Translations under genes and position numbers: made by a program
Shown: positions 1-64,000 of the stretch, piece after piece
How the letters are laid out: every line of letters begins with the position of its first letter
Position numbering within the stretch: position 1 is the first letter of the stretch
NCBI GenBank assembly: GCA_946965045.2
Contig: OX337233.1
Coordinates: 372,001-436,000, forward strand
Length of the DNA stretch: 64,000 nt
Origin: Epithemia pelagica
Lineage: Eukaryota; Protista; Bacillariophyta
Direction: 5' to 3'
The notes under the pieces: generated by a model
Told to the model about the DNA's origin: nothing
The model's input: the letters and a program-made list of their open reading frames with translations, nothing else
Database searches by the model: none

Positions 1-4
1 GGAG

Positions 5-216
5 TGTGAAGTTATGCACGATCTCCCCGGGATCTCACCCAGGACTTTATGCTGACGCAATCTACTCTTCAGGCACACCTCTTTCATACGAATACACAAG
101 ACTCATTTAGGAACGACCCATCCATCGAACTACCCAAGAATACTATTTCATACGATCAAATTAGGAATAACCAAATTCATTAGTAAGCTCACAATTTCGA
201 AAATATACACCTCACA
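5..216 (+). mobile_element. Probable 3' LTR of an LTR retrotransposon whose body lies left of the window
   Basis: 212-bp AT-rich block starting TGTGA and ending TCACA (5-bp inverted termini), directly preceded by purine GGAG (possible PPT tail). The partner LTR is not visible. Confidence 0.45.
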
Positions 217-236
217 TACTCGGCTCGATCCGATGT

Positions 237-1600
237 TTGGAGCTATGTGGGCCTTGTCGAGGATTTCATGTACAAGGGTCATTGGTGCAATCGTCATTTG
301 AATCGACACGGTTACGTCATGCACCCGACACGGGAGAATCAACAGGTGAAGAATCGATCATGGGAAAGGGTCCCATCGCCCTTACACATCGACCAGACGA
401 AGATTCGCACCACCAAGAACCAGAATCCAACGAAGAAGAACAAGAACAAGTTCTATTAGACGACAGCCAAGACATGATCGGCGCCATTCGTGGTCGTGGT
501 TTTGTTGTTGATACTGCTGAGTTCGGTACGAGGCTTAAATGCGGTAGTGATCGAAGTCCAACACTGCTGCTCGACAGTGTTATAATCGTGCAGCAAGGTT
601 TGGTGGAACTGTCATTGAGGGGCAAGACATCGCGATGGGGAGCAGCTTGTTTCCAGGCATTAGCATTCGAACGAGCAATAGTGCGACAGGGAATAGCGGT
701 GGTGGAGGTTTCCTGATTCGTTGTCGTTGTCGTCGCCGCCGTCAATGCTCCGACTTCCAAGATGGAATTGAACACAGTCGGTTCCACGGCAATGGCGCCG
801 TCAGCAGTTTCGTCCAATTGAGGTACTTCTTCATTTGTGGCTGCGTTCGTAGCTCGGAAGGTTGTGGTGTGGCAACGACGAGACTCGATTCCGTGTTGTC
901 GTTCTGGTCCATTGCGAGCAAATTACCGACCTCATGATATAGAATAATTGCTGTATTGGAGGAAATATCGAACACGTCGGTGCTAAATATTCCAAAGGAT
1001 TCGCAATTGTCCTGTCACCCAAAACCGCCACGAGCATCGAAATTGAGGGGCAAGACATTGCGATGGGGAGCAGCTTGTTTCCAGGCATTAGCATTCAAAC
1101 GAGCAATAGTGCGACAGGGAATAGCGGTGGTGGAGGTTTCCTGATTCGTTGTCGTTGTCGTCGCCGCCGTCAATGCTCCGACTTCCAAGATGGAATTGAA
1201 CACAGTCGGTTCCACGGCAATGGCGCCGTCAGCAGTTTCGTCCAATTGAGGTACTTCTTCATTTGTGGCTGCGTTCGTAGTTCGTAAGGTTATGGTGTGG
1301 CAACGACGAGACTCGATCCGTGTTGTCGTTCTGGTCCATTGTGAGCAAATTACCGACCTCATGATAAAGAATAGTTGCTGTATTGGAGGAAATATCGAAC
1401 ACGTCGGTGCTAAAAATTCCAAAGGATTCGCAATTGTCCTGTCACCCAAAACCGCCACGAGCATCGAAAGACGGGGTACTGTCCTCTTACGCAGGCATTA
1501 GCCATAGAAGGACCGGACCCCACACAATTAAACGCATGGTCGGAACGAAGATGACCGTCCAAATAAGTCGCTGCGCCATGTTGTTTCAGGCACGCAACCA
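237..1600 (+). pseudogene. Decayed LRR/RNI-like gene remnant 1, convergent with Kelch-1
   Basis: Frameshifted pieces LLLDSV..QQGLVELSLRG..GAACFQALA and NCPVTQN..GYCPLTQALAIEGPDPTIKRMVGTK. Homologous to 4840-5500. Family call is an inference from motif spacing. Confidence 0.35.
614..1468. repeat. 428-bp tandem duplication (2 copies)
   Basis: ATTGAGGGGCAAGACAT at 614 and 1042. The copies are near identical, with a 1-bp indel. Confidence 0.95.
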
Positions 1601-1863
1601 TAATCTTCCACAGCATGATAACTCGACCAATTCAACAGCAGAGAGGCATGGTACCATGGGCATCTTTACCCAAAGCCTGGCTCTACTGTTTGCGGTGTCA
1701 TGCCGGATAGTGTAACTTTCGTTTTCTACTAGTACAACGGTGTACATGATATCTCTATCGGTCGCAATATCATCAAGAAAACACTACATCTACTGTTTGA
1801 GAGTAATATGATAATGCTATAATTCCACTATTGTCACGACATACATGCAATACGTTGCAAATT

Positions 1864-3072
1864 TCAAGTTTCATCCTTCCCTTCATCACCACGGTGCGCA
1901 TTGGACCTTGCGCGTTTACGAACTGATGTCGAGGTGGAAAAGCGCGAAATGTCAGCATCTCGGATACCCATTCCTTCCCGGAACTGGTACCATTCGTTCT
2001 GAGGCTGCTCATAGAGTCGTCGAAAGCACCACGTATTCTTGTCCATTAATGGGAATGTCGCACAGGTACGATTGTCCAGTCCACCGATCACGGCAACTTG
2101 ATTGGCAACGGTCACCATACTGCAGCACCATCGTTGTTCTTGCAGTCGACGAAGATTCCACACGCGGTTGCGAAGCGTATCCAAGACTTCCACACTTAAA
2201 TTGCCTCGTCCTCCCGCCACCACCAGACAAGATCCCACGGCTACCATTGCACAAAAAACTCGAGGGTTGGAAAGCACCAAATCAGGATGAGTGATCCAGG
2301 TGGACGAGAAAGAAAGGAATGTCGAGCCAGTCTCCTTTTTTGTCGCATCATTGTCACAGGGTGTTGCATAGTCCGAATACTCCACCGAGTCAAGATGGCC
2401 ATGCTCATCGTTATGACCTCCAACGACAAAGATGCGGTGTCCAATGACCGCACTGGCACAACAAAATCGAGGAACATTCATGGATGGTCCCACAGAGACA
2501 GTGTGGTTCCTGGTATCTATAATATCCACCGACGACAAATAACGACCGTTGTAGCCACCCATTACAACGATGTATCGGTTGTGAACCGCAACAGCACAAC
2601 ATCCATGTCGTCCCTTTGATAATCGACAAGTTAATGTCACCCAACTGCTTTTACACGTGCTCCTGGTTGTTAAAGATGATTGTAGTAAATCGTTGCCATC
2701 GATGCGTTCGATACAATCCAGACTGTATCCTCCCATCACGTAGACACTTCTATTACATACCACAGCAGCATGTCCGTAACGTTTCTTGTTCATGGTCGGC
2801 CCTTCTCGCCACTGCTTGTTCTGGCCCTCCAAATTCATTACAAGAACGGAAGTGGTGGTACCTAGGCCTTGTTTATATCCTCCCAACACGACGACCATTT
2901 GTCTCCTGTTGGTGTTATTTTTGTCTTTGTCGGGATGATCAATTACGACCGAAGCATGATCCTCTCGCCATCCACCCGCAAGAGGAGGCCAGTCGTTTTC
3001 ATTCCATTCTGGTATCTCGTCGGAGAGAACAAGGTCCGACTGCCATGCTTGTTCTTTCAGTGTTGTGGTCAT
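1864..3072 (-). CDS. Kelch-repeat beta-propeller protein 1 (402 aa)
   Basis: Repeated VVVLGG/VYVMGG/IVVMGG/IFVVGG/LVVAGG/VAVIGG blades with W-GP-M-PR motifs. ATG (MTTTLKEQ) at 3072 matches the paralogues; the ORF-track start is a TTG. Confidence 0.92.
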   Translation of the reverse strand: MTTTLKEQAWQSDLVLSDEIPEWNENDWPPLAGGWREDHASVVIDHPDKDKNNTNRRQMVVVLGGYKQGLGTTTSVLVMNLEGQNKQWREGPTMNKKRYGHAAVVCNRSVYVMGGYSLDCIERIDGNDLLQSSLTTRSTCKSSWVTLTCRLSKGRHGCCAVAVHNRYIVVMGGYNGRYLSSVDIIDTRNHTVSVGPSMNVPRFCCASAVIGHRIFVVGGHNDEHGHLDSVEYSDYATPCDNDATKKETGSTFLSFSSTWITHPDLVLSNPRVFCAMVAVGSCLVVAGGRGNLSVEVLDTLRNRVWNLRRLQEQRWCCSMVTVANQVAVIGGLDNRTCATFPLMDKNTWCFRRLYEQPQNEWYQFREGMGIRDADISRFSTSTSVRKRARSNAHRGDEGKDET

Positions 3073-3243
3073 GGTTCCACACAATGACGGCAGCGAATTT
3101 TATGAGGAGGATCGAAAGGCATCAGTTTTGATGCTGATGGATGCGGACTGATGGAACATCAACTCAAAATTTTCTGAACTACGCGTGGAAGCATTTGAGC
3201 CAGAGTGTCTGTCGTAGGTACGCTATCTTTCTGGACAGAGGGG

Positions 3244-3265
3244 ATCGCACATATGATGCATGACA
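3244..3265. promoter_or_regulatory. Motif shared upstream of Kelch-1, -3 and -4
   Basis: ATCGCACATATGATGCATGACA here; ATCGCACATAGATTACATGACA at 10356-10377 and 13823-13844. Each lies 110-195 nt upstream of the ATG. Confidence 0.4.
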
Positions 3266-4839
3266 GATCAAAACAGCCAGTATCTTTGTGCCAAAAATAT
3301 TCGAATTCATAGATCCAACAACAAGAAAGATGGACAAGACGGCGCATGATCATCATATTTTCTTCGTTGACCAAGTGTACCGAATTCGAGCTATGGGAAC
3401 GGTGCTGTTCTCTTCGAAAGAGAGAACGAAGGACGATATCAGGAGCAACACTAGCAACACCACGTGGTCTCTGCAAGAGATTCGGATCAATTCCGTGTCA
3501 TGAAACGTTCGCATGGTTATCCTTCTCCGTTTGCTCATCTTGTTTACGGCCGTCAATCAGCAGCAAAAGGACCGAGATCCTGATTGACGCACGACAAGGG
3601 CAACCACCACTATTTGCCATTCGGCAACAACAAAAACATCCTCCTTATCACCAACTACTACACCACTCGTCCTCCTTTGGTAGTCGGCTTATCCAAACAA
3701 GCCATGAAAGCTTGGTGTCTCATGACACAGTGTCACGTGACGAGTATCTGTCATCCCTAATGGTGGAATCCATCATTACGCCTCCTCCCAAAATCATGGG
3801 ATCCTCCAATCCACACAATCAGGAATTGGAATTCGACAAACGGAGAGTGATACAATTCATGACTTCAACAAGACCATTTGGTATCATTTCTTGAAACAGG
3901 CTCCTCCTATACGTGCGGAAAGCTAATGTCTTTGGGATATTTGCGGTGCCCACGGATTTGTGATTGGTATGCGCCAACCACCACCCGAACGAGCTTGGTC
4001 TGTGAAACGAGCCTTGCGAGACTACTACTCTTATTGGTGGGACAAGAGTGTCGACGACTCTTGCGCACCGCATCCATCCCGATTGGCTGCTGCAACCGTG
4101 GGAGACTTCATCTCTGGGAGAACCAGAAACAAATGCGTCTTGAGAAGATTTTCAACCGTTGGTAGTGCGAGTGGGAGTTTCAACCGTTGGTAGTGCGAGT
4201 GGACGATCCACAGTGTCAAGGACATGGGTTCCTGGTGTGGTTGGGATGGGACGACGATGCTGGGGCTATTCTTGCGCCACATGTGGAGCGATTGTTGGTT
4301 TCAGGCTGTCCAGGGACAGCCACTAAAATACTAGAGGGATGCCACATCTTGCCCGTCGAATACTCCTCCTGCGCACAAAAAGTGTTGGTCCGGAACTCCA
4401 ACACACAAGCATACAATACACACGTTCGACAATGTACAGTGTCACAACAACTGCTTGAAACAGGTTGGGTGGCAATCAGTACCTTCTTGCTTGTCGCCCA
4501 CACTGCTGTCCATTCTGGCCCACAAGAACGCGACCGACACGTTCCTTCGTCTTGTGTGGTTCCAGCATATGCGCATCAGGACGAGTCGACCCGACCCTGT
4601 GGTGGGAGGTTGCCGGTTGTCTACATCCCTCTAGGCACTACTAGGAGTACAACCATGTATTCTCCTTTGGTCGGTACTTACGAGGATATGATGACAGCTA
4701 TGAATGGAAACATCATGTTTGCAACGAATGCTCAAAGTCGGACCAAGAGGGTAGTTGCGCCGGTGACGAGGAGTGCAGTACTACGGATTGAAGTATGGCA
4801 CGCTATTCAACTCCCTCCCGACGCGTCCGATTGGAGTAG

Positions 4840-5500
4840 AGAAGAATTGATTATGGGAAAGGGTCGCATCGCCCTTTCAAGTCTACATATGAATATTCAA
4901 GCCAACGCCAACCAGAATCCAACGAACAAGAAGAAGAAGAACAACAACAAGTTCTATTAGGCTACAGCCAAGACATGATCGGCGCCATTCGTGGTCGTGG
5001 TTTTGTTGTTGGTACTGCTGAGTTCGGTACGAGACGCAAATGTGGTAGTGATCGAGGTCAAACACTGCTGTAAGACGACAGCCAAGATATGATATGCGCG
5101 GGTCGTGGTTTTGTTGGTGCTAATCGTGCAACAACGTTTCGGCGGAACTGGCATTGAGGGGCAAGACATAACTTTGCACACTGCGATTGTTCTTGTTGAT
5201 CCCCATGGACCGATAACCATGGACTGTCAACGAGCCACTACGGAGAGACTGATTGCTGGATCGATGCAATCAAATTGCCGAATTGGAGAAAATATCGAAC
5301 ACACGACGGTGTCACAAATTCCAAAGGAATCGCAAATGTCCTGTCACCCGAAACCACAAGCACCGAGAGACGGGGTACTGTCCTCTCACGCAGGCGTTCG
5401 CCATAGAAGGACCGGACCCCACAATTGAACGCATGGTCGGAACGAAGACGACCGTCCAAAACGAGTCACTGCGCCCAAGTGTTTCAGGCACGCAACCATA
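4840..5500 (+). pseudogene. Decayed LRR/RNI-like gene remnant 2, convergent with Kelch-2
   Basis: Homologous to 350-1600. Pieces SNCRIGENIEH and KFQRNRKCPVT..GYCPLTQAFAIEGPDPTIERMVGTK lie in different frames. Confidence 0.35.
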
Positions 5501-5764
5501 ATCTTCCACAGCAAGATAACTCGACTCATTCACCAGCAGAGAGGCATGGTACCATGGGCATCTATATCCAAGGCCTGCCTCCACTCCTGTTTGCGGTGTA
5601 ATGCAGGATGGTGTAACTTGCGTTTTCTACTAGTACAACAGTGTACATTATATCTCTATAGGTCGCAATGTCATAAAGAAAACAATCCAACTACTGTTTG
5701 AGAGTAAAATGATAATGCTAAAGTTCCGCTATTGTTAGGACATACATGCAATACGTTGCAAATT

Positions 5765-6952
5765 TCAAGTTCCATCCTTCCCTTCATCACTACGGCGTGT
5801 ATTGGGCCTTGCGCGTTTATGAGCTGATGTCGAGGTGGAGAAGGGTGAAATATCAGCATGTTGGATATTCATTCCTTCCCCAAAAAGACACCATCTGTTG
5901 GGCTGCTGCTCACAGAGTCGTTGAAAACACCACGTATGCTTGTCAAGTAGTGGTAATGTCGCACAGGTAGGACTGCCAAAACCACTTATCACGGCAACTT
6001 GATTGGCAACAGTCGCCATACTGAAGTCATCGCGGCGATTTCCGAATGGTGGGAGATTCCAAACGCGGTTGCGGCGCGTATCCAAGACTTCCACGGTTGA
6101 ATGGCCTTGTCCACCCGCCACCACCAGACACGATCCCACAGCAACCATTGCACAGGAACCTCGAAGTTCGGAAAGCCTCAACTCCGAATGAGTGATCCAA
6201 CTAGACGAAAAGGGAATGACTGTAGACAAAGTGTCATCTTTTCTCTCCTCTGCAAAGTCCAAATACTCCACAGAGTCAAGATGGCCATCATCGTTTTGCC
6301 CCCCAACGACAAAAATGCGGTGGCCAATGACCGCACTGGCACAAAATTGTCGTGGAACAGTCATGGATGGTCCCGCAGTGACAGTGTGGTTGTTTGTATC
6401 TATAATATCCACCGACGACAAATAACCATCGTTGTTATGGCCACCCATTACAACGATGTATCGGTTGTGAACCTCAACAGCACAACATCCTGATCGTCTT
6501 GTTGATAAGCGACAAGTTAATGTTGTCCAATGACTATTCTGCGTCGTGGTGGTTGTTAAGGATGATCGAAGCAAATTATTGGCATCAATTCGTTCGATAC
6601 AATCCAAAGCTTCTCCATTGTATCCTCCCATCACGTAAACCCCTCTATTGCACGCAACAGCAGCATGTCCATAACGTGCCTTGTTCATCGGTGGCCCTTC
6701 TCGCCACTGCTTGTTGGACTCTGCCAAATTAAATACAAGAACGGAATCGAGCCCGCCTGGACCTCGTTGATATCCGCCCAACACGACGACGGTTTGCTCC
6801 TTGTTGTTATCGGTAGGATTCAGTACGACCGAAGCATGATAGTAACGCCATCCACCCTCAAGAGGAGGCCAGTCCTCGAAATTCCATTCAGGTGGCTCGT
6901 CCGATAAGACAACGCCCGACTGTCGTGCTTGTTCTTTCAGTGTCGTGGTCAT
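5765..6952 (-). CDS. Kelch-repeat protein 2 (395 aa)
   Basis: Six Kelch blades; ATG MTTTLKEQARQ at 6952; C-terminal HKRARP. Confidence 0.92.
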   Translation of the reverse strand: MTTTLKEQARQSGVVLSDEPPEWNFEDWPPLEGGWRYYHASVVLNPTDNNKEQTVVVLGGYQRGPGGLDSVLVFNLAESNKQWREGPPMNKARYGHAAVACNRGVYVMGGYNGEALDCIERIDANNLLRSSLTTTTTQNSHWTTLTCRLSTRRSGCCAVEVHNRYIVVMGGHNNDGYLSSVDIIDTNNHTVTAGPSMTVPRQFCASAVIGHRIFVVGGQNDDGHLDSVEYLDFAEERKDDTLSTVIPFSSSWITHSELRLSELRGSCAMVAVGSCLVVAGGQGHSTVEVLDTRRNRVWNLPPFGNRRDDFSMATVANQVAVISGFGSPTCATLPLLDKHTWCFQRLCEQQPNRWCLFGEGMNIQHADISPFSTSTSAHKRARPNTRRSDEGKDGT

Positions 6953-9033
6953 GGTTCTAAACAATGACTGCAGCGAATTTATGGGGATCGAGACACTGTC
7001 TTGACGCACGTAGGTTTGCTCTGCTCCTTTCGTTGTGATGTTGATGGGTGTGGACTGGAAGCACGACGACTTTCTTGACGAAATGGATGGGTTACGAGAC
7101 AAATCGTGACCGTAGCAACGCGATGAAGAAGACCACGCATCCTTCTTGGGAGTATCGTGGGCGTTTTTGGAACCTGTGATTGCTGATGGGTTCGGACTTA
7201 TCCCCAGCGGTGAAGATCCAGGGTGCACTCACTGTAATCCCCCCCCCCCCAAATTACTCGTTTCTCTTCTTCCGACGCACCTTTCCCAACCAGTCACGGA
7301 TATGGGATCGTGTGAAATCTCAGTCATCTTCCCCCACTCCCCACCAGTCATTGAAACAGGCAATTACAAGGGCAATAGCAAAAAATATTGTTGAGGATGT
7401 GACGCAGCGTGTCGTCTCGTTGGGCTAACCACGAACCAACAACCAGAAATCAAACAACACACTCTCTGGAATGAAATGGAGCGGCCAAACAGCACTGTCT
7501 GGTATCATCGTCATTATCTTCATCATTGTCTTGTTGCTGTTGTTTGCAATTGACTGTGGGGTTGTCGTGGTCTCGTTCGAATCAAGAAACAGGGAAAGGT
7601 GATGAAGCATTGTCCGATTTGTGGGTCGTTCTTGTTCTGGTTGCTCTTGGCCTCCACCTGTGTACTGGCCACCAACGACAATTCCCTTGCAGAACAATTC
7701 CACGCCTTTCGCATCCGTCATCCAGGCTTGCAGACCACGGCACCGATTCGTTCGAACGCTGATCAATTCAAGTGTTTTGATCTCGTGTGTCGCTCCACAC
7801 TGTCCACCTCGCACCAGTATTCGTCCGGGTGTCAGCATTCGATCTTTGTGGGACAACCATGAGGAAGAACAACCACGTAAGACGTTTTGTACAAGAGCGG
7901 ACAAAGGCATGAATTTTCTTTCAGTGGCTGAGGTCGGAGCGGTAATTCAATAGTGACATCTCAAGCTTCCCTTGCTCGTTGGACGGGCGTGACCTTGGTT
8001 CTTCTTTGTCGGTATCTCTTTCAATATCTTTCAACCAATGACCGTTTTCAAAGACGACGCTGCACGTTTGGATGCATATCGTGTTTGCCGGCTCCACACG
8101 CTCTTGTGCGAATATTGAAAGGATTCGATAAGTCCCATCTACAACTTGATGCCAGCAGCGACTTTCAAAGTCTATGCGGCACTCGGGAATTGGGATGCTA
8201 CGCCGCTCTCTTTACCCGCCCAGAAGCAAGATGGACAGTATCTCACATTGGGTACTAATCGAATTGGTCAAATTCCACCGCGCGTTTTTGGGTTCTAACA
8301 GACAATCATCACCGAACCTTTTGAGTTTGCCGTGTTCCAGGTAAAACGTCTCGCTGACCTGGCATCCGATTTGGCCATGGTGTACATGTCCGATTCTTGG
8401 TTGGTGTTGAATTCCACTCGCTCGGGGACATCCTGGTTGTTCAGGCAGTCCCACACAACATGATCTCCCAGACGTTTACTTACCCAAAACCCTTTTTGCC
8501 ATTGACGTCCGAACCATCGACCTCGGTTCCGGCCACCACTTTCTCAAGGCAAGAAAACAATCAACCGTAGCCACAGCAAACGCTTACCGTCATTGATGCT
8601 TGGTTAGATCAAGGTAGCTCCAATAGCGCGTCTCGGTCAGTCTCCACAGTCACGAGAGTGTCTCCCTGTTATGTGGACAAGGAGACTAGCCTATGCATTC
8701 CGAGGATGGAAACGGGTGGTGCGAGGGAGTATTAGTTGCCACGGAGAAATACTTCAGGGACTGCCAAAGTACTCAACAATACGACAGTAGCACTCAACAC
8801 AGAGCAAAACTCTGCAGAATCCATGACATTGTTTTGTCGTTTCGGAACAGTCTCGTTCTCCCGGACACGTCGTATGACATGATTGATGATTTCATTTGTA
8901 CAATAAGGATTCACATGAGAACTCCGCAGGCAGCGGACACTACGAAAACTGTTTGAGATCAACATGTTTGAGATCAAAATGAGTATTAGATAGCTTCACC
9001 ATTCTAGGACATTAAAGCAACGTGATGCCCACT

Positions 9034-10218
9034 TCAAGTTTCATCCGTCCCTTCATCACCACGGCGTGTATCATGCCTTGTTAGTGAAATATGAACATGT
9101 CGGATATCTATTCTTTCCCGGAACTGGTACCATCCGTTGGGCTGCTGTTCACAGAGTTGTCGAAAACACCACGAATTCTTGTCCATGAGTATCATTGTCG
9201 CACAGGTAGGATTGTCCCATCCACCAATCACGGCAACTTGATTGGCAACAGTCACCATACTACAGTCACTGCGGTCATTTCCGAATGGAGGGAGATTCCA
9301 CACGCGATTGCGGTGCGTGTCCAAGACATCTGCCGGTTCTGTTATTTGACTGCTTCCTCCGGCCAAAACCAGACAAGATCCCACGGCAACCACCGCACAA
9401 GAAGCTCGTCGGCGGGAAAGCACCAGATCGGAGTGATTGGTCCAAGCGGACGAGAAGGAAATGACTGTAGGTAAAGAGTCATCTTTTCCCTCCTCAGTGT
9501 CACGAGACTCTGCAAATTTCAAGTACTCCACCGAATCAAGTACATTGTCATCGTTTAGGCCTCCAACAACAAAGATGCGTTGGCCAACGACTGCACTGCC
9601 AAAATATGACCGTGGAACAGTCATAGATGGTCCGGAAATGAGAGTGTGATTACTGGTATCAATAATATCCACCGACGACCAATAACGATTGCTGTAGCCA
9701 CCCACTACAACAATGTATCGGTTGTGAACCGCAACAGCACAACATCCACATCGACCTGCTGATAAGCGACAATTCAATGTAGTCCAATGACTCTCATGCG
9801 TGGTGGTTGTTGTTAAGGATGATTGTAGCAAATCATTGGAATCGATTCTTTCGATACAATCCCAAATTGAATTTCGATGACGTCCTCCCATTACGTAGAC
9901 GCCGCCATTGCACACAACAGCGGCATGTCCACAACGTTTCTTGTTCATTGGCGGACCTTCTCGCCACTACTCGTGTGATTCTGCTAAATTTAATACAAGA
10001 ACGGAATCCGTGGTACCTTTGCCTTGTTGACGTCCTCCCAAGACGACAACGGTTTGTCTCTTGTGGTTGTCCGTATGGGGATGATCAATTACGACCGAAG
10101 CATGACCCTCTCGCCATCCTCCCTCGAGAGGAGGCCAATCGTTTTCATTCCATTCAGGTGTCTCGTCTAACAGGACAAGGCCCGACTGCCATGCTTGTTC
10201 TTTCAGTGGCGTTGTCAT
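9034..10218 (-). pseudogene. Kelch-repeat gene 3 with in-frame TAG at 9967-9969
   Basis: Reads NLAESHE*WREGPPMNK where paralogues read NLAESNKQWREGPPMNK. The two track ORFs are in the same frame. Confidence 0.88.
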
Positions 10219-10299
10219 GGTCACGGGGCGCTCTACAACGTCGAAGAGCAATGACAGCTTTTTGTGTAATAATTTTGAGCAACGCATGTGGGAGAGCGA

Positions 10300-13200
10300 G
10301 GCCTGGAGCGTCGTGGAGCTGTGCCTGTCATGCGTACGATGGCGAAGGGAATTCAATCGCACATAGATTACATGACAAGCCCCATGAAGTATCTTTTTGC
10401 TGTGTTTTAGGATTCGACGAGGGGGAGACGATGATGAAGAGCGAGGTCCACAGATGGCCAATCCAACATCCACTGGGTCGATATCCCTAGTTTCCAAGTC
10501 ATCTCTCGTCCAAAGCCTTTTATGGAGCGCCATTGTTCCCGTGGTCATGCGGACTGTTCACAATGACAACAACACCAACAACAGAGAGAGTGGTCTTCTT
10601 GACTTTTTGATCCAATGATTCGAATGGGCATCGCTTTGTGGCGGAACCAAGGCCACAAGCACAACTACGCCAAAACGAGAATCTGACGACAAGATGGACC
10701 AGAACAAGATGGCGACAAGAATCGCAAATTCTCAGGAATGAGCAAATTGGCGGTTCCCATTGCAGATCTCGAATGACGAACCAAAGATTTGAATCTACAT
10801 CAGACATCAGATCCCCCAAAACAAACGATGCAGTACCATCATACATGCTAGCCGGTCGGAACACGGCAAACAGGACGAAGAGAAGGACACTGACAAAAAT
10901 GAAGCTAGTAGCTCCGACGAACGGATGAGCAAGATTAACAGTCCAATTGCAAGAACATTTCTGGCGCTTCTTGCAGTGTTGCTTCCTGTTCCTCCAAAGG
11001 CGAGAATAGGGTACCGCGATGCATTTTTAAGAACCAACAACAGACGACAAGAGGCACCCACAGCAAGTTCCATTGAACAACTGTCGACCTGGTAGTGCCA
11101 GTCGAGAGACTGGTTGCTTCCCCTTGCTTCTCAACGACAGTTCCATTACGTCTTTGCTCGATCAACAATCATTCGTTCTTCACATGACGACGAGGAATGT
11201 AGAGAAGCAGCAACCAACCATGCTCGATTTCCAAAAAAGAACAATCAGAGAAGCGGACTACAGGGTCCGCAAGGCTTCGCCAGCCGTGCTGTTACTCCTC
11301 CTTTTCGTCCTTTTGTGGGATTCATCGACCACGACCATGAACCAAGCCAAAACTTGTAGCACGACCAGATGTGGTTCGTGGAGGAAAGGAGCAAAGAGAA
11401 TGCAGTCACTTGATTGTACGACGATATGTTGACGACAACATACAACAACAACAACCAATTACACCCAAACAACAACAGCAAGAACAACCATCCTGCTCTT
11501 TCATCAAGGAGCATGACAAGAAAAGAAAAATCATGATTCCCGATCCACCAACAGGACCGAAACAACAACAACAATCGTCGGATGCACAACAGGCATCCCG
11601 TTTTGTCCTCCTTCTCGCAATATCCAATAGTAGTGAATGATTGGTTTCGATCGATCATCGGCAATTGGTGTGGACCAAAGAACGACTACCACGACAAGTT
11701 GGTTATTTTGGAACACGGTCCACCAGCACCCCAGACTGAAACGACTGACACAGTAGCACCACCACAACCTTTACCGCGTCGAGTGATTTGTCGCTCCAAC
11801 AATGAGGAACCAACCACAAGAGGAACAAGCCGATGCGACAAGAACCGCCAGGACTACACATGCTTCTTTACTCAAACCAGACGAGAAGTCCACCAATATC
11901 ACAACCGATTACTGCGGAGACTCTCCCTCGGTGTTCTTCAAGTATTGTTTGGATGGTAACAAATGATTCACCAATGGTCGTGGTCCACAGCAAAATTGTG
12001 TCGTAGCTACAGCATCCCAAGCCAAGAAAGACAGGATGGAACACCCTTGACAGACACGGCAACCACAATGACAAAAATACATGCCTGAATTTGCCCGGTC
12101 ACGAGCACTAAAAGTACTCTTCACTGCTCAATCGTAGTGGAAACAAAATGGCGACAAACCGTATTGACCTTGGCTACGACATCGATGCGAAAGTCTCCCT
12201 TTCTGGAATTCACTACTGTCGGATTTCGGTGTCCCTGCCATATACCTACCGATCCATGGACGGTGACTCTGTGTCCTACAAAGTGCCATGATGCCACCAC
12301 AAAGCCCCAGATTCTAGTCTCACGACCGCACAAGCACGGTGGTGGCACTACCACACTTGTAGAGACAAAAAAATTGGTCGTTCTTTCCACATCTTTGACA
12401 TCAAGCAAGCACCTTCTATCTTGAAACATGTTCTTTCTACTTTTGAGTAACTACCTACTAGGCTCTAGTATTGCAATCGAATGTAGAAAACAAGTCAACC
12501 ACTCGAGAAATAAACGGCTAGGCTTCATCATTCCCTCTCTCATTTTGGCATGTATTGGGCCTTGCTCGTTTACGAGCTCATGCCGAGGTGAAGAAGGGTG
12601 AGATATCATCATCTCGGATACCCACACCTTCAAGAGAATGATGCCATCCGTTCGGTTGCTCCTCACAGAGTCGACGAAAACACCATGAATTTCTATCCAG
12701 AAGTGGTAATGTTGCACAGGAAGGATTGCGGAGTCCACCAATCACGGCAACTTGATTGGCAACAGTCACCATACTGCAACCCCTGCGGTAATTCGCGAAT
12801 GGTGGGAGATTCCAAACGCGATTGTGGTGCGTATCCAAAACTTCTACGGTTCGACTTCGTCCTCCCGCCGCCACCAGACAAGATCCCACGGCAACCATTG
12901 CACAAGAACCTTGTGCATTGGAAAGCACCAAATCAGGATGAGTGATCCAGGTGGACGAGGAAGAAATGAATGTCAAGCCTATCTCCTTTTTTATCACATC
13001 ACTGTCACAGGGTGTTGCATAGTCCAAATACTCCAACGAGTCAAGATAGCCCTTATCATTACAACCTCCAACGACAAAGATGCGGTGACCAATAACCGCG
13101 CTGCCAAAATATGACCGAGGAACAGTCATAGATGGTCCCTCAATGACTATGTGATTGTTGGTATCAATAATATCCACCGACGACAAATAACGATCGCTGT

Positions 13201-15300
13201 AGCCACCCATTACAACGATGTATCGGTTGTGCACCGCGACAGCACCACATCCCCATCGTGGCGTTGATAAGCGACAATTCAATGTCGCCCAGTTCCTCTC
13301 GTGTGTGGTGATTGTTGTCAAAGATGATTGAAACAAATCATTGAAGTCAATTCGTTCCATACTATCCAAAGGTGCTCCATTGTCTCCTCCCATCACGTAG
13401 ACGGCTCCGTTGCACACAACCGCAGCATGTCCTCGACGACTCTTGTTCATGGGTGGTCCTTCGCGCCACTGTTTGTCTCGGTCTGATAGATTCAATACAA
13501 GAACGGAATCCGTGGTACCTTTGCCTTGCTGATATCCGCCCATCACGACGACCGTTTGTCTCTTGTTGTTATCGGTGTGATTCAGTACTATCGAAGTATG
13601 ACGATAACGCCATCCACCCTCAAGAGGAGGCCAGTCCTCGAAGTTCCATTCAGGTGTCTCGTCCAACAGGACAAGGCCCGACTGCCATGCTTGCTTTTGC
13701 ACTGTCGTTGTCATGGTCACGGCTAAAAAGGTCGACAAAAGAATTGGTAGCACTTTTTTGCATTAGAGCAACGCGTGGAAGCTCAGTGGGCCTGTCCTGC
13801 GTACGATGGTGAAAGACAGTAAATCGCACATAGATTACATGACAAGCCCCCAAAAGTATCTTTTGCAGTGTAATAAAAGATACAACAACGAACGACGAGG
13901 GAGAGAGAGAGCGACATTTGTGAAGAGGTCTTTTTGTATGATGAATAGGTCCACAGATCGACAATCCCTAATTTCCATGTCATCTCGTCCCACGCCATTT
14001 ATGGAGCAACACCATTCTTCCCTTGGTCCTACGGTCGGTTCACAACGACAACGATAACGACAACAGAGAGAGTGGTCTTCTTGCCTTCTTGATCCAATGA
14101 TTCGAATGGGCATCACTCATCGGGTATATTGTAAAGGAACCAAGGTCCGAAGTACACTTACGCCAAAACAAGAATCCGACGACATGATGGACCAGAAGGA
14201 AAATGATGTCATTCATCCAGGAAAATGATGTCATTCATCCCATTCTGACTCGTTTCTCGTGTTTCATTAGCAGCAGATGCCTGCATTCGTCTTCTTTGGA
14301 CCGCTTTAACCGCTTTCGAGAATGTCACGTGGATGTGGTGGGACAGCAAAGGTTGGTTCTATGTCATTATTGATACCGACTCCATCAATCATCGTTTTTG
14401 GAGAGCCAAAACGTCTTCGCCGGTTGTCAGCAATATGCTCGCGCATGTGGTCCAATGATTGTGGCAGACGCATATCGCACTGGTTCAAGGGCCTCCGTTC
14501 GCCAAGGTGGATGTCAGTACGTGCGTTACGTTTGTCAATGGGTGATGTTGTCGTCTCGCTTGGAAGCCACAAGAGTGCTAGGAACAAAAAGTGAACTGGG
14601 GGAGTCGTCGCTTGGATCCACCTGGTGTCGACAACGTACAAGAGTTTCGTGTGTCCGGTTCCGGCAAAACGACCTACAGCCAAAAAAGAGCCACACCAGA
14701 TGAGGATTTCACGACAACTAAGAGAAACCAGAATTGACAATAAACAAAATCAATCAACATTCCTGTCCTGTTCATGACAAGGCTTTGTTGGGCAAGTTCG
14801 TCATAGAGCCTCTCTTGTGCTTGTTGTCGCTTGCTGATTCTGCTGCTGAGTTCGAGGTACAAAGATTGTCGTGGTGGAGTGGTGGTGTAAAACTCGTCGG
14901 TTTCCCCACTTCCACGCCCAATAACAAAACAAAAGTACAGAAGCAGCAACCACACATGATCGATTTCCACGAAGAACCATCAGAAGTGGACAACAGTGGC
15001 AACAAGATTCGCCTTGACCCATCCGAACAACACCACTGTAACAATCGTCCGTCTGTTTCAACAAGGATCACGACAAGAAGTGAAAAATCACAACTCATGA
15101 TCCACCAACAGCAGCCAAACAACAACAAGAACAATCGTCGTTTGCACAACAGGTTGATCGAAGCATCACCATCACCCTGGGTGGATCAAATAATGACGAC
15201 TTCCAAAACAGTTGCCTTGTCAGAACAAGGTCCACCAGAAGCACAGTTTTGGGAATCGTGGCAACACCAATATTTGTACCGAGTTGACAACCCACGATAA
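10300..15300. repeat. Homologous spacer blocks ~10300-11750 and ~13790-15300 between Kelch genes
   Basis: Shared ACAGAGAGAGTGGTCTTCTTG..GATCCAATGATTCGAATGGGCATC near 10580 and 14065. Peptide pieces EKQQPTMLDFQ / QKQQPHMIDFH and LEHGPP / SEQGPP. Boundaries are approximate. Confidence 0.7.
12578..13714 (-). CDS. Kelch-repeat protein 4 (378 aa), basic C-terminal tail removed by TGA
   Basis: Six blades; ATG at 13714. After the TGA the frame continues ARKRARPNTCQNERGNDEA to a TAG at 12518-12520. Confidence 0.9.
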   Translation of the reverse strand: MTTTVQKQAWQSGLVLLDETPEWNFEDWPPLEGGWRYRHTSIVLNHTDNNKRQTVVVMGGYQQGKGTTDSVLVLNLSDRDKQWREGPPMNKSRRGHAAVVCNGAVYVMGGDNGAPLDSMERIDFNDLFQSSLTTITTHERNWATLNCRLSTPRWGCGAVAVHNRYIVVMGGYSDRYLSSVDIIDTNNHIVIEGPSMTVPRSYFGSAVIGHRIFVVGGCNDKGYLDSLEYLDYATPCDSDVIKKEIGLTFISSSSTWITHPDLVLSNAQGSCAMVAVGSCLVAAGGRSRTVEVLDTHHNRVWNLPPFANYRRGCSMVTVANQVAVIGGLRNPSCATLPLLDRNSWCFRRLCEEQPNGWHHSLEGVGIRDDDISPFFTSA

Positions 15301-16017
15301 GCCTGTCCTGCCTGCAACAGGGGAAGTACTTGGCACTGCTGCATTCGCAACGGAAATCAAACAAAGACAAACTGTGCTGGCTGTCGGATCCAGCCAATGC
15401 TACCAATCCACGGCCCCACCGACTGGGATGGTCGAAACGTCACTTGTTCGTCATGTGCCATCACTTGAAGAGACACAATTCAGGCCGCTCCTTCTGTGTC
15501 TAAAAGATACAATGAGGCCATAAAATACTGTCATCTTCCATTTAAGATGATACATTCTATTCAAGACAAGTGAGTTTTCAACTGCACAGAGAGGGAACGG
15601 TACCATGGCCATTCATCCAAAAGTGGTTGCATCACATCGGCAGGTTTGCAGAGGACAGCAGTGCCATGGCAGACGCTGTAACATCTCATTATCTACTACA
15701 CGGATAATGCCACAAACGCCATGGCTTCAGAAGGAAAATCATGTGCGGTCATCTTCTGTACAAGGTGGTGCCTTCAAAACATGCTAGGAGTTGATCTGTG
15801 ATACCCGTCTACTGTAGTGTCTTTTTCGACAAAGCAAGTCACTCCGTTTAGGTATAGTGATTTAGAGCCTTTCATTAACCTGTATGATTGACAACGTAAC
15901 TCAGGATGGACAGGATGGGCACGATCTCCTTTTTTGTTTGAGAGTATAATGACAATGATATAGTTGCTCGACCATGGCCGTGCAACTTGTTGCACATTTC
16001 TCAAGTGCCATCCTCCA

Positions 16018-17175
16018 TCATGTATTGGTCCTGAATCGTTTAAGAGTGGATGTCGAGATGGTGCTGGATGTTACATTGACATCTCCGTTACTCGATCTTT
16101 CTAGACAATGATACCATTTGTTCCGAGGCTGCTCACAGAGTTGTCGAAAACACCATGAATTTCTATCCAGAAGTTGTAATGTCGCACAGGTAGGATTGTC
16201 CCATCCACCAATCACGGCAACGTGATTGGCAACAGTCACCATATTGCAGCCCCTGCGATAATCCACGAATGGTGGGAGATTCCACACACGGTTGCGGTTC
16301 GTATCCAACACTTCCACGGTTGTATTGCGCCATCCTCCCGCCACCACCAGACAAGATCCCACGGTAACCACTGCACAAGAACTTCGTACATTGGAAAGCA
16401 CCAACTCAGAATGAGTGATCCAACTGGACGAGAAGCAAATAGCTGTAGACAAAGTTCCGTCTTTTGTCTCCTCTGCAAAGTCCAAGTACTCCACCGAGTC
16501 AAGATTGCCATGCTTGTTACGACCTCCAACGACAAAGATGCGGTGACCAATGACCGCACTGGCACATTCAAATCGAGGAATGTTCATGGATTGTCCCGCA
16601 GTGACAGTGTGGTTCCTTGTATCAATAATGTCCACCGACGACAAATAATCATCGTTGTAGCCACCCACTACAACGATGTATCGGTTGTGAACCGCAACAG
16701 CACAACATCCAAATCGTCCCGTTGATAAGCGACATGTCAATGTCGTCCAATGACTCTCCTGTGTGGTGGTTTTTGTTAAAGATGACTGTACTAGATCGTT
16801 GGTATCAATGCGTTCTATGCAACTCAACGTTAAATTTCCATTGAATCCTCCCATCACGTAGACGGCTCCGTTGCACACGACGGCGGCATGGTCGTAACGT
16901 TTCTTGTTCATTGGTGGTCCGTATCGCCACTGCTTGTTTGACTCTGCTAAGTCCAATGCAAGAACGGAATCCGTGGTACCTTTGCCTTGCTGATATCCGC
17001 CCGACGCGACGACGGTTTGTTCCTTGTTGTTATCGGGATGATTCAGTACGACCGATGCATGACACTCTCGCCATCCTCCCTCAAGCGGAGGCCAGTCCTC
17101 GAAATTCCATTCAGGTGGCTCTTCCGATAAGACAAGGCCCGACTGCCATGCTTCTTCTTTCAGTGTCATGCTCAT
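16018..17175 (-). CDS. Kelch-repeat protein 5 (385 aa)
   Basis: Six blades; ATG MSMTLKEE; C-terminal LKRFRTNT. Confidence 0.92.
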   Translation of the reverse strand: MSMTLKEEAWQSGLVLSEEPPEWNFEDWPPLEGGWRECHASVVLNHPDNNKEQTVVASGGYQQGKGTTDSVLALDLAESNKQWRYGPPMNKKRYDHAAVVCNGAVYVMGGFNGNLTLSCIERIDTNDLVQSSLTKTTTQESHWTTLTCRLSTGRFGCCAVAVHNRYIVVVGGYNDDYLSSVDIIDTRNHTVTAGQSMNIPRFECASAVIGHRIFVVGGRNKHGNLDSVEYLDFAEETKDGTLSTAICFSSSWITHSELVLSNVRSSCAVVTVGSCLVVAGGWRNTTVEVLDTNRNRVWNLPPFVDYRRGCNMVTVANHVAVIGGWDNPTCATLQLLDRNSWCFRQLCEQPRNKWYHCLERSSNGDVNVTSSTISTSTLKRFRTNT

Positions 17176-17788
17176 GGTTCCAAAGGTTTCTTGACTGCTT
17201 GATGCGAGGATCGAGACACTGAGTTGTACACCTATGTGGTTAGTGGTTTTGCTTCGCCTTTAGCTAGAACTGTTTTACTAAAATCCTCATGACTCACCCC
17301 CGCTGGGGAGGGAACTCTCAGCGCCCCAACAACGTCGACGATGGTGTGGACTGGGTATCTCTGTGTGTCTATACTACGACAACGTTTGTTCCTTATACAC
17401 CACACACAAGACAACTCACGGACCAACGGGAAGAGTTTGTATTAGACATCCGCCCATTTGTCGATAACATCTAGAAGTACGTAATGTTGTGAATGTTTTG
17501 TGGACAGGGCGCGGTCCTTACTTATAAATATCCAGAATATAGAAGAGTATAGAAGAAGGGAGCTCCTACTGTCCTGGCTCGTCGTACGTGACAGGCAAAA
17601 AGACTGGCACGCTGTTGTCAATGCCCAGAGTCCTCTTCCCCTGTCCTCAAGACTACGTGCTAGTACTATAGCCTGAAGGTCGCAATCACACATTCTACTA
17701 CAGGAACCACAGGAACCACAGAATTGGAACTTCCACAACACTATTGCATGCATCCAAAAGGTACTACTGGAGCGAACGACTATAACCA

Positions 17789-18739
17789 CTATACGACCAA
17801 TGTCTCCACCTTCTCCTCCTCGGAAGCACTTGGCGTCTTGGCGTCGTCGTTTGCTGCTGCTTTGGAGGCCTTGTCGTCCGTATCATCCTCCTCGTTGGTT
17901 CCAGTACTGGACGACGAATAGGCATACTTTGTGGAACTGCTGGCCGTGGCGTCCAGAACCAGTGCATCCTCAGTATCGTCTTGCTGGACCACCTCACTCC
18001 CTTGTTGGGACAGTTCGGCATTTCGTTTCACCAATCCTTCGACCAAGCCTTTCATGCAAAACAATCCCAAGACAAAGTAGGCAACGCCAATGGCAAAGAC
18101 GGCCATGCCATTCCATTGAATCACGGCCACCGTCAATTGTTCCGTCAAACTCGGTACGGTCAATTCATGATACAAACTCGCCTTGGCCACCAAGGCGGAC
18201 ACGGAGGCCACAAAGCAATAACAAAAGCCCCGGACACTCCAATTGTGCAAGACGGGCAGTAAAAAGGAGGTGGCGGGCAATTCGACCAGAATAAACAAGG
18301 TGGCCATGAACATGCAAAAAATGCGACAAACGTCGTCGGTAAAGAATTCGCCCCGTTTCAAGATGGAAAAACTCAAACATTGCAGCAAGAGCATCCACAA
18401 GGAGCACAAGGCTGCCATCATGGAAAAGGCCGTATAGGCGTGAAACAAGGCCGTGGCCGGCGTCAATCGATAGCCCCGAACTTCGTGTTGCCAACAGGAC
18501 CAACCGGCAATTCCCGACGTGGAGCTTGGACCAGTCGTGGTATTAGCAGGATCGTGGTACGGTGTGTCATTCGTTTCAATGTCACTCCCTGTTGTGCCGG
18601 AAACAAAGGAAACCTTTTTGGTCGTGGTGGTAGGAGTCACCAGCTGCGCCTTTGGTTGGTTGGACGACAAGAGTCCAGTCGTTTCGGAAGGAGCATTGGA
18701 CTCTTCTGTCCCTGGAAGCCCTCTACGAATGCCGTCCAT
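17789..18739 (-). CDS. Four-TM membrane protein, COPI-associated/Tvp15-like (316 aa)
   Basis: Four hydrophobic segments with LFILVEL..NWSVRGFCYCFV, flanked by disordered S/T- and D/E-rich tails. Family call by motif resemblance. Confidence 0.6.
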   Translation of the reverse strand: MDGIRRGLPGTEESNAPSETTGLLSSNQPKAQLVTPTTTTKKVSFVSGTTGSDIETNDTPYHDPANTTTGPSSTSGIAGWSCWQHEVRGYRLTPATALFHAYTAFSMMAALCSLWMLLLQCLSFSILKRGEFFTDDVCRIFCMFMATLFILVELPATSFLLPVLHNWSVRGFCYCFVASVSALVAKASLYHELTVPSLTEQLTVAVIQWNGMAVFAIGVAYFVLGLFCMKGLVEGLVKRNAELSQQGSEVVQQDDTEDALVLDATASSSTKYAYSSSSTGTNEEDDTDDKASKAAANDDAKTPSASEEEKVETLVV

Positions 18740-19438
18740 GTCAAAATATTCGAATCCATGTAAAAGAATGAGTGAAGGGGGACAACATTGTTGTTTGTGG
18801 TGGTGTAGTAGTTTTGAGAAGGAGCAATGACGCAAGCGTATAGCACAAAGAGCAGCGTGAGAAGGCGATTCGGTCCAAATCCCTCATATCACACGAGTCA
18901 CAACACTCCAATCCACAGGAGAGATTGTAGATGGGTAGGCGTTTGGCATTTCCAAGGTGTTTTTTCTGGCCGCATTTGCAGACAAATATCCGTGGCTTAC
19001 CTGCTCTTCTTGTTGTTGGACGACGACAGCGAGGAAAAACTCCACATTGTCCACAACTCTCGACCCTGTACGAGTGACACAAGAGGAACGAACGACAATC
19101 TATGTCGGTAGAAAGGCTGTGTTGATTCGGTCAGACGACAACACTGGTCCGCAACAACAACAACACCGTCAAAAAGATTCGGATTCAACGGAATGTTCGA
19201 TCCATGGTGGTGGTCTCATTTTTGTTTCTCTGGCATCGCCCCCACCCCCAAAAAGTGAAACTCGCCCCCCAATGACAAGGGTTGTAAAACGCGTCATGTC
19301 GACAATGACCGCCACCACACCATCGCACGGATCCTTTCTCGAGTAGACGCAATACTCTCGACACACACACCCGAGGCGAGGAAGAAAGATGGAGAGAAAC
19401 TCGTTTGGCAGCAGAGAGTCGACTCCCCAGAATGAACC

Positions 19439-20450
19439 TCAAAGACGCCAAACTGCTGGTGCGCCGATGACAACACAAACCATGGTGAATGATGACCCGG
19501 ATGCCTTGGCAGTCATTTTGGGCGGTAACATGACGGCTCCTTCTCCGACTGGTTTCCATCGCTTTGCTCCTACACACCAATCGAGGAGTGTGTGTATTTG
19601 GAGAACTACTGTTTTGCTTTTTGTGAAGGAACAGGTCTAACGTTGCACAAGCAAGCCCCATGAAATTTGGTCCCTGGTGTCGTTTTGCTGTGATTTGACT
19701 CTCTCACGTTCGGACACAATTTGGAATGTTGTAATATCGAGAACCCTTCCTTTTGCCATCTCTCGTACTTTCCTTTGAGAAATCGATCGAGGCCCGGTAT
19801 CTGGTTCGATTTGTCCAAGGAGCGTACCAGGGATAGCATGCAAGGGTTCTGGATACATACGACATTCAATGGTTCGGGCTCCACTGGATCCACCATCCGC
19901 AACCTTGGGCGGTTTGGGGAATGCCTTGGCAGTCATTTTGGGCGGTACAATGTCGGCTCCGTCTCCGACTGGTCTCAATAGTTTTCGGCGTACACGCCAT
20001 TCGATGAGTGTGCTGATTTGGAGAAATACTGTTTTGTTGAGAGTTGACCCGCTTTTCGAACCAAACCATGCCAAAAACCAGGAACTAACGCGTCGGTTAA
20101 GGTGCAAGGGTGGTCCCACGGACTGGCATTCCACGTCTGGTTCCAGTTGGGTGGTGGAAAGGACTTGGTGGGAATACGCAGAAGGAAGCAATCGAATCGA
20201 TTCCTGCAAGTCCTGGTACCAGACATGCTGGGACGGGACATTGGCTCTGCGATTCGCCAGAGCCACTATCCAGACAAAGCATGTCTCGTTCCAAGAAGAG
20301 TCGTTGGCATAGTATTCTGTCTTGATGGACACGATCCTTGCTTTTCTTCCATGGAAACGAACAAGGCTGCATCCTCATTTGTAATGACAGGGTTCCTCTG
20401 TTTTGGCCGGTTTTATGTTTTCCACGTTAAGGATGACGGAGTTCCCTCAA
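19439..20450 (-). pseudogene. Stop-interrupted gene with an internally duplicated ~40-aa module, possibly C2-like
   Basis: KTVFLQISTLIEWRVRRKLLRPVGDGADIVPPKMTAKA and KTVVLQIHTLLDWCVGAKRWKPVGEGAVMLPPKMTAKA lie in one frame, separated by a TAG at 19637-19639. Further in-frame TGAs lie upstream. Confidence 0.35.
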
Positions 20451-20788
20451 CACCAATGCACATCCTCCCTTGGTCCCCACCAACCGTGGGAACCAAAGTG
20501 GTTGGTTCACACACACACACACATACAAGTCCAACTCGCACAGGCTCGCCCACTCGGAAAAAGGTCCTCGATACAAATAAACTGGAACTGCGGTTCGCCT
20601 CAAGGACGGAATTGGTGACTCGTCGTCTTGTCCAAGACGGCCACACGGTATACTACCAAAGAAACAACAGCACACACGCACCGGTTGGGTAGATTCTGGG
20701 TGGTTTTCCGGATGGTGTGCTGCAGTGTGCCCTAAACCATCAAGTCTCTCGGACCGTCGACACTGTATCTACTTTGCTGCAACGCAAC

Positions 20789-20790
<2 letters not shown>

Positions 20791-20822
<32 letters not shown>
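20791..20822. repeat. (AC)n microsatellite, ~16 units
   Basis: Read directly from the sequence. Confidence 0.95.
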
Positions 20823-20824
<2 letters not shown>

Positions 20825-21045
20825 TTGGTTGTCTACACACACACAAAACACGACGAACCACGATACGGTTCTACCAGTTTCCCTCTCTTTTTCGAGCAAG
20901 AGCATGAGGTTTTGGTACGTTAGAACAAAATGTAGTTCGATACTAGTAGCTGATTGTTGTACCCCGGTATAGTGTGTGGAGCCCTCGTGTGTCTTTTGGA
21001 GTTTGGGTGGATTCGGAATCGTAGCGCGAAAAATAAAACTGTAAC

Positions 21046-22569
21046 TTAATAGATGGGATCGGTAGGAAATCCAAAGGCATTAATAGTCGGTGCAAACCGC
21101 AAGCCTCCGTCCGCATCTTCAAAAATGCCCAGAGCCTTGGTGCGTTGCGCCCACAGCGATTGAGTCCATTGAAATTGACGTTGTTGTCGTTCTTGATGGT
21201 GGTGTTGCTGGTCGGCTCCTTGGTGTTGTGGTTCGTCTTGTTGCTGTTGTGGTGGTGGTGCTTCGTGCTCGTGCGCTTGTCGGGCTCGAAACTCGGCCCG
21301 AAATCGTTGGGGCAAACAGGGACAGGATGCCACGGTCCGTTTGGCATTCCAATGCACCCGCGCAATGGTTTGCACAGCTTCATAGACCTGATCCAATCTA
21401 TCAGGATATTGAACCGCTTCCGGTACCACCACCAAGGATGACGACCAGGACGAACCTGTCGTTGTGGAAACGGAGGACGCCCGGAAAGAGGAGGACGAGG
21501 CAGCACCCGACACCACGGAGGAGGACAAGGAGTGATGATGACGCGCACAAAAACAGCAACGAACCCCGACTTGACCCACCCGAATGGTACGAGTGACAGT
21601 TGCATGGCTGTTCCCACAAGTCAGCAATCTGTTTCGTTGGTCTTGTAATTGTTCTTGCTGTTGCTGTTGCAAAACGACATGATGGGGTTGAGCTTCAAAA
21701 AATTCCACATTTTGTCGAATCAACACTTGCAAGGAGGAAAAGGACGTGTGATCGGGGGACAAGTACAAGGTAATGGGAGGACGACCCGTCAAGACGTGTT
21801 GTGGCTGTTCTTGTGGTTGTGCCTGTTGTTGCGAACCGGAGGACGGCAATAACGATGGTCGTGTTTCGTTCCTGGTTGGATCCTGGTGGTGTCCCGACCG
21901 GGCGGACCTTGGTGGCGGAAAGGTGAGCAGGGGGTCATGTTGGTCCTCGAGGTAATCATATGGAACCGACAAGGTAGAAGCTGCGGCATTTCTCGAATCC
22001 ATCCGTGGCAGAGTTTCCTCCGAGGCTGGAGCTGCTGCCACTGCGATTGGTGCTGGTGCCAGTGATGGCTCGGCATGCTGCTGCTGCTGCTGTCGTTGCT
22101 GCTCTTGTGGCTCCGGCGGACCATGGTTCTGAAAGCTCCCTGGCATGATCTCGTCCCATGGGTCGTTCCACGAATGACGCGCTTTCTTGTGCCGGCGACT
22201 GCTGCGAGCAGCTCGTCGTTCCGTGTCGTCGGACCAAACTCGTTCCTGGTTCTCATCCTCATTTTCTGGACGGACTGGGGGCCGTGGCTGGGACGAATCC
22301 AAGTCGTGAGGTGATGGATCCTCGTCATTTTCCTGACCGGAACGATACTCTTGCTCCATTCTTGGTGGTTCTTGTCCTCGTTGTCGTCTTGATGGTCGTC
22401 GTTCTTGGTTCTCCTCGTCGTCATTGTTAGGAGGTGGTGGCCAGGAATACGGTTGCATTGTCGGCTTGGTGGTGGTGATGGTCCTGGTCCAAGACACAGA
22501 GGATGAATGGTCCTTCCAGTAATCGAGTTCTGGTGGCGGTTGCTGCCGTGCGCAGTTTGTGGCTGTCAT
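21046..22569 (-). CDS. Q/P-rich protein with C-terminal diatom-type Cys/His domain (507 aa)
   Basis: LIRQNVEFFEA..IRVGQVGVRCCFCA..YPDRLDQVYEAVQTIARVH..CPCLP..LWAQRTKALGIFE..GLRF. First ATG is at 22569. Confidence 0.8.
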   Translation of the reverse strand: MTATNCARQQPPPELDYWKDHSSSVSWTRTITTTKPTMQPYSWPPPPNNDDEENQERRPSRRQRGQEPPRMEQEYRSGQENDEDPSPHDLDSSQPRPPVRPENEDENQERVWSDDTERRAARSSRRHKKARHSWNDPWDEIMPGSFQNHGPPEPQEQQRQQQQQHAEPSLAPAPIAVAAAPASEETLPRMDSRNAAASTLSVPYDYLEDQHDPLLTFPPPRSARSGHHQDPTRNETRPSLLPSSGSQQQAQPQEQPQHVLTGRPPITLYLSPDHTSFSSLQVLIRQNVEFFEAQPHHVVLQQQQQEQLQDQRNRLLTCGNSHATVTRTIRVGQVGVRCCFCARHHHSLSSSVVSGAASSSSFRASSVSTTTGSSWSSSLVVVPEAVQYPDRLDQVYEAVQTIARVHWNAKRTVASCPCLPQRFRAEFRARQAHEHEAPPPQQQQDEPQHQGADQQHHHQERQQRQFQWTQSLWAQRTKALGIFEDADGGLRFAPTINAFGFPTDPIY

Positions 22570-23543
22570 GATGATGATGATGATGTTGACCTTTGGGGGA
22601 CAAGGACGATTCAAAAATCTGGAGTGTCTGTTGATCGTAGTGCTGCTGTGCTCAACTTGGGATGTGTTGTGTGCAGCAGGGTTGTACTTCTACGACTCGA
22701 GATTTGAGATATAATACCACCAAACTCTCGATAACTGTAGAATAGAAGGTGCCGGGCATGGCAGCACTGCACTACACAGTGGCTGCTTGCTGCAGTATGC
22801 AGTATGCAGCCACCACAAGAACATGACGACGAGAGGATTGGCAATGCCCATTCATCATTCCGGAAGGAGAGGATCATCCAGGAATGAGTCGTGATTGCCA
22901 AAGCTCCTTCGCATTGCCGTCATCGATCGGTGCGACCCAAACTCCTGCGAATTCGCGTCCGTGCGGCGTCGGACGAACAACAGTTCAACGTGGATTCCCC
23001 TCGTACGCCGATGCGTTCGGCACTTGGGGTAGAGCTACATCATAATATTAGCACAGAACCACAGTTTACTTCTTGCAAGGTAGAACGGCACCCCATGGAG
23101 ACGCACTCGGAACCATGGTGGGCGTCTCGCTCTGGCCTGGCAAGGTATTGCGTGTCGTCACCAGCGCGTTCACAACCACCGATCCGATCCCTCTCCAGGA
23201 GGATTGACTCAAACAATGGCGGCGAGCTCTCACGGACTGTACCATTCTCCTCCACAAGAATGCTGGATGTTGTAGTTTGGATGGAACTCGACGGACAACT
23301 ACCTACTATATGTCATTCATCGTTGGTTGGCAACTGAGTTTGGAAAGTGGGCGGGAGAATGCGCATGCGTCGTGGGTTTGGGATGAGAGAGAGTCCTTGC
23401 ATGCTGAAAAAAAACTTCTATTCTTTTTACAAGTAGCTGTATCTAGGGGTGCGATCCACAAGGAACCGTGCGTGGTAGGTTCTGCTCTCTTTGTCTGTCT
23501 ATATGGAGAACTCTCCAAAGCTTACACGGTTGTTCTGTTTTGG

Positions 23544-24610
23544 TTAGGCGGACTTGGACACGAGGATTTGCGGTGTCGTGCAAAACGTAATGGGTGACAT
23601 GACCGCAAAGGAGGAGGCAGCAGCCGTTGTGGGATTGCTCTTCTTGCTCCAGAACGACGACGAGGAGGAGGACAATGAGGAGGAGGAGAGAGACTTTGGC
23701 ATGTGTTGTTTGTGCTTGGAATGGGTGGGTGTGGTAGATTGGCGAGAAGAAGAACTGGAGGAAACTGTCAGAGATGGTTTGGCTCGGGTCCTACTACTAC
23801 TGGTTGGGGAGGATGCCAGTTCGGTCGTCGACTTTGTCGGTTTCAGGGACTGCCGTTGGGAGGATTGTAGGTGGGTTGCAGTGGTGGTCACCACCAAGAG
23901 TCCAGAGTGATCCAACCATCGACTGGTCCAACTCAAGAGATTGACTCGACGACTGTGTTGAATGGCTTGGACTTGAGCAATGGCGGCCATGATTTGGTTC
24001 ATGGTATAGCCCATGCACAACAAACTAGTAATAAAAAATGACAAGAAGCACAAGAACAAGGATAAATGTGAGTGTGTTTGGTTCCAGAACCACGTGTCCA
24101 TTCTCGTGGGTCTGGTAATACGTACTGTGTGGCTCGATCGCCGCTGGAAAGGAGTGGTACCAAAGATGACTCCTTCTTGATCAAAAGAGGACGACGCTCG
24201 CACAAGGTGCAGTGCCCGGACAAGGTCAAGGGGGGACCGTCCGAAACCGAGGGATGATGACCCAACATCAAGGGAAATTCATAAACGGTGCACATGTCGT
24301 CCCACTGCACCGTGTGCACAGCATTCCTCGTCCGGCGGTTGCCCGATTGGGCACCCTGTTGTTGTGGTTGTGGTTGTTGCTGCCGGAAAATACTCTTGGT
24401 TGGCGCACGGTTTCGTATTCTGGCTCCTGGTGCTGCAGCCAGATTGTTATTGTTGTGGAGAGACAACAAGCTTGAGGAGGAACGAGACCGGCGCAATCTC
24501 CTTCGTTGTTGTGGTGCTGACACAGTACTTGTAGTGAGAACATCCTTGTTGTGGCTGTCATCCTGGTGCACCATTATTCTTTCGGTTCGAGTATGGATCA
24601 TCCTTGTCAT
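23544..24610 (-). CDS. Two-exon unknown protein (321 aa), intron 24025-24125
   Basis: GTACGT..TACTAG intron joins VQWDDMCTVYEFPLMLGHHPSVSDGPPLTL..GDRATH to LLCMGYTMNQIMAAI in frame. The motif set matches a family I recognise from diatom proteomes. Confidence 0.75.
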
Positions 24611-25961
24611 GGTGATAGAATATGGTTGTGCGGTGCTCCGATTTCTTCGGAGCTCTGGAACAACTCGAAACTCGAACGCTCTCTCTCTGACGATGCGATC
24701 GTACAATTTGGTTGGGACTGTTTGTCCGCGGAGGCAATTCCATTCTTCGTCGTGACTCGACTCGTGACTACTGCCCAAAACCAAAACACTCGTATAAGAA
24801 GACTATTGCCATGGATCGGGCGTACTCCCCGTTCATGTGCCCTATTGTACTAGACTAAACTGTGCCGGCATCTAGTCAGTGAGCATTTCAGAGCTATTGC
24901 CCTAACCTCCAGACTCAGGAATGAATGATTGGGAAAATCCACTGTGGTACTCGTACTCGTACTGTTACTGTTTGACTTCGACGAGTCCGTACTCGTAATA
25001 AGGTACCGACCTTCAAGCTACATAAGAGTTGTTATTGGTATCGACCTTCACCCTAAAACGCTATTGGAAGTGGTCGGGACTCAGGAATGAAACTAATTGG
25101 CTGTTGGTTGCGCACCTGTTTAAGGAGAGGGAAACAGACCCAACCAGCAACCTTTCGATAGGGGGCATATCTAGTCACAATGATGTATTCGTACAACCAT
25201 CCAACTACAATCCGCGACTCGTAGCTACTATTGGTCTACCCTGTCTATGACTTGGCCTGCTACCTACTCCGAAGAGTACTCCTAGTAGGAGTAATCCAGC
25301 AATCACAACAACAACAAGAACCGAACAGGATGAAAGAGGCATCCAACATTATGTTGCGTGCGGCTCCCTGTACTGGGAGGGCGAGAGAAAGAGAAAGGTC
25401 TTGTAATGGTTTTTTTTTGGGAAACCAGCCACTAGTGATTCGGCACCCGAGTTGCGCACTCGAGAGTTTATGCTCGTACGAGGGGTGTGTTGCTGCTTGG
25501 GATTGCTCGAGGCCCTGCTTGGGCGTGTTGAAAAGAGGCATTGCATTGCATCTTGCGTGTCAGGCGCATCGAGTTCTCCCACCATGCCTTGGTTCCTTGT
25601 GGCACCCAAACGGATAGTCCCCCCACTTACCAACGTCACCATGCCGTCGGGCGAGTTTCGGTGTTACTTCTTGGATGAGGCTTTCGTTTTGTTGTTTTCG
25701 TCGCTGTTGCTGTTTTCGTCGTTGTCGTTCTTGTTGTCGAACGGGCACAAAACCTTTTTGTTGTGGCTCACCCAAAAATCTTGTAGGAGTATGTGTGTTA
25801 CCCCCAAGCAGGGGTGAGTGAGTCACGCGTGATTGAATGCACGATGTGCATTCCCTTACACCCCCAAGGCGCGTTCGGCTGCTCCCAACTTTGACACAAA
25901 CTCAAAACAACCACAACGCAAACACCACGAGGCCCATCTTGCTGTGGATGTAACAACACCC

Positions 25962-27632
25962 ATGGACTCTTCCAAGTCCAACCGCGTTGTCCATCCAGTC
26001 TCTACCAACCCAAGGGACACTCCTGGCGCTGCAATTGCTGGTGCGGTCGGTCCGATCGCTCCAAGCGCTCAGTACCACTACGGTGCAAACCAAACAACAA
26101 CAATCAAACAGATAACCCTTTGCAAGGGCAAGAAGGATGATTCGTATTATAGCAAGGGCAAAGGAAAAGGCAACGGCAAAGGCAAAGGAAAGGGCGACTA
26201 CTCTGACTACAAAAAGGGCAAAAAGGATAAGAGCAAGGACGACAATGATGGCAAAAAGGGCAAAAAGCAAAAGAAGGAACCCAAGTGCCTCACCATTGGC
26301 GAATTGGCCGAAAGCTCTGAGGATTTCACCACGCTGGTGGGTGCACTCAATGCGGTTGACTTGTGGGAAGATGTCAATGATCCGGAAGCCGAGATAACCA
26401 TTTTCGCTCCCACCAACAATGCCTTTGACGAGATTCCAGAAGGTACCATCGACTTGGACGACTTGTTGTCCGTTTTGTTGTATCATGCAGTAGAATGCAA
26501 GGTCACATCCAGTGACTTGTTGGGAGTTGGTGTCTCTCCCATTACCGTCCCTACGGCACTAGAAGACAACACGTTTAATGTCGTGATCGACGGACACGAA
26601 ATCTTTATTCAAGGCGACGCCAACAATGTGGACGATCTCCCTCAAGTGATTGAAGCCGATATCGAGGCTTGCAATGGAGTGGTCCACGTGGTGGACAAGA
26701 TCATTTTGCCCGTGTTGGACGAGGAGCCTCCGGTACCGACCGATCCTCCCATTTTGACAATTGTCGAAAACCTACCGGGGTTTAATACTTTGTTTTCCAT
26801 CCTCAACATTACGGGAAACGGTCAGCTCATTGATGATGCCGACGATGGACCAGTCACAGTCTTTGCTCCGACCGACGATGCCTTTGCCAAACTCGGATTC
26901 TTTCTCAATTATTTGGCAGCAGATCCTCGACTCTTGTCCCTTGTTCTTCAGTACCACGCTGTTCCTGGAGTCTTGTCGGCAGAATTCTTGTCTACAGACC
27001 CTCCTCCCTTTATCTTTTCGCTCGGTGACGAACTCATTCGACCCGTGTTGGGAGATATGGGTCAGCTCTTCCTCCAAGGTACCAACAATGACCCAAACAA
27101 CCTTCCCATGGTTGGACCGGTGGATATTACGGCTTCCAACGGTATTGTCCATGTGATTGATGAAGTCCTCCTCCCCGAGTTGCCCATTGCCGCCACTCTG
27201 ACTTTTACCGGCTTTTCCTATCTATCAGATGCCCTCCATCGCACGGGATTGACGGCAGGTTGGAATATGATTTGTAAAACACTCACCGTCTTTGCTCCCA
27301 CCGATGCAGCCTTTGAAGCGCTCGGTCAAGCGACTCTGAACGCAGTCTTTGCCGACATTCCATTGTTGACGGAAATCTTGCAACTTCATGTGATCGAAGG
27401 TCAATACTTGGATAGTCTTAGTCTAGTTGCGTTGAGCGTCTATGGACAGGGCAATTTCACCACGGGCTCGGGAGACACGGTGGAAGTGACTGCGGATCTT
27501 GCGGATGGCAGTGTGTTTGTGGCAGGACCGGGCAACGACGAACCAGCTCAAGTCGTTCAAGCCGATATTAATGTCTATGGGAGCAGTGTTCTTCATGCCA
27601 TTGACAAGGTTCTGTTGCCAATTCTGAATTAA
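25962..27632 (+). CDS. FAS1-a: fasciclin protein with K/G/Y-rich segment and 3 FAS1 domains, no signal peptide (556 aa)
   Basis: TIFAPTNNAF / ACNGVVHVVDKIILP motifs occur three times. First in-frame ATG is at 25962; the start is uncertain. Confidence 0.85.
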   Translation: MDSSKSNRVVHPVSTNPRDTPGAAIAGAVGPIAPSAQYHYGANQTTTIKQITLCKGKKDDSYYSKGKGKGNGKGKGKGDYSDYKKGKKDKSKDDNDGKKGKKQKKEPKCLTIGELAESSEDFTTLVGALNAVDLWEDVNDPEAEITIFAPTNNAFDEIPEGTIDLDDLLSVLLYHAVECKVTSSDLLGVGVSPITVPTALEDNTFNVVIDGHEIFIQGDANNVDDLPQVIEADIEACNGVVHVVDKIILPVLDEEPPVPTDPPILTIVENLPGFNTLFSILNITGNGQLIDDADDGPVTVFAPTDDAFAKLGFFLNYLAADPRLLSLVLQYHAVPGVLSAEFLSTDPPPFIFSLGDELIRPVLGDMGQLFLQGTNNDPNNLPMVGPVDITASNGIVHVIDEVLLPELPIAATLTFTGFSYLSDALHRTGLTAGWNMICKTLTVFAPTDAAFEALGQATLNAVFADIPLLTEILQLHVIEGQYLDSLSLVALSVYGQGNFTTGSGDTVEVTADLADGSVFVAGPGNDEPAQVVQADINVYGSSVLHAIDKVLLPILN

Positions 27633-27697
27633 AAACCAGGACGACACCCAAAAGACGACGACCAGCTATATATTCGTATATCTCACAATGCTAGAGA

Positions 27698-27730
27698 CCA
27701 TGGCACCTTGTACAGTGTTGGTGCTGTTGT
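27698..27730 (+). promoter_or_regulatory. Conserved 3'-flank hairpin motif of the FAS1 genes (copy 1 of 6)
   Basis: ATGGCACC-N12-GGTGCTGT. Homologues at 31233-31260, 32529-32554, 35629-35656, 44922-44949 and, on the - strand, 53319-53346. Confidence 0.55.
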
Positions 27731-27879
27731 TCGGGCCCAGCTACGAAACGTTCTTGAGACCGAAAAGGAAGGGCAACAAACACATATTCTTACTACCTAA
27801 ATTACGACTACTCAAGGCTCTTGACAAACAATAGCTCTGCTCAACAATCATAATTCATGTACTTGGGCACATCCTTCTT

Positions 27880-28748
27880 TCAGTCTTTTTTGTAACATGC
27901 GCCTCGCACACGACGAGGAAAGGAGTGTGCCGAAGCGATGCGACGACGACGAATGTCCTTCCCGCCACCTTCTTCGCTCTTGCCCTTTTTGCTCTTGCCA
28001 CTCTTTTCGTCTTCGTCGTCTTTGTAGTTTTCCAGGAAATTTTTCACAATGCCCTTGATAATGTACACAATGGAACGACCAATACCAATACCATTCGTCG
28101 TGACGGCGGGCGTCAAACTTTCCAAGGTCATGCTTCCAATGCCCTCCAAGGAAATTTCGTTGGTATCGCCACGAATGCGTTGAATCAGGGCGGTTAGCAT
28201 CAAGCGTCGGTCCTCCCCACCACCAGTTTCATCACTTGTATTCGTACTACTGGACAAGGATGACACACGTTGTACTTCAACTGTCTCACCGTCTTGCAGG
28301 TCGGCCAAATTCAAGACACTGGTTCCAGCAATCACTTCGAGACTGGTCACCAGGTCTTGGAGCTCCTCCACGGAATGTGTTTCGACGAAATCGTCCGAAA
28401 ACAATTCGTTCACGGGCGCAAAAATACTACCATGTACAAGCACAAGAGAAATGGCTGTGGGTGAGACTGGAGCCTTCTTGGTAAGGAACGCACATATGTG
28501 CCGAATGCCTATAGTACGTACACCAAACAATCCTCGACATTCGTTGTCTCGACCATATCGCCAAGTGTCTCGGCCATTCCCGTCTGCTCCAAAATGCTGC
28601 CAAACGTGGTCAACTCGGGTTGACTCTGAATCCAGTCCATCAAAGAGGTGATGCTTGTGTCTTCGTCCTCTGTCGTGGCATGAATACCTTGCCCCGATAA
28701 GGACATGGTGGAGAGGGTCATCCAGAAACGACTATGGAAATGCATCAT
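27880..28748 (-). CDS. FAS1-b: divergent single-FAS1 protein, two exons (257 aa), intron 28427-28521
   Basis: LMDWIQSQPELTTFGSILEQTG..CLV|IFAPVNELF restored by a GTACGT..GGTAG intron. C-terminal KSGKSKKGK. Confidence 0.7.
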
Positions 28749-28809
28749 GACCGTGTTGGATGGTACTTTTTTGCTGGTCGTTACAGGCTCGGGTGGATTT
28801 GGTTTTTCA

Positions 28810-29060
28810 ATCCGTGGATTTGTGAGACCTTGTTCTCATTCTCCACAACAAATTGATGTGTGTCGTTTGGCGAGAAATCCCGCTTCTCGAAAAGGTCTTC
28901 AACATTCATGAGATCCTTGTTCTCATTCTACCAAAAATGTTGTTGTATCGTTTTGCGAGAAATCCCGCTTCTCGAAAAGATCTCATAGAAATATCAATGA
29001 GATCCTTTCAACAAATTGTTTCATGTCGTTTGCGAGAAATCCCGCTTCTCGGAAAGATCT
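28810..29060. repeat. Three degenerate 77-85 bp repeats, each with the inverted motif CGAGAA-ATCCCGC-TTCTCG
   Basis: Identical 19-mers at 28871, 28956 and 29033 in the divergent intergenic region between FAS1-b and FAS1-c. Confidence 0.85.
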
Positions 29061-29629
29061 CAAACAAGTTCCCGGTTCTCCTAAAAATCTCAGAACTGAA
29101 ATCTTGGAAACGGTCGCAGAAGCGACCCGAATACGGCTGAGCGGCGGTCGTTCGTCGTTTCTCATGATGAAGTTTCCACGAGCGATCGTGACTCAGAGAA
29201 AAATGTCTCTACCGAGAAACAGACATGTCGTTTCCGAGTCTTCCCTCCAGTACGAGCTAAGCAAAAGGCGCGGGTTTTCGAGGTCCCACATGGGAACTCC
29301 GACGAACTGCCGATACCAGAGAATACCCACGTCAAAACTCGGCGCATGACGAAATTCAAACGAAACATTATATAAGTCACGGTCGGCAGTGGGCAAGACC
29401 AACAATGGACATTTGGCAAGATCCGATTTGAATGCAGTCCGATATCAACGTTCACCAACGGATAGGGAATGCGGATCCCGAGTAGCTTCCATAACTAACG
29501 AGCAGGTGGAGTTGGAGGATCGTTGGATGGTGATTGGCCGCGCGCGGCATGACGCGCAGGCACAGCTTTTCGCTCCTCGGTTTTCTCACAATTTCTTGTT
29601 TGGATCGTCTCATAATCTTTGCCTCGATC

Positions 29630-31147
29630 ATGATTGCATCACTCCTTCAAAACACCTTGCTCGCCGCTTCTCTGTTCTCATCGGCCATTGCCGCAGGCGA
29701 CCATGCTCTGACCGCGTCCCGAGCATTGGGCGCGGCCGAATTCAGCTGTCCCACTACGGATGAGGAAGGTCGTGGATTGCGAGCCCGCTATGTGCCTCCT
29801 CCCGCACCCCAAGAGTGTCAAACCATTGGGGAAATTGTGCAAGGCAACCCCATGTTTTCCATCTTGGCCATTGCCTTGGAAGGAGTGGGCTTGTTGGATG
29901 CCGTCAGTGACAAGGACGCCACCTTTACCGTGTTTGCGCCCACCGACGATGCCTTTGCCAATGTGGATCCAGACTTGCTGCAACTCTTGTTGGACAATCC
30001 CGATACCTTGTTGGCTGAAGTTTTGTTGTATCATGTCCTTCCCTGCAAAGTCACTTCGGTCGACCTTGTGAGCCTTCATGCCTCACCCATTACCATTACC
30101 ACGGCGGCGTCGCTCGACGACAATACCTTTGACGCCATTGTGTGCCCCGAAGGTGTCTTTTTGCAAGGCGATGGCAATGCGGCGGATAGTTTCCAAGACC
30201 TCCCTCAAGTGATTGATTTTGACGTGGAGGCCTGCAATGGTGTCATTCATGTCATTAACCAGGTCATTATTCCGGCGGTCGAAGTGCCCCTTCCCACCAT
30301 TTTTGGAATTGCCCAAGAAGCCGCTGGCTTTACCACCTTGGTGGCTCTGTTGGAAGCGACGGGTCTCGATGAGGCTGTGGACGACCCGGATGCTTCCTTG
30401 ACCGTCTTTACCCCCTCGGACGCTGCCTTTGCTCTCGTGGACGGCGACTTTGTCAATTACCTCTCGGCCAATACGGATATCTTGAGTTTGATTCTCACCT
30501 ACCATGTCGTGGCCGGCGTCTTGACCTCGCAAGACTTGGTGGCCCATCCGGCTCCGACCGTCGTGACCTTGGCCGAGCAAACAATTACTCCGGACGTTCG
30601 CACCGAGGGTCTCGTTTTGGAAAATGTCAACAATGTTCCGGCCCTCGTGGAACTGCCCGATGTGCAGGCCTCGAATGGAATGGTCCATGCCATTAACAAG
30701 GTCCTGGTCCCCCTGTTGCCCGTCGATGCCACGGCCGCGCTCAATGGATTCACCGTCTTTAATACGGCCATCCAGACGGCTGGTTTGACGGCCACGTTCA
30801 ATTCCTTGACGGCCGACTTTACCGTTTTGGTTCCCACCAATGAGGCCTTTTTGGCCTTGGGCGATACCTTGGAAACTGTTCTCCAAGATGTGGAGACCTT
30901 GACCAAAATTTTGGCCACGCACGTCATTCCCGGTCCGGGACTGCCGAGTTCCAAAGTGTTGGAATTGACCGACATTACTACAACCTTGTCGGAAGTTCCC
31001 TTGAAGGTCAAGGTTCGCGATACCGGTCTCTTTATTGCCGCCCCGGGCAATGGAGGAGATGGAGCCAAGGTGGTGAATGTCGATATCAAAGCCTTGGGCG
31101 ACAGTATCATTCATGTCATTGATACCGTCCTTTTGCCCGGAGCCTAA
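29630..31147 (+). CDS. FAS1-c: secreted fasciclin, 3 FAS1 domains (505 aa)
   Basis: Signal peptide MIASLLQNTLLAASLFSSAIAA, RAL and RGL motifs, three TVFAPT..NGVIHVI domains. No K-rich segment. Confidence 0.92.
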   Translation: MIASLLQNTLLAASLFSSAIAAGDHALTASRALGAAEFSCPTTDEEGRGLRARYVPPPAPQECQTIGEIVQGNPMFSILAIALEGVGLLDAVSDKDATFTVFAPTDDAFANVDPDLLQLLLDNPDTLLAEVLLYHVLPCKVTSVDLVSLHASPITITTAASLDDNTFDAIVCPEGVFLQGDGNAADSFQDLPQVIDFDVEACNGVIHVINQVIIPAVEVPLPTIFGIAQEAAGFTTLVALLEATGLDEAVDDPDASLTVFTPSDAAFALVDGDFVNYLSANTDILSLILTYHVVAGVLTSQDLVAHPAPTVVTLAEQTITPDVRTEGLVLENVNNVPALVELPDVQASNGMVHAINKVLVPLLPVDATAALNGFTVFNTAIQTAGLTATFNSLTADFTVLVPTNEAFLALGDTLETVLQDVETLTKILATHVIPGPGLPSSKVLELTDITTTLSEVPLKVKVRDTGLFIAAPGNGGDGAKVVNVDIKALGDSIIHVIDTVLLPGA

Positions 31148-31417
31148 TTAGGTATCCTCCGAAACGATGCGCACACCCCACTCTCCCATAGTATTATATT
31201 GGGAAATCCTGAACAAACACGGAACCGACTCCATGGCATTTTGTGGGAAATAAATGCTGTTGTCACGAGTCGCAACCTAGAGCAGAACTGTCCATCATAG
31301 TTTTGTCTTGTCTCTATTACTCCTTCGCACTAGAACTGCCCCATTCGGTACGGACGAGGCACTCTAGGAACAGGTCGGATGGGGTAGATCAAACGAGATA
31401 CGGCCAGCACGGATCTG

Positions 31418-32466
31418 CCAGACGATCCCTGGAATGTTCTCGTTTGCCCCGACGGTGTCTTTGTACAAGGTAATGGAAACGACGTGGACCGTTTCCAACA
31501 ACTCCCTCAAGTAGTCGAGTTTGACATTCCAGCGTGCAATGGAGTCATTCATGTCGTCAACCAGGTGATTCTTCCGGCCATGGAATTGCCGAACCCGAAC
31601 TCGACACCATTTGGGGAGTTCTGGGAGCCAATGGGTTTGGCCGGCTCCGGACCATTTTGGAACTGTCAGGTCTCGATCAAGCTGTGGATGATCCCAACGT
31701 TTCCTGGACCCTCTTTGCCCCCTCCGACAATGCCCTCGGTGAACTCGAACCCGATTTTCTCACCTACCTCACCTTGAACCCCAGTGTCTTGTCCTTTCTT
31801 CTCCAATATCATGTCGTGGCCGAGGTCTTGACATTTTCCGACTTGGAGGCGCATCCGGCTCCTACAGTCGTAACCTTGACTGGTCAAGAGATTCTTGTCG
31901 AATGCGATGGACAAGACTTGACCTTGCAAGGTTTCAACGATGGCCCTCTCAATCGCACCATTGTGGAATGGGCCGACCTTGCCGCCTCGAATGGAATTGT
32001 GCATGGTATTAATAACGTGTTGATTCCAAAATTGCCCAGTATCGGAACCACCATTCTCCAGGGATATTCCTTGTTCAATCGGGCTGTGCAGATTGCCGTC
32101 TTGACCAATACCTTGAATTCCTTTACGGACGATTATACCGTTTTGGTGCCCTCCAACGAGGCATTTCGGGCCCTGGGGGATGACGTCTTGAATGCCGTAT
32201 TTTCCGACGTGAATACGTTGACCACCATTTTGGCCACGCATGTCATTCCGGGTCCTGGATTGGACCGTAAGGCCGTCTCGGAACTGACCGAGATTGCCAA
32301 TACCTGGTCGGGCATTCCCTTGAGGGTTACCACAAATGGTACAGATGTGTTCCTGGCTGCCCCTGGCAATGAGGGAGAGGGTGCCAAGGTGCAAGTGGCC
32401 GATATCGAAGCCTTGCCCAGCAGTATCATTCATGTGATTGATACCGTCCTTTTGCCTCAGGCGTAA
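31418..32466 (+). pseudogene. FAS1-d: 5'-truncated, frameshifted paralogue of FAS1-c
   Basis: PDDPWNVLVCPDGVFVQG..ACNGVIHVVNQVILPAMELP, then a 1-nt frameshift near 31590 into EPELDTIWGVL. No start codon or signal peptide. Confidence 0.82.
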
Positions 32467-32738
32467 TCATCCCATTACTACTGTCTCCTGAACAAACACA
32501 AGTATCTACCTATAGATACACAGACTCTATGGCACTTTGTGGAATGATTGCTGTTGTAAAACAAGGGTCGAACGATCTATCTAAACTTTGGATAGTTTTG
32601 TCTTGTCTTGTCTACCTAGAATAGGTATAGAGTATTCGCCTAACTATGACATTATGCCACCTCTAGGTAGAGGTTCGCAGTTGCTCTACCTTGTTTGTCC
32701 CCCGGATCCCTACCAATTATTACGGATGGATCAAGCAC

Positions 32739-33540
32739 GATCGACGATTGTAAGCCGAAACGCCTCGACAGAATTTTGGCCGCAACGGAGATTTCAACGA
32801 CAAGAAAATCCAAACGGAGAAGCAAGCAACTCTTTACTTGATCGACGATTGTAAGCCGAAACGCCTCGACAGAATTTTGGCCGCAACGGAGATTTCAACG
32901 ACAAGAAAATCCAAACGGAGAAGCAAGCAACTCTTTACTCGATCGACGATTGTAAGCCGAAACGCCTCGACAGAATTTTGGCCACAACGGAGATTTCAAC
33001 GACAAGAAAATCCAAACGGAGAAGCAAGCAACTCTTTACTTGATCGACGATTGTAAGCCGAAACGCCTCGACAGAATTTTGGCCGCAACGGAGATTTCAA
33101 CGACAAGAAAATCCAAACGGAGAAGCAAGCAACTCTTTACTTGATCGACGATTGTAAGCCGAAACGCCTCGACAGAATTTTGGCCACAACGGAGATTTCA
33201 ACGACAAGAAAATCCAAACGGAGAAGCAAGCAACTCTTTACTTGATCGACGATTGTAAGCCGAAACGCCTCGACAGAATTTTGGCCGCAACGGAGATTTC
33301 AACGACAAGAAAATCCAAACGGAGAAGCAAGCAACTCTTTACTTGATCGACGATTGTAAGCCGAAACGCCTCGACAGAATTTTGGCCGCAACGGAGATTT
33401 CAACGACAAGAAAATCCAAACGGAGAAGCAAGCAACTCTTTACTTGATCGACGATTGTAAGCCGAAACGCCTCGACAGAATTTTGGCCGCAACGGAGATT
33501 TCAACGACAAGAAAATCCAAAGGGAGAAGCAAGCAACTCT
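32739..33540. repeat. 101-bp tandem array, 8 copies
   Basis: GATCGACGATTGTAAGCCGAAACGCCTCG starts at 32739, 32840, 32941, 33042, 33143, 33244, 33345 and 33446. Units 3 and 5 share a G>A variant. Confidence 0.97.
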
Positions 33541-33985
33541 CTATGTGAGATCGTGACAACAAGTCATAGGGCGCACCCTTGTCCGTTGACCATGAGACGC
33601 CGAGTCTTCTTTCCAGTACGAGCTAAGCAAAAGGCGCGGGTTTTCGAGTTCCTCCGACGAACTGCCGATACCAGAGAATACCCACGTCAAAACTCGGCGC
33701 ATGACGAGGTTCAAACGAAACATTCTATAATTCACGGTCGGCAGTGGGCAAGACCAACAATGGACATTTGGCAAGATCCGATTTGAATGCAGTCCGGTAC
33801 CAACGTTCACCAACGGATAGCGAGCGAGTTCTGTAGTACAGCTTCCATAAGTAGCGAGCAGGTGGAGTTGGTGGATCGTTGGATGGTGATTGGCCGCGCG
33901 CGGCATGACGCGCAGGCACAGCTTTTCGCTCCTCGGTTTTCTCACAATTTCTTGTTTGGATCGTCTCATAATCTTTGCCTCGATC

Positions 33986-35557
33986 ATGATTGCATCACTC
34001 CTTCAAAACACCTTGCTCGCCGCTTCTCTGTTCTCATCGGCCATTGCCGCAGGCGACCATGCTCTGACCGCGTCCCGAGCATTGGGCGCGGCCGAATTCA
34101 GCTGTCCCACTACGGATGAGGAAGGTCGTGGATTGCGAGCCCGCTATGTGCCTCCTCCCAAGGGAAAAGGAAAAGGCAAGGGCGACTACTACAAGAAGGG
34201 CAAGAAGGACAAGAGCAAGGACGATGATGATGGCAAAAAGGGCAAAAAGCAGAAAAAGCAACCCAAGTGCCTCACGATTGGCGAATTGTTTGAAAGCTCG
34301 GAGGATTTCACCACGCTGGTGGAGACACTCAAGTTTGTTGACTTTTGGGAAGCGGTGAATGATCCAGAAGTCGAGCTGACAATTTTCGCTCCCACCAACG
34401 ATGCCTTTGCGGGTGCTCCAGAAGGCACCATCGGCTTGAACACATTGTCGCGCGTTTTGTCCTATCATACTGTGGACTACAAGGTCACGTCCAGTGATTT
34501 GTTTGGAGCGGGTGCTTCTACCATAACCATCCCTACTGCCTTCGACGACAACACCTTTGATGTTGTGATCAAGGGACATGATATCTTTATTCAAGGTGAC
34601 GCCAATGATGTGGAGGATCTCCCTCAAGTGATTGCCGCAGATCTTTATGCGTGTAATGGAGTGGTGCATGTGGTGGACCAGGTGATTCTCCCCAAGCTGG
34701 TTCTTCCCACCATTTTGGAACTCTGCCAAGATTGCTCTAACACCATGGTGTCCCTTTTGGAACTGACGGAGTTGGATGCCGTCGTGGACGATCCGGATGC
34801 TTCCTTGACCCTCTTTGTGCCCATCGAAGACGCCTTTGGTCAATTGGATCCGGAATTTCTCGGCTACTTGGTAAACAACACAGATGTCTTGAGTTTGATT
34901 CTCAAGTTCCATGTTGTCGGCAAGTTCTTGGCCGCAGAAGACTTGGTCGCCCATCCGCCCCCGACAGTCGAAACCTTGGCCGAACAAGAGATTTCTCCCG
35001 AATTTGATGGCACAGACTTGTTCTTGTCCGGGTTCAACAATGACCCGGCCAATCTTCCCATCCTGGTAGGCGCCGACTACCTTGCCTCGAATGGTAATGT
35101 CCTTTTTATCGACAAGGTATTGGTCCCCAAGTTGCCCGTGGGTGGAACAGCCGCGCTCAAGGGACTCAGCTTGTTCAATACCGCCTTGGCCGTGGCTGGG
35201 TTGACCGAGACCTTTAATTCCTTGACGGACAGCTTTACCATCCTGGCGCCCACCGACGACGCCTTTTTGGCCTTGGGGGATACCTTGACAGAGGTCCTCG
35301 CCGATGTGGATACCTTGACGACCATTTTAGCCACGCACGTCATTCCCGGTCCAGGTCTCCAGAGTCCGGCCGTGTTGGAATTGACCGAGATTACTAGTAC
35401 CTTGTCGGGCATTCCTTTGACGGTCACGGTTCGCGACACGGGTCTCTTTATTGCCGGCCCGGGCAATGCGGGAGATGGAGCCAAGGTGATTGGTGCCGAT
35501 ATGGAAGCCTTGCCGGACAGTATCATTCATGTGATTGATACAATTCTCTTGCCATGA
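33986..35557 (+). CDS. FAS1-e: chimeric secreted fasciclin (523 aa), FAS1-c leader on a FAS1-f body
   Basis: N-terminus identical to FAS1-c up to YVPPP, then KGKGKGDYYKKGKK and 3 FAS1 domains close to FAS1-f. Confidence 0.92.
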   Translation: MIASLLQNTLLAASLFSSAIAAGDHALTASRALGAAEFSCPTTDEEGRGLRARYVPPPKGKGKGKGDYYKKGKKDKSKDDDDGKKGKKQKKQPKCLTIGELFESSEDFTTLVETLKFVDFWEAVNDPEVELTIFAPTNDAFAGAPEGTIGLNTLSRVLSYHTVDYKVTSSDLFGAGASTITIPTAFDDNTFDVVIKGHDIFIQGDANDVEDLPQVIAADLYACNGVVHVVDQVILPKLVLPTILELCQDCSNTMVSLLELTELDAVVDDPDASLTLFVPIEDAFGQLDPEFLGYLVNNTDVLSLILKFHVVGKFLAAEDLVAHPPPTVETLAEQEISPEFDGTDLFLSGFNNDPANLPILVGADYLASNGNVLFIDKVLVPKLPVGGTAALKGLSLFNTALAVAGLTETFNSLTDSFTILAPTDDAFLALGDTLTEVLADVDTLTTILATHVIPGPGLQSPAVLELTEITSTLSGIPLTVTVRDTGLFIAGPGNAGDGAKVIGADMEALPDSIIHVIDTILLP

Positions 35558-37001
35558 GCCTAACAACTCAGAAAAAAAGATGCTGCCTAGCTAAAAAATA
35601 ATGATGAACAAAGAAACGAATCGGCTCCATAGCAGTTTGTGTGGATTCCATGCTGTTGTAAAAAGTGGGGAGCCGGTCGCTCAACTACCTAGTACATAAA
35701 ATGTCTCTACAACACCATTCCTGATGGACCTGCACGACGACTTGTGTATATCATACGAGGCACTCGTACCGACTTTCGACACGACTTGAGGTCGCTGTCG
35801 ACTACTACCAAGGTCACTCGAGGTTGTCCTGGTGCCTACTACGCAAGGACGAGACGTTATGGGTTTTGTGGAGACCCATCGTGCCGATTTTACTTTGTGC
35901 GGCCCACCCTTATCCGTATTCTGTATCATCCTGAGTGTGTGTCGTCATTCTGGATACTGTCCTGCTCTTGTTTGTTGTGAGCATGCCAAACATCAGAGGA
36001 AGGAACCAAAGCGATGAGGTGGACCTGTATTCCGACGCTATCGTACGGCGAGAATGGACCGAATGGGTCATTACTCGACCGCATAGCCATGCTAGTGTTG
36101 GTCGCTGACGGATGCTGGACAGACGTCGATGGACTTGGGGTCTGTTCACTGTACGAAGGGCCAGCTCCTACCTGTCCCTACCACTTTCAACTGATTTCAC
36201 GACTACCTGTAGGTACTGTTTTTCCCCCAGTACGCCGGACGACCGTCCCACCAACCGCATTCGCCTCGCTCAGCACTTGGGAACCGGGCATCTGCTCGCA
36301 CTTCTCTCTAGCTAGTAAATAGTAGAGTCGTATTCGAATGTCTATTCGTACACTGACTGGTCGTAGGATGGCCCCACAACTACTGCTGCTGCCTGTAGGA
36401 ATCGTACGTGGCGTTGGGAAGGACTGATAGTAATTATTTTTTGCGTTCCAGGACGCCGTGCGGTGGCGTCTCGTTTTTTGGCAAACGAACGAAGCTACCT
36501 ACCAACCTATTGTACTTGTCGTACCAACAAACAACGCACCTACCACAGTGAGTGAGTAGTCAAGGGAGGCGAAACAATCCCGGTTCACCCCTCAACACAC
36601 ATAAACACACATACACAATCTCTCTCCCAGAACACGACGAGAATCCATTGATTTTTCACCCTTTTGTTGTTTCATTCGCCTTGATCCACAAGATTGAAGC
36701 AGCAACCCCGCCTCTCAAACTACTCAAACGAGGCACTCCTATATCTAGAAGGACAGAGAAGGACGAGACTGTTGTGTGTTTGGACTCAAACGTTGTTTCA
36801 GAGCCACACAACAATTGTACCAGAAACAATTCGATCCACCACAATCATCAACAAGCACTCACACAATACTCTGCTTGTCGTGGAACCACCACCGACCAGA
36901 GCAGCACCAGCACCAGTAGCACCATTGTCCCCCTATTCTTCTTCTCCCCCAACAACAAAAACCGGACCCCAACAACACCGTTGAGTCAAGCAGCCGCCAG
37001 C

Positions 37002-39206
37002 ATGATGACCGCAACAGCAACAGCCAACTGCGAGCAACCAGCACCAGAACCGGACCCATCCGACACTCTTGAAAATGACAAGGTCGCCGACACTTGTTTG
37101 CAACGACCGCATTTGGTCAAGCGCAAATCGGCACCCGCCGGCTTGCGATGGAATCCCCTGGGACAACAAGACGACGAAGACCCGACCGAACTCAATTACG
37201 AGGATTATTTGGACGACGAGGACGATACCACAACCAATCATTGGGACGATCCCATTGTCTTGACGCCCATCTTGACCATGCCGTTGAGCAGCAGCAACAA
37301 CAACAAGAACAACCAACAGAACCCTCGCACTACCACCTACAACCATTCCAAACAAGCCTACAATCCCCATGATCAGTATTCCAACAACAACATGAGCCAT
37401 TCTACTACCACCTCTCCAACAGTCATAACCAAACCATGGTCGGAACACGACGACAAGTCGCCGACTGGCAAACACAACATGACCGAGGGTTGTGATTCCA
37501 CGATTACCACGACGGCATCGTCCAGTTCCCATAACTCTACCAATACTACCTCGGCTACCCGTTCGTCGTCTTTAGTGGTGTCCCCGACGCAATCTACTGC
37601 TGCTACCAGTGCTACCACACCCTCCAGTCCTACGCCGAATACGATTCGGACCACCACCCCACCAACGACGACTACTACGACGACTACTACGACTGGCAAT
37701 TCCAAGAATAGTAACTTGGACTATTTGCAACACACCATTCAAGAGCAACAAGACGCTTGCCGCAGTTTGCAACAAGGCGTGCAAGTCCATTTGGATCGGG
37801 CCGTGGCCCGCTATCAGGCCCACAATACGGTTGGGGCCTGTTTGGCTTGGAAACGCATGCATCAATTGCAACGCGAACATGAGCACTTGACCAAGGCCGT
37901 GTCCTATTTGCATCAATTGCTAGTACAGCAACAAGAACAACAAGCACAAGCACAAGCACAGCAACAATTGAAACTGCAACAAGAGCAACAAGAACAACCA
38001 CAAGCACCACAAGTTTCGGCCATCAACTCTCCGCTTCGCAAAGTGTCGTCTCGCGGTGGATTATTGTCGAGTCGGGGAACCAAACAGGGCTGGTCATCAC
38101 GAGGCCGGTTGCGTCGCTTTCATCATTCCGACAGTAGTACCAAGGATGCGGGATATCATTCCGATGGCAATGCTCCCACCCATGATGATGATGATGATGA
38201 TGATGATGAGGACGAAGACGATGACGTGGAGTACGAGTTGGAGGAGGAAGAAGAAGACACCAAAGATCACAGTCTTGACATGAATCCCTTGCTCCTATCC
38301 CCCGTCAAGGCTCCTCGAGGATTATGGCAAGCTGCTGCCAGTACGACGAGTCAGAGGCAACAGTCCTCCTCCAAGAGTCACAGCAGTCACTTTGCCTCCC
38401 TGCCCTCGTTGGAAGGATTGTATCAATTGGATGTTCCCTTGGCCAACACCACCACCAAGACAAGAACGACAGCAGCAAGTCCACCCGCATCCCCGACCGC
38501 TCACCACCACAAGGCATCGTCGTCGAAACAACAAGGACGGCAATTCTTGGGCAAACTCATTGCTCGTCGTTCGCAATTGGGGGGATTGGATTTGGCCACC
38601 ACGCCCGCAACGACTTGTACCACACGGCCATGGGACGAATCCACGCAACGACGCCGACAACGGCGACGTCAACGACGTCGCCAACAACGACACGAACAAC
38701 GAGAACGACACGAACAAGTGGTACGGCAATTGCAGCAAGGGCAACCATTGTCGCCCGCACAAGCGGCCACGGACGAATCACTACCTCAGTCTCCCACCAC
38801 CAAACAACCACCATCCGGACGACGACGCTTGCGAGGGACAGGTGGAGGCAGTAGTCGTCGGACACAGAGTCCCGGACCCTCGTCGTCCTTGTCCTTTTTG
38901 CGATTGGACGTGTCCCATCGCAACCATGACAACGACCAAGTTGCAATGACCGAGTCTCATTCCTCTTGTCAGCAACAAGAAGAACAAGCACAACAAGAAC
39001 GAGTGTGGTTGCAAGAACAAATTGACATGATTTTGAATACCCACATTCAAGACGAACCCGAAACTCTCTCCCACAGCAACAACAACAGCAGCAGCAACAG
39101 CAAGTCTCGATCCGTCCCATCCGAACAAGAGGCCATTCTGCAAGAATTGGCCGCCTTCGTGGCCCAGCAAACCGCAACCGCAACCACAACCGATGCGGAC
39201 ACTTAA
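37002..39206 (+). CDS. Q/T/S/D-rich disordered protein with central coiled coil, copy A (734 aa)
   Basis: Long ORF conserved with the paralogue at 50375. Start placed at the shared MMTATATANCEQP. Confidence 0.8.
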   Translation: MMTATATANCEQPAPEPDPSDTLENDKVADTCLQRPHLVKRKSAPAGLRWNPLGQQDDEDPTELNYEDYLDDEDDTTTNHWDDPIVLTPILTMPLSSSNNNKNNQQNPRTTTYNHSKQAYNPHDQYSNNNMSHSTTTSPTVITKPWSEHDDKSPTGKHNMTEGCDSTITTTASSSSHNSTNTTSATRSSSLVVSPTQSTAATSATTPSSPTPNTIRTTTPPTTTTTTTTTTGNSKNSNLDYLQHTIQEQQDACRSLQQGVQVHLDRAVARYQAHNTVGACLAWKRMHQLQREHEHLTKAVSYLHQLLVQQQEQQAQAQAQQQLKLQQEQQEQPQAPQVSAINSPLRKVSSRGGLLSSRGTKQGWSSRGRLRRFHHSDSSTKDAGYHSDGNAPTHDDDDDDDDEDEDDDVEYELEEEEEDTKDHSLDMNPLLLSPVKAPRGLWQAAASTTSQRQQSSSKSHSSHFASLPSLEGLYQLDVPLANTTTKTRTTAASPPASPTAHHHKASSSKQQGRQFLGKLIARRSQLGGLDLATTPATTCTTRPWDESTQRRRQRRRQRRRQQRHEQRERHEQVVRQLQQGQPLSPAQAATDESLPQSPTTKQPPSGRRRLRGTGGGSSRRTQSPGPSSSLSFLRLDVSHRNHDNDQVAMTESHSSCQQQEEQAQQERVWLQEQIDMILNTHIQDEPETLSHSNNNSSSNSKSRSVPSEQEAILQELAAFVAQQTATATTTDADT

Positions 39207-39768
39207 ACACCTACTACCACTGTCATGACGAAGGACAGGACCACCAGCAACATGAGTAGCATGCCCCCGATTCCGGCCTTGTGACGGACGACAACCCCCA
39301 TGACTGACTTTCTACTAGTACTACCTAGTAAAAGAGACACCAGAGATGGACAGGACGTTGGCCGGGGGTAAGTATTCGGGAAGAAAGCACATACGAGCCA
39401 TAGTACAATCAATCTATCTAGAACAAGACCAACAAGACCAACAACAACAAATATAAGATACAGTCTCGACTTGTTCCGTCCAGAATAGTGAACAAAAGGG
39501 CCATAGATCGCCCAGTTTCTCTAGGACACCGCATTCCTTCCAGAACATATCAATATTCCCATAATACAGAGATGTTATCATTGTCGTGCGAGGAGGAATC
39601 AAGAGAGATGTAAACTAGGTAAGTACGAGTAGTACGAGTAGGTACGTTTGGTGTAGAAGAAACAGAGTACGTATTCAAGAAGAACAGAGTAATCATCTTG
39701 CGCTATACTCAAGCAGTTTTACAGACACATTTGTCGACCCCCAAAAGCCACAAGAAGGTAGATGTGTA

Positions 39769-41933
39769 ACTTGGTTGGGCGTGCATCCTCTAATCCGTTC
39801 CTCGACACCTCCATGTATGAGGTAGAGTTTCAAGACGGACATGTGGAATCTTATGCAGCCAACTTGATAGCGGAAAATATCTACGAGCAATTAGACGATG
39901 AAGGAAACAAATATCGTCTCATCGATCAAATCATAGATCACAAGAAAGATCCATCGGCGATTCTCTTATCCAATGGCACTTAAATGCTAAATGGAAGGGA
40001 ACACAAGAAACGTACGACGAGAGGATGGTCATTCTGTGTGCAGTGGCGTGACGGTACAACCAGCTGGGAGTACCTAAAGGATTTGAAGGAATCAAACCCT
40101 CTGGAAGTAGCAGAATACGTAGTGGCAAACTTGCTCGATAAAGAGCCAGCTTTCGCATGGTGGGTCAATTTTGCTCTAAAGCGACGGGATCGATTGATTA
40201 AGGCAGCCAAGACAACGCGATATATGCGAAAATGGCAGAAGTATGGGATCAAAATCCCTAAGACAGTCGAACGGGCGTTGGAAATCGATAAGGAGACAGG
40301 GACTGATTTCTGGGCTAAAGCCCTCCGTCTGGAAATGTTGAAAATTTTCCCGGCCGTCAAGATATTAGATGAAGGTGCTCAACACCCAGTTGGGCATCAG
40401 ATGATTCCATGCCACATCGTTTTCGATGTGAAAATGGATTTCACAAGGAAAGCGCGCTTCGTGGCAGGCGGCCATAAGACTCAAGAACCAGAGACCCCAA
40501 CGTACGCTAGCGTGGTATCAAGGGAAAGCGTCAGAATTGGGTTTCTCTTAGCTGCTTTGAATGATATCGAAGTAATTGCCGCCGATATTGCTGGTGCTTA
40601 CCTTAATGCGCCGTGCCATGAGAAGATGTGTTTCAAGTGCGGATTGGAATTTGGAAAGGAATATGAAGGACGGTTCGCAATAATCACCAAAGCCCTTTAT
40701 GGCCTCAAGACTAGTGCCTTTGCTTGGCGAGAGCACCTATCAACTACCTTACAAGAGTCCCTCGGGTTTAGCCCTTGCCGGGCTGACCCAGATGTTTATC
40801 TAAGGGCAGCGACAAAACTGGATGGCACAAGGTACTACGAGATGGTCTTCATTTATATAGACGATGTGCTCGTACTATCAAACCAAGGGAAAGAGATTCT
40901 TAACATGCTTGACCAGCATTATCTGCTAAAGCCGGATTCCATTGGACCACCGAAATTGTATCTTGGAAACCAAGTCGAGACCTTCGACATTGAAGGGGAT
41001 ACTTCAAAGAGGTGCTGGGCTTTAAGCTCAAGACGGTATGCCAAGGAAGCCATCAGAAATGTCCAAAATTGGATGGAGTCAAGAGGAATGCAATTCAAAA
41101 CGAGAACAGCAGGTGTTCTTCCAGCAAACTATCGTCCAGAGCTTGACACGATTGCTTATTGTGATCATGATTGGATGAATTTCTTTCAGCAACAAATGGG
41201 AGTGTTGAGATGGTTAGTCGAGTTGGGCCGTATTGACATTACGGCTGAAGTATCGATGTTAGCGGCATTTTTGGCTGGACCAAGGGAAGGACACGTACAT
41301 GCGATGCTACATATTTTCGCGTATATTAATACGCATGATCGTTCGAGGTTGGTCCTTGACCCCAGTTACATCACACATGGGGAAGAACCAAACGCAGACT
41401 GGAATTCTTTTTACCCCGATGCAAAGGAGGAGATTCCACCAGACTGCCCAGAACCACTGGGTAAATCTGTGCAAATGACAGCATTTGTCGATTCTGACCA
41501 TGCTGGTGATTTAGTGACAAGGAGATCAAGAACAGGTATATTGATCTTCTTAAACAGGGCACCTGTAAATTGGTACAGTAAGAAGCAGACCAGTGTGGAG
41601 ACATCCACTTTTGGGTCTGAGTTCATGGCCCTTAAAGTCGGCATTGAGATGATCAAAGGTTTAAGGTACAAGTTGAGGATGATGGGTGTTCCCCTAGAAG
41701 TGCATACACATGTCCGAGTGGACAACACGTCTGTGGTGCAGAATAGTTCGAAACCATCTTCGACACTGCGAAAGAAATCGAATGCAATTGCGTATCATTT
41801 TGTCCGTGAGAACGTTGCTAACGGAACATGTCGCATTGCTTATGAACCATCACGTACTAACCTTGCCGACCTTTTGACAAACATCCAATCAGGAAGTGAG
41901 AGGACAAGGTTGGCCTCTTTGATCCTATATTAG
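39769..41933 (+). pseudogene. pol: Copia pol remnant: chromo-like region, RT, RNase H; in-frame TAA at 39981-39983
   Basis: FTRKARFVAGGH, ALYGLK, YIDDVL, FVDSDHAGDLVTRRSRTG, ETSTFGSEF, NLADLLT. gag, protease and integrase core are absent. Confidence 0.92.
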
Positions 41934-42168
41934 TGCGTTTCCCACTGTATTGATTGCAGGGTTGGGTACGTCCTGTACTTGTTATGGAGCAAGCTTTAAA
42001 CAGGTTGAGGAGGAATGAGATATACTTGGACACGATTACCCTATCAAATGGCCAGTGAATCGCGAGGGGACCGAGAAATGGTCGCGGTTATGGTCGAGAA
42101 TTTAGCGAAGGATAGGCCCACTAGGATAGAGGAATGTAATAGTCACTCTTTTAAAATATGACCCAACA
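39769..42168 (+). mobile_element. 5'-truncated Ty1/copia (CoDi-like) retrotransposon with 3' LTR at 42016-42168
   Basis: pol fragment, purine tract GAGGAGGAA, then a 153-bp TG..CA block. The 5' end abuts the duplication breakpoint. Confidence 0.9.
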
Positions 42169-42979
42169 TCATGACCGAATTTTGGAAACGCCTCGACAGA
42201 ATTTGGCAGCAACGGAGATATCAACGGCAAGAAAACCCAAAGGGAGAAGCAAGAAACTCTCTATGTGAGATCGTGACAACAAGTCACAGGGCGCACCCTG
42301 GTCCGTTCACCATGAGGCGCTGCTTAGGAAAGCAACCGATTTTGTGTTTTGAATTGTCCGTTGCTCCAACTGCTGTACTGCAATTTATGGGCGAGAATTT
42401 AGCGAAGGATAGGCCCTCTAGGATAGAGGAATGTAATAGTCACTCTTTTAAAATATGACCCAACATCATGACCGAATTTTGGAAACGCCTCGACAGAATT
42501 TGGCAGCAACGGAGATATCAACGGCAAGAAAACCCAAAGGGAGAAGCAAGAAACTCTCTATGTGAGATCGTGACAACAAGTCACAGGGCGCACCCTGGTC
42601 CGTTCACCATGAGGCGCTGCTTAGGAAAGCAACCGATTTTGTGTTTTGAATTGTCCGTTGCTCCAACTGCTGTACTGCAATTTATGGGCGAGAATTTAAC
42701 GAAGGATAGGCCCTCTAGGATAGAGGAATGTAATAGTCACTCTTTTAAAATATGACCCAACATCATGACCGAATTTTGGAAACGCCTCGACAGAATTTGG
42801 CAGCAACGGAGATATCAACGGCAAGAAAACCCAAAGGGAGAAGCAAGCAACTCTCTATGTGAGATCGTGACAACAAGTCACAGGGCGCACCCTGGTCCGT
42901 TCACCATGAGGCGCTGCTTAGGAAAGCAACCGATTTTGTGTTTTGAATTGTCCGTTGCTCCAACTGCTGTACTGCAATT
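42088..42979. repeat. 297-bp tandem triplication spanning the LTR end and host flank
   Basis: CGAGAATTT at 42095, 42392 and 42689. Each unit is the last ~80 bp of the LTR plus ~217 bp of FAS1-f upstream DNA. Confidence 0.95.
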
Positions 42980-43165
42980 AGAGGAAACGAGCAAGGAGTC
43001 TCACAATTTTGGCACGACCTCTCCAGATTTTTGTCGGAATCTCAATAACAACGGGAGAAACGTCAGTCTCCACAATATGCTGATGCAGAACGGCAGTCAA
43101 ATCCAAGAACCAACAGAAAGGCTCATTGATCCGGTTTGTGGACTTTTGTCAAGAAAATCATCAAC

Positions 43166-44854
43166 ATGAAGTTCAGCTTTGGTATTGCAACCTTGTCGAC
43201 AGTTTTGCTGCTTCTCTGCCATGGGATCAGTGTGGCACAAGAAACTACCGTGACGGAGAATGGGCCTCATCGCAGAGCTTCCACAAGTGCCATGTTCATG
43301 TGCCCTGAAGATGATCACTATCGTCGTCATCACCGTGAGCTTGGCAAAAAAGACAGTTATGGAAAGGGGAAGAAGGATGATTCGTATTACAGCAAGGGCA
43401 AAGGAAAGGGCAAGGGCGACTATTACAAGAAGGGCAAGAAGGACAAGAGCAAGGATGACGATGATGGCAAAAAGGGCAAAAAGCAGAAAAAGCAACCCAA
43501 GTGTCTGACTATTGGTGAAATAGCCGAGAGTTCGGAGGACTTTACCACCTTGGTGGAGGCACTCAAGGCGGTTGACTTGTGGGAAGATGTCAATGATCCA
43601 GAAGCCGAGCTGACCATTTTCGCTCCCACCAACAATGCCTTTGCGGATGCTCCAGAGGGTACCATCGACTTGAACACATTGTTGACCGTTTTGTTGTATC
43701 ACGCAGTGGATTGCAAGGTCACGTCCAGTGATTTGCTTGGAGCGGGTGCTTCTACCATTACCGTCCCTACTAAAAACGACGACAATACCTTTGATGTTGT
43801 GATCAAGGGACATGATATCTTTATTCAAGGCGACGCCAATGATGTGGAGGATCTCCCTCAAGTGATTGCCGCAGATCTTTATGCCTGTAATGGAGTCGTT
43901 CACGTGGTGGACAAGATCATTTTGCCCGTGTTGGACGAGGAGCCTCCGGTACCGACCGATCCTCCCATTGTGCTGGTTCCTCCCACCATTTTGGGACTCG
44001 TCCAAGAAAATGGCTTTGACACCTTGGTGTCCCTTTTGGAACTGACGGAGTTGGATGCCGCCGTGGACGATCCGGATGCTTCCTTGACTGTCTTTGCGCC
44101 CACCGAAGACGCCTTTGGTCAATTGGCTCCGGAATTTGTCTACTATTTGGTAAACAACATAGATGTCTTGAGTTTGATTCTCAAGTTCCATGTCGTCGGC
44201 AAGGTCTTGACGGCACAAGACTTGGTCGCCCATCCGCCCCCGACAGTCGAAACCTTGGCCGAACAAGACATTACCCCCGAATTTGATGGCACCGCCTTGT
44301 TCTTGTCCGGGTTCAACAATGACCCGGCCAATCTTCCCATGGTGGAAAAACAATTGGTGTATCTCGATGCTTATGCCTCGAATGGTATTGTCCATGTCAT
44401 CAACAAGGTATTGGTCCCCAAGCTGCCCGTGGGTGGAACAGCCGCGCTCAAGGGACTCACCCTGTTCAATTTTGCCTTGGCCGTGTCTGGGTTGAAAGAG
44501 ACCTTTAATTCCTTGACGGACAGCTTTACCATCCTGGCGCCCACCGACGACGCCTTTATGGCCTTGGGGGATACCTTGACAGAGGTCCTCGCCGATGTGG
44601 ATACCTTGACGACCATTTTGGCCACGCACGTCATTCCCGGTCCAGGTCTCCAGAGTCCGGTCGTGTCGGAATTGACCGAGATTACTAGTACCTTGTCGGG
44701 CATTCCTTTGACGGTCACGGTTCGCGATACCGGTCTCTTTATTGCCGGCCCGGGCAATGCGGGAGATGGAGCCAAGGTGATTGGTGCCGATATGGAAGCC
44801 TTGCCGGACAGTATCATTCATATCATTGATACAGTTCTCTTGCCAGGAGCCTAA
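43166..44854 (+). CDS. FAS1-f: secreted fasciclin with RXL motif, K/G/Y-rich segment and 3 FAS1 domains (562 aa)
   Basis: MKFSFGIATLSTVLLLLCHGISVA signal peptide; RRHHREL; KKDSYGKGKKDDSYYSKGKGKGKGDYYKKGKK. Confidence 0.93.
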   Translation: MKFSFGIATLSTVLLLLCHGISVAQETTVTENGPHRRASTSAMFMCPEDDHYRRHHRELGKKDSYGKGKKDDSYYSKGKGKGKGDYYKKGKKDKSKDDDDGKKGKKQKKQPKCLTIGEIAESSEDFTTLVEALKAVDLWEDVNDPEAELTIFAPTNNAFADAPEGTIDLNTLLTVLLYHAVDCKVTSSDLLGAGASTITVPTKNDDNTFDVVIKGHDIFIQGDANDVEDLPQVIAADLYACNGVVHVVDKIILPVLDEEPPVPTDPPIVLVPPTILGLVQENGFDTLVSLLELTELDAAVDDPDASLTVFAPTEDAFGQLAPEFVYYLVNNIDVLSLILKFHVVGKVLTAQDLVAHPPPTVETLAEQDITPEFDGTALFLSGFNNDPANLPMVEKQLVYLDAYASNGIVHVINKVLVPKLPVGGTAALKGLTLFNFALAVSGLKETFNSLTDSFTILAPTDDAFMALGDTLTEVLADVDTLTTILATHVIPGPGLQSPVVSELTEITSTLSGIPLTVTVRDTGLFIAGPGNAGDGAKVIGADMEALPDSIIHIIDTVLLPGA

Positions 44855-45689
44855 CAACTCAGAAAAAAAGATGCTGCCTAGCTAAAAAAATTTATAATGA
44901 ACAAAGAAACGAATCGGCTCCATGGCAGTTTGTGTGGATTCCATGCTGTTGTAAAAAGTGGGGAGCCGGTCGCTCAACTACCTAGTAAAGAAAATGTCTC
45001 TACAACACCATTCCTGATGAACCTGTAAGACCACTTGTGTATGCCATACGAGGGACTCGGACCTAGTTTCGACACGATGCTGTCACCTAGGCCACTAGAG
45101 ATCGTCCTGGTGCCTAGGAGTACTACGCAAGGACGAGACGTTATGGGTTTTGTGGAGACCCATCGTGCCGTATTTTACTTTGTGCGGCCCACCCTTATCC
45201 GTATTCTGTATCATCCTGTGTGTGTGTCGTCATTCTGGATACCGTCCTGCTCTTGTTTGTTGTGAGCATGCCAAACATCAGAGGAAGGAACCAAAGCGAT
45301 GAGGTGGACCTGTATTCCGACGGCGAGAATGGACCGAATGGGTCGTTACTCGACCGCATAGCCAGGCTAGTGTTGGTCGCTGACGGATGCTGGACAGACG
45401 TCGATGGACTTGGGGTCTGTTCACTGTACGAAGGGCCAGCTCCTACCTGTCCCTACCACTTTCAACTGATTTCACGATTACCTGTAGGTACTGTTTTTCC
45501 CCCAGTACGCCGGACGACCGTCCCACCAACCGCATTCGCCACGTCCAGCACTTGGGTACCGGGCATCTAATCGACTCCGCGTATTTCTCTCTCTAGCTCT
45601 AGTAAATAGTAGAGTCGTATTCGTCTGTCTATTCGTACACTGACTGGTCGTAGCGAAACAATCCCGGTTCACCCCTCAACACACACATA

Positions 45690-48600
45690 CGAGCTCCACC
45701 AATCGATATGGGTAACCGTAGTGGCCCGTGCTTCACGTTTCCGATTCTCGGTGAAACTTCCGGCCCTACGAGATTCACTACACTATACATTTTCCTAGAG
45801 TACGAGTACTCGTAAGATGAATTAGTCCGTGAACTGATGACATCGTTCCTCGGCACAACGATGCACTCTCTTTTGCCCTCAACATTCACCTTTGCCCTCA
45901 ACATTCACCATGGTGAGGAGGCGCTTGCCCATTCGGTATCAAACAGTACAAATCGCCTCATCTACTCTATTAGTTACATAGATCTATAGGAAATCTAACT
46001 TGTATGTGCTTCGTAGTGCATCGTTCACGATCCTCATCCATCCGATGCGTTCATCCATCCGACGCTCGTCAACCCATTTTGCCTTTGTTGTTTGTTGATT
46101 GTCGTTCCATCCAATCATGTCAAACAAGGTACGAAAAGGGTCCTTCGTCTCCGTTGCACGCAGCGACCAGGGATCAATGGGTGGTTTTGGCTTCGTCCGA
46201 AAACTCAAACGAAAAAGAAAGGACGACAGTGACGACGAAGCTGTTACTGTTGTTGACTCGCAGTCAACAGCACCCGACCAAACCACATTGGTTGACGTCG
46301 AGTATACTATCGACAATCGATGCTCCCAGGATGTTTCATCCGATCGTGTCTCTCACGCAATGATCGAGCCAACGGCTCGTCGCCGCCCTGGCGACCAAAC
46401 GACCCGCCCCTCGCTTCGTTCAACTCGTCATGATCCCCGACTGCAAGCCAGTTTGATTGCTGCGACGACAGCGACGGCAGATGAACCCACGCCTGATGAT
46501 CCTCCAGGACCCCCAACCAATTCAACCACCTTCTTGCTTGATCTTTGCACCAAGAACAATCACGACAAGGCCTTCGAGATCCTTGAAGATAAGTGCAACA
46601 AGGAATGTGGATACGGTTGGTTGAGAAAGATTGAGCATACAACGAACAGATCTGGTGCATTTGACTCAAAATACGACCCAAACAAATCATCCGATGAAAG
46701 GCAGCCGCTGCACTCTGCCTCCGAAAAGCAACTTGCTTGCATGCTCAACCTTGCAATGAAGCCTCATTGCTACAATGTGCGCTTTATTTCATACGCATGG
46801 GGGATCAGCCGTAAAGCTCTATACAAATGGATAGAGGACTTTTCCAAAAATCCCTTGCCGCAACCCCGAAAGACTCGAAGTGACAAGGGCTTAACGCTGT
46901 TGACCTCAGAGAAGAAACGACGATCCACGTGGACCCCTAGATTTATCTTTATGAAAGACTATCAAGTGAAAAATCCTGACTCAAATATGACTCAAGCTAG
47001 GGATGCGTGGAAAACTATCGAAGATGATGAAGATGCTATATCTCCCTATAAGGCCTTGAGTGATCAATGGCATCGTGATCAAGGAGCTTTTCTTCTATCG
47101 GAGATTCAACGACTTCTCAAGGATACTGGCGGCTCTGTCTCCTGGAATACGATAGCAACCTTGGTTGCAGGCTCTGGTAACGCACAACTTATCAGTGGTG
47201 AAACAATCCGAAAATTCTGCATGTCATTGCCAGACTCGTCATATAAAAGCACACGGATCCTACCCCACCTAGATCAAGCAAATAAAGAGAGACGATACTG
47301 GTGGGCAATTCAGTTTTGGATCTTCTGGAAGTCAGCGAAGACCTTTAACAATGTCCAAGTTGTTCTTGTTCATATGGACGAGAAATGGTTTTGGTCAATC
47401 GTGGTGCGGCGAAACAATAAGTCTATTCCGATGTTGGGAATAAAGCCAGTTGTGCATTCAGTCCATCACAAGAATCACATCGAAAAGACAATGGGGATTG
47501 TTGCCGTCGCATATGCCCCAAAGCAGAACGACTGGAAGCAAGGTGGAACACCATTCACGGTTAGCCTGGTACGAGCAGGCCGTAAGGTCAAAGCGTCGCG
47601 CGATACCTACCGGCGTGTCTACAAAGATGACGGGTCGTATCACTATCCAACAATCCAAGAAAACTTACTTCGTAAGAAGGGTGAACTCTACTTCAAGGGC
47701 ATGGAAGTTACGGGTAGTTCTAGAGGAACACGGAAAGAACCCAAGTTCTCTCTACTACATGATTTTTATGAGTCGGTTCATCTACCGAACCTAGACATGT
47801 TAGCAGAAGAAGTGACTTCAATGGTCGGATCGCATTGCCGAGTGGTGATTGTCGAGCAATTTGATGGAGCGGGTCCTCATAAAGAAGACAAGCTCACCAG
47901 GTACATCGAAGGCCAATTTGCGGCACGTCAATGGTATCGAGCTCCACAGCCTGCCAACTCGCCCCTTACCAATGTCCTAGATGATTGTGTCTTCCCGGCA
48001 CTTTCGAAGCATGTGTCTCGGGAACAGGGAATATCAAACAAGTGTCAAGCGTATTCTAACGATGAAATATGGGAGTCGGTCCAAAAGTGCTATGAATCCT
48101 TTCCCATGGATGTTCTCGCAAGAGCATTTGTGCGACATCACCAGATCGTAAACGCAATTGCAATCGAAAAGGGTGGGGACAAGTTTGCTCAAGACCATGA
48201 TCTACATTTCAATGTTCGGAATTGTTGTTCACCTACTTTCAGCGAAGATGGAGTTGCAACTGGAGTTGAGATGGTCCCAATTTTTGATGAACATAATGAA
48301 CGCGATGACAGACCAAGTTTTCGCCATCCAGATCCGATGATTACGCAAGATCTCTTGGAAGAAAATCTTTTGCGAATGAAGACCATTCAGCTTGAAAGGC
48401 TGATCGACTGGATGCCTGAAGATCATGAATGGTTTGAAGATGTCGCTGGTGCCCATGCCATCCTGAGAGCGAGAGAGGACGGAGACTTCGAGTCAGACGG
48501 AGAAGTAGAAACAGAGGATGAACTATAGTTTGATTGTTGCATGTTGTCTGTTGTCATCATTGTCTTGTTGTATCTAGTTTTTGATTGTTGTGGTCGTCGT

Positions 48601-49976
48601 GGATTGTTTCGTTTGCTTGATTACTGCGACTGTTGTTGTTGTCGAGCCAAGGATTTGATTGTAGTAGTTGCTTGTTGTGTTCATCGTGTCTCTTCTATTT
48701 GATTGTTGCCCTAATCAATGCGAGTTTTCGATTCGCTGAGGGCGTGAGAAAGAAGGAGTTGATTGTCGCGTGTTGTTTTCGATGTTGCCGTCGGCGCGTG
48801 TTGTCGTTGTTGTCGTCGCCGAGAGTTTCGTGCGGCGGCAGTGAGAAGTTGATTGTTGTGTTTAGGTTGTTGTTGTTGTTGCTGTCGCCGAGTGTTGTTG
48901 TTGTCGTCCGTTCGTTCATTCGTTAGTTCGTTCGATCAGTGGCGGTGAGTAGTTGATTGTTGTGTTTGGATTTTTGTTGTGCCGAGTGTTGTTGTTGTCG
49001 TTCATTCGTTCGTTCGTTCGATCGATCAGCTGCGACATCGTCGCCGATTGTTTCGCCATTTGTAGTTGAGCCGCTTGTGGTTGTCGTTGTCGTCGCTTGT
49101 TACCACCAGTGGACGAGGCTTCGATTTGTTGGGTGAGGGCAACGAAAAGACGAGGAGTTGATTGTTTCGTCGCACGGTAGAAGAAGGAGGACGACCACAC
49201 CATCTTGTCGCCGAGTCTTGCCGCCGAGTGTCGTTGTCGAGTGTTGTTGCCGAGTGTTGTTGTTGTTCGTTCGGTGGCAGCGAGGAGTGAGTAGTTGATT
49301 GTTGTGTTTGGGTTTTGGGTTGTTGTTGTTGTTGCCGAGTGTTGTCGACTCGCAAGGCTCTTCGACCACCGCCCATCAGCTTCACGGCATCCCCTCCTTC
49401 TTCCACTCAAATTGTGCTGTGGGAATCAGCCGCACCACCGGCACCACCATCGTCTGTCGCAGTAGAAGCAGTCCTTCCACCCACGGTTCACGTTTGTTTT
49501 GTCTGGACAAATCAGCTTTTGTTGCGTTTGAGCCACCAACGGTCGAGGCTTTCCAATGTTGTGCTCGGTCTATTAAGTGACGAGGAGTTGATTGCTGCAT
49601 GCGGACGTATGATCGGTGACTTGCTGGATGCATTCTATCGGTTGTCGTCGTCTTCTTCTCAAGGTCACTTCCTCTATTTCGGATGCCAAATAAGGAAGAC
49701 TTCAAAACCTTGCCGTAGGTCCATAAAAAAGGCCAACTCATCCCTGCCCGCCCATTCCCTCACGGTACACTTGATTCTTAGGCATCCTTGATGGTCGCAA
49801 GAGAGCTAGCGCCTTTCGTTGGAGGTGCACGCCGGCTTGAGTGTGCCATGGTGGTGTTATGCAGTGCAAAATGACCGTAGTGGTGTCCCTACGAAGTTAG
49901 AATCACTGTAGAAAAAACAGTAGGGGTATGAAAAGCACGGGCCACTACGGTTACCCATATCGATTGGTGGAGCTCG
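45690..49976 (+). mobile_element. Full-length Tc1/mariner-superfamily DNA transposon, 4,287 bp, 44-bp perfect TIRs, TA target duplication
   Basis: TIRs CGAGCTCCACCAATCGATATGGGTAACCGTAGTGGCCCGTGCTT at 45690-45733 and inverted at 49933-49976. TA at 45688-89 and 49977-78. The homologous empty site is in copy A near 36600. Confidence 0.95.
46117..48528 (+). CDS. Mariner-type DDD transposase (803 aa)
   Basis: VHMDEKWF, EQFDGAGPH and QPANSPLTNVLD motifs. Uninterrupted ORF; first ATG at 46117. Confidence 0.9.
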   Translation: MSNKVRKGSFVSVARSDQGSMGGFGFVRKLKRKRKDDSDDEAVTVVDSQSTAPDQTTLVDVEYTIDNRCSQDVSSDRVSHAMIEPTARRRPGDQTTRPSLRSTRHDPRLQASLIAATTATADEPTPDDPPGPPTNSTTFLLDLCTKNNHDKAFEILEDKCNKECGYGWLRKIEHTTNRSGAFDSKYDPNKSSDERQPLHSASEKQLACMLNLAMKPHCYNVRFISYAWGISRKALYKWIEDFSKNPLPQPRKTRSDKGLTLLTSEKKRRSTWTPRFIFMKDYQVKNPDSNMTQARDAWKTIEDDEDAISPYKALSDQWHRDQGAFLLSEIQRLLKDTGGSVSWNTIATLVAGSGNAQLISGETIRKFCMSLPDSSYKSTRILPHLDQANKERRYWWAIQFWIFWKSAKTFNNVQVVLVHMDEKWFWSIVVRRNNKSIPMLGIKPVVHSVHHKNHIEKTMGIVAVAYAPKQNDWKQGGTPFTVSLVRAGRKVKASRDTYRRVYKDDGSYHYPTIQENLLRKKGELYFKGMEVTGSSRGTRKEPKFSLLHDFYESVHLPNLDMLAEEVTSMVGSHCRVVIVEQFDGAGPHKEDKLTRYIEGQFAARQWYRAPQPANSPLTNVLDDCVFPALSKHVSREQGISNKCQAYSNDEIWESVQKCYESFPMDVLARAFVRHHQIVNAIAIEKGGDKFAQDHDLHFNVRNCCSPTFSEDGVATGVEMVPIFDEHNERDDRPSFRHPDPMITQDLLEENLLRMKTIQLERLIDWMPEDHEWFEDVAGAHAILRAREDGDFESDGEVETEDEL

Positions 49977-50374
49977 TACACACACATACACAATCTCTCT
50001 CCCAGAACACGACGAGAATCCATTGATTTTTCACCCTTTTGTTGTTTCATTCGCCTTGATCCACAAGATTGAAGCAGCAACCCCGCCTCCCAGACTACTC
50101 AAACGAGGCACTCCTATATCTAGAAGGACAGAGAACGACGAGACTGTTGTGTGTTTGGACTCAAACGTTGTTTCAGAGCCACACAACAATTGTACCAAAA
50201 ACCATTCGATCCACCATACTCATCAACAAGCACTCACACAATACTATGCTTGTCGTGGAACCACCACCGACCAGAGCAGCACCAGCACCAGAAGCACCAT
50301 TGTCCCCCTATTCTACTTGCCCCAACAACAAAAACCGGACCCCAACAACACCGTTGAGTCAAGCAGCCGCCAGC

Positions 50375-52498
50375 ATGATGACCGCAACAGCAACAGCAAA
50401 CTGCGAGCAACCAGTAGCACCAGAACCGGACCCATCCGACACTCTTGAGAATGACAAGGCCGCCGACACTTGTTTGACACGTCCCCATTTGGTCAAGCGC
50501 AAATCGGCACCCGCCGGTTTGCGATGGAATCCACGTGATCTGGACGACGACGAAGACCCGACCGAACTGAATTACGAGGATTATTTGGACGATGATACCA
50601 CAACCAATCATTGGGACGATCCCATTGTCTTGACGCCCATTTTGACCATGCCATTGAGCAGCAGCAACAACAACAAGAACAACCAAAACAACCCTCGCAG
50701 TACTACATACAACCATTCCAAACAAGCCTACAATCCCAATACTCAGTATTCCAATACTCCGTATTCCACCACAAAACCATTGTCGGATCACCAAAAGTCG
50801 TCGACTGGCAAACACAACATGACGGAAGGTTGTGATTCCACGATTACGACGACGGCATCGTCCAGTTCGAACAACTCTACCAATACTACGACCCTTTTGT
50901 CTCCTGCATCCACCAAACCTGCTGCTACTACTGCTACCACTGCTACCTCCCTTGCCACACCCTCCAGTCCTGTGCGAACCTCCCCACCAACAACGACGAC
51001 GAATACCAAGAAAAGCAATTTGGATTATTTGGAGCAAACCATTCAGCAGCAACAAGACACTTGTGCCAGTCTCGAACAAGGCGTGCAAGTGCATTTGGAT
51101 CGGGCCGTGGCCCGCTACCAAGCGCACAATACCGTGGGAGCCTGTTTGGCTTGGAAACGCATGCATCAATTGCAACGCGAACAGGAGCACTTGACCAAGG
51201 CCGTGTCGTATTTGCAACAATTGCTAGTTCAGCAACAAGAACAACAAGAATTGAAACTGCAGCAGCAACAACAGCAAGAACAGCAGCAATTCAAACTGCA
51301 ACACCAACACCCAGAACCATCGCAAGTGTCGGCCCCCAACTCTCCGCTTCGCAAAGTGTCGTCTCGCGGTGGATTATTGTCGAGTCGGGGAACCAAACAG
51401 GGCTGGTCCTCCCGTGGCCGGTTGCGTCGATTCCACCATTCCGACAGTAGTACCAAGGATGCGGGATATCATTCCGATGGCAATGCTCCCACCCATCATC
51501 ATGATGATGATGACGACGAGGACGATTTGGAGGAAGAAGAAGACGAAACCAAAGATCCCAGTCTTGATATGAATCCCTTGCTCTTGTCTCCCGTCAAGGC
51601 TCCTCGAGGGTTGTGGCAAGCTGCTGCCAGTACTAGTCAGAGGCAACAGTCCTCCTCCAAGAGTCACAGCAGTCACTTTGCGTCTCTGCCCTCGTTGGAA
51701 GGATTGTATCAATTGGATGTTCCCTTGGCCAACACCACCACCAAGACAAGAACGACAGCAGCAAGTCCACCCGCATCCCCCGGAACTCACCACCACAAGG
51801 CATCGTCGTCGAAAAAACAAGGACGGCAATTCTTGGGCAAACTCATTGCTCGTCGATCGCAATTGGGGGGATTGGATTTGGCCACCACGCCCGCAACGAC
51901 TCGTACCACACGGCCATGGGACGAATCCACGCAACGACGCCGGCAACGGCGACGTCAACGACGTCGCCAACAACGACACGAACAACGCGAACGACACGAA
52001 CAAGTCGTCCGACAATTGCAGCAAGGGCAACCATTGTTGCCCGCACAAGCTGCCACGGACGAATCATCACTACCTCAGTCTCCCACCACCAAACAACCAC
52101 CAGCAGGACGACGACGCTTGCGAGGGACAGGTGGAGGCAGTAGTCGTCAAGCGCAGAGTCCCGGACCCTCGTCCTCCTTGTCCTTTTTGCGATTGGACGT
52201 GTCCCATCGCAACGATAGTAATAATAATGATGAGATTGGAATTACCGATTCCCAGTCGCCGTCGTCTCTTCAGCAGCAACAAGAACGAGTGTGGTTGCAA
52301 GAACAAATTGACATGATTTTGAATACCCACATTCAAGACGAACCCGACACTCCTCTGGGCTCGAATCACCACAACCACAACAGCAACAACAGCAATAACA
52401 GCAAGTCTCGATCCGTCCCATCCGAGCAAGAGGCCATTCTGCAAGAATTGGCCGCCCTCGTGGCGCAGCAAACCGGAACCACAAGCACAACCACTTAA
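50375..52498 (+). CDS. Q/T/S/D-rich disordered protein with coiled coil, copy B (707 aa)
   Basis: Paralogue of 37002-39206; the indels between copies preserve frame. Confidence 0.8.
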   Translation: MMTATATANCEQPVAPEPDPSDTLENDKAADTCLTRPHLVKRKSAPAGLRWNPRDLDDDEDPTELNYEDYLDDDTTTNHWDDPIVLTPILTMPLSSSNNNKNNQNNPRSTTYNHSKQAYNPNTQYSNTPYSTTKPLSDHQKSSTGKHNMTEGCDSTITTTASSSSNNSTNTTTLLSPASTKPAATTATTATSLATPSSPVRTSPPTTTTNTKKSNLDYLEQTIQQQQDTCASLEQGVQVHLDRAVARYQAHNTVGACLAWKRMHQLQREQEHLTKAVSYLQQLLVQQQEQQELKLQQQQQQEQQQFKLQHQHPEPSQVSAPNSPLRKVSSRGGLLSSRGTKQGWSSRGRLRRFHHSDSSTKDAGYHSDGNAPTHHHDDDDDEDDLEEEEDETKDPSLDMNPLLLSPVKAPRGLWQAAASTSQRQQSSSKSHSSHFASLPSLEGLYQLDVPLANTTTKTRTTAASPPASPGTHHHKASSSKKQGRQFLGKLIARRSQLGGLDLATTPATTRTTRPWDESTQRRRQRRRQRRRQQRHEQRERHEQVVRQLQQGQPLLPAQAATDESSLPQSPTTKQPPAGRRRLRGTGGGSSRQAQSPGPSSSLSFLRLDVSHRNDSNNNDEIGITDSQSPSSLQQQQERVWLQEQIDMILNTHIQDEPDTPLGSNHHNHNSNNSNNSKSRSVPSEQEAILQELAALVAQQTGTTSTTT

Positions 52499-52716
52499 AC
52501 ACTTACTACCACTGCAATGACGAATGACAGGACCACGACCAACAACAATGATATGCCCTCGATTCCATCAGTGTTACGGACGACAACCCTCATGACCGAC
52601 TTCCCACAATTACTACCTCTAGAATAGACAAGAGATGGACAAGACGTTGGCTGGGGGAAAGTATTGGGGAAGAAAGCACATAGGAACCATAGTATAATCA
52701 ATCTATCTAGACCAAG

Positions 52717-52760
<44 letters not shown>
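52717..52760. repeat. (AAC)n microsatellite, ~14 units
   Basis: Read directly; much shorter at the homologous site in copy A (~39440). Confidence 0.95.
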
Positions 52761-53154
52761 AGATAAGATGATACAGACTCGACTTGTTCCTTCCAGAATA
52801 GTGAGAACAAAAGGGCCATAGACCGACCCCCCTGGTTCTACGACACTGCATTCCTTCCAGAAATATCGATATTGCCATGCTACAAATGCTACCACATTGT
52901 TGTGGATCCAACCTCGAGGAGGAATCAAGAGAGATGGACACTAGGAGTAGGTAGAAGAAACAGAGTATTCATTGCGCTATACTCAAGCCGTTTTACAGAC
53001 ACATTTGTCGACCCCCCAAAATACACAAGAGGGTAGACGTGTCGTCGTTTTTCGTTTGGTTGGTGGTGCCACAGACACACACAAAGAAGCATCCTTTGGT
53101 GATGATGGTTGGTTGGTTGTCATCCATCCATCCATCCCTCTCGTACTACTCCCT

Positions 53155-53214
53155 CTAGGGCAACAACACGGTATCCACGACATTAATCCAACCCTGCCAT
53201 GCCGGAAGCTCTGA
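53155..53214 (-). pseudogene. Fragment of a FAS1-h-type C-terminus
   Basis: SELPAWQGWINVVDTVLLP* versus FAS1-h DDLPAWNSWMHVVDTVLLP*. Confidence 0.75.
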
Positions 53215-53269
53215 AATGCTCACTCAATATAGATGCCGGCACATTTTCGTGTATTACGCCTGATCCATG

Positions 53270-53519
53270 GGAAGGATTTTCCAGTCTCAAGAATGTTTCG
53301 TAGCTCTGGGCCCCAACAACAGCACCAAGAATGTACAAGGTGCTATGGTCTTTAGCATTGTGCGATAATGTGCGATAAACTAATGTGGAGGTGGTCGTCG
53401 TCTTTTTGTTGATGTCCTGGTTTTTAGTTCCGAATTGGCAACAGAAACTTGTCAATGGCATGAAGAACACTGTCTCCATAGACATTAATATCGGCTTGAA
53501 CTATTTGAACTGGTTCGTC
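53270..53519 (-). pseudogene. Fragment of a FAS1-a-type C-terminus plus its 3' flank
   Basis: DEPVQIVQADINVYGDSVLHAIDKFLLPIRN* (53519-53424) versus FAS1-a DEPAQVVQADINVYGSSVLHAIDKVLLPILN*. The flank is homologous to 27633-27770. Confidence 0.85.
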
Positions 53520-53551
53520 GTTGGTTGTCATTTATCCATCGATCCATACCT

Positions 53552-56161
53552 CTAGGGCAACAACACCGTATCCACGACATGCATCCAACTGTTCCACGCC
53601 GGTAGATCGTCTCGTGTCACTTGAGCGGCGGCTCCAACTGCTTCATTACCAGGGCCAGCCACAAATAGATCTGTTCCAGTCAAGGTCGCCGAGAGAGGCA
53701 CACCGGAAGCGGCTGGGACACTGGTCGTACCGCCTTCGATGGCCGCCACAATCTGGCTGCTGGTGAGGGCGGTACCGTTAATGACATGGGTCAACAAAAT
53801 TTCCGTCAAGGTGACCTTGTCATTGAGAATGGCAACAAGGCCCTCCACGGTCGCAAAGGCCTCATTGGTGGGAACAAAGACGGTAAACATCTCTGCCTGC
53901 GAGTTTAAGAGACTGGTCAAATCGGCCGCTTCGACGGCCGCGACAAAGGTACTAAAGTCTCGGACGACGGCCGTGGCAGCGACGGGCAAAAGTGGAAGAA
54001 TTACCCTGTCAATGGCGTGAACAATACCGTTGGATGCGACAATGTCAAAGGGTTCAATAATGGTGGGAAGATTGTCGCGAGGATTGTTAAAGGTAATGAG
54101 GTCAATGCTGCCGTCATCTTGCTTTAGGGGACGAATACTGTTGGCAAAGGATCGCAAGACGGCCGCTGGCGTTTCCGAAACCATTTCGGTCGTGTTGGTT
54201 TCGTTGATAAAGGCATGACCTTGCACCACCATAAATAAAATATCAGGATTGTCGGTCAAATAGTCGAGAAAGCTACCAAGTTGGGCAAACGCAGCGTTGG
54301 TGGGGGCAAAGGCGGTCAACACCTCGTCCGTCGGCTCATCAATGGACGTAATTAGTCTGGTTCCCTGCAGGGCTCCCAAAAGGGTCGAAAACTCATCGCC
54401 CAAGTTTTCTACCACTTGGGCAATCGTAGGTGGCAACAGGACAGTATCAATGACATGAATGACGCTGTTAAAGGCCGGAATATCCACTTCCACCACCTGT
54501 GCTCCCAGTCCTTGGTTGCCACCGGCAGCGACAAAGAGCATGTCTCCGTCCAAGACAGCTTCCAAGGTAACTCCCGACTCGGAAACCAGAGTGCTTTGTC
54601 CGGCTTCTACCGCCCCCAATATCGCAGTACTGGTCAATCCCAAGTCCGGAATGACATGAGTCTCCAAGATGCGAGTCAACAATCTCGGGTCGGACAGGAC
54701 GGCATTCAAGGTTGCATCGCCAAGCGCCAAAAAAGCACCATCCGTGCGCAAAAATACGGTCGAGAGGGACGCAATCGAGTTGAATTGCTCCGTCAAGCCC
54801 GCAGCTTCCACGGCAGCCGTAAAGAGTGTAAATCCCTTGAGGGCGGCAGTCGCACCGGCGGAAATGGAACCAAGAAGAAGCTGGTCAATGATATGAACAA
54901 TACCATTCGAGGCTTCAATGTCCACTGGACCAACCATGGGAAGGTTATCCGGGTCCGTGTTGGTGGCTTGAAGAAAGACTTGTCCATTCACAACAATGGG
55001 CTGGATTTTTTCACCCAGCGCCGAGAAAATAGCTTCCGGTGGATCTTGAGCGACGAGTTGTTCCGCGGTGATTACTCCCGGTACGGCATGATCGTGCAGA
55101 ATGAGAGCCACCACATCCAGATTGTTGCCCAAGTAATCCAAAAAGTACGGATCGAGTGCTTCGAAGGCTTCGTTACTGGGTGCAAAAACTGTGAAGGGTC
55201 CATCGGTGGGATCATCAATCTCCTGACTTACTCCCGTGAGTTCCAAGAACGATGCCACTTCCGAAAATCCAAGGTTTTCTCCAAGGTTAAGGATAATCTC
55301 CAAAATTGTGGGGCCCAAAACGGGCAGAATCACCTGGTCGACCACATGGACAACTCCATTGCACGCCTAAATATCGGCTTCAATCACTTGAGGGAGATCA
55401 TCCACATTATTGGCGTCGCCTTGAATAAAGATATCATGGCCCTTGATCACAACATCAAACGTATTGTCTTCAAGGGCGGTAGGGACGGTAATGGGAGAAG
55501 CACCCACTCCGAACAAATCACTGGACGTGACCTTGCATTCCACTGCATGATACAACAAAACGAGCAACAACGTGTCCTCGGTCACTGTACCTTCTTGGAT
55601 GTCGGCAAAGGCATCGTTGGTAGGAGCGAAAATGGTAAGCTCGGCTTCGGGATCATTCACCGCTTCCCACAGACCAGCCAGCTTGAGTGCCTCCACCAGG
55701 GTGGTAAAGTCCTCCGAACTCTCGGCCAATTCACCAATCGTGAGGCACTTGGGGTGCTTTTTCTGCTTTTTGCCTTTTTTGCCATCGTCGTCATCCTTGC
55801 TCTTGTCCTTCTTGCCCTTCTTGTAATAGTCGCCCTTGCCTTTTCCTTTTCCCTTGCTGTAATACGAATCATCTTTCTTGCCCTTACCGCTATCATCAAC
55901 TTTCTTGGCGCGAAGCTCACGATGACGACGATAGTAATCGTCCTCCTGTTCGTCTGGACACGTCAATATCGCAGCAGCGGAGGTTCGCCTTGGAAACGGA
56001 TCCTTCTGGAGTGGTTGGCCTTGTTGTTGTGCAGACAGTGCATGCTTGATTCGAATAGTCGTTTCTTGTGCCAAAGTGTTCCCCTGGCAGCCACTCGACC
56101 AGGGCAGCAGGACAGCCGACCAGAGTGTGGTGGTGGTCCACATTCCAAACGTCAATTTCAT
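53552..56161 (-). pseudogene. FAS1-h: fasciclin with signal peptide, RXL, K/G/Y segment and 5 FAS1 domains; single in-frame TAG at 55367-55369
   Basis: Reads EADI*ACNGVVHVVDQV where FAS1-a reads EADIEACNGVVHVVDK. The other 869 codons are open. Confidence 0.88.
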
Positions 56162-57015
56162 TGTGATAACCCTCTTTCAAACTCCACGAAAAGATCCGAG
56201 CCTTATTATTTGTAGAATATTGTGTTCTCGGATATTGTGTCTTGACCACAGACTGTCTGGATTGAGGATTTGTCCCTCCTACCTAGAACTAGAGGGCGAC
56301 CATCCGAGTCTAAAACGATGGTCGCCACCAAACTCTCTCTGTTTCTCTCAACTTGGCGGAATAGAATCAAAGACAGACAGTGTATACATATTCTATCATG
56401 GAAGGTCGTACATGCAACGAAGCAGTATGTACGTCCTTCAAATAATGACATGGTTCGTTCCGAGAATTTTAGGTCGATGTATATTGTATTTGGAGTGGTG
56501 CTCGGTCCAGGAGTTGGTGATTCTAGGTAGAAACAAACGAGCTAGATAGACCAAGAAGGAATCTTGGACGAACCACCACTACCTGCTCCTACCAGTATGT
56601 AACAGTAACACCGAACCAATGCTTTTCAATTCCCCACAACTACACTTGGGCGGCAGTCCTTTTTCCCGGACGCCACACACAAGTCCTTCCAGAACAACCA
56701 CTGTCGTAGAGGCCTTGTGTTGGGATTTGGTCCGGCCGTCTCCTGGACATTTCTGTCGTAGTGGGCGTGGCAAAGCCACTACACTACCCGACAGGCATTG
56801 GTGTGGCGCCTTTCTCCCAAAGAGTCGATTTTGTGTAGTGGGTCAAACTATTTTTCATATACCAGGTAGGCGGGAACGGTAGCGTGTACCAATGACCAAT
56901 GGAATCGACGTTTCCCTCTCTCTGGTTCTCGTTTACCCGGCCGGTCGGTCCACTCCAGAGTCGCTGCGTTGCCTCTGGGCCACTACTCTGTCGATGTACG
57001 ACTGATCATCAAGAC

Positions 57016-59025
57016 TCAAGAGCTCCCATGCTGGTCACCATCACCAGCAGCAGCACGGTGCGAGCCCGACAAGGAGGAGGAGGACCACCATGTCGAGTCG
57101 GTGCCATAGTACCACGTCTGGAGCTGCAAGGGCCAACAGGGTCCTTGTGGGTCGTCGTGTGTTCGTAATGGTTGCCGTCTCTTTCTCCACGCACGGGAGG
57201 GGTCGACTGTCACGTGGGGATTGTCGCGAACATCGACGCGATAGTGGTGCTGTTGTGGATGTTTGTAACGACACTGATGACGACGCCGCAACAACCACCA
57301 TTCCGTTTCGGACTGATGCAAGGCGGGAATGACAGCCTCCATGACCAAGGCATTGGTCAAGCCGGTATTCCGCAGCGACAAGCACACGACGGGATCCACC
57401 ATAATATTCTCCTTCGTACTGCTACTGCTGATGCGGCTGTTTGTTGGCAAGGCCGCTGCCATCCAGGCTTGAATCAATGCCCGTGCCTGTGACACGGAAC
57501 ACTGGTGAAACAAGTGTGGCAGGTGTTCCACGTGCAATTGAAATGCCGGAACAGTACCATCATCCTTCTCTTGTTTTGCTTGTGCTTGTTGCTGTAAAAA
57601 CAAGGTCAAGGCCGGTACCAACAAGCCACTGTGCGGATTGATGTTCTGGAACGAGGAGGATGTGGATGTAGACGATATGGCACTCGACAACGACGACGAC
57701 GACGACAAGTGGAGCGATTGCAACTGGGGACACTCGAGCAAGGCTTGCAACAAGAGTGTGGTTTGCAAGGTATCCAAGGGACAGGCTTCGACTCGCATGT
57801 GTTGCAAGGCGGGAGTTGTGGCTGCTCTTGGATCATGTGCCTCTTGTTCTTGCTGCTCTTGTTCTCGTATTAGGCCTTGACCAAAGTCTTGCAAGACCTG
57901 CCACTCGTCCCACCATTGGCAGTGACGCCATTCCAAGTGCGTCAAATGGGGACACTGAGATACCAGTTGGGCCAGGGCGGTTCCGACTGACACTCTGTGT
58001 CCATGGTCGTCATTGTGGTGGTTGTTTCCCCGAGGATTCAACAACGATTTTTGGATCGTGGTGGTCCCCGATTCCTTCTTCTGGTCGTCCTCTAGTGATT
58101 TCCCTGGCCCACCGCGAGGCACTGGTGTTGCATTTGCAGTACCACTACTCGAAAAGGATACCGAGTCCAAGACGAGACGTTCCAAGGCCGATCCATGTCG
58201 GGCCAAACTCGTCAAGAAACGACTGAGAGTGTCACTCGTGAGGGGAACTTCCCCATCGTACCATTCGACTGTCGTAATGGTCTGACCGTGTCGCTTCCAC
58301 CACTCGTTCCACCAGGATTGTTGTTCTTGTCGACTTGCCAACGTCAGGGTACAATCGACAAAGCGAATCGTAGTCAACCGAGACGACTGGGGCTTGGTGG
58401 TTGCCGGATCCTCCTTCTCCTCATTTTTACAACCTTGCAGGGGAGCATAGTCCTGGAGCAAATAGTCCATCAAGGCGGGCGAGACAAAGAGTTTCGAAAT
58501 GGTCAAACTGGCATTTCCTGTATCGTCTTCTTGCGTATAGTCCAAATGGGCCTTCCAGTACCGCTGTTGACGTTCTTGTTCTTGTTGTTGGCGTTGTTGC
58601 TGTTGCACATCAGATTGTTGTCGTCGGGACGAGACGCACCAGAACCGACGACGACGATTGCAAGCTCCCCTTCTAGTAGCATTGTTGTTTGGTCTTGTTC
58701 TTCTTGTTGTGGGTTGTGTCGGTGGTTCTTGGGCTGCTGCAGTGGTACGACGACGCAAGGTTTGCATCCATTCCATGACGGATGACGAGGCCTTGGAAGA
58801 AGAAGACAATGAGGATCGATTGGAATGGGTGTTATTATTGTTGTTGTGCCGGATGTGTGGTGGTGGTTCTTGGCGCCGTGTGTTTTGGTTGTTTTGGTGG
58901 GCGGGATGGGTTTGACCAAGTCTGCCATTCCACCAACGACAACGACCAGGACGCACGGGTTCTGTGGTTGTGGTAGTGGAGGACGACGACGACGACGACA
59001 TGGCAGAGGAGGAATCCAGAATCAT
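57016..59025 (-). CDS. RNI-like leucine-rich-repeat protein with disordered N-terminus (669 aa)
   Basis: LERLVLDSV, CPHLTHLEWRHC, LQHMRVEACPL, CPQLQSLHLSS, LSLRNTGL. First ATG at 59025. Confidence 0.75.
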   Translation of the reverse strand: MILDSSSAMSSSSSSSTTTTTEPVRPGRCRWWNGRLGQTHPAHQNNQNTRRQEPPPHIRHNNNNNTHSNRSSLSSSSKASSSVMEWMQTLRRRTTAAAQEPPTQPTTRRTRPNNNATRRGACNRRRRFWCVSSRRQQSDVQQQQRQQQEQERQQRYWKAHLDYTQEDDTGNASLTISKLFVSPALMDYLLQDYAPLQGCKNEEKEDPATTKPQSSRLTTIRFVDCTLTLASRQEQQSWWNEWWKRHGQTITTVEWYDGEVPLTSDTLSRFLTSLARHGSALERLVLDSVSFSSSGTANATPVPRGGPGKSLEDDQKKESGTTTIQKSLLNPRGNNHHNDDHGHRVSVGTALAQLVSQCPHLTHLEWRHCQWWDEWQVLQDFGQGLIREQEQQEQEAHDPRAATTPALQHMRVEACPLDTLQTTLLLQALLECPQLQSLHLSSSSSLSSAISSTSTSSSFQNINPHSGLLVPALTLFLQQQAQAKQEKDDGTVPAFQLHVEHLPHLFHQCSVSQARALIQAWMAAALPTNSRISSSSTKENIMVDPVVCLSLRNTGLTNALVMEAVIPALHQSETEWWLLRRRHQCRYKHPQQHHYRVDVRDNPHVTVDPSRAWRKRRQPLRTHDDPQGPCWPLQLQTWYYGTDSTWWSSSSLSGSHRAAAGDGDQHGSS

Positions 59026-59802
59026 GATCGAACCAACAAAGACGAACACGACGAATCCTTCTCTCTCGGTCGGTGGTTTCCGGTCCCACACAACCACACA
59101 AAATTGAACAAGAATAATTGTCCAGGACCACACAAAGAGAGCAGGAACGAGAGAGAGAGCCGCGTGAGGAGAGAATGAACCAAAGCAAGATACTCTTTTC
59201 TTTTTTGGATCTCTTTGAAGATCGGCACTTGCCGCACTGCGCACTGCGCACACCAAATTTTGTTTCGAAAATTGGATTCTGTGGAACCGTAGAGTCACAC
59301 AGAAACTTGCGTGTCGTCCCGCGCTACTCTGCAACACATACAAGCTCGGGCCGAGCAACGGTGTCCCGTCCCACCAACGTCCATGTATTTGAGACGTGCC
59401 TGTTTTACCGAGTCGTAAGTATCCAAGTCACGCCCTTGAGACGGACGTACGGACAGCCTAAGGGGACTGATATGCGACCACTTACCAAAATGTAAATGTC
59501 CGTTGGGCTTCCGGTCATGCAGGATTCCCAAATGACCCTTTTATTTCTTGGAAACTGGCAAGGAAAAATGACCGCATCCTTCTCCACGAACGTCAACCAC
59601 CATAACAAGCAAGAAGCAACAAGGCTTTGTCCCAACCCAAGACGATACGTTCCTTCGTCCCAGCCATTCTTCCAGGTCGCGCAACTGGATTGGGGATTTG
59701 TCTCTTCAGGTGGCATTCTGTTGTTCCCACACTTTTGGACTCTTTGTTTCGTTCCTTGCACTCCTTGTATCATCCTCATTTGTTGTCGTTGTTTCAATCA
59801 TC

Positions 59803-60405
59803 ATGTGGAGCCGTCTTTCGGTAGTCGTCCTGTTCCTGTTGGTCGTGACCATGGTATCGTCGTCCGACAATGTCTTGGTAAACAAGCAAACGTGGCAAAT
59901 TCCGCAACCCGGAGCCGAAATGCCTTCCTACACGGTCCAAGTCGGCGATACCATTACCATTGATTGGCAAGGTACGTTGTAGTTTGTTTGTTATGGTGGT
60001 TGTCGTGGTTATTGTTTTTAGAACAAGACTCTGACGCTGTTTCCGTTCCGTTCCTCTTGGTTGGATTAACTGTTTTGTATAGGCACCAAAAATGTGTACA
60101 TTCAAGTGGACGATACCTGCAACAAGCAAGATCATCGCTTGGTCGGAATCATTCCACCCGTAACCTATGAATTTCAAGAATCCGACATTGGCATGCTCTA
60201 CTTTGTGTCCGAGGTTTCGGGACACTGTCAACAAGGCTTGCAAATGGCTGTCACGGTCCAACCCTGTACCGGCACGGATTGTCCGACCCCGCCGCCCACA
60301 CCGTCGCCCACAAACCAAAGCAGTGCGACGGCCGCCATGACTGGCCGTTGGAGTGTGGCCGTCACGGCGGTTGTGGGGGCCTTGTCGTGGTGGTGGTTGG
60401 CCTAA
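59803..60405 (+). CDS. Secreted cupredoxin/phytocyanin-like protein, probable GPI anchor, two exons (163 aa), intron 59972-60082
   Basis: Signal peptide; VGDTITIDWQG|TKNVY; LYFVSEVSGHCQQGLQMAVTV; P/T-rich linker; hydrophobic C-terminus. Confidence 0.8.
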
Positions 60406-61867
60406 GAACCGAGAACATTGGTGCTTCGCGCGCGCGCAAGAAAAAGAGAAAGAGACGAGTACGAGTCCTAAACAACGCCATTCTGTGAAACGTTGGTCGT
60501 ACTACGACGAGTCTGCCTGCCGGATGATGGTGGTTGTCTCTTTTTGAAACACTACAACGTGATTCACCACTCTCCTCACTGCCAGCAGCATCCTTTTTTA
60601 GCACTGAACGAACTGTATATTGTAAGAGTATTCTCTATGATTGGGTAGGATGGATTGAAACTAGTAGACACAAACAAAGACGAACCATACGACAATCGCT
60701 CTCACTCTCTCGTCCTCCTGCTGCCATCTCTAGAGAAGGTACAGGGATGGCACCCGTTCGCCCCCGCAAGTGTCGCCCTAGTAGATACCTTCTACCTTGG
60801 GTTGTGTACCATGGTACCCGAGAAGGGAACAAGAACACCACAAACAGACGACAAACACGAGTCCCATCACCACCACCACCAGAGTGTCGCCAGGCGGAAC
60901 GACACCGACACTGACAAGGACAGGATGTGTACTTCTCCTACGGATTACTAGCTAGCAGAGAGATTACGCACCACAGAGCCACCGAGCTTGTCGTCGTCGT
61001 CGTTTTGGCCTATCTATCTATATCTTTCTATATCTATCTATGTCTCTCAAGGATGGTTGTCCAAGCTGGAGTACAAAACACACAACACCAACAATACCAA
61101 GCAGCAAGGTCCAGTCTCGAACAGAGGTAATCTAGGTACTCCTAGCTACATGGATAGCAACTCCGTCGTGATCATTCCTTATGCGCGCGTGGACCGAGTT
61201 TGCGTCATCGCGGGACGATTGTCGTTTTTCGTTTCTCTCGCACATTTGGAACCGAGCAAAGTTGCCAAACGACACACCCAGAAGAAAGATGTGTGTGTTG
61301 TCGGTGTTGGTGTGTGGACTCTGGCCAGCCAACAAAGACTCGGACATGTGTGTGTGAGTGTCGGGAAACTGTGGTTTCCGAGAGGGACCCACACGAGTTC
61401 CTCCAGTCTCCCATAATATGGCATCGCATGACGCAAGCAACGAGAGGTGCGCGAAAAGAACCAAACACACGGCCGACCACGACAATGGCCCACAGGTGCG
61501 CCAATAGAAAAAGAGTACACAAGAGGGTGAACTGCCATGTCCAAGGCGCACCCGTTGTAGTATCTAGTATGGAGGTGCGCGCCTCCAAATCCCCCACAGT
61601 ACCCTATATATACAGAGATACTCTTTCGTGGCGCACCGCCATGACACAACAGGATAGTGAGAGTACGAGGAGCAACGAGAAGTGCTCGAACCAAACGCCA
61701 AACATGCCAGATGAAACGATCCAGCTAGTATATATATTCTGTGAGGGATTGCCGTTGTGGTACAAGTTTTCAAATACGAATATCCGACACACGACTCTAC
61801 CTACCTAGTACCTATATCTCGACCACCCACTGTCATTCTCACTCTCTTCATTCTCAGTTTCATCATC

Positions 61868-64000
61868 ATGGTGGTTGCCGTCGTCCCCCGAAGCAAGAGT
61901 CCCAATCCTGTTGGGTCGGTCCGTAACAGTACCAGGATGAAGACGAATACAAAGGACAGCCACCAAGCATCCAAACAACAACAACAACAACGTCCCACGT
62001 GGCCACGATTGTTTCGCCACAACAAGCGTCACCCAAAAGACGGCAACGTCATGAACAAGAAGCGAAACGACGACAAGAACCACAACGAGCAACGAGACGA
62101 GGACCATCACCGACAAGACCAGGACGACGACCAAGACCGGACCATGGAAGGCCCCCTAGAAGAAGACGAGGAAGATCCGGATACTAGTCTCTTGGTTTCC
62201 TTTTGGGACTTGCACACGGACGATGAAGAAGAGGATGACGATACGGACGCCTTTCAGCCATTGGAGGAGACGGAAGACCATCTGGCGTCCCACATGCCCA
62301 GTCCTACACTCTTGTTGTTGGACTGGTTGGAACAATTATGGTCGTCGTCCAGTGACACAAATCATGCCCAAGGAACCAAGGATCCAGAAGAACCAGAACA
62401 ACGACAAGGTCCGGACGATTCCCACGAAACTAGGACCGTGGAGGACGTCCACACACAAGCAGAAACTGACCGAGACGAATCCGATGACCACCAGCAAAAG
62501 AACAAGCACAAGGGGACCAAACGATTTCGTCTATCGACCTTGCGGTTGTTGCTGATGTTGCGAGGTCGTCGTCGTCACCGCAGTCAGGCCCCTCTGTCAG
62601 CCACGCCACCAACAGAGGCATCTCCCACAACAACAACACGAGCAACCAAAACCACAATGGCCGCATCGCCTTCCTCCCCACAACGACCCAGGGCCTCGGC
62701 GATTCGCACCTCGGCGATTTGCAGCAGTGGAGCAGTAGGCTCTTCTTCTTCTTCTTCCCCCTCCAGTCAGAAGCACCAGGTTCGATTTCAAATGGACACC
62801 AACATCAACAAGAACAAGGATCCATTCGCGTCGAGTCCATCCTTCCACCCCACCAATAAGGAGACTTCTAGTAACACGAACGACAACGACAAGAAGGTCG
62901 ACCCGAACCAGAGCCAACCAGAGCCGACAAGAACAATGACGACGCCCAGTCCCCCAGTAGACCCTAACACCGTCCCGGACACGAACGACACCCCCATTCC
63001 GAACGACTTACCACGCTCCAGTTCTACTACTCGGAACCGGAAACACGCGCCAACTCCCACCACCACCACACCAACCAAAACAGCAACTAGAACCACAACA
63101 AACACAACCACTGCCACACGTTCACAACAACCAGGCACTGCCGCAGCAATCCTGATGGTCGATCCTCGTCCCCCCGTTTCATGCATTTCCATTCCTCAAC
63201 CAGCAGTCGAACTCCAACAACAACAAGGACAAGCAGAACCTTCTTCTTCTCCTCCTCGTCGTCGTCGTTCCGTGTTGGGCGGCACCGATAAGGCTGGTAA
63301 CCGAACCAATGACATGCACCAAGAGGCGCAACAACAAGCACCACCACCACAAGACGACGCCAACGACGACGAACCACAAGTACTACCACAAGATTCCTTA
63401 CCAGACCACCAAGAATCGCCGTACAAGAATGACAAGGACGAAACCATGAACCACAAACCAATAATGAAACAGGATGATGGTTGGTGTCGTCGTCGTCGTG
63501 GAGGAGGAGTCGGTGTCGTCTGGAACAAGCTGTTGGGACTCCTCCAAGCACATACCACCACCAGCAACAAGACCGGGCTGCGACAACCACAGGACGATTC
63601 GGTTCCGGATGATGACGACGATGACGAGGACGAAAGTGAAAGTGAGAGTGAAAGTGAACTTCCCGTCATTGAAATCCCCTCGGGACCTCACACGTCCTAC
63701 TGTAGCAGTCTCAGTAGTTCCCAAGGCCTGTCCTCCACCTCCTCCAGCACGAATAGCAGTAGTACCAGTAGCAGTACCAGCAGTACCACCCGGAGCAACA
63801 CGACGACCAGTCCAGAGGAGGAGGAATCCCAGGATCCATCCGAGTCGCACCACAAGTTTTTGGCAAAGGAGACCCACGACCAGCCGCACGTGCTGCCAAC
63901 CAAAGACGATAAGGAAAACGACGAGGCTGGCATGGTTCCTCCTTATCATCCCCTGTGGTCCATCTATCCCTTGGCGACATCGTGCGACACCCACAAGGCA
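61868..64000 (+). CDS. Partial CDS, low-complexity disordered protein (>711 aa), runs off the window end
   Basis: I read the frame from the ATG at 61868 to the window end without meeting a stop. It is absent from the ORF track, presumably because it has no stop. Confidence 0.75.
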   Translation, partial: MVVAVVPRSKSPNPVGSVRNSTRMKTNTKDSHQASKQQQQQRPTWPRLFRHNKRHPKDGNVMNKKRNDDKNHNEQRDEDHHRQDQDDDQDRTMEGPLEEDEEDPDTSLLVSFWDLHTDDEEEDDDTDAFQPLEETEDHLASHMPSPTLLLLDWLEQLWSSSSDTNHAQGTKDPEEPEQRQGPDDSHETRTVEDVHTQAETDRDESDDHQQKNKHKGTKRFRLSTLRLLLMLRGRRRHRSQAPLSATPPTEASPTTTTRATKTTMAASPSSPQRPRASAIRTSAICSSGAVGSSSSSSPSSQKHQVRFQMDTNINKNKDPFASSPSFHPTNKETSSNTNDNDKKVDPNQSQPEPTRTMTTPSPPVDPNTVPDTNDTPIPNDLPRSSSTTRNRKHAPTPTTTTPTKTATRTTTNTTTATRSQQPGTAAAILMVDPRPPVSCISIPQPAVELQQQQGQAEPSSSPPRRRRSVLGGTDKAGNRTNDMHQEAQQQAPPPQDDANDDEPQVLPQDSLPDHQESPYKNDKDETMNHKPIMKQDDGWCRRRRGGGVGVVWNKLLGLLQAHTTTSNKTGLRQPQDDSVPDDDDDDEDESESESESELPVIEIPSGPHTSYCSSLSSSQGLSSTSSSTNSSSTSSSTSSTTRSNTTTSPEEEESQDPSESHHKFLAKETHDQPHVLPTKDDKENDEAGMVPPYHPLWSIYPLATSCDTHKA

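Follow-up and report, generated by a model that had tools for sequence, protein, structure and literature searches.

In the 64,000-nucleotide stretch of Epithemia pelagica DNA analysed here (the window), we found a cluster of fasciclin (FAS1) genes that encodes, at four loci, a short block rich in lysine, glycine, aspartate and tyrosine ahead of the first FAS1 domain, and this block is under strong selective constraint, which indicates that it is functional. By analogy with known silica-associated proteins, we propose, with moderate confidence, that the Lys block may tie a secreted FAS1 array to the silica frustule or to the organic casing around it.

The FAS1 cluster and its gene copies

Six FAS1 genes (a, c, d, e, f and h) were found within positions 25962-56161 of the window. 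A profile search of the models, which the earlier note had proposed as a check, matched every one of them to PF02469 (Pfam E values from 1e-15 to 1e-81), and all seven ORF pieces scored above the FAS1 profile cut-off (57-270 bits versus 22) with one to four matching stretches each. A scan of the species' own genome placed the FAS1 matches of the cluster at 398-428 kb of contig C6. There are three FAS1 domains in each of FAS1-a, -c, -e and -f, five in FAS1-h and two in the window copy of FAS1-d. The AlphaFold model of FAS1-f predicts three FAS1 alpha/beta folds (pLDDT >90), in agreement with the sequence matches to the solved FAS1 domains of TGFBIp and periostin, behind a leader that is predicted to be disordered (pLDDT <50). 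Hydropathy analysis of the cluster models detected neither a TM-like segment outside the FAS1 cores nor a hydrophobic C-terminal tail, as expected from the earlier claim that these proteins have no TM or GPI-type tail. The closest non-self sequences overall were at most 34% identical and comprised a mix of diatom FAS1 proteins and bacterial lipoprotein-type proteins. All proteins matching the cluster were genome-derived (ENA) and none came from a transcriptome, which counts against the explanation stated above. Within the explanation stated above, and at the same moderate confidence, the cluster would represent a lineage-specific tandem array of genes for predicted secreted multi-FAS1 proteins in a raphid pennate diatom.

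FAS1-f (43166..44854, + strand; Pfam E 8e-67) encodes a signal peptide (aa 1-24/25), a pro-region (aa 26-59; 43241..43342, +) with an x-C-P motif and an acidic patch, ending in YRRHHREL, the block (aa 60-112; 43343..43501, +) and three FAS1 domains. It is the sole block-bearing gene that is intact on both haplotypes (allelic dN/dS 0.41); in its allele on the other haplotype (P0121, also intact), an insertion lengthens the pro-region by about 10 residues. FAS1-h (53552..56161, - strand) has a leader, a 55-aa block at 55748-55912 and five FAS1 domains. In these two genes, we confirmed the layout described in the earlier note, namely a signal peptide, an RxL pro-region, a Lys/Gly/Tyr (and Asp) block and three to five FAS1 domains. 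As a tagged gene, FAS1-h does retain its leader and block, but on the window haplotype an in-frame TAG at 55367-55369 breaks the first FAS1 domain and splits the five domains into one and four. On the other haplotype (L001), GAG stands at this position, but a separate stop lies ahead of the fifth FAS1 domain; the allelic dN/dS of FAS1-h is 0.60. FAS1-c (29630..31147, +; Pfam E 3e-72) was correctly described as having RxL and no block: its signal peptide and pro-region SCPTTDEEGRGLRARY lead directly into three FAS1 domains. It is intact on both haplotypes (allelic dN/dS 0.17) and, when set against FAS1-f, shows that tagged and untagged versions exist side by side, as had been claimed.

The block was also expected in FAS1-a and FAS1-e, and both contain it, but in altered settings. 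FAS1-a (25962..27632, +) carries a 54-aa block at 26124-26285 with an expanded GK run, followed by three FAS1 domains; neither a signal peptide nor a pro-region was found in its contiguous ORF, and its homology to FAS1-f begins at 26124. No support was found for an upstream spliced exon, although one may exist. The GK run of this gene varies in length, which suggests slippage. FAS1-e (33986..35557, +) combines a c-type upstream region and leader with a block cut to 36 aa (34160-34267) and an f-type body with three FAS1 domains. Self-BLAST showed that it is recombinant, with 33600-34159 matching FAS1-c at 94% and 34159-36366 matching FAS1-f at 88%, and FAS1-e is thus a natural c/f chimera; its window copy is intact, and that of the other haplotype carries a frameshift. 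The FAS1-d remnant (31400..32466, +) is missing about 0.9 kb relative to the other haplotype, with the loss of the leader end and most of the first FAS1 domain. Its counterpart there (P0124, 460 aa) has three FAS1 domains and a frameshifted leader, and FAS1-d is therefore broken on both haplotypes. Three of the four tagged copies (all but FAS1-f) have a defect on one haplotype or on both, and the tagged proteins taken together are therefore not under strong selection at present. Overall, the cluster is young, partly decayed and of the birth-and-death type, and the word family used in the earlier note was too strong, with only FAS1-c (untagged) and FAS1-f (tagged) intact on both haplotypes.

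Signal peptides were called by inspection and hydropathy only. When the genes were compared with the silaffin-type arrangement of signal peptide and RxL, hydrophobic N-termini and a pro-region closed by REL or RGL were seen in FAS1-c, -e, -f and -h, and not in FAS1-a. In the f and h leaders, the pro-region behind the hydrophobic N-terminus combines x-C-P with an acidic patch and YRRH(H)REL. FAS1-c and FAS1-e have a common leader unlike that of f and h (MIASLL...SCPTTDEEGRGLRARY), in which a similar order of x-C-P, acidic patch and R-x-L recurs; a less closely related FAS1 gene of that contig (L004) has it as well. Arg is nearly limited to the leader, with five of the six Arg residues of FAS1-f falling in the pro-region, and the only RxL of FAS1-f sits exactly at the border between pro-region and block. 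RxL is a short motif, and judging by the sequence, cleavage could equally obey an RxxR or dibasic rule, or be absent. As a further part of our preferred explanation, to which we give no more than even weight, the leader would be older than the block, which one branch of the cluster would have gained by insertion behind the leader and ahead of the first FAS1 domain.

Conservation and composition of the block

As located by tblastn, the block lies between the RxL pro-region (where present) and the first FAS1 domain at the f, h, a and e loci, and no further block locus was found elsewhere in this genome. It is 36-55 aa long with a net charge of +11 to +13, FAS1-e holding only the C-terminal 36 aa; in FAS1-f, its 53 aa are 42% K, 19% G, 17% D, 9% Y and 8% S, with a net charge of +13. 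Searched exhaustively by profile against 1.84 billion proteins, the block was found in no species but this one, and by these searches it is an orphan peptide without known relatives. Across six sequences, 33 columns of the block are invariant, including every Lys of the shared core, and not a single Lys is replaced by Arg. The content of Ser is 3-8%, that of Asp 15-18% and that of Tyr 6-9%. In each block, 23-33 overlapping windows of 14 residues hold five or more Lys, in agreement with the pentalysine cluster rule (5 Lys within 12-14 residues) as quoted in a passage of PMC9650480. KXXK spacing occurs 8-9 times and KK dipeptides 5-7 times per block, while K[SG][SG]K motifs were absent from all of the blocks.

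Pairwise comparisons of the block (f-h, f-a and h-a) yielded a dN/dS of ~0.02 (dS 0.39-1.6, dN 0.009-0.035), and a per-site comparison of synonymous and non-synonymous changes gave Fisher p values of 9e-6 to 2e-11. For the FAS1 domain adjoining the block, dN/dS was 0.18-0.38; the pro-region shows free divergence between paralogues (dN 0.47). The combination of high dS and low dN within the block indicates that the copies are old enough for the comparison and that gene conversion has not homogenised them. Since selection on the block is strong, a polycationic anchoring tag is a reasonable reading of it. Two published proteins back this reading, the Lys-rich fasciclin CcSSP1 in Cyclotella biosilica and the Tyr-rich, KG-repeat wall protein AC3362 of Amphora (both described below).

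Silaffins, cingulins, frustulins and silacidins have been described as carrying RxL behind the signal peptide together with KXXK-type clustering (PMC4557024), and the earlier note had likened the block to silaffins and cingulins. The likeness holds for the signal peptide, RxL and the dense Lys clusters when silaffins (tpSil3, tpSil1) and cingulins (CinY2, CinW2) are compared, but it is compositional and incomplete: we found no sequence homology of the block to their Lys regions, and the block has little Ser, much Asp and no K[SG][SG]K. The Lys regions of cingulins consist of K, S and G only, with 33-48% Ser and no Asp. In the present block, the serine-rich context around Lys that is typical of silaffins is missing, and Asp provides the negative charge. 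Likewise, the cingulin alternation of repeated K(X)2K (X = S or G) with Trp- or Tyr-rich stretches was not seen. Silaffin and cingulin Lys regions often recur along the length of a protein that is disordered throughout, whereas here one short block is fused to folded FAS1 domains.

Candidate roles of the block

In the anchoring role that we propose, the signal peptide would lead to ER entry, the pro-region would be cut off at or near the Arg-rich RxL site, and the Lys block would then become the mature N-terminus and may serve as a Lys-specific tag for polyanions. The block would most likely keep the FAS1 array bound to the frustule or to its organic casing, like the pentalysine clusters of silaffins, and the FAS1 domains would supply an adhesive or matrix-binding surface. 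For the tagged proteins we infer secretion, cleavage, any Lys modification and the binding partner. The composition of the block, Ser-poor, Asp-rich and without K[SG][SG]K, is unlike that of proven silica-targeting regions and counts against a silica role, and targeting by Lys clusters is described jointly with phosphoserines in a section of PMC4557024. A more specific version, which we consider doubtful, is that the block may be a recently evolved, encoded zwitterionic silica tag with Asp in place of silaffin phosphoserine, a transferable module through which an ordinary secreted FAS1 adhesin would become bound to the frustule. It draws on the coexistence of tagged FAS1-f and untagged FAS1-c, the chimera FAS1-e and an independent Epithemia gene with a FAS1 and K/G/Y tail (see below), and if true, the stepwise birth of a biomineral-targeting signal could be traced.

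By analogy with fasciclins reported from diatom adhesive material, the target may be mucilage instead of silica. These would then be extracellular adhesive or mucilage proteins of trails, pads or cell-cell contacts, with the block binding the substratum or anionic (sulphated or carboxylated) polysaccharides, whether by electrostatics, by coacervation or by Lys-Tyr chemistry as in mussel foot proteins; this is possible, and we entertain it tentatively. Putative adhesive proteins reported from Amphora coffeaeformis and Phaeodactylum tricornutum include fasciclins (as cited in PMC10939406), FAS1 genes have a raphid-diatom signature in Seminavis (PMC7335047), and the mix of Lys, Tyr and Asp would fit a polyampholyte or coacervate. 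However, Tyr makes up merely 6-9% of the block, Dopa is reportedly missing from the Amphora adhesive, and the host is probably pelagic. The K/Y-rich candidate AC3362 of Amphora coffeaeformis, which was picked as an adhesive protein, was located on testing in the insoluble biosilica-associated matrix, making it a wall protein (PMC4220933); it resembles the present proteins in being secreted and having Lys/Tyr-rich regions and KG repeats, but it is proline-rich and repetitive, has no FAS1 domain and shows no homology to the block.

The disorder predicted for the block, its place directly behind the pro-region and its KK dipeptides would also suit part of a removable pro-peptide or an intracellular sorting or masking signal that is trimmed at KK sites and gone from the mature protein; such a segment might keep FAS1 non-adhesive or steer the proteins to a vesicle route, and pentalysine clusters are described as targeting signals in a passage of PMC9650480. 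We think this unlikely, since not only Lys but also Gly, Asp and Tyr are conserved site by site, which is more than a dibasic cleavage substrate needs, and FAS1-e has the C-terminal part of the block behind another leader. Least probable is that the block is a tolerated low-complexity spacer without a function of its own, conserved through recent duplication or gene conversion. The pseudogene or truncated state of several cluster copies, the differing GK run of FAS1-a (as if by slippage) and the absence of relatives of the block anywhere searched would suit a spacer, but the dS and dN values of the block largely refute it, and the Lys/Arg and Asp/Glu exchanges and indels expected under neutrality are almost entirely missing.

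The anchoring role matters because the rules for routing proteins to diatom silica are ill-defined and based on a few Thalassiosira proteins with Ser-rich Lys regions. Here, a different Lys block, containing Asp and Tyr and conserved position by position, stands before a folded adhesion domain, and a single cluster provides natural controls in the form of an untagged paralogue, a half-block chimera with another leader and decayed copies. Should the block target or bind silica or matrix, the signal rules would widen, fasciclin adhesion domains would be linked to the pennate diatom wall, and a small natural tag for silica display, as compact as 36 aa, would be at hand. If it has no such role, one would still have to explain why a low-complexity orphan peptide is selected so strongly.

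FAS1 domains and lysine-rich modules in other proteins

The earlier note regarded the arrangement as the best candidate for an undescribed system in the window; it is not of an undescribed kind, since FAS1 combined with a Lys-rich region in biosilica has already been published. CcSSP1 of Cyclotella cryptica, a fasciclin protein rich in KSGK/SxxSSKS and the most abundant soluble silica protein, was placed in biosilica by proteomics and, with a GFP fusion, in girdle bands and fultoportulae (Skeffington et al., bioRxiv 10.1101/2021.09.18.460806). Compared by description, it is likewise a secretory protein with FAS1 and a Lys-rich low-complexity region. CcSSP1 is a centric diatom protein with many SxxSSKS and KSGK motifs, whereas the present block is Ser-poor, Asp-rich and without KSGK and, unlike CcSSP1 as described, is N-terminal, behind an RxL pro-region and ahead of three to five FAS1 domains. 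The best solved sequence relatives were TGFBIp (beta-ig-h3) and periostin (5nv6 and 5yjh; E 4e-22 and 5e-19), secreted matrix and adhesion proteins that also have tandem FAS1 domains behind an N-terminal Cys-containing segment. They differ in having an EMI/CROPT domain, four FAS1 domains and no polycationic block, and identity is low.

A FAS1 gene on contig C17 of this genome (L008:1543-2913) encodes two FAS1 domains and then a 156-aa C-terminal (KGKGY/KGKGYPS)n tail, and its orthologue in Epithemia clementina, ACA910_008902 (P0126), has the same architecture at 49% identity. As in the tagged cluster genes, a secreted FAS1 protein is fused to a disordered Lys/Gly/Tyr-rich module, and the strings GKKDS and YYSKGKG are common to both. 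The C17 module is repetitive, C-terminal, low in Asp and kept in two species, whereas the block of the window is non-repetitive, N-terminal and confined to one. The tail is an independent recurrence of FAS1 with a K/G/Y module. Local alignment of the block with the C17 tail scored 82, compared to 60.5 +/- 9.3 for shuffled sequences, and 9 of 500 shuffles reached 82.

Domain content and leaders of the fasciclin copies

The window corresponds to G000:C6:372001-436000 in an assembly of 60.5 Mb and 23 sequences, and the second haplotype of the fasciclin (FAS1) cluster was found on the ENA contig ctg1300l (loci L001-L003). The HMMER check proposed in the earlier note gave fasciclin domains (Pfam PF02469) in every long ORF of the cluster region, with three domains each in the gene copies a, c, e and f and two in copy d, while copy h carries 1 + 4 domains separated by an in-frame stop. 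A tblastn search using the N-terminus of f as query located the lysine-rich block, which precedes the first FAS1 domain, at four loci (f, h, a and e) and nowhere else. In an alignment of six leaders, of which the window supplied four and the other haplotype two, 33 block columns were invariant. In f and h, a hydrophobic signal-like segment is followed by a variable pro-region (x-C-P motif, acidic patch and YRRH(H)REL) and then by the block, so that Pfam, tblastn and the leader alignment together bear out, for these two copies, the claim that the block lies between leader and FAS1. Copies c and e have a common leader, unlike that of f and h, which ends in SCPTTDEEGRGLRARY; in c it runs straight into FAS1, confirming the earlier description of this copy as lacking a block. 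Also as claimed, no membrane or tail anchor is present, since no copy ends in a hydrophobic tail or contains, apart from its FAS1 cores, anything TM-like.

In the AlphaFold model of f, all three FAS1 domains are confident (pLDDT >90), and the leader is disordered, with pLDDT <50 over most of residues 1-99. Five of the six Arg residues of f are inside the leader, and its sole RxL falls exactly on the boundary between pro-region and block. In silaffins, frustulins, cingulins and silacidins, an RxL that follows the signal peptide is described as a probable place of endopeptidase cleavage (PMC4557024). Cleavage at RxL is presumed here as well. The arrangement of x-C-P, acidic patch and R-x-L recurs in the c/e leader and, at a distance of 100 kb, in L004, a more distant FAS1 gene, which argues that the leader predates the block.

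Conservation, relatives and possible role of the block

Among the paralogues f, h and a, block differences amount to 7-15 synonymous versus 1-4 non-synonymous changes (Fisher p from 9e-6 to 2e-11), corresponding to dS of 0.39-1.6, dN of 0.009-0.035 and dN/dS of about 0.02. The FAS1 domain adjoining the block gave dN/dS of 0.18-0.38, and hardly any constraint is visible in the pro-region (dN 0.47). With dS this high in the block, its conservation cannot stem from recent duplication or from gene conversion. In the alignment of six leaders, no Lys of the shared block core is changed to Arg; conservation is thus position-specific and Lys-specific, which argues that the block is not a neutral spacer.

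The block consists of 40-47% Lys, 16-20% Gly, 15-18% Asp, 6-9% Tyr and 3-8% Ser, with a net charge of +11 to +13. As defined in PMC9650480, a pentalysine cluster is five Lys in 12-14 residues, and the block reaches this count. However, it contains no K[S/G][S/G]K motif, and the published Lys regions of cingulins hold 33-48% Ser and no Asp, in contrast to the Ser-poor, Asp-rich block. The suggested likeness to silaffins and cingulins therefore survives as lysine clustering but not in these other traits, and we class the block, by partial analogy, neither with the silaffins nor with the cingulins but as a sequence that may act in the manner of a lysine-cluster tag.

Relatives of the leader and block were sought by a word-indexed search with residues 26-115, which matched only the two haplotypes of this species, and by running a HMMER profile exhaustively against 1.84 billion representatives, which returned three matches, all from this species. 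The search for the block elsewhere that the earlier note had recommended thus recovered only the species' own proteins. No Lys-rich window occurred in the 120 best FAS1 homologues. We also considered the block as a module used by other genes of the genome and set this aside, since an own-genome protein search (E <= 1) matched only the four loci already named. Judged by sequence, the block is an orphan and its N-terminal arrangement is new. In the protein collections there is no transcript evidence for the cluster, every member deriving from the two genome contigs. Family members are 51-82% identical to f, and outside the species FAS1 identity is at most 34%, the next proteins being in part bacterial lipoprotein-type and in part from diatoms. 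The best non-self matches (proteins P0007-P0011, 31-34% identity) have lipoprotein-like N-termini of bacterial type, and several transfers of FAS1 from bacteria to diatoms have been claimed on the basis of a published tree (PMC10939406). A bacterial origin of this array is not claimed here, as diatom FAS1 sequences, including others of this genome, are equally distant (29-32%).

A second association of FAS1 with Lys, Gly and Tyr was found on contig C17 at about 2154.0-2155.4 kb (L008:1543-2913), where a gene with a signal peptide and two FAS1 domains ends in a 156-residue (KGKGY/KGKGYPS)n tail (G 31%, K 25%, Y 15%). Its Epithemia clementina orthologue, ACA910_008902, has the same architecture at 49% identity. 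Beside the window's cluster, these two genes point to recurrent fusion of FAS1 with K/G/Y-rich disordered modules in this lineage: the fusion is old in the C17 gene, whose module is C-terminal, and new in the cluster, whose module is N-terminal. Derivation of the block from the C17 tail was not adopted; their local alignment is weakly above shuffles, 9 of 500 of which reach its score.

The concept of a fasciclin with a lysine-rich region in diatom biosilica is already published, so the cluster is not the undescribed system that had been proposed. In Cyclotella cryptica, no soluble silica-associated protein is more abundant than CcSSP1, which has a fasciclin domain and abounds in SxxSSKS and KSGK motifs; fused to GFP, it labels girdle bands and fultoportulae (Skeffington et al., bioRxiv 10.1101/2021.09.18.460806). 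In the reading that we find likeliest, at about even odds, f, and e on one haplotype, would be secreted as FAS1 arrays, removal of the pro-region near RxL would expose a Lys-specific polycationic N-terminus, and this end would tether the protein to frustule silica or to the organic casing of the frustule.

The block might instead bind anionic mucilage or the substratum. Putative adhesive proteins of Amphora and Phaeodactylum are reported to include fasciclins (PMC10939406; bioRxiv 10.1101/2021.09.18.460806); a Lys/Tyr-rich KG-repeat protein of Amphora, at first an adhesive candidate, turned out to be a biosilica-matrix protein, and Dopa is reported absent from the Amphora adhesive (PMC4220933). 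We regard adhesive binding as possible but rather unlikely, and a removable sorting or masking peptide as improbable. That the block is a spacer without function is very hard to believe, this reading being largely refuted by the dN/dS of the block.

State of the copies and their surroundings

The FAS1 cluster is young and in flux. Copy e is a recombinant: 33600-34159 matches c, in its upstream region and leader, at 94% identity, and the sequence from 34159 onward matches f at 88%; over its length, 33600-36366 aligns with 29234-29803 (c) and 43393-45653 (f), with the junction at 34159. Behind its c-type leader, the block is therefore reduced to 36 residues from its C-terminal end. On the other haplotype e is frameshifted. 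The match of copy a to f begins only at 26124, and signal peptide and pro-region are absent from its contiguous ORF. Thus a and e do carry the block, as had been stated, but in e it is shortened and in a it stands without the preceding leader. A spliced signal-peptide exon for a was considered; hydrophobic ORFs upstream could be joined to it in frame through many GT..AG pairs, but none of these joins has support. Copy a (25962-27632) is 99.8% identical to L003:6330-8000 on the other haplotype, and its neighbours differ by dS of 0.03-0.10, suggesting that heterozygosity was lost locally or that a conversion tract lies here.

In the window, copy h (53552-56161, minus strand) has a TAG within FAS1 domain 1, whereas its counterpart (L001:10001-12610) has Glu at this site and a different stop ahead of the fifth domain. 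With a different premature stop on each haplotype and an allelic dN/dS of 0.60, h seems to be undergoing separate decay on the two chromosomes. Copy d is broken on both haplotypes as well, the window copy lacking about 0.9 kb and the other having a frameshifted leader. Only c (untagged) and f (tagged) are intact on both haplotypes, with allelic dN/dS of 0.17 and 0.41, respectively. Tagged and untagged versions do exist, as proposed, but f is the sole tagged one that is undamaged on both chromosomes.

Two near-perfect minisatellites (32739-33540 and 42088-42979) precede FAS1-e and FAS1-f by a few hundred bases. One consists of eight copies of a 101-bp unit and the other of three copies of a 297-bp unit; the motif AACGCCTCGACAGAATTT is common to both. 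A duplicated 3.2-kb segment (36602-39767 and 49977-53042, 83% identity) encodes a low-complexity ORF of 809-884 aa with no Pfam match. Also among the FAS1 genes (39984-41933; 46099-48528) are a fragment of a Copia-type reverse transcriptase (RVT_2) and an ORF of 809 aa that likewise matches nothing in Pfam, and the two haplotypes differ in how these elements and the 3.2-kb duplicates are arranged. Elsewhere in the window, at least five Kelch-repeat genes stand in tandem at 1864-17175 on the minus strand, with DNA identities of 75-81%.
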